A stretch of DNA of 45,312 bases from Octopus bimaculoides (GCF_001194135.2 NC_069006.1:9612697-9658008); one strand, 5' to 3'; numbered from the stretch's first letter, positions 1 to 45,312 are shown. Translations and numbers: made by a program. Notes: generated by a model from the sequence alone, not told the origin.

Positions 1-24
1 TGTAATAAACCAGAAAATGGATTG

Positions 25-413
25 GTGCACAGGAGTGGCTGTGTGGTAAGTAGGTTGGTTACCAACCACATGGTTACAGGTTCAATCCCACTGCGTGGCA
101 CCTTAGGCAAGTGTTTTCTACTATAGCCTCGGGCCGACCAAAGCCTTGTGAGTGGATTTGATAGACAGAAACTGAAAGAAGCCCATCGTATATGTATGTG
201 CGTGTGTATGTTTGTGTGTCTGTATTTGTCTCCCCACCATTGCTTGACAAACGATGTTGGTGTGTTTACATCCCCATAACTTAGCAGTTCGGCAAAAGAG
301 AACCAACAGAATAAGTACTAGGCTTACAAAGAATAAGTTCTGGGGGTGATTTGCTTGACTAAAGGCGGTGCCCCAGCATGGCCACAGTCAAATGACTGAA
401 ACAAGTAAAAGAA
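25..413 (+). mobile_element. tRNA-derived SINE, family 'A' (octopus-type), full length
   Basis: tRNA-like head (GTGGCTGTGTGGTAAG...GGTTCAATCCC, A/B boxes), internal (TG)n and 3' end GACTGAAACAAGTAAAAGA. More than 10 copies occur in the window. Confidence 0.85.
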
Positions 414-452
414 TGAAAATTTAGGGGGAGATAAGCAGTAAAAGAAGCAAAA

Positions 453-930
453 GGACATTGGGTATTCGGTGGCATAGTGAGAGTTTCAAGAGAATGTTTT
501 TTGGTCGAAGTGCCTAACCTCACAGAAGAAACTTCAACTGAGCTGATAGAAAGGTGGATTTTTCCTGGGTCTCACGTAGTCAGCGATGGATGGTGAGCAT
601 ATAATAACATTGGTATCCTCAATGGTGGTGCCTACATGCATGAGGTGACTATACACCAATATTTTGTTGATCCTCACGATCAAGACATCCACAAACAAAA
701 TGTGGAAAATATGTGGATGCGGGTGAAATGGAAGTTGAGACAACAGTTTGGGACATTGGACGGATTGTTTATTTCATATCTGCTTGAGTTTCTCTGGCGT
801 AATTCCACTGCGAAAAAGAAGACATTTGTTCACTTTCCGGCAGTGATTGCCAGTCTTTATGCGTTGCATGAAGTTCTGTGTATGTTTTTTATGTTTCATA
901 GGGTTCACATACTGGGGACACGTTGTTCAT
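453..930 (+). mobile_element. Merlin (IS1595/ISXO2-like) DDE transposase relic, C-terminal half
   Basis: One frame reads GHWVFGGIVR...IFPGSHVVSDGW*AYNN...HEV..HQYFVDP...HKQNVENMWMRVK...FGT...SYLLEFLWRN, with one in-frame stop. Confidence 0.85.
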
Positions 931-957
931 TATCCTAACTAAGTCTGCTATCAGTAT

Positions 958-1284
958 ACTCTTTTACTCTTATTTGTTTCAGTCATTTGACTGTGGCCAT
1001 GCTGGAGCACCACCTTTAGTCGAGCAAATCAATCCCAGGACTTATTCTTTGGAAGCCTAGTACTTATTCTATCAATCTCTTTTGCTGAACCGCTAAGTTA
1101 CGGGGACGTAAACACATCACCATCGGTTGTCAAGCGATGGTGGGGGGACAAACACAGACACACAAACATACACACACACATATATATATATGCATATATA
1201 CGACGGGCTTCATTCAGTTTCCGTCTACCAAATCCACTCACAAGGCTTTGGTCGGCCCAAGGCTATAGTAGAAGACACTTGCCC
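958..1284 (-). mobile_element. SINE family A, truncated by gap
   Basis: Reverse complement of the 25-413 element. Confidence 0.85.
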
Positions 1285-1787
1285 NNNNNNNNNNNNNNNN
1301 NNNNNNNNNNNNNNNNNNNNNNNNNNNNNNNNNNNNNNNNNNNNNNNNNNNNNNNNNNNNNNNNNNNNNNNNNNNNNNNNNNNNNNNNNNNNNNNNNNNN
1401 NNNNNNNNNNNNNNNNNNNNNNNNNNNNNNNNNNNNNNNNNNNNNNNNNNNNNNNNNNNNNNNNNNNNNNNNNNNNNNNNNNNNNNNNNNNNNNNNNNNN
1501 NNNNNNNNNNNNNNNNNNNNNNNNNNNNNNNNNNNNNNNNNNNNNNNNNNNNNNNNNNNNNNNNNNNNNNNNNNNNNNNNNNNNNNNNNNNNNNNNNNNN
1601 NNNNNNNNNNNNNNNNNNNNNNNNNNNNNNNNNNNNNNNNNNNNNNNNNNNNNNNNNNNNNNNNNNNNNNNNNNNNNNNNNNNNNNNNNNNNNNNNNNNN
1701 NNNNNNNNNNNNNNNNNNNNNNNNNNNNNNNNNNNNNNNNNNNNNNNNNNNNNNNNNNNNNNNNNNNNNNNNNNNNNNNNNNNNNNN

Positions 1788-2335
1788 ATTAGATAACATT
1801 ATACATAATGATACAGTGGTACCTGCTCTAGATATAGAAACAAAGACTGGAATAGGATACAAAGAACCTGTGACAAAGCAAACAGGGTGAACACATGGTG
1901 TAAAACCGACAAATATCAAGGAGTGATGTTTGTAGAGGCCACAGCCCATGGAGATCTAGCCCGTAGATTTAGAAAAGCTCTGAAGGAGATCAAAATCAAC
2001 ATTAAGATTGTTGAAAAGCCAGGAAACTCCATCAGATCACAACTATGTAGGACGTACCCCTTTGAGAATACCATATGCACCAATGATAACTGCATGGTAA
2101 GTAGGATTAGCCCTGGCATTAACTGTAGAATTAGAAATGTAGTTTACACCATAAGATGCGTAGAAGGTGCTTGTAAAGACATGAACATGACATACATAGG
2201 GGGAGACATCTAGGAACGACTAAATGAACATCTGAGACAATATGACGACAAAAAACAATCCTCCATACTCTACCAATATGCCAAAGACCAACATGGAGGC
2301 AACCTGGGTCAACCTGACATCCGCATCTTATCCAA
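1788..2335 (+). mobile_element. Penelope-like element, GIY-YIG endonuclease region (relic)
   Basis: FVEATAHGDLARRFR...KIVEKPGNSIRSQL...C..C...NCRIRNVVYTIRC...TYIGG..*ERLNEH matches the PLE linker plus GIY-YIG pattern. Confidence 0.8.
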
Positions 2336-3444
2336 NNNNNNNNNNTGGTTGGTAAGCAAACTACTTACCACACAGCCACTCCTGCGCCTATATAAAAAAT
2401 AGCTTCACCCAAGGTATGTTAATTTTCATGTTGTGTGACAAAGCTGAGTGAACAACATATTTTGAAGTTATGGGTTTCATACAGAAATTCATGCACCACA
2501 TGTAGCTCTCTGGATATGATCAGAAAGATAGGGTTCAAGTATANNNNNNNNNNNNNNNNNNNNNNNNNNNNNNNNNNNNNNNNNNNNNNNNNNNNNNNNN
2601 NNNNNNNNNNNNNNNNNNNNNNNNNNNNNNNNNNNNNNNNNNNNNNNNNNNNNNNNNNNNNNNNNNNNNNNNNNNNNNNNNNNNNNNNNNNNNNNNNNNN
2701 NNNNNNNNNNNNNNNNNNNNNNNNNNNNNNNNNNNNNNNNNNNNNNNNNNNNNNNNNNNNNNNNNNNNNNNNNNNNNNNNNNNNNNNNNNNNNNNNNNNN
2801 NNNNNNNNNNNNNNNNNNNNNNNNNNNNNNNNNNNNNNNNNNNNNNNNNNNNNNNNNNNNNNNNNNNNNNNNNNNNNNNNNNNNNNNNNNNNNNNNNNNN
2901 NNNNNNNNNNNNNNNNNNNNNNNNNNNNNNNNNNNNNNNNNNNNNNNNNNNNNNNNNNNNNNNNNNNNNNNNNNNNNNNNNNNNNNNNNNNNNNNNNNNN
3001 NNNNNNNNNNNNNNNNNNNNNNNNNNNNNNNNNNNNNNNNNNNNNNNNNNNNNNNNNNNNNNNNNNNNNNNNNNNNNNNNNNNNNNNNNNNNNNNNNNNN
3101 NNNNNNNNNNNNNNNNNNNNNNNNNNNNNNNNNNNNNNNNNNNNNNNNNNNNNNNNNNNNNNNNNNNNNNNNNNNNNNNNNNNNNNNNNNNNNNNNNNNN
3201 NNNNNNNNNNNNNNNNNNNNNNNNNNNNNNNNNNNNNNNNNNNNNNNNNNNNNNNNNNNNNNNNNNNNNNNNNNNNNNNNNNNNNNNNNNNNNNNNNNNN
3301 NNNNNNNNNNNNNNNNNNNNNNNNNNNNNNNNNNNNNNNNNNNNNNNNNNNNNNNNNNNNNNNNNNNNNNNNNNNNNNNNNNNNNNNNNNNNNNNNNNNN
3401 NNNNNNNNNNNNNNNNNNNNNNNNNNNNNNNNNNNNNNNNNNNN

Positions 3445-3530
3445 GACATCCGCATCTTATCCAAGCACCCAAAAGACCCAACACTCAGATAAATACGTGA
3501 GTACATCCTTATAAATGAAACTTCCCCAAT
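3445..3530 (+). mobile_element. Continuation of the Penelope-like endonuclease
   Basis: DIRILSKHPKDPTLR*IREYILINETSPILNR. It starts with the same 20 bp that end the 1788-2335 piece. Confidence 0.7.
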
Positions 3531-3629
3531 ACTAAATAGGAAATATACATATTAGATATCATACCCCCATAGCCACAGTTTATACAGTTAGAGTAGAATA
3601 GTTAGTGGACTGTTATGTAGATAGATGTC

Positions 3630-4160
3630 TATACATATGTGTGTATGTGTGGGTGTATGCGTATATGTGTATATGCACATGTATGCAAGTATATGGATAT
3701 GAAAGTAAACAGATCAACATACAGATGGATAGGTACATAGGTTATATGAACAGACAAACACACATACGCAAATGAAGACTGAAACACATGACCATATATA
3801 CACACACACACACTTTACTTCACACAAGGACACATATGGAGACACGTGTCCACAGATATGGAGATGCACATCCAAACATACAAACACAATACATAGTTGC
3901 AAAACACACACCCACTCAGACATGTACACACAAGGAGACAGAGGTGCATACATATACAAACACATGCATGCACACACACACACACACACACACATACATA
4001 AAAACACACAAACATGGACACGTAAGCCCATGAACATGCAGAATACATACATACAGATGCACACACATACATACATATATACATATGCATATACACACAT
4101 ATATACATGCATGCAAGCAAGCATAGGCACACACACACACACACACTGACCCACACATGC
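3630..4160. repeat. Degenerate (CA/TA)n low-complexity tract
   Basis: Directly visible. Confidence 0.9.
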
Positions 4161-4628
4161 ACAAACAAACAAAAAAGGAATGCAGTGTAAATAACGGACA
4201 AAGTCAAGACTATTGAAAAGGTTGCAAGACGCAACGAAAATTATATATATATATACACACACACATACACACACTATGGGCCTTTTTCAGTTTCTGTCTA
4301 CCAAATCCACTCTTGAAGCTATAGCAGAAGACACTTGCCCAATGTGCCACGCCATGGGACTGAACCCAGAAACATGTGGTTGACAAGCAAATTTTTTGCT
4401 GTTTGGTTTCAGTCATAGTAAGAGCAGTGATGTTATTTTGTTCATATTCTATTATTGTTGAGAAGGGAGCATCAAAAATGGGGAGAAAAAAAACAAAAAA
4501 ATTAAAATGAGTGAGTGACCAAGAAAAAGAAAAACAGAGAAAGTAGACATTTTACTGTTTGCCTTCCAATTGTGCTAAATTGTCAACAGAAATATAAGGG
4601 AAGGAAAGCAAATTCAGTCATTGTAAGA

Positions 4629-4841
4629 CAGGGTTTTCCAACCAGGGGTGCTCGTATCCCTTGGTGGGGTGAGATAGCATTCCAGGGGTTGTGAGCAGGG
4701 CCGGATTTATGGGGGGGGGGAGTCAAAGAGGGCAATTGATCTGGGCACCTTTATTCTTATATAAATTATTACTTTAAGGGGTGCGAGAACACATTAAAAG
4801 TTTTTAGGGGTGCAGGGCATAAAAAAATTTGGGAACCACTG
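4629..4841. mobile_element. hAT-type MITE
   Basis: Termini CAGGGTTTTCCAA...TTTGGGAACCACTG, with an 8-bp TSD TTGTAAGA/TAGTAAGA (7/8 identical). Confidence 0.7.
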
Positions 4842-5079
4842 TAGTAAGAGCAGTGATGTTATATTCTTTGTATTCAATTATTTTTGGGAAGGGAGCACCA
4901 AAAAGGGAAAGACAGAGAAAGCGGATAAAGCAAGCAATAAAACATCTGCTGGCCTTTCAGCCATGTTAAGCCAGCAGATGCATTGCCAAGTTTGTTTCCT
5001 CTTGAAGTGCTGATGTCTGTTTTATTGCTCTCTGATATAATTTGTACGAGATTATTCGGGACAGAAGAGTAGACATTTT

Positions 5080-5465
5080 ATCTTTTATTTTCTACTGGTT
5101 TCAATCAGTAGATTGTGGCCATGCTGGGGCACCACTTTAAATAAATAATTTTTAGTCAAATGAATCTACCCCAGTACTTTTTTTAAAGCCTGGTGCTTAT
5201 TCCTTTGGTCTCTTGTACCGAACTGCTAAGTTACAGGAACGTAAACACACCAATACTGGTTGTCAGGCATTGGTGTAGGACAAACACACACACACACACA
5301 AGTACACAGACACACACATACACTCACACACACACACACACACAATGGGTTTTTTTCAGTTTCCCTCTATCAAGTCCACTTACAAAGTTTTAGTCGGCCT
5401 AAGGCTATAGTAGAAGACTAGACCTGGAACCATGTGGTTGGGAAGCAAACTTCTTACCACACACA
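5080..5465 (-). mobile_element. SINE family A, diverged
   Basis: Reverse-complement similarity to 25-413. Confidence 0.75.
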
Positions 5466-6045
5466 CGCTTGCTTTCTAAAAAGATTTAACCAATGGAGAG
5501 AGTATTTTTGATCCCTTATTAAGACTTGAATTCAGTCAGGTGACCTCAGAATTTTCTTGACTATTTCACATAGAGTGAAAAGAAGAAACCAGTAATTTGT
5601 GTGTGTGAATAAAAAGTAAAGCTTTCATCCATTCGTTCATGCCAATGCTTTAAAATTTAATTTTAAATATTTAAAGTTATCTAAGAAAGGTTACATAAAA
5701 AAGTAAACTCACACCTAAATTATCTATTAGCTTTCAGTCACCCCCAGGATGGCAAAAGGGTCAATTAGTTAAGTTTTCTCTCTACTTTCCCCAACTTTGA
5801 AACAGAGAAGAAGAATATTATCATTCTCAGAAAAGAGAAATCAAAGCTTAAGCTGAAAATCAAAACCGAAGTGGGCAGCAAGGAATGCCATCGTTATTCT
5901 GATTGAAAGTATTATGAATAGTCTGAGTAGATTAAGAGATGACCCATTTTGAACAAATTTCTCTGTTTCCCATGTCGGTTAGTTTGTCAGAATGAGAACA
6001 CATTTTCTCAGCTTTGAAGTGATATCGAACACGAATATCACTTAC

Positions 6046-6311
6046 AAGTGATATTCGAAATGAAATTGTTTAATTGTATGGCTGTTACAAGTGAAAGTGT
6101 AATTAAGCCAACGATCGAAAGAAACAGCATTTGTTGCTGTTATGTTTGGTAAGACTACAGACCTTTGAATGGAATTGTAACTGTTACACATTTTGCGATT
6201 TATTGATGAGAAGGAAGGGCTTCGAGAAAGGTTTAGTGGGTAAATGGATGTCAGTAAAGACAGAAAAAGCCACATCACTGATAGAAGCTGTACATTGTTA
6301 TACACATTCAC
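6046..6311 (-). CDS. Candidate first coding exon of a secreted or membrane glycoprotein (unknown)
   Basis: ATG-initiated 88-codon ORF in non-repeat DNA, with a hydrophobic N-terminus (LLSVMWLFLSLLTSIYP), three N-x-S/T sites and a GTAAGT donor at 6045 (phase 2). No downstream exon was found. Confidence 0.3.
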
Positions 6312-6621
6312 CTAATTTGGTACTCTCTCAATCAGCTTCAAGAGTTCGTCAATGTTGAATTTTCTTCCAAACTCTAAAAAAACTTTCAACTTTTTTACCT
6401 CAAAGTCAAAGGCTTGAATGGTCCCTACTGGATAAAATCATTGGAAAGCGATTTCCAAAGTTATGTGTACATTTCTTGTGTCTTACTAACTACTTCAAAA
6501 CGGTGCATTGTAGGGGCAGGGAGTGGGGGGTGGAAAGCTGTTTTCATTTTCAGACTCCCATATCTCAAAAGCATATATAATACTACACTTTTCACAGAAA
6601 ACAGGGGAGGGTGGAACACTC

Positions 6622-6631
6622 GGGAATCCCC
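6622..6631 (+). promoter_or_regulatory. kappaB-consensus decamer GGGAATCCCC
   Basis: Fits GGGRNYYYCC and lies about 310 bp upstream of the 6311 ATG. This is a motif match only. Confidence 0.2.
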
Positions 6632-6705
6632 CCACAAACGTCAGTAGGTGGGGGGGAGGGGCTGACTTTATGCCCTAGCTTCCTAGTCACCCTTCATCAC
6701 TGATA

Positions 6706-6737
<32 letters not shown>

Positions 6738-6962
6738 TACTTCGGTGTGAATAGTTTTTTTTATACAACACCGTGTAAAGGTAACACAGTTGCATTAACA
6801 AAGGGATGTGGGTTTGACTCCCACGTGGATGGGATACCCTTCTTTTTTCTGTCATGGGCTTATATGCCCCTTTATTAGACTATTTTCCTTAGTCATTGCA
6901 TGGTGATCGCCATAAGCTTTAAGCTTATATAAAAATACTATTATATATATATATATATATAT

Positions 6963-7620
6963 AGGGAGAATTCACAAAAAAAAAACAACAGACGAAGACA
7001 GATGATATAGAAAACAAACAGATGTATTAGTATAACACTTGGGAATTGAAAACGTCTTTTAACGTTTTGAGCCTATGCTCTTCCACAGAAAGGAACACAG
7101 AAAGAAACAAGGAGAGAAAAATGTGTGTAGTGGTTAGCGATCTATCATGGCGAATGCCAGACAGAAGGGTCACACAGGAGAGTTAAGAAGAAGGGGAGAT
7201 AACAAAGTAGTAGTGATCCCAAAAACGAAGGTGTACGTGTGTAAGAGAGTGCTGGTGATCTTGATGAGTGCATGTGTGTATGTGTAGGTGTGAAAATGTG
7301 GGGATGGGAATTGGTCANNNNNNNNNNATATATATAAGGTGAATTCCATTAGGAACATTGTAGAGTACAAAATAGAGCTCGTTCACCTTTAGAATTACCA
7401 AATAGCCAGTAGTATTATGTTATACTTCCAAGTCTAACTGATGAAAAATGCCTAGAAACTCTCAGCTCTGGTACTTGAAACTCAGAGTATTATTATGACA
7501 ACTTTCTGATTGTCCTATATTATATATTATATATATATATACATAAATTCTTCTATTTACAATAGTATCGAGGTCTCATTCATTCTTTTGTCATTTGATT
7601 ATTGTTATTATTATCAATAT
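6963..7620. mobile_element. Penelope-like terminal-repeat-type element with hammerhead-like motifs
   Basis: Two CTGAnGA...GAAA-like motifs in opposite orientation (about 7050-7090 on minus, 7432-7499 on plus), split by a small gap. Confidence 0.5.
7432..7499 (+). ncRNA. Degenerate type I hammerhead ribozyme motif
   Basis: TAA-CTGATGA-[10 nt]-GAAA, stem III ACTCTcAG/CTCAGAGT, GUA triplet, then TTA (short stem I). The stem II closing pair is broken. Confidence 0.5.
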
Positions 7621-8588
7621 ATATATTTATATATATAACGGGCTTCTTTCAGTCTCCATCTACCAAATCTACTCAGAAGGCTTTGTTTGGCCTGAGGCTA
7701 TAGTAGAAGACACTTGCCCAAGGTGCNNNNNNNNNNNNNNNNNNNNNNNNNNNNNNNNNNNNNNNNNNNNNNNNNNNNNNNNNNNNNNNNNNNNNNNNNN
7801 NNNNNNNNNNNNNNNNNNNNNNNNNNCGACCTCATCAGACTTTCTTTGTAAATCCTGTGGCGAAAAGGAAAGAAGCAACAGGGACAGGTGAAGGATGCTG
7901 CCTCTGGAAGTCTTCAGCTTTGACTCCGTGCATAGGCAGTCATGGGGAGATGGAGTGTTGTGTTCTTGAGCAAAACACTTCACTGCACATTGCTCTCCTA
8001 TTATTTCAACATCTGACATNNNNNNNNNNNNNNNNNNNNNNNNNNNNNNNNNNNNNNNNNNNNNNNNNNNNNNNNNNNNNNNNNNNNNNNNNNNNNNNNN
8101 NNNNNNNNNNNNNNNNNNNNNNNNNNNNNNNNNNNNNNNNNNNNNNNNNNNNNNNNNNNNNNNNNNNNNNNNNNNNNNNNNNNNNNNNNNNNNNNNNNNN
8201 NNNNNNNNNNNNNNNNNNNNNNNNNNNNNNNNNNNNNNNNNNNNNNNNNNNNNNNNNNNNNNNNNNNNNNNNNNNNNNNNNNNNNNNNNNNNNNNNNNNN
8301 NNNNNNNNNNNNNNNNNNNNNNNNNNNNNNNNNNNNNNNNNNNNNNNNNNNNNNNNNNNNNNNNNNNNNNNNNNNNNNNNNNNNNNNNNNNNNNNNNNNN
8401 NNNNNNNNNNNNNNNNNNNNNNNNNNNNNNNNNNNNNNNNNNNNNNNNNNNNNNNNNNNNNNNNNNNNNNNNNNNNNNNNNNNNNNNNNNNNNNNNNNNN
8501 NNNNNNNNNNNNNNNNNNNNNNNNNNNNNNNNNNNNNNNNNNNNNNNNNNNNNNNNNNNNNNNNNNNNNNNNNNNNNNNNNNNNNNNN

Positions 8589-8629
<41 letters not shown>

Positions 8630-9021
8630 CGTGTGTGTATCTGTGTTTGTCCCCCCACCATCGCTTGACAACTGATGCTGGTGTGTTTATGTCCCCGTAA
8701 CTTGGCGGTTCAGCAAAAAGAGACCGATAGAATAAGTACTAGGCTTACAAAGAATAAGTCCTGGGGTTGATTTTCTTGACTAAAGGCAGTGCTCCAGCAT
8801 GGCCGCAGTTAAACGACTGAAATAAGTAAAAGAGTAATCACAAGATAATCCCAGTTTTGGCAAGTTTCCCCAGACTGCTGAGAACTGTGAATACTATAAG
8901 GCTGTGATGTGACTAATACTAACACAATTGCCGTTAGTACGATGCACTATCCAGGGCCTGTCTGTTGGTCAATGTAAGGCAGCGAAAGAGAAAGGGAAAA
9001 AAGTTGTTTGGTTAGACTCAC

Positions 9022-9083
9022 CATCATTGGACAGCTTCAGTTTCTTTGAACTCTCATCTTGGCTTGTCACTTCTGTGTTGGGC
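9022..9083 (-). CDS. Host gene exon (basic linker): (R)PNTEVTSQDESSKKLKLSND
   Basis: (CT)n tract with TAG acceptor and GTGAGT donor. Phase 2 in and phase 1 out, matching the upstream exon. Confidence 0.75.
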
Positions 9084-9454
9084 CTATCACAATAAGTGAG
9101 AGAGAGAGAGAGAGAATTAGAAAGGAACATTAATTTTTGAGAGGTTATCCTTATATATAGTGGACGTACATCGATTAGGGATTAGTGTTTCGGATTCATG
9201 ATTGTGTGTTGTGTTCTTGAGCAAGACACTTCATTCTACGTTGCTCCAGCCCACTCAGCTGGCAAAACTGAGCATTCCTGTGATGGACCGGTATCCCGTC
9301 ATGGTGGGTGGGGGAGTATATACCCTACACCCCACAAAATACAGAAAACTGATCTTATAGAGCCTATGGTTTGGCAAGGATCTTTCAACCCTTTCCGAAG
9401 CATGTATATACACATGTATATCTTGTGCATATATGCATGTATACATGAGTGCAT

Positions 9455-9692
9455 GTGGGTGTGTTATTTCTTTACTACCTACAAGGGGCTATACACGGAG
9501 GGGACAAACAAGGACAGACAAACGGATTAAGTTGATTATATCGACTCCAGTGCATAACTGGTACTTATTTAATCAACCCCGAGAGGATGAAAGGCAAAGT
9601 CGACCTTGGCGGAATTTGAACTCAGAACATAAAGACAGACGAAATACTGCTAAGCATTTCGCCCGGCGTGCTAATGTTTCTGCCAGCTCGCT
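9455..9692 (-). mobile_element. tRNA-derived SINE family 'B'
   Basis: Head GCGAGCTGGCAGAAAC...CTGAGTTCAAATTCCGCC. Copies at 22986, 28461, 35620, 38085 and 38320. Confidence 0.85.
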
Positions 9693-11096
9693 GCATTGTG
9701 TGTATGTATGTATATATATGTGAAGGCGTATGGTTTATTGGTTAGGGGTGTTGGGACTCATGACTAAGATTGTGGTTTCAATTCCTGGATTGGGTGATAT
9801 GTTGTATTCTTGAGCAAGACACTTCATTTCACACAGCTCTGGTCCCCTCGGCTGGTAAAAATTTGCAACTCCCAAGATGGACCAGGGTCCCATCCAGGGA
9901 GGAATATATACACAAAAGAAACCAGGCAACTGGGCCTATGCTCCTTAAGGAGTAATGTGGACTATTCACCATCACACATATACCCTTCCTCATGCTGTTG
10001 ATGCTACTTAGCATTGGCCAGTCATTCATCATTTTATCTCCCCAGGGTGGGGATGTGTGTCTTTGTCTTTTATCATATTACTTGTTTCAGAAGAACAGGG
10101 TGGGGTGGGGAGAGGAAGGATTAACTCTTCAGCATTCAGATTACTCTGTCAGATTACTCTGCACAAAGGTGCAGGCATGGCAGTGTGGTAAGAAGCTTGC
10201 TTCCTAATCACATGGTCCTGGGTTCAGTCCCACTGTGTGGCACCTTGGGCAAGTGTCTTCTACTATAGCCTCAGATTAAACAAAGCCTTGTGAGTGGATT
10301 TGATAGGCGGAAACTGAAAGAAGCTTATCATATATACATATATATATTGTTGCTTTCTCAGAAAATGAATAAATGGTTTCACCATTCTATTTCTTTTTAC
10401 ATTAGCAACAGTTTCAGCTTAATAATAATACTTTGTTGGGTGCAAAAAATCGTAACTCCATGCATGTATGATATTTTCAGTCAGAAATATTTTTGCAAAA
10501 CTGTCGTATGCAGGACTTACTACAATTTTGAAAAATGCTAAACTGTTGTACTACACTTTGACAATTTTCATAGATTGGCATCTGAAGCAGTTGGAGATGG
10601 GATAGTTTGACCAAAAGAACCGGCTATTGCAAGCGAAATTAAATATTGGAAAAAACACATTTGGACATACGACAGTTTAACATAACAGCAACGATTTGTA
10701 TATATATTTATGTGTGTCTTTGTGTCCGTGTTTGTTCCCCCACCATCACTTGACAACTGATGTTGGTGCGTTTATGTCACTGTAACTTAGCGGTTTGGCA
10801 AAAGAGACAAACAGAAGTACTAGGTTTACAAAGAATAAGTCCTGGGGTTGATATCTTTGACTTTAGGACAGTGCTCCAGCATGGCTCCTGCTGGAACAAG
10901 TAAAAGAATAAAAAAATTGTCTTGAATTTGTCATACATTATCTCGTAGCTTTGAGATTTTAATGATGCGATTGTATATTTCTGGAATGACATTGTAGGAT
11001 AGGTGCAAGTGGCCTGATCTGTCCAGTTTAAACATAGAACAGGAAGAATATTTGGGCCTGAAATGGCCAGTTTGAATAGTAAAGGGTTCATCTTAC

Positions 11097-11240
11097 CTTT
11101 TGGTGTGAGTGTAAATGGAGCGAGGTAGACGGAAGAGGATCGAAGTGCCACGGAATTTCAGGTTGCCAACGGCTACCAGAAAATTGTTGAGAGGAATACT
11201 GGAATGGTGTACATCGGTTTTGTCATCATCATGAAACAAC
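11097..11240 (-). CDS. Host gene exon: (K)LFHDDDKTDVHHSSIPLNNFLVAVGNLKFRGTSILFRLPRSIYTHTK
   Basis: CAG acceptor and GTAAGA donor, 144 nt, phase 2/2, open in the required frame. Confidence 0.85.
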
Positions 11241-12121
11241 CTGAAGTTGGCAAATCATCATCATCATTATAAATGATTAAAATTTATAACAGGGTGAGAG
11301 AGATGTGAGGTTGTGATGGTCATGCATTTATCTGTGAAGGTTATCATTTGGTGATGGAATTGAAATGTAGCATGGATAAAGTGTTGGTCAAGCTATATGT
11401 AGATCAGTGGTCCACTGTGTTATTGCTACAGAGCCTAGGTTCCACCAGGAATGGGGACAAGACAAGAAAAAGTCAAGGTCAAGATTTGTCACTTGTCCCC
11501 ATGATTTTATCTGCCTCTCATTTTTCTCACCCCTACCCATGCATTTTTGCAATCCCACCCCATCCCCACCTTCCCTGATTCTTCTGGCTTCACTCATCAG
11601 CATCGTTTTCCATCCATGTTCCATGCTGGCATGGGTTGGCTGTTTTAATAGGACGCAATGGGTCTAAGGCCTGCATCATGCTGCAGGGATTACTTTGGTA
11701 TGATTTCTATAGCTGGAAGCCCTTCTTAATCCCAACCGTTTTACGGAGTGTACTGGCACCATTCTCTTGATACCAACACTAATGAAGTTGCCATGAAGGG
11801 GGAAACTTTATACTGGGAGAATAAGGAGCTTAGAGGGGGAAAGTATGAGAGGAAAGGGCCAGAGCAGACTCACATTTTTGAAGAGAGGGTGGTGAAAAAG
11901 TGATAAAAATGTGTTGATGGGGGAATATTTCTTCTGTGTGGAGTTCGTGAGTTGTGTATGTTCAACGTTCATGTTCAGAGAAAGAAGCTATCCTGGTTGG
12001 GTGGTGCTTCCTCTTTGTACATATGTAAATGTAATAACATGGGATACAAAAAGATGGACCAAAATTATAAAGGCAGACAAGATGATGACAAAAGAAATTT
12101 AATTAAAGAATTTTCGTTTAC

Positions 12122-12205
12122 TTGATATTTTCATCGACAGTTTTGTCTATGGAATCTGGGTGACAGGGCAAACCTTTGATATTCATGATGTCAATCACCA
12201 TATTC
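12122..12205 (-). CDS. Host gene exon: (R)NMVIDIMNIKGLPCHPDSIDKTVDENI
   Basis: Long pyrimidine tract with CCAG acceptor and GTAAAC donor, 84 nt, phase 2/2. It continues the EF-hand exiting helix. Confidence 0.85.
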
Positions 12206-12236
12206 CTGGAAGAAAGAAAGAATGAGATAGATAAAT

Positions 12237-12297
<61 letters not shown>
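12237..12297. repeat. (GA)n microsatellite
   Basis: Directly visible. On the minus strand it is a pyrimidine tract near the 12205 acceptor. Confidence 0.95.
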
Positions 12298-12300
<3 letters not shown>

Positions 12301-12707
12301 GAGAAAATGTCTTCAGTAACAACAACAATACTAATTACTTAGAATTTAGATTTCACAGCATTTATATTTTACTTTTCAAAGTTATCTCTACAGATTTTCT
12401 GTACAAATTAGAGCCAACACAGAAAGTTACAAGATTTCATATACAAATACATCTACGTAAACAATGCAATTGAAGATAGAAAAAAAAAAAGGTAATTAGG
12501 GCATGGGTGTATCTGNNNNNNNNNNNNNNNNNNNNNNNNNNNNNNNNNNNNNNNNNNNNNNNNNNNNNNNNNNNNNNNNNNNNNNNNNNNNNNNNNNNNN
12601 NNNNNNNNNNNNNNNNNNNNNNNNNNNNNNNNNNNNNCTGGATCCAATTTCTATAAAAAATTTACAACTGCTAACAAAAGTGTGGTACAGTATTTACTTA
12701 TAAGCAT

Positions 12708-12936
12708 TTAATCCTTTTGTTACCCTATTTCTGTTGAGATGATCTGTGTTTCTTTCAATTACTTTAAATATAACAAAGAATTTAGTAAAATAACTCAGTT
12801 ATCATCAAGCTAGTGTTAGGAACATAAATTGTGACTAAGGTTTGGTGGAAGATTTTAATTCAGAACTTATGAAATCAAGACATTTGTACGACAGAGCCAG
12901 AGGTGGTTTCAGCCAGGTTGGTATTGAAAGGGTTAA
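12708..12936 (+). mobile_element. piggyBac-like MITE, single copy
   Basis: TTAA at both ends and (C)CCTTTT...AAAGGG termini. Same family as the arrays at 23865 and 40471. Confidence 0.75.
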
Positions 12937-13140
12937 CATACTTGGCAATTTTGGTTTCAAATTCTGGCCCAAGTTCAGCAAGTTAGGGGGAAGGGCTGAG
13001 TCAATTAAAATTGATCCCCAGTGTACAACTGGTACTTATTTCATCAACCGTGAAAGGATGAAAGGTAAAGTCAGTCCCAGTGGCATTTGAACTTGGCAGT
13101 GTTTTGTGCTCATGAGCAAAAAACACTTCATTTCACATTG

Positions 13141-13343
13141 CTCCAGTCCACTCAGCTGTAAAGAGGTACCAACCTGGTAGCTGAGAAGTTTAACCCTGTG
13201 GCTGACTGATATCCCATTTGGTGGAGAGGAGTGTTGTACCCTCATGCACCGCAGGAACTGAGTTACATTCTGAACCTTGTGATTCCTGGAGTTCACAACA
13301 GGCATAAGCCTAATTCTCCTGAAGAAGGTCTCCTTCATTTCAC
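13141..13343 (-). mobile_element. Young SINE-like segment, inverted twin of 19154-19356
   Basis: 203 bp with one mismatch to the reverse complement of 19154-19356 (my manual alignment). Confidence 0.8.
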
Positions 13344-13392
13344 CCTACTCTAGTCCCCTCTAACGATTCTGCTAGCTTGCTGCCTTAATATA

Positions 13393-15006
13393 CGAGGCAA
13401 AGTTAAAAGTTATCTGCACTTCCGCCATAACATATCTTTATTATTGTCGTACTACCTTCTGTGTGGAGGTGCAATGGCCCTGTGGTTAGGGCAGCAGATT
13501 CGCGGTCATAGGATCACGGTTTTGATTCCCAGACCGGGCGTTGTGAGTGTTTATTGAGCGAAAACACCTAAAAGCTCTATGAGGCTCCGGCAGGGGATGG
13601 TGGCTAACCCTGCTGTACTCTTTCACCACAACTTTCTCTCACTCTTACTTCCTGTTTCTGTTGTGCCTGTAATTCAAAGGGTCAGCCTTGTCACACTCTG
13701 TGTCACGCTGAATCTCCCTGAGAACTATGTTAAGGGTACACGTGTCTGTGGAGTGCTCAGCCACTTGCACGTTAATTTCACGAGCAGGCTGTTCTGTTGA
13801 TCGGATCAACTGGAACCCTCGACGTCATAAGCGACGGAGTGCCAACAACAACAACTACCTTCTGTGCATGCAGGCCTACAGTTGGTACTATAGGGGTCAT
13901 GTGATTGAAGTTTGAGCCTGATCGTGCCATTTTTGTTTCTGGCTTTACAGCATAAGCACGGCCACTCCACTAGCAATGTGCACCAAAGAAGAACAAAGAG
14001 CAGTGATCCGAGAGATGGTTATAGTGAACTGGTTCACCATTACCATCTCTCGAGCTTGCTGAATCTTCTCATCAGTGTTGGAGGTTGACGGGCATCCTGT
14101 TCCCCATTTGTACATCATGCTTGTCTGGCTTCAGTTTGTTGGCCAGCAAAGCACTGTATCTTGCTCTGTTGATCATACACCCCTTTTTCAGGTAGTCTTC
14201 CAGTATAGACCATTTTGACCCCAAAAAAGGGTTAGCATCACCTTTTCCATAGAAGACTGAGTTTTTGAATTTCTTCGTTGCTGGCAAGCCAGGATGTTCC
14301 TACTCCATACTCTGTCTTTTGGATTCCGCCTTATAATGATGGTCCCATGTTTCATCTCCTGTGACTATTCTACTAAAAAATTCCTCACCCTCATTGTTGT
14401 AGTGATCGAGTAAACGTTGGCAGACTTCATGACGTTGGTGCTTGTGCTCTGCAGTAAGCTCTCTTGGTACCCATCTTGCACAGACTTTATGGAAGCTGAA
14501 TTCATCTTGGATGATTTGATAGGTAGAACCAGAACTAATCTGCAGAGAACCAGGACTACCTTATCGACGATAACTCACCAGTTCACCATTACCATCTCTC
14601 GAGCTTGTTGAATCTTCTCATCAGTGGTGGAGGTTGACGAACATCCTGTTCCCTATTTGTACATCATGCTTGTCCGGCCACTTTTAACGTTCTCAATTCA
14701 CTCATACACACTTCTATGCAGTCAGTGCCCATATTGTACTAAAAGTGTCCAATGAACTTCAGCACCTGACACCTTCTGACCAGAGAAATCAGATATCACC
14801 ATTCTTTGTTCTTCTTTGGTGCACATTGCTAGTGGAGCAGCCATGCTTACACTGTAAAACCAGAAAGAAAAATGGTGCGATCAGGCTCAAACTTCAATCA
14901 CGTGACCACTATACTACCAACTATAAGAATGTGTGCACAGAAGGCAGTGTGGCAATAATGAAGATATGTTATGACAAAAGTACAGATAATTTTTGTCTGT
15001 CCCTCG
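13393..15006 (-). mobile_element. Rearranged fold-back mariner with two 5' ends
   Basis: TA|CGAGG...CCTCG|TA ends and inverted arms of about 215 bp. Broken transposase on minus shows KVCARWVPRELT, IVTGDETW and KVMLTLFW motifs. Confidence 0.85.
13464..13853 (+). mobile_element. tRNA-derived SINE family 'D', full length, nested in the mariner arm
   Basis: tRNA-like head, (AAC)n tail and 13-bp TSD ACTACCTTCTGTG at 13451-13463 and 13854-13866. Confidence 0.9.
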
Positions 15007-15739
15007 TATGTGGTAGTGTATTAAGGTTGCTAAATTAATTGCCAGCAATTAATTTATATTTTACTACTAAAGATACATGAGTAGACTCAACTAAACTATA
15101 TCATAGGTTATCATCAGTATTATATCTCCTGTCCTCCTTGTCGTCATCATCCTCATCATTGTCTTTGTCATCATCAATACTAGCATCATCAACATTATAT
15201 CTTCCCTCCTCCTCCTTGTTGTCATCATCACCATCATCATCATTGTCATCATGAACACTATCATCACCGTCATCCTAATAACCTTCATCCTAATAACCAT
15301 CATCATTGTTGTCATTTTAATGTGCACTTTCCCATGCATGGATGGGTCACACAGAATTTGTGGAGGCAGATTTTCTACAGCTGGATGCCCTTCCTGTCAC
15401 CAACCCTCACCTGTTTCCAAGCAACGTAATATTCCCCCTTGGCCAGACATATTTTCTACAAAAGACTAGAAATAAAGGGACACAGCTGACTGAGTGATAC
15501 TCATTTACACCTTTCACACAATGTCAAGACAAGGAGTCAGCAACACATGCACACACACACACACTACAGGCTTCTTTCAGTTTCCATCAATCATATATAC
15601 TCACAAGGCTTTGGGTCAGCCCAGGGCTGTAGTAGAAGTCAGTTGCTTAAGGGCCATACATACAGGTTGTCTTTGCAGATAGGCATGTCGCTGGCATCCT
15701 TCTTCTGCTCAGCGATCCTAATTTTGTGGGACCGTGGCT

Positions 15740-15950
15740 GCTGGTGTCAGGTAAAACGCATCTGTACTGATGCTACATATAGGCACCTGTGCCGGTGCTG
15801 TGTGCATGCACCTGATGCACAGGAAGGACATCCAGCTGTAGAAACCAGGCCAAATCAGACTGAAACCTGGTGCAGCTCTCCGGCTTGCCAGCTCTGATCA
15901 AACTGTCCAACCCATGCCAGCATGGATAATGGATGTTAAATGACGATGAT
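15740..15950 (+). mobile_element. SINE family 'C' 3' part with (GAT)n tail
   Basis: AGGACATCCAGCTGTAGAAAC...CCAACCCATGCCAGCATGGA...GATGATGAT. Related pieces lie near 11590, 17395, 25120, 26340, 28860, 29535, 32270, 35130, 42045 and 43350. Confidence 0.75.
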
Positions 15951-16313
15951 GGGGATTGGGATGATAATAACGATGATGATGATAATGGTGATGATGATAA
16001 TAATGATGATGATGGTGATGATGACGATGATGATCATGTGCTTCCAAAGCAGGTTTCTTAACCACATAGCTATACTATAATAAACAGTAATCCTTTCTAC
16101 TTGAGGCACAAAGCCTGAAATTTTATGGGGCTGGAGCGCCAGTGTTCAATTCGTACTTCTTTTATTGACCACTGAAAGGACGAAAAGCAAAGTCAACCTC
16201 AAGAGAATTTGAGTCAAGAACATGGTGAATTGGGAAGGGATCTAAAAAAACATGTTGGGTGTTGAAAAAATACCCAAATCAAAATCTGAAAAACAAGTGA
16301 TAAAGGTATTTAC

Positions 16314-16487
16314 CGAAATTCAGAAGGCTCCAGAAATCCTTCTTTGTGAGAACTGTAGAAGCGGAAAATATATTTGCAGCGAATTTCAGCAGAACCACCA
16401 CCATGGTTTGTATGAGGATCAAGAGCTGCCAAACCAATGTAGAAATGTTTGAAGGAAAGAAATTTCTTTCTGCCAACATCAAAAGCC
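16314..16487 (-). CDS. Host gene exon with two degenerate EF-hands: AFDVGRKKFLSFKHFYIGLAALDPHTNHGGGSAEIRCKYIFRFYSSHKEGFLEPSEF
   Basis: (CTT)n-CAG acceptor and GTAAAT donor, 174 nt, phase 2/2. Spacing fits F-x-x-F-D...L-S-F and I-F-R-F-Y...G-F-L...E-F. Confidence 0.9.
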
Positions 16488-16555
16488 CTGAAGAAGAAGA
16501 ACAAAGAAAGGAACACTTATAAACATATATATATATAAAAATTCTATAATTATAG

Positions 16556-16975
16556 GCGCAGGAGTGGCTGTGTGGTAAGTAGCTTGCTTACCAACTATAT
16601 GGTTCCGGGTTCATTCCCACTGCGTGGCACTTTGGGCAAGTGTCTCCTACTATAGCCTCAGGCCGACCAAAGCCTTGTGAGTGGATTTGGTAGACGGAAA
16701 CTGAAAGAAGCCCATCGTATATATGTATATATTTATATGTATGTGTGTGTGTATACGTTTGTGTATCTGTATTTGTCCCCCACCAGCATTGCTTGACAAC
16801 CGATGGTGGTGTATTTACGTTCCCGTAACTTAGCGGTTCGGCATATGAGACCGATAGAATAAGTACTAGGCTTTCAAAGAATAAGTCCTGGGGTCGATTT
16901 GCTCGACTAAAGGCGGTGCTCCAGCATGGCAACAGTCAAATGACTGAAACAAGTAAAAGAGTATAAAAGAGTAAA
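16556..16975 (+). mobile_element. SINE family A, full length, near consensus
   Basis: Complete head-to-tail match to the other copies. Confidence 0.9.
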
Positions 16976-16980
16976 GAGTA

Positions 16981-17241
16981 TAGGGTTCAGCAAAATTGCT
17001 TCACCACATACCGAAATTTAGAAATAGCAGTTAAATGTTGTTCCTCGACCATAAGATAACTCCCAGACAGCAATACTCACAATTAACGTAGGTAAAGAGA
17101 AAAAATAACGAATCCACCAGGCTTTTTTCTCTCTTTAACTACTGAGTATTGCTGTCTGGGAGTTATCTTATGGTAGAGGAATAATATTTAACTGCCATTT
17201 CTAAAGTTTGGAATGTGGTGGAGCAATTTTGATGAACCCTA
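16981..17241. mobile_element. MITE or fold-back with 99-bp inverted arms
   Basis: 16981-17079 is the imperfect reverse complement of 17143-17241, with TAGGGTTC...GAACCCTA termini. Confidence 0.8.
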
Positions 17242-18633
17242 ATTATAATTATGCTTATAATTATAGAATCTTTGTAGAAGGTTACTGATAAAGGTTATTT
17301 TAACATACTGAACTACTTGGGAAAATTATTAATTAATTAATTAATTAATTAATTTTACCCTTTACTATATATATATATACACACACACATATATCATCAT
17401 TTAATGTTTGTTTTCTATGCTGGTATGGGTTGAATGGTTTGAAAACTGATAAGCTGGGGAGCTGCACCAGGTTCCAATCTGATCTGGTATGGCTTCTACA
17501 GCTGGATGCCCTCCCTAATGCCACATACATCTATACACACACATACAAACATACGCAGACATATGTGGGTGCATTGTATGTGTATCTTTATCTATCTATC
17601 TATCAATCTATAACATACACACACACACATATATATACATACGCATATTCATACACATATACATCCACACATACATACACATAAATGCATACAAACATAC
17701 ACACATACATATACGTACAAGCATACACATACATCTAAAGCAATGTAGAAAAATATCCAACATGAATTAACAGGAAACAGATTTTATTCTATAAAAAAAG
17801 CTAAACAAAATCCATTCCCTACTTGGCGCCAATCAAAAACAACGAGCACGAAAAAACATATTATCAATGGTAAAGATGTCTTTTAGCTTAATGATCTCCA
17901 AAATGGAGGTGAACACCTTTCTCCATGTGTTCGGCTTGAAAAATTGTTAAGATCTTGGATATTCTCTACTCTTCATAACAAGGAAAAAATATATATATAT
18001 AAGCGCAGGCATGGCTGTGTGGTAAGAAGCTTGCTTACAAACCACATGGTTCCGGGTTCAGTCCCACTGCATGGCACCTTGGTAGACGGAAACTGAAAGA
18101 AGCCTGTCATGTATATATANNNNNNNNNNNNNNNNNNNNNNNNNNNNNNNNNNNNNNNNNNNNNNNNNNNNNNNNNNNNNNNNNNNNNNNNNNNNNNNNN
18201 NNNNNNNNNNNNNNNNNNNNNNNNNNNNNNNNNNNNNNNNNNNNNNNNNNNNNNNNNNNNNNNNNNNNNNNNNNNNNNNNNNNNNNNNNNNNNNNNNNNN
18301 NNNNNNNNNNNNNNNNNNNNNNNNNNNNNNNNNNNNNNNNNNNNNNNNNNNNNNNNNNNNNNNNNNNNNNNNNNNNNNNNNNNNNNNNNNNNNNNNNNNN
18401 NNNNNNNNNNNNNNNNNNNNNNNNNNNNNNNNNNNNNNNNNNNNNNNNNNNNNNNNNNNNNNNNNNNNNNNNNNNNNNNNNNNNNNNNNNNNNNNNNNNN
18501 NNNNNNNNNNNNNNNNNNNNNNNNNNNNNNNNNNNNNNNNNNNNNNNNNNNNNNNNNNNNNNNNNNNNNNNNNNNNNNNNNNNNNNNNNNNNNNNNNNNN
18601 NNNNNNNNNNNNNNNNNNNNNNNNNNNNNNNNN

Positions 18634-18673
<40 letters not shown>

Positions 18674-19153
18674 TATCTCAGTATGAGGGTGTCTGATGAA
18701 TATATGTATATTAGTGCACAGGCATATGCATATAGGTGAGTCTGTATGCATATACCATTGTGTGCACATACAAGTGAGTCTGAATGTGCACATGTGTATA
18801 TGCACATGCATGTGAATATGTATATACATTTGACTATATGTGTGTATGCGTGTGTGGCTAGGTGTGTGCATGCATGTATGATGTGACAATCCAGCCAATG
18901 CATGCTTTATGTCTGACGTCAAGCTGGAACGTGAGGTCAGGTCATTGGGTCAAGAATGCCAGAGGAAGCAAAGGAATGCTAAACATTCCTAGGTTTGTTG
19001 TTCAAACATGTATTATTATATTTATATCATCATCATGATTATCACAATAATGTTCATGATAATCACCATCATCATCATCATCATCATTGATGATGATAAT
19101 CATGATCTTGTCCATTGTTGGGGTGAAATTACAGCTGAGTGGACCGGAGCAGC

Positions 19154-19356
19154 GTGAAATGAAGGAGACCTTCTTCAGGAGAATTAGGCCTATGCCTGTT
19201 GTGAACTCCAGGAATCACAAGGTTCAGAATGTAACTCAGTTCCTGCGGTGCATGAGGGTACAACACTCCTCTCCACCAAATGGGATATCAGTCAGCCACA
19301 GGGTTAAACTTCTCAGCTACCAGGTTGGTACCTCTTTACAGCTGAGTGGACTGGAG
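19154..19356 (+). mobile_element. Young SINE-like segment, inverted twin of 13141-13343
   Basis: See 13141-13343. The motif TTACAGCTGAGTGGA recurs directly at about 19130 and 19336. Confidence 0.8.
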
Positions 19357-19591
19357 TGTTTTTTACCAGGTCTGGGGCAACTGAAATCATAATCTCGAGA
19401 CAGCGAGTGCAACCCCCTAACATCTAAGGTATGCGCCTTCACAGAAAGCACGTTGTCTTGACAATATCAAAACTTAACAAAGCTAATTAAGATGGAAACG
19501 ATGATGTTTTAATTAACAGTTAAAATGATTGCTCTTTTTTTTTTTTAGGTTTGTTTGTTTTAATGGTGCATTATGTAAATAAAGGCTCTAC

Positions 19592-19715
19592 CTGAAGAGA
19601 TCGTCCATACGCTCGAGAGAACCACCTTTCTGTAGAATGTAGCGAGAGAAGGCTGCCTTACACATTAACATGGATGGATAACTGAAGTTTAGGAACTCCC
19701 GTAGAATTAATTGTT
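19592..19715 (-). CDS. Host gene exon: (E)QLILREFLNFSYPSMLMCKAAFSRYILQKGGSLERMDDLF(R)
   Basis: Pyrimidine tract with TTCAG acceptor and AG|GTAGAG donor, 124 nt, phase 1/2. It joins 16487 to give ...DDLFR-AFD.... Confidence 0.88.
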
Positions 19716-21445
19716 CTGAAAGAGCGTGAAGAGGAGAAAAAGACNNNNNNNNNNNNNNNNNNNNNNNNNNNNNNNNNNNNNNNNNNNNNNNNNNNNNNNN
19801 NNNNNNNNNNNNNNNNNNNNNNNNNNNNNNNNNNNNNNNNNNNNNNNNNNNNNNNNNNNNNNNNNNNNNNNNNNNNNNNNNNNNNNNNNNNNNNNNNNNN
19901 NNNNNNNNNNNNNNNNNNNNNNNNNNNNNNNNNNNNNNNNNNNNNNNNNNNNNNNNNNNNNNNNNNNNNNNNNNNNNNNNNNNNNNNNNNNNNNNNNNNN
20001 NNNNNNNNNNNNNNNNNNNNNNNNNNNNNNNNNNNNNNNNNNNNNNNNNNNNNNNNNNNNNNNNNNNNNNNNNNNNNNNNNNNNNNNNNNNNNNNNNNNN
20101 NNNNNNNNNNNNNNNNNNNNNNNNNNNNNNNNNNNNNNNNNNNNNNNNNNNNNNNNNNNNNNNNNNNNNNNNNNNNNNNNNNNNNNNNNNNNNNNNNNNN
20201 NNNNNNNNNNNNNNNNNNNNNNNNNNNNNNNNNNNNNNNNNNNNNNNNNNNNNNNNNNNNNNNNNNNNNNNNNNNNNNNNNNNNNNNNNNNNNNNNNNNN
20301 NNNNNNNNNNNNNNNNNNNNNNNNNNNNNNNNNNNNNNNNNNNNNNNNNNNNNNNNNNNNNNNNNNTATATATATATACATACGTGTGTGTGTATCTGCG
20401 TCCCCTCCCTTCCCATCACCATTTGACAACCGGTGTAGGTATTTTTACTTCCCTGTAACCTAGCGGTTCAGCAGAAGGGACCGATAGAATAAGTACTAGG
20501 CTTAAAAAAAATAAGACCCAGGGTTGATTGCTTCAGCTAAAATCCTTTAAGTTGCTGCTCCAGCATGGCTGCAGTCAAATGACCGAAACAAGTAAAAGAA
20601 TATTTTAAGATTTTCAACTCCAAGGTTCATGCTTCTCTGAGCCCTGGGCCTTGGCCCACATTGGCCCTGCCCAGAGCATATTCTGTATGTTACCATACTG
20701 GCACTCTATTGGTTACGATGATGAGGGCTCCAGGTGATCATATCAATGGAACAGTCTCCTCATGAAATTAACACGTGGGTGGCCGAATGCTCCACAGACA
20801 GGTGTATCCATAATGTAGTTCTCAAGGAGATTCAGTGGGACACAGAATATGACGGCTGGCCCCCTTTCAATTACAGGTACAACTCATTTTTGCTAGCCGA
20901 GTGGCCTGGAGCAACATGAAAATAAAATGTCTTGCTCAAAGACCACAATGCATCACTGGGAAATGAACTCACAACTCTGCGATCGGGAACCAAATACTCT
21001 AACCACAAAGCCACTACCATAATATACTACCACCAGCTGGTCCCATGCCATCAAAAATGACGGCTAATTGCACCTGGCATTGCCCGGGAATGAAATTTTT
21101 CCTTATACATCGGAAGAAAAAAGTAAAATATGTTTTATAGAAGTTTGTTATTCTAAATTCAATTTATTCTTCAACTGGGAAATCAATTCTACATTCATAA
21201 TACAAAATAATAATAATAAATATAATAATAATAATAATAAACGAAAATACAAAATTTATCGCTTTTTTGAAAGGAGATAAATTCTACCTCATATGATTCA
21301 TGCATCACAAGTATGGAAGTAATTGGTGAAGCTGTTTTCATGTGAAAAGTGAATACATACACATCTCTATTTTATAGAGGACAAAAGATAGAATATGGAC
21401 AGTAATTCAAATTAATACACTTCTCAATGCTATCTAGTGGTTGTA

Positions 21446-22761
21446 TCAGGTTATCCTATAAGTTCTGTCTGATTTTACCTTTTTTAAAATTGAATGAAAT
21501 TTAATAGTATTTTAGAATGTCTAATAGAATTAAAAATTATTTTTATGCATTCATGTACATTTAAACTAATAAAATATAATTTTACAGAATAATAGAATTA
21601 AAATTTCTCTGATTAAAACCCTTTCTAACATGGAAGTATCCAAAGAGCATTTGAGGCACATAATGCTTTATGAGTACAAAAAAGGAAACTCTGCAGCTGA
21701 AGCGACTCGAAACATACACTCAGTTTATGGGAAAGAATGCTTGAATGAAAGAACTTGCAGAAGATGGTTTGCAAAATTCAGAAGTGGAGATTTCAGCCTT
21801 GAAGATGAAGATTAAACAGGATGTCCAGTTGAGTTTGATGATAAGCTCCTTGAGGCATCACTTGAAGAAAATCCTGCATTATCAGTTGAAGAATTGGCAA
21901 AAAAGCTTAGTTCAAACTATACAACTGTTCATCGTCATCTTCAACAACTTAGAAAGGTTCCTAAACTTGGAAAATGGGTGCCTCATGAATTGTCTGAAAG
22001 CAACCACAAATCCTGAGTTGACATCTGCTCTTCTCTCCATTCATGCAAACTCATTTCACCCTTTTTGGATAGACTTGTGACTGGTGACGAAAAATGGATC
22101 TTCTATTGAAATGTTAAACGTCGTAAACAGTGGCTTGGTAAAAGGGAAAAAGTTCAACCACAACCAAGAAGGGAACTTCATGGGAAAAAAGTTCTTCTCT
22201 CTATCTGGTGAGATTGCAAAGGAGTAATTCACTTTGAATTGTTACCACCTAATGCAACAATCAATGTTCAAGTCTACTGTCAGCAATTAGAGCATTTGAA
22301 CCAAGCTTTGAAGAAAAAAAAAACCCGCCTTAGTGAATCGTAAACGAGTGATGCTTCATCAGGACAATGCACAACCCCACACTGCAAAGATCACGTCACA
22401 GAAGATCAAAGAGTTTGGTTGGGAAAAAATTCTTCATCCACCTTATTCTCCCAACCTTGCTCCTTCAGACTACCACTTATTTCATAGTTTACAGAATCAT
22501 TTGCGGGACATAACCTTCGCAAGCCAGGAGGAGGTCGAAACAGACATTTCAGAATTCTTCGCTTTGAAACCAAAAGAGTTTTACATTGATGGGATTAAAA
22601 AGCTTGTAAGGTGATGGTGATGATGATGACCAACCTATAGATGGAAGGAAGTCATAGATAATCAGGGAAAGTACATTGATGATTAAATTTCAATTAAATA
22701 TAACATTTGATCACTTGTTTTCTTTATTCAAAATTCGGACAGAACTTATGGGGTGATCTGA
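21446..22761 (+). mobile_element. Full-length mariner (D,D34D), 1316 bp, inactive
   Basis: Imperfect TIRs of about 30 bp (TCAGGTTATCCTATAAGTTCTGTC.../...GACAGAACTTATGGGGTGATCTGA) and TA TSDs at 21444-45 and 22762-63. Confidence 0.95.
21630..22686 (+). pseudogene. Mariner transposase pseudogene
   Basis: HTH region, WVPHEL, VTGDEKW, HQDNAQPH and YSPNLAPSDYHLF motifs. Several in-frame stops, a frameshift in the A-run near 22320 and an insertion of about 27 bp near 22610. Confidence 0.95.
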
Positions 22762-22985
22762 TATTTTGAGATGTGACATCAATCCATACAAGCATTCACA
22801 TACTTCCCTTGTATACACATGCGCACATATATACTCACACAGAGTTGAAACGCTGTTTGATTTTTCCTTTTCACTGTAGAACTTCCATCATCCCACTACC
22901 AAGTTTGCCATTACCCCTTTCATCCTCATTCATATGTTGTGACAGTGAAATACACAAGAGTATTATTATAATAGATATTATAAGA

Positions 22986-23200
22986 CGGCGAGCTGATAGA
23001 AACGATAGCATGCCAGGCAAAATGCTTAGCGGTATTTCGTCTGTCTTTACGTTCTGAGTTCAAATTCTGTTGCGGTCGATTTTGCCTTTCATCCTTTCAG
23101 GGTCGATAAATTAAGTACCAGTTGCGTACTGAGATCGATCTAATCAATTGTCCTCCACCCCCAAAATTTTGGGCCCTGTGCCTAGAGTAGAAAAGATTAT
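22986..23200 (+). mobile_element. SINE family B variant
   Basis: Family B head and a ...GTAGAAAAGATTAT tail. Confidence 0.8.
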
Positions 23201-23243
23201 AGTAGATATTATTCGTACCTCAAAGGACTCCCTCAGTTCCCAC

Positions 23244-23293
23244 CTACCACACGTGTCCTTCTTCCTTTCATGAGTCCCATCTGAATTACTTTC
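23244..23293 (-). CDS. Tentative host gene exon: (E)KVIQMGLMKGRRTRVV(E)
   Basis: TGCAG acceptor and weak GTGGGA donor. Phases 2/1 bridge 29127 to 19715 exactly. There is no homology support. Confidence 0.3.
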
Positions 23294-23864
23294 CTGCAGC
23301 AGAACTAACTGAGATTAACTTAGCTCCTAATCCATTAAGGGTGGATTAAAAAAAGTACTGACCCAACATGGAAGTGGAGTGGTGAAACTGTAATAATGTC
23401 AGGCTAAGTACCTTGTGGTATTTGTCCTGGCTCTTTGTGTTCTGAGTTCAAATCCCTCCATGGCCAACTTCAGTGGCAGACTTAACAATCACCACTTGGT
23501 TTCACATCTTCACCTGGCCTTGGGTACATTGAACAGAGTCCGTTCTGATGCAAGCATTGAGGCCAGGTATCTGGTTCAAAGATCTCTCCCAAACTCCCTC
23601 CCTCCTTCCAACCAGTCTCGAAGGCATTCTAAAGGATCATGGGTAATAACTTCCCTCCGGACTCAAAAATAAAAAAATAGAAAAAAACCCAAAATAGCTA
23701 ACTCAACAACGAAGACTACTTTGTTTAGGTGGACGTTGGCATACTATCATGTATCTAAAAATTTTATTTCTGTATTTGATGGCATAAAAGACAACACAAG
23801 CATACTAGGCACATCCCAATGTCAGCAGAGCATATTCAGGAAAAACATGCAAGGTAGGTCTAAC

Positions 23865-24294
23865 TTAACCCTTTTGATACCAACCTGCCTGAAACCACCT
23901 TTAGCTCTGTAGTACAAATGTTTTGTTTTCATAAGTTCTGAATTAAAATCTTCCACCAAACCTTAGTCACAATTTATGTTCCTAACACAAGCTGAATGAT
24001 AACTAAGTTATTTTACTAAATTCTTAACATCTCAAAATAAATACAGTAACGAATGGGTTAAAATATATAATAGAGAAACAATTCTTAACCCTTTCGTTCC
24101 CAACCTGGCTGAAACTGCCTCTGGCTCTGAGTACAAATGTCTTGTTTTCAAAAGTTCTGAATTAAAATCTTCTACCAAACCTTAGTCACAATTCATGTTC
24201 CTAACACTAGCTTAATGATAACTAAGTTATTTTACTAAATTCTTAACATCTCAAAATAAATACAGTAACGAATGGGTTAAAATATATAATAGAG
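23865..24294 (-). repeat. Tandem array (at least 2 units) of an internally deleted piggyBac-like MITE plus spacer
   Basis: TTAA-bounded units at 23865-24061 and 24085-24280. The array runs into a gap. Confidence 0.85.
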
Positions 24295-25734
24295 NNNNNN
24301 NNNNNNNNNNNNNNNNNNNNNNNNNNNNNNNNNNNNNNNNNNNNNNNNNNNNNNNNNNNNNNNNNNNNNNNNNNNNNNNNNNNNNNNNNNNNNNNNNNNN
24401 NNNNNNNNNNNNNNNNNNNNNNNNNNNNNNNNNNNNNNNNNNNNNNNNNNNNNNNNNNNNNNNNNNNNNNNNNNNNNNNNNNNNNNNNNNNNNNNNNNNN
24501 NNNNNNNNNNNNNNNNNNNNNNNNNNNNNNNNNNNNNNNNNNNNNNNNNNNNNNNNNNNNNNNNNNNNNNNNNNNNNNNNNNNNNNNNNNNNNNNNNNNN
24601 NNNNNNNNNNNNNNNNNNNNNNNNNNNNNNNNNNNNNNNNNNNNNNNNNNNNNNNNNNNNNNNNNNNNNNNNNNNNNNNNNNNNNNNNNNNNNNNNNNNN
24701 NNNNNNNNNNNNNNNNNNNNNNNNNNNNNNNNNNNNNNNNNNNNNNNNNNNNNNNNNNNNNNNNNNNNNNNNNNNNNNNNNNNNNNNNNNNNNNNNNNNN
24801 NNNNNNNNNNNNNNNNNNNNNNNNNNNNNNNNNNNNNNNNNNNNNNNNNNNNNNNNNNNNNNNNNNNNNNNNNNNNNNNNNNNNNNNNNNNNNNNNNNNN
24901 NNNNNNNNNNNNNNNNNNNNNNNNNNNNNNNNNNNNNNNNNNNNNNNNNNNNNNNNNNNNNNNNNNNNNNNNNNNNNNNNNNNNNNNNNNNNNNNNNNNN
25001 NNNNGGGGGGGGGGGTCTATATAAGATTTTAATATTAAAATTTATCTGCAATAAAATGGTTATACTTTTACAATGCACAAACTATTTCAATAGTTTTTAA
25101 TTACAATTCCTAATTTCATCATCATTTAGCATCCATCATCCATGCTGGCATGGGTTGGACAATTTGATCAGGTCTGTCAAGCTGGAAGGCTGCACCAGAC
25201 TGCATGGTTTTCTACGGCTGGATGCCCTTCCTAATGTCAACCACTCCGAGAGTGTAATGAGTGCTGTTACATGCCACTGGCATGCGTGCCATTTGCATGA
25301 CACCAATATCTGCCACAACTATGATTTTGCTTGGCTTGATGGGTTTTCTTCTCAAGCATGACATAATGCCAGAGGTCTTGGTCATTGCCTCCTTGAGGCC
25401 CAACACTCGAAAGGAGCTTTTCACGTGCCACCAGCATTGGCTACTTTGCCTCCATGAGGCCCAATGCTTGAAAGATACTTTGGACATGCCACTGTCACAG
25501 GTGCCAGTTACATGACACTAGCAAGGGCCACAACATTAGAATACAATAGGTAAAAGATGAAAATTGCAGTCAGATGTGGTAGGCAGAGCATCACATAACT
25601 TTGCATTTTTATTGTTCTCTTCCGTCTTATGATTGTGAGATTGTGGTTTCAGTGGGAGCACTATAACATAGCAATTAAAAACTCACCAAATAACATTTCA
25701 GCCACAACTTAGCAAGCACTAACATTCTCACACA

Positions 25735-26330
25735 CACACACACACACATCTATACACATATACACACACACATCTATACACATATACACACACACATCTA
25801 TACACATATACAGACACACATACATCTATACACATACACACACATCTATACACATATACACACACACACATCTATACACATACACACATCTATACATATA
25901 CACACATATACAGATACACACACATCTAAACACATACATATATAGACACACACATATATAGACACACACACATATACAGACACACAAACACANNNNNNNN
26001 NNNNNNNNNNNNNNNNNNNNNNNNNACACACACACATCTATACACATATACACACACACATCTATACACATATACAGACACACATACATCTATACACATA
26101 CACACACATCTATACACATATACACACACACACATCTATACACATACACACATCTATACATATACACACATATACAGATACACACACATCTAAACACATA
26201 CATATATAGACACACACATATATAGACACACACACATATACAGACACACAAACACATCTATACACAAACACACATATACACACAACCACACACATACATA
26301 TACAACTACACACACACACACACACACGTA
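25735..26330. repeat. Compound (ACAT/ACAC)n minisatellite-like tract
   Basis: Directly visible. Confidence 0.9.
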
Positions 26331-26615
26331 AAAAGCACCCATGTTTCTGACACGCATATGGCACTCAGTACACTCTTTGGAGTGGTTGGCATTAGGAAGG
26401 GCATCCAGTCATAGAAACGATGCCAAAGGAGCCTGGTGCAGCTCTCCAGCCTTGCCAGCTCCAGTCAAACTGACCAACCCATGCCCGCATAGGTTGGTCA
26501 TCATCATCACCTTCATCAAAATGAAGGTGATGATGATGGTGATGATGATGATGGTACAGTAGATGATAAGAGAAATGAAAAAGACATAGCTGTCGAAATA
26601 ATGATGTTGCAGATA

Positions 26616-27455
26616 TGAGGGGTGGGGGTGTATCCCAAAGTAACTGGAAATAGTCTTTGTGAGACCAGCCTGTTGTAGTTCAGGCTTCCACAGCTAGAAG
26701 CCACTTGATGCAACCCTCAGGCATCAGCCTGGCAACAGGTATCATTGTGCAGGATCATACTGCCATGTGGTGCATCTTTATTTTGCAGTGCTTCTCCCTT
26801 GTTTGTCGATTTTTTGTGAAGGGACAGTGTGCTTCCACGATATTCTGTTTCCCTGCTGGGGAAAATGATAGCTGACACAGTTGTCATGCTTCAAACAGCT
26901 TACACAGCCACTGCCATGAGCAAAATACAAGTTTACGAGTGGTTTTCACACTTCAGGAATGGTCACTTGCTGCTTGAGGACCAACCTCGTTCAGAGCAAC
27001 CGTCAACTTCCCAAACGAATGAAAACATCATGGAAATTCATGAACTAATCGTGGAAGGCCATCACCAAACTATTGACATGATTGGTGTGCCCTGGAGCTT
27101 CTGTCAATGAATTTTGAGGGAGGAACTGCGAAGAGTTGCAGCAAAACCTGTGCCTCGCTTGCTCACAGAAGATCAAAAGCAGCCATGACTGAATGCATGT
27201 CGTGAACTGAAAGAAGAGTTGGAAATTGATCTGGTCCTTTTTTTGAAGGTCATTACTGCTGATGAAAGCTGATGCTATGGGATTTGCAGATGTGGAAGAG
27301 GTGAAGAAAAGAACGATTGAGGCGTTAAAAGGCTTCACTTTTCAAGAGTTCCAGCACTGTTTCAAACGGTAGAAAATACACCTGGACCAATGCATTGCTT
27401 CAAATGGAGAATACTTTGAAGGAGATAAAAGTGTAAATGTAAAACTTAGTGAATA
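26616..27455 (+). mobile_element. Internally deleted mariner
   Basis: TA|TGAGGGG 5' end, QVYEWFSHFRNG...EDQPRS, PVPRLLTEDQK and VITADES, jumping to FADVEEVK...CIASNGEYFEGD. The 3' TIR was not seen. Confidence 0.85.
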
Positions 27456-28460
27456 AAATAACATTATAAAAGAGGATGTATAATAGAAAACGAGGATGAA
27501 AATGTTTGAAAAAAATTAAAACAAATTGTAAAAATGTCTTAACTGTTTTAATACCAACCCACCTTTGACTGCCCTTGTTTCTATGATATAAACATTCCTG
27601 GTTTAAAGTGATCTAAATTAAAACCTTCCATCAAAATTTCATTTTAATTTATGTTCCAAACACCAGATTAATCCTTTCATTACTGTATTTATTTTGAGAT
27701 GCTCTGTGTTTCTTTCAATTACNNNNNNNNNNNNNNNNNNNNNNNNNNNNNNNNNNNNNNNNNNNNNNNNNNNNNNNNNNNNNNNNNNNNNNNNNNNNNN
27801 NNNNNNNNNNNNNNNNNNNNNNNNNNNNNNNNNNNNNNNNNNNNNNNNNNNNNNNNNNNNNNNNNNNNNNNNNNNNNNNNNNNNNNNNNNNNNNNNNNNN
27901 NNNNNNNNNNNNNNNNNNNNNNNNNNNNNNNNNNNNNNNNNNNNNNNNNNNNNNNNNNNNNNNNNNNNNNNNNNNNNNNNNNNNNNNNNNNNNNNNNNNN
28001 NNNNNNNNNNNNNNNNNNNNNNNNNNNNNNNNNNNNNNNNNNNNNNNNNNNNNNNNNNNNNNNNNNNNNNNNNNNNNNNNNNNNNNNNNNNNNNNNNNNN
28101 NNNNNNNNNNNNNNNNNNNNNNNNNNNNNNNNNNNNNNNNNNNNNNNNNNNNNNNNNNNNNNNNNNNNNNNNNNNNNNNNNNNNNNNNNNNNNNNNNNNN
28201 NNNNNNNNNNNNNNNNNNNNNNNNNNNNNNNNNNNNNCTATGGAAGCATTGCTGCCTGGAAGAAATATGGATAAAGAAATCATTATTCAAAAACCAAAGT
28301 CATGTGAATGGATTTGGTAGATGGAAACTGGAAGAAGCCTGCCACATATATATATGTGTTTATGTGTGTGTGTGATTGTATATATATACATATACATATA
28401 GGTGCAGTTGTGGATGTGTGGTAAGAAGCTTGCTCCCCAACTACATGGTTCTGGGTTCAG

Positions 28461-28690
28461 AAGGCGGCGAGCTGGCAGAAACGTTAGCACGCCGAGCAAA
28501 ATGCTTAGCGATATTTCGTCTGTCGTTACGTTCTGAGTTCAAATTCCGCTGAGGTCGACTTTGCCTTTCATCCTTTTGGGGTCAATTAAATAAGTACCAG
28601 TTACGCACTGGGGTCGATATAATCGAATTAATCCATTTGTCTGTCCTTGTCCCCTCTGTGTGTAGCCCCTTGTCGATTGTAAAGAAATAA
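28461..28690 (+). mobile_element. SINE family B nested in a SINE A head
   Basis: 14-bp TSD GGTTCTGGGTTCAG at 28447-28460 and 28694-28707. Confidence 0.9.
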
Positions 28691-28818
28691 CACGGTTCTG
28701 GGTTCAGTCCCACTGTGTGGAACCTTGAGCAAGTGTCTTCTACTATCATCTTGGGCTGACCAAAGTCTTGTGGGTGGATTTGGTAGACAGAAACTAAAAG
28801 AAGCCCATTGTATATGTA

Positions 28819-28861
<43 letters not shown>

Positions 28862-29126
28862 TCATCATAATTTAGTGTCTGCTTTCCATGCTGGCATGGG
28901 TTGGTTGGTTTGACTGAAACTGGTAAACTGCACCAAGTTCCAGTCTGATTTAGCTTGGTTTCTATGGCTGGGTGCCCTTCCTAATGCCAACCACTTCAAG
29001 AGTGTAACGGCTGCTTTTTACATGTTACCAGCACGGGTACCATTTACATGACACTGATAATAGCCACAACTACAGTTTTGGTTCAATATAGAAAACTTTA
29101 GTAGCACTGAAATGATTTGAACCTAC

Positions 29127-29211
29127 TCTTTGAAATCTTTACTGAGGACTAAGTCCGTGGGGTAATGGGCGGTTGTAAGAGGAATCCAGGTTAGATACCA
29201 ATCTCTCCACC
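29127..29211 (-). CDS. Tentative host gene exon: (G)WRDWYLTWIPLTTAHYPTDLVLSKDFK
   Basis: CTTCTGTCTTCAG acceptor and GTAGGT donor, open in the phase-1 frame required by 33548. However, its acceptor region is repeated at 33880-33939. Confidence 0.4.
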
Positions 29212-30122
29212 CTGAAGACAGAAGCTGGATTTACTGTATTGTTTATATGCATCCACTACTGATTGCATATTCTTGACTATTTGCAAACTACATCTGCCAA
29301 CACTACAACATAATTCTGAGCCCCCAGAAACAGCTGTCGGATCTGTAATACCATACCTTCCACCCTTAGTTTTCTCTGTTTTTGCACTCTGTATAAATTT
29401 GTTCTGTTAATGTATACCTATATATTTATACATGAATGTTCATCGTCTGGATATTTTCAGTCTTTGTCTTCTCTTTAGGTATATTTTATATATCTGGTTC
29501 ATTTGTTTATTTTCATGATTATCTCTTTCTCCATATCATCATCATCGTTGTCATTTAACATTCTATTTCCATACTGGCATGGGTTGGATGGTTTGAGTGA
29601 GGACTAGCAAGCCAGGAAGCTGCACCAGGTTCCAATCTGATCTGGCAGTGTTTCTACAGCTGGATGCCCTTCCTAACACCAACCACTCAGAGAGTGTAGT
29701 GGATGTTTTTACGTGCCACCGGCATGGGAACCAGTCAGGTGGCACTACCATCAACCACACTCAAATGGTACTTTTTACATGCCACCAGCATGGGTGCCAG
29801 TCAGGCAGCACTGGTATCGGCCATGCTTCAATGGTGCTTTTTACGTGCCACTAGCACAGATGGTGGTCAGGTGGCATAGGCATTGGCCACGACTACAATT
29901 TCACTTGGTTCAACAGGTCATCACAAGCATGGCATATTGCCCAATGATTGAAGGGTGCTTTTAAATAGGCCAGTTATGCAACACTGGCATCGGCCATATA
30001 TATATATATATATATANNNNNNNNNNNNNNNNNNNNNNNNNNNNNNNNNNNNNNNNNNNNNNNNNNNNNNNNNNNNNNNNNNNNNNNNNNNNNNNNNNNN
30101 NNNNNNNNNNNNNNNNNNNNNN

Positions 30123-30790
30123 AGTATAGAGTAAATGATTTTGCAAAGGTGTTTGAGGTGGCAGGGACATTTGGTAAGGATGAATGATGAGCGACTGCCC
30201 AAGCAGCTGTTGTATGGTGAGCTGGAAGATGGCAGGAGACCAGTACATAAGCCTAAACTAAGGTTTAAGGATTGCCTTAAAAATGCTCTAGTACAGACAG
30301 GAATTGCAGCTGGTGATTGGGAGAGGGAGGCACAAGACCGCGATGGATGGAGGAAGATAGTGCATGATGGTTGTTCAAGGTTTGAGAGGGAGAGAGTGAA
30401 GTATGAGAGAATTAGGAGGGGGCTTAGAAGGGGGGAACCTGTGGAAAGTGAGAGAGTGTTGTATTTTGTGGGAGGAGGTGTTTGAGTCATGCAGGCCTGG
30501 TGAGCCATCAATAATCAAACAGAAATCAACCCATGATAAACAGTGATGTGGCTATTAAAATTCATGACAGAACATGTGTAAAATGTGGAAGGGTGTTCCT
30601 CTCAGCTAGAGGTCTGAAAAGACACGTTAAGAGAGTGCATATGATGGCACCTGTTTCTCCTGCCAGCCAGCACAGTTATCTAGCGTGTAATAAAATGTGT
30701 AAAAGCTTGGCCGGGCTTAAAAGTCAAATAAGGGCATCACGTGGCAACAATCATGAAACATTTCAGTAAGTCTTCTTGGCAATGGCTTTT
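30123..30790 (+). mobile_element. RTE-clade (BovB-like) LINE 3' end
   Basis: RWQGHLVRMNDERLPKQLLYGEL..GRRP...PKLRFKD...W...AQDR..WR, followed by C2H2-like motifs (CVKCGRVF...GLKRH). Confidence 0.9.
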
Positions 30791-31591
30791 CTCATGTAAC
30801 GAGGATGCAGCTGTGATGTATGTATGTGTGTGTATGTATGCCTGTATGTGTGTATATGTGTATGTATGTGTGTACGTATGTATGCATGCGTGTATATATG
30901 TGTGTATGCATATGTGTATGTATGTATGAGTGTGTATATGTGTGTATGTTTGTGTGTGTGTGTGTGTGAATGCAAGTGTATGGTTGTGTCTTGTTTTGAC
31001 CTCTGCTACTGTTGTAAATGAATGTCGTTCAGTTCAAGTATTCAGTGAAGTCATGTCTGTCCATGGAGAAATATCACCTTTCTTAGAAAGAAGTGAGGGT
31101 TGGCAACAGGAAGGGCATCCAGCTGTAGAAAATCCAGCCTCAACAAATCCCAATGGACCCATGCAAGTATGGAAAAGTGGATGTTAAAATGATAATGATG
31201 TTGAAGATCATACAACTGGTACTCTGTTGCTTATGATGGCAGTGAGGGTTCCAGTTGATCAAACAACCGAACAGACTGCTCGTAAAATTAATGTGCAAGT
31301 GGCTGAGCACTCCACAGGCATGTGCACCCTCAGTGTAGTTCTCAGGGAGATTCAGAGTGATATGGAGGGTGACAAGGCTGGCCCCTTTGAAATAAAGGGA
31401 CAGCTCATTTTTGCCAGCTTAATGGACTAGAGAAATGTGAAATAAAGTGTCTTGCTCAAGGACACAATGCGTCACCAGGAATTAAACTCCCGACCTTACA
31501 ATTGTGAGCCGAATGCCCTACCCACTGAGCCACACACCTTCACTGATAATACATTCATATGCACACACATACTCATATATATTTATCTTAC

Positions 31592-31706
31592 AAAGTAAAC
31601 AAACAAAATTTGTTTTAGAAGCGTTGAGATGTATTGAAAGATAGAGAAATAATTTATCTTTCAATACATCTCATCGCTTCTAAAACAAACTTTGTTTGTT
31701 TACTTT
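31592..31706. repeat. 52-bp near-perfect inverted repeat with 11-nt loop
   Basis: 31592-31643 versus 31655-31706, 50 of 52 positions complementary. Confidence 0.9.
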
Positions 31707-31785
31707 CATCGTAAGTTGAATTTAATGTTAGCGTCTTATGAAGCTAAATTTATAAGTTCTAAAATTGCAGAAGAATTCGCTACTG

Positions 31786-31857
31786 GGCAGTTTAGCTTAA
31801 TGGTAAAGCACTTGACGTGTAATCACAGGGATGTGAGTTCAAGTCTCACAGCTGGCC
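31786..31857 (+). tRNA. tRNA-Thr(TGT)-like sequence, probably a pseudogene or repeat-derived
   Basis: 72-nt cloverleaf with D stem GCTT/AAGC, perfect T arm GTGAG-TTCAAGT-CTCAC and anticodon loop CGTGTAA. The acceptor stem pairs 6/7 and the anticodon stem only 3/5. Confidence 0.5.
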
Positions 31858-33547
31858 GGTAGCATATTTTTCTGCAATGCATGGATAATTTATCCTGATC
31901 ACGCTATTTATTAGCATTATCACGCGTTTTATATATATTTATATATGTAGGCATGTTTGTGTATGTATATTGTTGTTTTGATGTTGCGCGATGGTCGTAG
32001 AAAAGTGTTACCATCATACGGTTAGTGTTACTTGTTTCCAACCTTGTCTGGCCATGGAGAAATATTACCTTGCTTGGAAACAAGAAGGACATCCGACTGT
32101 AATAAATCTGCCTTGATCAATTCCCTCATGCAAAAATAGATGTCAAATGAAGATTGTTATGGGAAAATCTTGAACACTCCCATGTGACCGAAGCTGGACT
32201 GACCGATCACAATATAGAACAGAAGACCCATCAAGCTGAGCAAAATTGCAGTCATGGCAGATACCGGTGTTTAACAAATTGGCACTCGTGCCGGTAGCAT
32301 GTAGAAGCATCCATTACACTCTCAGAGTGGTTGGCATTAGGAAGGGCATCCAGCCGTACAAAACCATGCCAAATCAGACTGGAGTTTCATGCAGCCTTCC
32401 AGCTTACCAGCCCTGGTCAAACCATCTGACCCATGTCAGCATGGACAATAGGTATTAAATGATGTTGATGAAGAACTGAGTGAACTCTCAGGTGGGGGTA
32501 CTTGACAATCTTAGTTTGACTGTGTTGATCAAACAGTTGGTAGTTAAACAGTGAATGCTGAGTATCTAAGTTCGAGTAATATGGAGTGCATTCTGTGTTA
32601 ATATACATTTCTGTGATAGGTTATTTTTAAATAACCACAACCAAGTATTTATTTGTGTAATACCATTTTACACCAGATGTGTACGCCCATGTCATAACAA
32701 TATTGTTGATGTAAAACCTCTTGGAGTGAATAAAATACCAGAAACTACTTGTAGGACTTGAACCTACACATCTAACAACATTACAACATAATTCTGAGCC
32801 CCCAGAAACAGCTGTCGGACCTGTAATAACATACCTTCTCCCTTTAGTTTTCTGTGTTTTTATACTCTATATAAATCTGCTCTGCTAATATATAAATATC
32901 AGTCAGCCTTTGATCTTTTTTTGTTGTTTTCCACCAAAGGATTTCTTTTAGCTTTTAGCAGGAATATTTAGCAGACCACTGCTGTATCTGATGTCTCAGG
33001 ATTCGCTAGAATAATAGCCCCACATCATGGAAAGAATCTGAGCAAAGGAGACTTTGCATGGAACTGGCTTAAATAACCATTTCATCTTTTGGCATGCTTC
33101 TTTCTGAGCACAACCATCCCTATATACTCAGCACAGAGCTCAAAGACATTGGACAGCAGCCAACCCATGTTCACAACACAAAAGCAATGAACAGATGGTG
33201 AATGAGAGATATTAGAAGACAACCAGCAGCTAACCACAATGGACAACTGGTGACAGCAACACACAATGACCAGTTAACATTCTGACTGCTACTGGGCAAT
33301 CACCCTCAATCCAAGAACAATAATATTAAAACTCTTTCGATGTTTTGTCATTTGTAGTCATGGCAACATTTTACTTTTTTAACAAAAAAATAAATATTTT
33401 GTTATCAAAAATCTCAACAGATATCTGTGTTTTTCTTTTATCGTAACAACCCTAATGTACAGGACATGTTAATTGTTATAGCTGTATTCATTTTGAGAGA
33501 CACAGTTAAAATGACTTGCACAAATTATTAGATTTAGTTGGAAATAC

Positions 33548-33662
33548 CTTTAAGATTTTCAATCAAATGTAATGGTTCAGGTCCCAGGAGACACAGATCA
33601 TCGGATGAAATGTCATTTCGAAGCTCTTCTAGACTGAACCACTGAAGAATGTCATCGGGAGA
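33548..33662 (-). CDS. Host gene exon: SPDDILQWFSLEELRNDISSDDLCLLGPEPLHLIENLK(G)
   Basis: Very strong pyrimidine tract with TTTCAG acceptor and AG|GTATTT donor, 115 nt, phase 0/1. Confidence 0.8.
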
Positions 33663-34117
33663 CTGAAAGCAGAGAGACAGAAGAAAAATAAAAGCAAAAT
33701 CAGTCCCCCCCCTACACACACACACATAAGAGAATCGGTTTTGGATTGAATTGTAGTTTTTTAAAACTTTTTTGACAAATTTAATTAGAATACCATACTG
33801 ATTTCAACAATTTCTTGTTTTTCAATGATAACTAAAAAAAAAAAAGTTTTAAAGAAATTGCAGATAGAGGAGAGAACTGTAGTGGATGTATATAAACATT
33901 ACGGTAAATCCAGCCTCCATCTTCAGGGTGGAGAGATTGCTTGGAGAGACAAGGCACATTATGTAAACCTTCTTAGCCATGTGTCTCCAGAGCAAGAAAC
34001 TCTTAGTAGCTCATATCCTTATACTGAGTATATTAAATGATATTTATCTCTCACTGGATGGAGTACATTTTTTGTTGATCTCATCTTAACAGAACAATAA
34101 AGTATATATGTATATAC

Positions 34118-34513
34118 TTTTACTCTTTTACTTGTTTCAGTCATTTGACTGCGGCCATGCTGGAGCACTGCCTTTATAGTTGAGCAAATCGACCCCAGAG
34201 CTTATTCTTTGTAAGCCTAATACTTATTCTATTGATCTCTTTTGGCGAACTGCTAAGTTACGGGGACGTAAACACACCAGCATGTTGGGGGGTCAAACAC
34301 AGACACACAAACATATATACACACATACATATATAGATATACATATATATGACGGGTTCCTTTCATTTTCCGTCTACCAAATCCACTCACAAGGCTTTGG
34401 TCAACCCAAGGCTATAGTAGAAGACACTTGCCCAAGGTGCCACGCAATGGGACTGAACCCAGAACCATGTAGTTCGTAAGCAAGCTACTTACCACACAGC
34501 CACTCCTACGCCT
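34118..34513 (-). mobile_element. SINE family A, near full length
   Basis: Reverse complement of 16556-16975. Confidence 0.9.
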
Positions 34514-34516
34514 AAC

Positions 34517-34547
<31 letters not shown>

Positions 34548-34753
34548 TACACACATACATACAAACATAACAGGCTTCTTTACCATTTCCATCAACCAAT
34601 TTTCACTCACAAGGCTTTGGTCAGCCCATGGCTATAGCAGAAGACACTTGCCCAAGGTACCATGCAATGGGACTGAACCTGAAATCATGTGGTTGAGAAG
34701 CAAGCCTGTCCACCACACAACCACACCTATACTGTATCAATATAATTTCACAT

Positions 34754-35105
34754 AGGCGATCTTTCGGTACGAGTTCCTAAATATCGGCCTTTTCCGTAAC
34801 ACCCTCACGATCTTCACTACGGTGTTAGGGTTAGGGTTTTAGTGTCAGGGTTACGGTTTTAGGGTTAGGGTTACGGTTAGGGACGGAATTCCCTAGCGCA
34901 AACCCTAACCGTAAACCTAACCCTAACCCTAACTCTAAACCCTTCAAAATAAATCGTGCTCTATGTATGTCTTTCGCTGTTATGACATTGTTTCCCTGTT
35001 TCTCTCCAACACTTCTTATGGAAAAGGCTGATCTTTGGTAAAGATTGCCAAAGACACTTTTATGGAAAAGGCCGATAATTAGGAACTTGTACCGAAAGAT
35101 CGCCT
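34754..35105. mobile_element. TIR element with internal inverted telomeric-like repeats
   Basis: 46-bp TIRs (43/46). (TTAGGG)-like units at 34824-34882 face (CCCTAA)-like units at 34892-34943 across GAATTC. Confidence 0.75.
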
Positions 35106-35438
35106 TCACACAAAATACACCCATCGTCATTATCATCATTGTCGTTCAATGTCTGTTTTCCATGCTGGCATGGGTTGGACGGTTTGACTGAGGACTGGTA
35201 AGCCAGAAGGCTGCACTAGGCTCCAATCTGATTTGGCAGAATTTCTACAGCTGGATGCTCTTTCAAACGCCAACCACTCCGAGAGTAGTGGTTTGCATTA
35301 CACATGAGATATTTACTTGAAAATCATTCATGATTAATGTCAGCTTAAGAGAGAAGGAAAGAAGAGAAAGGTGAGCAGATGAGAAAAGCTGAAAGGCAAT
35401 AAATGAAGAAGTAGTGGCTGTCATCCAGCGCTACTCAC

Positions 35439-35579
35439 TGATGTTGTGAGAATGTCTGAGTCACTGGAGTCGTCAATGGCTGTGGTGTGGAATATGAAGT
35501 GGGTAGAGACAGGCAAGTTTTCCAGTCTGCGGATGTAAGTGTGGACCACACCGACGACCTGCACAACTGAGCCAATGTA
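35439..35579 (-). CDS. Host gene exon (Nudix-like): YIGSVVQVVGVVHTYIRRLENLPVSTHFIFHTTAIDDSSDSDILTTS
   Basis: TTTTCTGTTTCAG acceptor and GTGAGT donor, 141 nt, phase 0/0, matching the phase-0 start of 33662. Confidence 0.78.
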
Positions 35580-35619
35580 CTGAAACAGAAAATAATAACA
35601 ATAATGATTTCAAATTTCT

Positions 35620-35819
35620 TTTGTCACAAGGGCAGCTTGGGAGAAGGGATTTAGTTGATTATATTGACCCCAGTGCGTAACTGTTAACTTATTTAATCGA
35701 CACATAAAGGATGAAAGGCAAAGTCGACCCTGGCAGAATTTGAACTCAGAATGTAGCGACAGACGAAATACCGCTAAGCATTTTGCCCGGCGTGCTAACG
35801 ACTCTGCCAGCTCGCCGCC

Positions 35820-35868
<49 letters not shown>

Positions 35869-35925
35869 TAATAATAATAATGATAATAATAATAATAATA
35901 ATGATGATAATAATAATAATAATAA
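35620..35925 (-). mobile_element. SINE family B variant abutting a (TAA)n microsatellite (35820-35925)
   Basis: Directly visible. Confidence 0.85.
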
Positions 35926-36503
35926 CGAGCACTCAGATAGTGCAAACTGCCGCCAAGGCAACACCAACGTTCTCTCAGCAATTAGCTGGAGATGATTTTT
36001 AAAATGAAAATATCTGAAATAAACTTGACTGCTCTCATAAACGAGAATACTAAAAATGTACTTGACTGCTCTCAAAAATTAAGTAAAAAAGCCAGAAAAA
36101 TAATCTAAAATCCTTGTCCAGTACTGGATCGATCGATCCCAAATCTAAAATCTAAATAAATATATCTGTATATGTAGATATATATATTTATCTAAATATA
36201 TATATATTGAGTGAGAGGTGAAGGGAGAGGAGATGAAATACTAATACAGTGAAGGAGAAGTAGTGAGAGTTAATAGCCATGATTGAGAGGGAGTGGGAGA
36301 AAGTAATGAGAGAGGAAACGAAGAGCATTGTATGAATGAGAAAGGAAGGGGTGATAGACAAATAATGAAGGAAGGAGTGAAAAAGCCAATAAACAGTATT
36401 TGAAGTTTGAGTATATGTGTGTGTAAAAGAGAGGTATGTTTGCAAGCGTATGTGTGTGTGTACAATGGAAATGCGATGGTACTGTTCAACACTGAAAATG
36501 TGA

Positions 36504-36541
<38 letters not shown>

Positions 36542-36589
36542 AAGAGAACCATGTGAAATTTTACATATACATGTAAAGAAAATATAAAA

Positions 36590-36775
36590 ATAATCCAGAA
36601 TCCTTGTCTGGTACTGGATCGATACCAAAATCTAATGAGACCGTGCCAGTCCCTGAAAGTTTCATCCCTGAAGTTTCATCTGAATCCATCCAACAGTTTT
36701 TGAGATATCTTATCCATGGACAAACAAACACAACTAAAAACAATACCTCCACCTTCACTTAGGCGGAGGTAATAA
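36590..36775. mobile_element. Possible Helentron/HINE-like end
   Basis: Terminal palindrome ACCTCCACC...GGCGGAGGT followed by AAT. The sub-terminal segment is partly repeated at about 36105-36150. Confidence 0.4.
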
Positions 36776-36859
36776 CAATAATAATCCTTTCTACTAAAGG
36801 CACAAAGGTTGTGGTCATTTATATCGACCCCAATGTTTCAGTGGTACTTAATTTATCGT

Positions 36860-37515
36860 GAGATGAAGAAGAAACAGTAAATCATATTGTCTCTGGCTGC
36901 CCAGTCCTGGCTCAGAAGGAATGTATTCAGACTCAACAGAGTTGGGATCTATATACACTGAAAGCTGTGCCAATACTATGGAATAAAAACAGAAAAAAGA
37001 TGGTATAGGCACACACCAGTAAAGGTCACAGAAAATGAGAAAGCAGCCATACTCTGGGATATGCCAATACACACAGATAGAGAAATTAAGGCAAATAGGC
37101 CAGATATAGTTGTCAGAGATCATCAAGAAATAAGATGTTTTCTAATTGATGTATCAATACCAACAGATGACAATGTTTCTCTAAAAGAAACAGAGAAACT
37201 TTCAAAATAGAAAGACCTGGAAATAGCGGCAACTTGAATGTGGAGCCTAAAATCAAACAATTCTTATTATAGTAGGTGCATTAGGTATGATGAAAAACAT
37301 TCAAACAAATACATAACAAAAATACCAGGACTAACAAGTATATATCACATACAAAAAATAGCACACATCCTATGTAAAACAGTTTCAAGACAGTAAAAAT
37401 GAGAGCATCACAACAAACCACAGCGCATACCCAAGGCACACAGCACTGTGCTTGGTAGTGCAGTGAAGGCACGTGATAAAAATAAGACCACTGAATAATG
37501 AAAATAATAACAATA
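36860..37515 (+). mobile_element. R4/Dong-like LINE 3' fragment (restriction-like endonuclease)
   Basis: ETVNHIVSGC..LA (CCHC remnant), LWDMPIHTDREIKANRPDIVV...LIDVSIP...KE.EKLSK, IIVGALG. Confidence 0.85.
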
Positions 37516-38568
37516 ACTGACTAGAAGCGTTATCATATGTTTTGGTATAAAAGATAGGCTACAGCAAATATTCTGCTCAATATCACAGATTTGCTTGTCA
37601 ATTACTTGACCATAACCAGTTGAGCATGTCCTTTGGTGGTTGACGACATGAGCATCTCTGATCACGAGCAGTGGAGGAGCATCATAGCCACGTGTTGAGA
37701 GGAATTCTTTGGGGTTTGAATAATTCACCTAGGTTAACATGGGTGTTTTGTCCAATATCCTTAAACAACCCTTATTCAGTGACCTTTCGAGAGGAATGGG
37801 CTACTCGACCTGAAGAAAATTCTAACTGGGCCCCACTGCCAGGGTCATGTGGTGTTTATTTTGACTATGAGATCATCTTGTTGTGCACATATGGTTGTGA
37901 TGCATGTGCCTGGAGTACCCTTATCAAATGGGTAGTCATGATGGGTATATTGGGCTTCGTATATTTGTACCCCAATGTCACTTTGATGGCATGCACTGCT
38001 TTCTCACACAATGGTGGTCTTGTGTCAGATGATGAAAAGTTATAGTGAGATAGAGAGACAGAAACAGGTGTTTGTTAATCCTTTCTATTACAAGCACAAG
38101 GCCCAAAATTTTCAGGATGGGGATAAGTTGATTATATCAACCCCAGTATGCAGCTGCTACTTAATTTTTTTGACCCTGAAAGAATGTAAGCTAAAGTCAA
38201 CCTTGGTGGAATTTGAAATCAGAATGTAGTGACAAACGAAATACCGCCAAGCGTTTCGCCTGGCTGCTAACAATTCTGCCAGCTCACTGCCTTACTCAAT
38301 AGTTATAATAATAATAACAACAATCCTTTCTATTAAAGGCAAAAGGCCTGAAATTTTGGGGGAGGGAACTAACTAATTATATTGCCCTCAGTGTTTCACT
38401 GGTACTTAATTTATCAACCCCAGAAAGACAAAAGGCAAAGTCAACCTTAGCGCAATTTCAACTCAGAACGTAGCAGCAAACGAAATACTGCTTAACATTT
38501 CACCTGGCTGCTAACAATTCTGCCAGCTCACCACCTTAGTAATAATAATAATAATAATAGTAATAACA

Positions 38569-39145
38569 ATATTGTCTCTGGCTGCCCAGTCATGGCTAAG
38601 AAGGAATTTATCCATAGACATGACAGAGTTAGGACCTGGAATGAGAACAGAAAAAAGACTTTATAGGCGTATCCCAGAAAATGACAAAGCAACCATAGTA
38701 TGAGATATGCCAATGCACAGAGATTGAGAGATCAAGGCTAATAGACCAGATATAGTTGCCAGAGACACCAAAAGGGAATGCATTCTAACTGACATATGAA
38801 ATCCAACAGATGATAATGTATCTGTAAAAGAAACAGAGAAACTCTCAAAATACAAAGATCTGAAAACAGAGATAACACAAATGTGGAGCCTAAAAAGAGA
38901 AACAATTACTATAATAATAGGTGCATTAATTATGATTTAAAAAAAAACATTCTGACAAATACATAACCAAAACACCAGGACTTACAAATGTATATAACAT
39001 ACAGAAAATAGCACTGCACCCATCCTATGTAAAACACATTGAATACAGTGAAAATAACATCACAAGCCAGAGCACATACCCAAGGTACACAGAGCTGTGC
39101 TCAGTGGTGCAGTGAAAGCATGTGATAATAAAACTACTGAATGAT
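38569..39145 (+). mobile_element. Second R4/Dong-like LINE fragment
   Basis: Homologous to 36860-37515, and its 5' junction lies in a (TAA)n run. Confidence 0.85.
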
Positions 39146-39254
39146 GAGAAGCATAATCCTTTCTACAATATGCACAAGGCCTGAAATTTAGGGTAGGAGG
39201 TTAGTTGATCACATCAACCCCCAGTTATATATATTATGTATATATATGCTATAT

Positions 39255-39470
39255 ATATATTAAATGCCTTGCCTAAGCACCTGAGGGATCTTCATGGAGT
39301 AGGGGTCAATGTTTTCAGGAAACAACTTCCTCTCCTGCTGTCCAAGGCCCCAGATGAACATACATCATGGCAAGAAACGCAAAATAGAGCAGCAGCATCA
39401 AACTCCCTCCATCACCAAAGGCCAATTGTATAAGAAGAGCCTTTGTAAAGGTGATTACACTGGCAGTGCC
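39255..39470 (+). mobile_element. CR1/L2-like LINE 3' end
   Basis: LNALPKHLRDL...VFRKQL..LL..APDE...RAAASNSL..Q is a typical C-terminal signature. Confidence 0.7.
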
Positions 39471-39887
39471 CCAGTATGGCCATAGCCTTTGGACTGAAAA
39501 GAATATTATATATATATTCTTTTATTTGTTTCAGTCATTTGTCTGAGGCCATGCTGGAGCACTATCTTAACAGGTGTTAGTTGGAGAAATTGACCCCAGG
39601 ACTTATTCTTTGTAAGCCTAGTACTTATTCTATTGGTCTCTTTTGCCAAACTGCTAAGTTATGGGGACATAAATACACCAGAATTGGTTGTCAAGTGATA
39701 TTGAGGGCAGTGGCCCGGGAACAAAATTTGCTTAGGGGGTGCAAACTCAGTTTCAAAATTTGGCATTACTGGAGAAGTGTGGATCCGAGTTCTGGGAGTG
39801 TGCATGTCACAAATTTGCACATGCGCCTGCGTTATTCGTAATTAGTCAAATTTAGCACACAGGTAAAAAACGAGACGCGCGCTACTT

Positions 39888-40215
39888 GCTGTAAATGGAG
39901 GGTGGGTTATCCATCTAATACAAGAAGAAAATTGCAGATAAATTGAATAAAAACATGAAAAATAACCAAATGATATTTCATTGAAAAGTAAACCATTCTG
40001 AAAGATAGTTCAGAATGTTTTCAAAACATTCATCTCCAGCTTTTCCCATATTTTATTAAGGGTTAGGGATTAGGGTTAGGGTTTAGGGTTAGGGTTTAAA
40101 GTTAGGGGAGGTGAATGTTTTTTCAGTATTCAATGATTATTTTTCACTTTTATATTCAGCTTATCTCTGCAATTTTCTTTTTGTATTACATGGATAACCC
40201 CGCTCCTTTTACAGC
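39888..40215. mobile_element. TIR element with an internal (TTAGGG)n tract
   Basis: GCTGTAAA...GGTTATCCAT.TAATACA arms are inverted over about 85 bp, with telomeric repeats at 40058-40108. Confidence 0.7.
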
Positions 40216-40470
40216 NNNNNNNNNNNNNNNNNNNNNNNNNNNNNNNNNNNNNNNNNNNNNNNNNNNNNNNNNNNNNNNNNNNNNNNNNNNNNNNNNNNNN
40301 NNNNNNNNNNNNNNNATATATATATATATATATATATATATACAAACACATGCATACACACAGATATGGTCCATTTACCAAATCCACTCACAGGGTATTG
40401 GTCAATCCAAGGCTATAGGTGTTGTACAATGCAACTGAACCTGAAATCACATGATTACAAAGTAAACTTC

Positions 40471-41270
40471 TTAACCCTTTTGATACCAGAAGTGGTTTCA
40501 GCCGGGTTGGTATTGAAAGGGTTATGAATTGTTTCTCTATTGTATATTTTAACCCTTTTGTTACCCTATTTCTGTTGAGATGCTCTGTTTTTCTTTCAAT
40601 TACTTTAAATATAACAAAGAATTTAGTAAAATAACTTAATTATCATTAATAGGAACATTAATTGTGACTAAGGTTTGGTGGAAGATTTTAATTCAAAACT
40701 TATGAAAACAAGACATTTGTACTACAGAGCCAGACGTGGTTTCAGCTAGGTTGGTAATGAAAGGGTTAAGAATTGTTTCTCTATTGTATATGTTAACCCT
40801 CTTGTTACCCTATTTCTGTTGAGATGCTCTGTGTTTCTTTCAATTACTTTAAACATAACAAAGAATTTAGTAAATTAACTTAATTATCATTAAGATAGTG
40901 TTAGGAACATAAATTGTGACTGAAGTTTGGTGGAAGATTTTAATTCAAAACTTATGAAAACAAGACATTTGTACTCAGAGCCAGGGGCAGGTTTCAGCTG
41001 GGTTGGTATCAAAAGGGTAAGAATTGTTTCTTTATTATATATTTTAACCCTTTTGTGACCCTATTTCTGTTGAGATGCTCTGTGTTTCTTTCAATTAATT
41101 TTAAATATAACAAAGAATTTAGTAAAATAACTTAGTTATCATTAAGCTAGTGTTAGGAACATTAATTGTGACTAAGGTTTGGTGGAAGATTTTTATTCAG
41201 AACTTTTGAAAAGACACTTGTACTACAGAGCCAGAGTTGGTTTCAGCCAGGTTGGTAACGAGAGGGTTAA
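40471..41270 (+). repeat. Tandem array of piggyBac-like MITEs: one mini unit plus 3 full units with a spacer of about 23 bp
   Basis: TTAA-bounded units at 40549, 40793 and 41044, with spacer GAATTGTTTCTCTATTGTATA. Confidence 0.9.
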
Positions 41271-41647
41271 TCACACAACCACACCCACAGCCTAGTTGAA
41301 GTTGATGATTCAATGATAGCAACAGGTGGCCTGATTTAAACAGGATGTCAGATAAGCAGGATATTACCAGTTTCAACTTCTGACTCTTCAATACTGTACA
41401 GCTATGGCCCAAATACTCGCTTATAAATAACCTAGTTTATTGTAAGTTGACAGAAGTTTGTTTGTCCGTTCCTTTGTTTGCATCCTAGAATGGGTTAAGT
41501 GTGAAGGGAGGTATTGTTTATTTCACAGGCCAGATGCTCTTCCAGTCTTTGAAGGCGTGAAATGTGTGGATGATTTGTCGATAGGAGGAATGACAACAAC
41601 AGCATTACTTGTAAGTAAGTGGCTTTCGTAATGTGGTAATGTAAACA

Positions 41648-41803
41648 GGCGAAGGAATGGCTGTGTGGTAAGTAGTTTGTTTACCAACCACATGTTTCTG
41701 GGTTCAGTCCCACTGCGTGGTACCTTGGGCAAGTATCTTCTACTATAGCCTCAGGCCGACCTTGTGAGTGGATTTGGAAGACGGAAACTGAAAGAAGCTC
41801 ATT

Positions 41804-41834
<31 letters not shown>

Positions 41835-42030
41835 CGTGTGTTTGTACCCCCAACATTACTCGACAACTGATGTTGGTGTGTTTACATCCCCATAACTTAG
41901 CGGTTTGGCAAAAGAGAGCGATAGAAGAAGTATTAGGCTTACAAAAATAAGTCCTGGGGCCAATTTGTTCGACTAAAGGTGGTGCTCCAGCATGGCCACA
42001 GTCAAATGACCAAAACAGATAAAAGAATTT
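41648..42030 (+). mobile_element. SINE family A
   Basis: Full head-to-tail similarity to the other copies. Confidence 0.85.
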
Positions 42031-42224
42031 TTAAAAAAGCATTCAGTCCACTCTGTAAAGTGGTTGGTGTTAGGAAGGGCATTCAGCTATAAAACCCCTG
42101 CCAAAACAAACAGTGAAGACTAGTGAAGTCTTCTGCCTAGCCAGCCCCTATCAAACCATCCAACCCATGCCAGCATGGAAGACGGATGTTAAATGAAGAT
42201 GATGATGAGGATCATGATTTCCCC

Positions 42225-42337
42225 ATTTTATCTTTGGTCAGCCTCTTGATCTTGTCCATTATCTTGGTGTCCATTCCGTCACCCCGATTGTCCATCTGTG
42301 CTCCTTCAGTTGTGCAATGTGGCCATCTATATTTCTT
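42225..42337 (-). mobile_element. RTE LINE C-terminal fragment
   Basis: GHIAQ..EHRWTIGVTEWTPR*WTRSRG*PKIKW motif. Confidence 0.65.
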
Positions 42338-43603
42338 NNNNNNNNNNNNNNNNNNNNNNNNNNNNNNNNNNNNNNNNNNNNNNNNNNNNNNNNNNNNNNN
42401 NNNNNNNNNNNNNNNNNNNNNNNNNNNAAACTACATCACTGTCATTTAAAAGGTACCCAGATAAGAAGCAATAAAAATCATATTTTACTGCTAATAAAAA
42501 AGAAGAGAAAATTACTATTTTTTAAATCTCACAACATGAGATATTCAGCAACAGTACTTTGTAGTAAAGATTGTTTGCCAACATAACATAGCAGTCCTAG
42601 TTTAGGATGAGCGTTGCTGTAATTTAGCCCCAGGAGACATCATTTCCAGCTGGCTATACGACATGATCTGTGTCCTTATATTTTCGAACAAGGGAATGTA
42701 GCACCCCCACTCAGCTCAAAACAATATCTGTGTATCATGATTTCTAGGTTATTTCTCTTCATCAGCACAGAAATAACTGTTCAGCTAGAGGTGGCGCTGC
42801 CAAATTCCTGTTTGAAATATATAGTTTTTAAAGTGGACAACTAGTCACTAATTTATAAATGAGAAAATTACTATTTCTTAAATCTCATAACATGAGATAT
42901 TCAGCAACAGTACTTTGTAGTAAAGATTGTTTGCCAACATAACATGGCAGTCCTGGTTTAGGACGAATGTTTTATTTCCACATCTTCCATTTATCGATGC
43001 ATTTGTGAAGACAGAAGATATTGTCACAGAGTTTTAAGATTTTGATGTTCATTCACAACTTTTCTGCACTACTCCCATCACAAAATTGAAAATCGTGAAA
43101 AAAATGCTCCACCCTACTATATGACATGGAAACGGAGTAATTGGCCTTATGAGTCCTAAGGGTCAAGAAGAATAAAAAGAAAATGCGCAAGTATGGCTGT
43201 GTAGTAAGAAGCCTGCTTCCCAACTGCAAGGTCCTAGGTTTAGTCTCACCACATGTCGCCTTAGGCAAGTGTCTTCTACTACAGCCTCAGGCCAACCTAA
43301 GCCTTGTGAGTGGATTTGGTAGAGGTAAACTGAAAAAAGTTTGTCATATATATATCATCATCATCGTTGTTTAACGTCCGCTTTCCATGCTGCATGAGCT
43401 GGACAGTTTGACTGAGGACTGGCAAGCCAGTGGGCTGCACCAGGCACCAATGTGATCTGGCAAAATTTCTACAGCTGGATGTCCTTCCTAGCGCCAACCA
43501 CTCAGAGAGTGTAGTGGGTGCTTTTATGTGCCACCAGCATGAGGGCCAGTACTGGCAACGATCACACTCAAATGGTGTTTTTTATATGCAACCGGCACGG
43601 GAG

Positions 43604-43678
<75 letters not shown>

Positions 43679-44629
43679 GTGTACATGTATGTATATATAT
43701 ATATATATATATATATGATTAGTTGAAATATGTTTGTCATATATTTCAACTGCTAAATGCAAATACACTGCAGTTACCATGGAGAAAAATCTCTCTTATG
43801 GTAAAAAGGTGTGACAACACTAAGTTTGTTCAGTATCGCCCTCTCTTGGGAATCTCAGGCATCGATATTTTGAGTTTATTGACTCTTGTCGATGAGATGT
43901 AGCTAAGAGAGACAAGTCTATCTTATGGCAAAAATATTCATGTGTGTGACTTTGCATTTGTGTTTGTCCCCACCTCCATCACTTGATAAGCAATGTTGGT
44001 GTGTTTATGGCCATGTAACTTAGTGGTTCGGCAACAGAGACCGATAGAATAAGTACCAGGCGTAAAAAATTAAGTCCTGGGGTTGATTTGTTCAACTAAA
44101 ACCCTTCAAGGTGGTGCTCCGGCATGGCCACAGTCAAAGGACTGAAACAAGTAAACCGAGAAAAGGTATTAAAGCCACTCAACCATGAACGGATTGTTGC
44201 TGCTGTCATTGTCCCTCAACCATTACATCACCCACTTCAACAGAAACAAACCACTGACCTCGGCAACGTGCAACACCAACAACATTATAGAGTTATATTT
44301 CTTATCCTCCACCGCCAACACCATAACACCCCCACCATAACTTAGCAGTTCGGCAATAGAAACTGATGGAATAAAGTTAGAAGACTTTAAACATAAAAAA
44401 AGGGGCGGGGCATCGTAAGTACGGGGGTGGATTGATTGGACCAAATCCTTCAAGGTGGTGCTCCAGCATGGCTGCAGTCCAGTGAATGAGAGAGATTAAA
44501 GGGTAAAAGAAAAATAGATCTGCTGAACCAGGACTGACCAAAGGCTAAACAATAGCAACAGCAACAACCACAAACTGACCCCTGTTAACACCCATCACCT
44601 CCTCCCCCGCCTCTCTTCTCTATACTCAC

Positions 44630-45312
44630 CAACACTACTACTACTACTGCTGCTATGACTACTACTACTACTATTACAACTATTACTGCTACTGTGATTA
44701 CTACTACTTCAACTGCTGCTGCTACTTACTACTACTACTGCTACTACCTACTACTACTAATATTATTACTACTGCTACTACTACTGCTACTTCTACTACT
44801 GCTGCTGCTATGACTACTACTATTACTACTACTTCAACTACTGCTGCTACCTACTACTACTAATATTATTACTACTACTACTACTACTACTACTACTGGT
44901 GACCCACAGACAGGCCCACCAACACTACCTTGATGACCTCCACTACAGAAGCAACACCACCATCATCATCACTGACATCACCCTCTTCACCACCACTACT
45001 ACAATTGTTACTGCTACTACTAAGAGTGACACTACCACAATGACCTCCACTACAGAACAAAAACCACTATCATCACTGTTACAATCATCATCATCATCAT
45101 TACCACCACCACCACCACTACTGCCATCACCGCCCACTGCCACCGCCATCATCCTCATCATTGCCACCGCCATCACCGCCCACTGCCATCATCCTCATCA
45201 TTGCCACCGCCATCACCACCACTGCTATCATCCTCATTGTTACCGCCGCCTCCACCACCACCACTGCCACTATAACCACTACAGCCTCCATTACAGAACC
45301 AAGTCTTGTTAT
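44630..45312. repeat. (CTA)n and (CAT/CAC/CGC)n trinucleotide low-complexity tract
   Basis: Directly visible. Confidence 0.95.

What the first reader, a model, noticed from the sequence alone, without database searches (positions are those of the whole stretch)
9022..35579. Spliced minus-strand gene missed by the ORF track: Nudix-like, EF-hand and probably PPP phosphatase fusion protein
Seen: seven exons with canonical splice sites are open in phase-compatible frames. 35439-35579 joins 33548-33662, and 19592-19715 joins 16314-16487, 12122-12205, 11097-11240 and 9022-9083 in turn, giving ...QWFSLEEL...LLGPEP...EFLNFSYPS...LFRAFD...GLAALDP.T.HGG.SAEIRCKYIFRFY...VGNLKFRGTSILFR...KKLKLS. Recollection, not a search result: these motifs resemble an uncharacterised invertebrate family usually auto-annotated as PP1/BSL-like Ser/Thr phosphatase, with a C-terminal PPP domain that would lie in gaps or left of this window. 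Inference: a Nudix-fold sensor plus EF-hands plus a phosphatase would be a poorly described nucleotide- or Ca-coupled signalling module.
Basis: partly seen in the sequence, partly recalled or inferred. Interest (0 to 1): 0.75.

Follow-up and report, generated by a model that had tools for sequence, protein, structure and literature searches.

The report
Octopus Nudix-fold, EF-hand, PPP phosphatase gene
The seven proposed exons are real and form the front half of an octopus gene for an uncharacterised invertebrate protein phosphatase with a dead Nudix-like domain and a calcium-sensor-like domain; the gene is already partly annotated and its phosphatase half lies outside this window.

Summary
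All seven minus-strand exons have AG/GT borders and concatenate to one 281-codon open frame. That frame is 94.7% identical to residues 57-373 of a 787-aa Octopus vulgaris protein ('PP1 isozyme 1-like'). Exon lengths and splice positions match in both species.

The window is Octopus bimaculoides. RefSeq already holds a truncated 255-aa model (LOC106883514) that uses five of the seven exons.

One further 36-codon exon begins at 28255 and runs into assembly gap 27723-28237. The first coding exon lies right of the window. The ten linker and phosphatase exons are absent: orthology with O. vulgaris stops at the 100-N gap 7727-7826.

Full-length relatives (about 760-910 aa, from corals to echinoderms) carry three parts:
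- an N-terminal domain that folds as Nudix (pLDDT 86; top 50 PDB matches all Nudix) but lacks the catalytic REx2EE residues;
- a calcineurin-B-like/NCS-like EF-hand domain;
- a C-terminal PPP catalytic domain with all catalytic motifs.

In octopus the one normally canonical EF-hand loop is degenerate. No paper describing the family was found. This is a correct gene call in an uncharacterised family, of moderate interest. The sensor function remains inference.

The parts
35439..35579 (-). Coding exon 2 (O. vulgaris aa 57-103): central strands of the Nudix-fold domain
   Evidence: AG/GT borders. tblastn to P0170 E=1.7e-16. Same 141-nt length and splice sites in L002 25086-25226.
33548..33662 (-). 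Coding exon 3 (aa 104-141): C-terminal part of the Nudix-fold domain (W..S.EEL...LLGPEP motif)
   Evidence: E=3.5e-18. Matches L002 26879-26993, same 115-nt length.
28238..28255 (-). First 18 nt of coding exon 4 (aa 142-177, linker with the SAKF motif). The rest is lost in assembly gap 27723-28237.
   Evidence: GSNASI is 100% matched at 28256-28239. The acceptor ttcttccag and exon start are identical to O. vulgaris.
19592..19715 (-). Coding exon 5 (aa 178-219): start of the EF-hand domain
   Evidence: E=1e-19. Matches L002 28603-28726. Also present in RefSeq model P0001.
16314..16487 (-). Coding exon 6 (aa 219-277): FRAFD, the invariant GLAALDP.T.HGG..E.RC.YIFRFY block and the EF3 loop (SSHKEGFLEPSE in octopus)
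   Evidence: E=3e-33. Family HMM E=9e-24. Pfam EF-hand_6 hit. Loop conservation.
12122..12205 (-). Coding exon 7 (aa 277-305)
   Evidence: E=1.8e-12. Matches L002 31339-31422.
11097..11240 (-). Coding exon 8 (aa 305-352): end of the EF-hand domain with the nearly invariant LKFRGTS.LFR motif
   Evidence: E=3e-25. Family HMM E=9e-10. Conservation.
9022..9083 (-). Coding exon 9 (aa 353-373): basic KKLKLS stretch in a predicted disordered linker. The donor G|GTGAGT at 9022/9021 is used in O. vulgaris.
   Evidence: The RefSeq model instead reads through the donor to a TGA at 8972-8970.
26761..26887 (-). Alternative first exon of RefSeq XP_014790029.1 (MTTVSAIIF...). It is doubtful: not conserved, and antisense to a mariner-like element.
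   Evidence: tblastn of P0001. Sequence and donor. It overlaps a Mos1 HTH_48 ORF on the + strand. No unique match in O. vulgaris.
7727..7826 (.). 100-N scaffold gap where collinearity with the O. vulgaris gene ends. Exons 10-19 (linker and PPP domain) are missing beyond it.
   Evidence: The last unique anchor is 7850-8019, matching L002 35823-35654. Nothing unique lies left of the gap. No PPP hit anywhere in the window.

Best explanation
The window holds coding exons 2-9 (exon 4 mostly lost in a gap) of the Octopus bimaculoides orthologue of a 19-exon, 787-aa O. vulgaris gene. The family is an ancient, uncharacterised metazoan PPP-type Ser/Thr phosphatase family.

Shown:
- The protein begins with a Nudix-fold domain that has lost the REx2EE metal-binding and catalytic residues.
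- A four-EF-hand-type domain most like calcineurin B-like and NCS proteins follows.
- Then comes a disordered basic linker, a conserved YELATH.VKV / SFNQRSHPNEMLTGLRYFER segment, and a PPP catalytic domain with every catalytic motif intact.

Inferred mechanism:
- The C-terminal domain is an active phosphoprotein phosphatase.
- The two N-terminal modules regulate or target it in cis. The EF-hand module would play the role that the separate B subunit plays for calcineurin, with Ca2+ binding at the single canonical EF3 loop in most phyla.
- The non-catalytic Nudix fold would act as a ligand-binding or protein-binding module.
- In octopus the EF3 loop is degenerate, so Ca2+ control may be weak or lost there.

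The truncated RefSeq model (255 aa) is an assembly-gap artefact, not a different protein.
For: Gene structure and orthology:
- AG/GT borders and a single open frame.
- P0170 covers 100% of the query.
- 94.7% identity with a single exon-sized deletion.
- identical exon lengths and splice sites.
- collinear DNA anchors.
- dN/dS 0.29.

Architecture:
- the N+EF profile hits 76 representative proteins at E<=1e-30; of 10 long homologues scanned, 9 carry a C-terminal Metallophos domain (E 1e-26 to 1e-32) and 9 also score EF-hand Pfam hits.
- family alignment.
- PPP ORFs follow the N+EF ORF on one strand in an unrelated contig.

Nudix fold. Loss of the Nudix box is shown (E becomes L/I; EE becomes K/Q plus I/V/L).

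EF-hand domain. EF3 is canonical in 33-37 of 39 members but reads SSHKEG..E in octopus.

PPP catalytic residues: GDxHGN, GDYVDRG, RGNHE, HGG, RG and RAHE are invariant or at least 90% conserved. The domain superposes on PP1 at TM 0.88-0.91. It is equally distant from calcineurin A, BSU1 and PP1 by sequence (E 1e-42 to 1e-45).
Against: - The PPP exons, exon 1 and most of exon 4 are not in this window. Continuity of the O. bimaculoides gene beyond gap 7727-7826 therefore rests on orthology only.
- No RNA evidence could be examined.
- No O. bimaculoides PPP fragment was found in the protein collection.
- The regulatory mechanism is inference. The full-length model has pTM 0.52, so domain packing cannot be read.
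- Matches to single-chain calcineurin fusions have rmsd 23-29 A.
- The octopus EF3 loop lacks the ligands at loop positions 1 and 3. Pfam EF-hand_6 scores 24.2 bits, just under its 25-bit cutoff.
Confidence: 0.8

Rival explanations
1. The O. bimaculoides locus encodes only a short Nudix-fold/EF-hand protein, or an EF-hand-only isoform, without a phosphatase domain. This could be a truncated duplicate or a genuine short isoform that ends by read-through of the exon 9 donor, as in RefSeq XP_014790029.1.
For: - The RefSeq model ends at a TGA 50 nt past the donor.
- A 395-aa Mytilus edulis entry (P0002) also stops soon after the EF-hand domain.
- No PPP exon lies in the 9 kb left of exon 9.
- No O. 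bimaculoides PPP fragment was retrieved.
Against: - The donor G|GTGAGT and its position are conserved with O. vulgaris, where it is spliced to exon 10.
- Collinearity runs up to a 100-N scaffold gap and then stops abruptly. That pattern points to missing assembly rather than a gene end.
- The same Mytilus species also has an 820-aa full-length entry (P0159).
- The RefSeq 5' exon is antisense to a mariner fragment and is not conserved.
Confidence: 0.1
2. The protein is a bifunctional enzyme: an active Nudix pyrophosphohydrolase fused to a protein phosphatase.
For: The fold is confidently Nudix. The closest structures are active enzymes such as NUDT12, NudJ, MutT and NUDT18.
Against: The Nudix box GX5EX7REUXEEXGU is not kept. 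Across the family members whose N-domain aligns (about 24-25 of 39 rows at these columns), the E of RE is L or I, and the EE pair is K/Q plus I/V/L. In octopus the stretch reads RIMNKY. Pfam's Nudix model does not hit any member.
Confidence: 0.05
3. The two exons at 33-35 kb belong to a different, upstream gene, and the EF-hand exons start a separate gene.
For: About 14 kb and several assembly gaps separate the two exon groups. RefSeq starts its model at 26887.
Against: - The O. vulgaris gene product contains both groups, with exon 4 between them.
- Exon 4's start is present at 28255 in the right phase.
- The N-domain and the EF-hand domain lie in one protein in molluscs, brachiopod, nemertean, priapulid, echinoderm and others.
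Confidence: 0.02

Closest known systems
Octopus vulgaris 'serine/threonine-protein phosphatase PP1 isozyme 1-like' (P0170, 787 aa; OX597839.1) and its invertebrate orthologues (Mytilus LOC143075052, Lingula LOC106179994, Lytechinus 'pef-1-like', etc.)
   Same: It is the orthologue: 94.7% identity over the window's exons, with identical exon lengths and splice sites. All family-invariant motifs in the EF-hand domain are present.
   Different: The window lacks exon 1, most of exon 4 and exons 10-19. The O. bimaculoides RefSeq model is a 255-aa fragment. The introns are about 2.6 times longer than in O. vulgaris.
Calcineurin (PPP3 catalytic A subunit plus EF-hand B subunit)
   Same: Both pair a PPP catalytic domain with a four-EF-hand regulatory module. 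The EF-hand part is most like calcineurin B-like and NCS proteins. The catalytic part matches calcineurin A at E about 1e-42. The best whole-model Foldseek hits are engineered single-chain CNB-CNA fusions.
   Different: - Here the EF-hand module is fused in cis, N-terminal to the catalytic domain.
- Only one loop (EF3) is canonical, against four in CNB.
- No calmodulin-binding or autoinhibitory tail was identified.
- There is an extra Nudix-fold domain.
- The spatial arrangement is not comparable (rmsd 23-29 A).
PPEF / RdgC (PPP7), 'protein phosphatase with EF-hands'
   Same: Both are single polypeptides that combine a PPP domain with EF-hands. One source names a family member 'pef-1-like'.
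   Different: From established knowledge, PPEF has an N-terminal IQ motif and C-terminal EF-hands. Here the order is reversed, no IQ motif was seen, and a Nudix-fold domain is present.
BSU1/BSL (PPKL) Kelch phosphatases and PP1
   Same: Several sources name members 'BSU1' or 'PP1 isozyme'. BSU1 (9tp7) and PP1 are among the best sequence matches of the catalytic domain (E about 1e-44 to 1e-45). PP1 superposes at TM about 0.9.
   Different: There is no Kelch domain. The catalytic domain is no closer to PP1 or BSU1 than to calcineurin. The motif after the last strand is SSSRYCGGSNEAAC rather than PP1's SAPNYC (the PP1 motif is from memory).
Non-catalytic Nudix-fold domains (TRPM2 NUDT9-H, NrtR, CFIm25/NUDT21, mitoribosomal mL46; recalled from the literature)
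   Same: A Nudix fold with a degenerate Nudix box used for binding rather than hydrolysis. NrtR and mL46 appear among the matches.
   Different: No ligand is known or predictable here. Fusion of such a domain to a protein phosphatase was not found in the searched literature.

Membership tests
Nudix-fold / EF-hand / PPP orthologous family (O. vulgaris P0170 type) | EF-hand domain with the family-invariant motifs FRAFD, GLAAL.P.T.HGG..E.RC.Y.FR.Y and LKFRGTS.LFR | tested here: met
   All are present in window exons 16314-16487 and 11097-11240. The columns are invariant across the family. Family HMM E=9e-24 and 9e-10.
Nudix-fold / EF-hand / PPP orthologous family (O. vulgaris P0170 type) | N-terminal Nudix-fold domain | tested here: met
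   The window encodes aa 57-141 of the domain, including W111 and the LLGPEP motif. The fold was shown on the orthologue's residues 1-150. The first 56 residues (exon 1) are outside the window.
Nudix-fold / EF-hand / PPP orthologous family (O. vulgaris P0170 type) | C-terminal PPP catalytic domain in the same polypeptide | tested here: inconclusive
   It is present in the O. vulgaris orthologue and in 9 of 10 long homologues. It is absent from the window, and orthologous DNA ends at gap 7727-7826.
Nudix hydrolase superfamily (enzymes) | Nudix alpha/beta/alpha sandwich fold | tested here: met
   AF2 pLDDT 86.3 and pTM 0.81. The top 50 Foldseek PDB hits are all Nudix, probability 1.0. The top profile hits are Nudix.
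Nudix hydrolase superfamily (enzymes) | Nudix box GX5EX7REUXEEXGU with catalytic glutamates | tested here: not met
   The RE and EE positions are K/R-L/I and K/Q-I/V/L in the family, and R-I and K-Y in octopus. It is therefore Nudix-fold only, not filed as a hydrolase.
EF-hand Ca2+-binding proteins (NCS / calcineurin B-like type) | EF-hand helix-loop-helix domain detectable by profile | tested here: met
   For the window protein, Pfam EF-hand_6 scores E=2.2e-5 and 24.2 bits, just under the 25-bit cutoff. Orthologues pass, e.g. P0002 at 33.2 bits. PDB matches CBL4 at E=8e-5, plus KChIP and NCS-1.
EF-hand Ca2+-binding proteins (NCS / calcineurin B-like type) | Canonical 12-residue loop D-x-[DN]-x-[DN]-G-x-[ILV]-x-x-x-E | tested here: not met
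   The octopus EF3 loop reads S-S-H-K-E-G-F-L-E-P-S-E. The EF2 loop is non-canonical in the whole family (R/K at position 5). Most other phyla keep a canonical EF3. Ca2+ binding by the octopus protein is therefore unproven.
PPEF/RdgC (PPP7) | Domain order IQ motif, then PPP domain, then C-terminal EF-hands | tested here: not met
   In family members the EF-hands lie at about residues 215-345 and Metallophos at about residues 515-760.
BSU1/BSL (PPKL) | N-terminal Kelch-repeat domain | tested here: not met
   No Kelch Pfam hit in any of 13 members scanned. The N-terminus is a Nudix fold.
PP1 catalytic subunit (the name given by the source) | Catalytic domain specifically closest to PP1; a stand-alone protein of about 320-330 aa | tested here: not met
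   The catalytic domain scores equally against calcineurin A, BSU1 and PP1 (E 1e-42 to 1e-45). The protein is 787 aa with two extra domains.

The most novel reading that the evidence does not exclude
The catalytically dead Nudix fold is a small-molecule sensor (for a nucleotide, an ADP-ribose-like ligand or a cap-like ligand). Together with the EF-hand module it gates the fused PPP domain. That would define a new second-messenger-controlled protein phosphatase class, ancient in animals (cnidarians to echinoderms and tunicates) and apparently absent from vertebrates.
Probability: 0.15. Interest if true: 0.75.

Novelty: new variant of a known kind. Interest (0 to 1): 0.4.

Why it matters
PPP phosphatases are usually regulated by separate subunits. 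Characterised exceptions with fused regulatory domains are few: PP5 with TPR repeats, PPEF with EF-hands and BSU1 with Kelch repeats.

This family would add a further fused architecture: a pseudo-Nudix fold plus a calcineurin-B-like EF-hand module placed in front of an intact catalytic domain. It is conserved from corals to echinoderms. Databases label it inconsistently (PP1, PP2A, PP2B, BSU1, pef-1-like, uncharacterised). Pfam does not recognise its N-domain.

Recognising the architecture gives two things. It gives a testable hypothesis of Ca2+- and/or ligand-gated dephosphorylation in invertebrates. It also corrects the truncated O. bimaculoides gene model.

For this window itself the result is an ordinary, correct eukaryotic gene call.

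Tried and rejected
1. PPP exons in the window. I ran tblastn with 65 long homologues, a 58-sequence family HMM against all six-frame segments, and low-stringency tblastn with O. vulgaris residues 374-787. Nothing was found.

2. Exon 1 (aa 1-55). It is not in the window. The right end of the window maps inside intron 1.

3. The rest of the O. bimaculoides gene. XP_014790029.1 is not on record in the contig index. The third homologue search, with the PPP half, returned no O. bimaculoides protein.

4. The GTAATT just after gap 27723-28237 as a possible exon 4 donor. Rejected: it does not align with the O. vulgaris donor region.

5. Pfam on family members. It never reports Nudix. The fold was seen only by a profile-versus-PDB search and by structure prediction.

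6. Domain packing in the full-length AlphaFold2 model. pTM is 0.52 and the linkers 357-395 and 416-453 are disordered. Foldseek hits to calcineurin fusions have rmsd 23-29 A. The packing is not interpretable.

7. Literature. Five topical searches and one locus-id search found no paper on this family. Chen, Dixon and Manning 2017 (the phosphatome classification) is not held, so I cannot exclude that it already names this subfamily.

Full report
**Source and observation**

The window is Octopus bimaculoides genomic DNA (39% G+C, 15 assembly gaps).

Each of the seven intervals in the finding is bordered on the minus strand by AG upstream and GT downstream. Together (844 nt) they give one open frame of 281 codons. 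The other two frames are closed many times.

**Proof that the exons are real**

An alignment-based homologue search returned a 787-aa Octopus vulgaris protein (P0170, 'PP1 isozyme 1-like') that covers 100% of the 281 residues.

- A pairwise alignment gives 266/281 identities. The single indel is a 36-residue deletion.
- I fetched the O. vulgaris locus (L002, OX597839.1) and mapped its 19 coding exons.
- The seven window exons correspond to O. vulgaris exons 2, 3, 5, 6, 7, 8 and 9. Lengths are identical (141, 115, 124, 174, 84, 144, 62 nt) and AG/GT lie at the homologous positions.
- Exon DNA is 96.1% identical, with dN/dS 0.29 (16 synonymous and 17 non-synonymous differences). That indicates a gene under purifying selection.
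- Unique DNA anchors between the window and L002 are collinear and inverted as expected. They cluster around the exons.

**Gaps (the scan program's caution)**

No gap cuts any of the seven exons. Order and orientation across every gap agree with O. vulgaris.

One gap matters. The 36 residues missing from the concatenation are O. vulgaris exon 4 (aa 142-177). Its acceptor (ttcttccag) and first 18 bases (split codon G|GC, then SNASI) are present at 28255-28238. They are identical to O. vulgaris. The sequence then runs into gap 27723-28237. The exon is 108 nt and phase 1 to phase 1, so leaving it out keeps the frame.

**What is missing from the window**

- Exon 1 (aa 1-56, which carries the degenerate Nudix box) is absent. 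The right end of the window (44635-45312) maps to L002 20004-20650, inside the roughly 15-kb first intron. Exon 1 therefore lies further right.
- On the left, the last unique anchor is 7850-8019, matching L002 35654-35823. That point lies about 0.4 kb past exon 9 and 1.3 kb before exon 10 in O. vulgaris.
- Left of the 100-N gap 7727-7826, nothing matches uniquely to 26 kb of downstream O. vulgaris sequence.
- No exon 10-19 sequence was found by tblastn or by a family HMM.
- The phosphatase half is therefore not in the window. Whether window 1-7726 is a large repeat-rich insertion in intron 9 or a scaffold misjoin cannot be decided here.

**The existing annotation**

XP_014790029.1 (255 aa) uses exons 5-9 and reads through the exon 9 donor (G|GTGAGT) to a TGA at 8972-8970.

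It starts in a private first exon, 26761-26887. That exon lies antisense over a mariner-like ORF (Mos1 HTH_48) and has no unique match in the O. vulgaris locus L002.

The model looks like an assembly-limited fragment. The gene is thus partly annotated, not wholly missed.

**The family**

An exhaustive profile search with the N-terminal and EF-hand part found 925 representative proteins at E<=1e-3 and 76 at E<=1e-30. Many are 650-950 aa long.

- Nine of ten long ones carry Pfam Metallophos at about residues 515-760 (E 1e-26 to 1e-32), and nine of the ten score EF-hand Pfam hits at about residues 215-345.
- Named members come from bivalves, gastropods, cephalopods, a brachiopod, a nemertean, an annelid, a priapulid, a tardigrade, chelicerates, myriapods, crustaceans, beetles, moths, rotifers, echinoderms, a hemichordate, a tunicate and corals.
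- No vertebrate entry appeared among the listed hits.
- Source names are inconsistent: uncharacterized, PP1 isozyme, PP2A-like, 2B catalytic subunit, BSU1, pef-1-like.
- In an unrelated ENA contig, the N+EF ORF is followed on the same strand by ORFs encoding GDLHGN, DYVDRG, HGG and RAHE.

**N-terminal domain**

Pfam sees nothing there. Other evidence points clearly to a Nudix fold.

- A 21-sequence profile of the domain puts Nudix proteins in the first three places of a PDB sequence search (3id9 E=0.0018, NudJ 0.0038, NUDT18 0.012). More Nudix entries follow below.
- AlphaFold2 on O. vulgaris residues 1-150 gives pLDDT 86.3 and pTM 0.81.
- All 50 best Foldseek PDB matches are Nudix hydrolases (probability 1.0, TM up to 0.69).
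- The Nudix box is degenerate. Where Nudix enzymes have R-E-U-x-E-E, the family has K/R-L/I-L/V-x-K/Q-I/V/L, and octopus has R-I-M-N-K-Y.

This is a Nudix fold that is very probably not a hydrolase.

**EF-hand domain**

The closest solved relatives are plant calcineurin B-like proteins (E 8e-5), KChIPs, NCS-1 and, weakly, calcineurin B.

- Within the family only the third loop is canonical. Across 39 members the counts are D 33, N/D 33, D 35, G 28 and E 37.
- Octopus has S-S-H-K-E-G-F-L-E-P-S-E, and another cephalopod-like sequence has N-A-M-G-D-G. Canonical Ca2+ coordination is doubtful in cephalopods.
- H247, E253, R255 and C256 (T.HGG..E.RC) and S338 are invariant. R335, G336 and T337 of the RGTS motif are at least 90% conserved. 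These are candidate intramolecular contact or phospho-regulatory elements. That is inference only.

**Catalytic domain (outside the window)**

- GDxHGN, GDYVDRG, RGNHE, HGG, RG and RAHE are invariant or at least 90% conserved. An active enzyme is expected.
- The domain is equally distant from calcineurin A, BSU1 and PP1 (E 1e-42 to 1e-45). It superposes on PP1 at TM about 0.9.
- It therefore looks like a separate PPP lineage, not a PP1 isozyme. A proper phylogeny was not done.

**Mechanism**

Shown: the three-module architecture, loss of the Nudix catalytic residues, retention of the PPP catalytic residues, and one canonical EF loop in most phyla.

Inferred: the N-terminal modules regulate or target the phosphatase in cis. 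This would resemble calcineurin B acting on calcineurin A, or the TPR domain acting on PP5.

The full-length model (pLDDT 82.2, pTM 0.52, disordered linkers at 357-395 and 416-453) does not allow the packing to be read. The best whole-model matches are engineered single-chain CNB-CNA fusions. They share domain order but not geometry (rmsd 23-29 A).

**Novelty**

I found no paper on this architecture in the held library. The main phosphatome classification paper is not held, so prior naming of the subfamily cannot be excluded.

The sequences themselves are in public databases.

**Verdict**

The exon call and family assignment are correct, and the gene is already partly annotated. The protein belongs to an uncharacterised and structurally distinctive PPP subfamily. 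Interest is moderate.

Noticed in passing
window 22333-22614 (+) and 26829-27110 (+): Mariner/Tc1-type transposase fragments lie inside introns (Pfam DDE_3 E=6e-6; Mos1 HTH_48 E=1e-4). The second lies antisense under the RefSeq model's private first exon, 26761-26887.
   Followed up: partly
window 31785-31858 (+): A tRNA-Tyr(GTA)-like sequence found by ARAGORN and Rfam, at only 42.8 bits. It sits in the intron between exons 3 and 4 on the opposite strand. It may be a tRNA-derived repeat or pseudogene rather than a working tRNA gene.
   Followed up: no
window 27-412, 952-1284, 8589-8837, 10162-10347, 34313-34728, 41647-42026 and others: An interspersed repeat of about 400 bp has many copies in the window and dozens in the O. 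vulgaris locus (75-93% identity). It is often next to (TA/TATG)n microsatellites and to assembly gaps.
   Followed up: no
window 40486-41270: A tandem array with a period of about 250 bp. It matches similar arrays in O. vulgaris intron 1 (L002 16989-17700 and 23454-24304).
   Followed up: no
window 30135-30485 (+): A 116-aa ORF (…RLPKQLLYGELEDGRRPVHKPKLRFKDCLK…) resembles, from memory, the C-terminal tail of non-LTR retrotransposon reverse transcriptases. It has no Pfam hit.
   Followed up: partly
window 9022-35579 versus L002 25086-35220: Exons 2-9 span 26.6 kb here but 10.1 kb in O. vulgaris. The exon 3 to exon 4 distance is 5.3 kb here against 0.2 kb there. Either introns have expanded markedly through repeats or the local assembly is inflated.
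   Followed up: partly
window 1-7726: This stretch has no unique similarity to the 26 kb of O. vulgaris sequence downstream of exon 9; only repeats match. It is either a large lineage-specific insertion in intron 9 or a scaffold misjoin at the 100-N gap 7727-7826.
   Followed up: partly
window 16314-16487 (EF3 loop); P0170 and P0174: Cephalopod members have lost the canonical ligands of the only conserved Ca2+-binding loop (SSHKEG..E; NAMGDG..E). By contrast, 33-37 of 39 family members keep D-x-N/D-x-D-G...E.
   Followed up: partly
L001 3450-6232 (+): An ENA metagenome contig from a small-intron animal encodes a family member as consecutive ORFs: N+EF as one 460-aa ORF, then PPP pieces. Neighbouring genes carry SNF transporter, ankyrin/SOCS-box and bZIP domains.
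   Followed up: no
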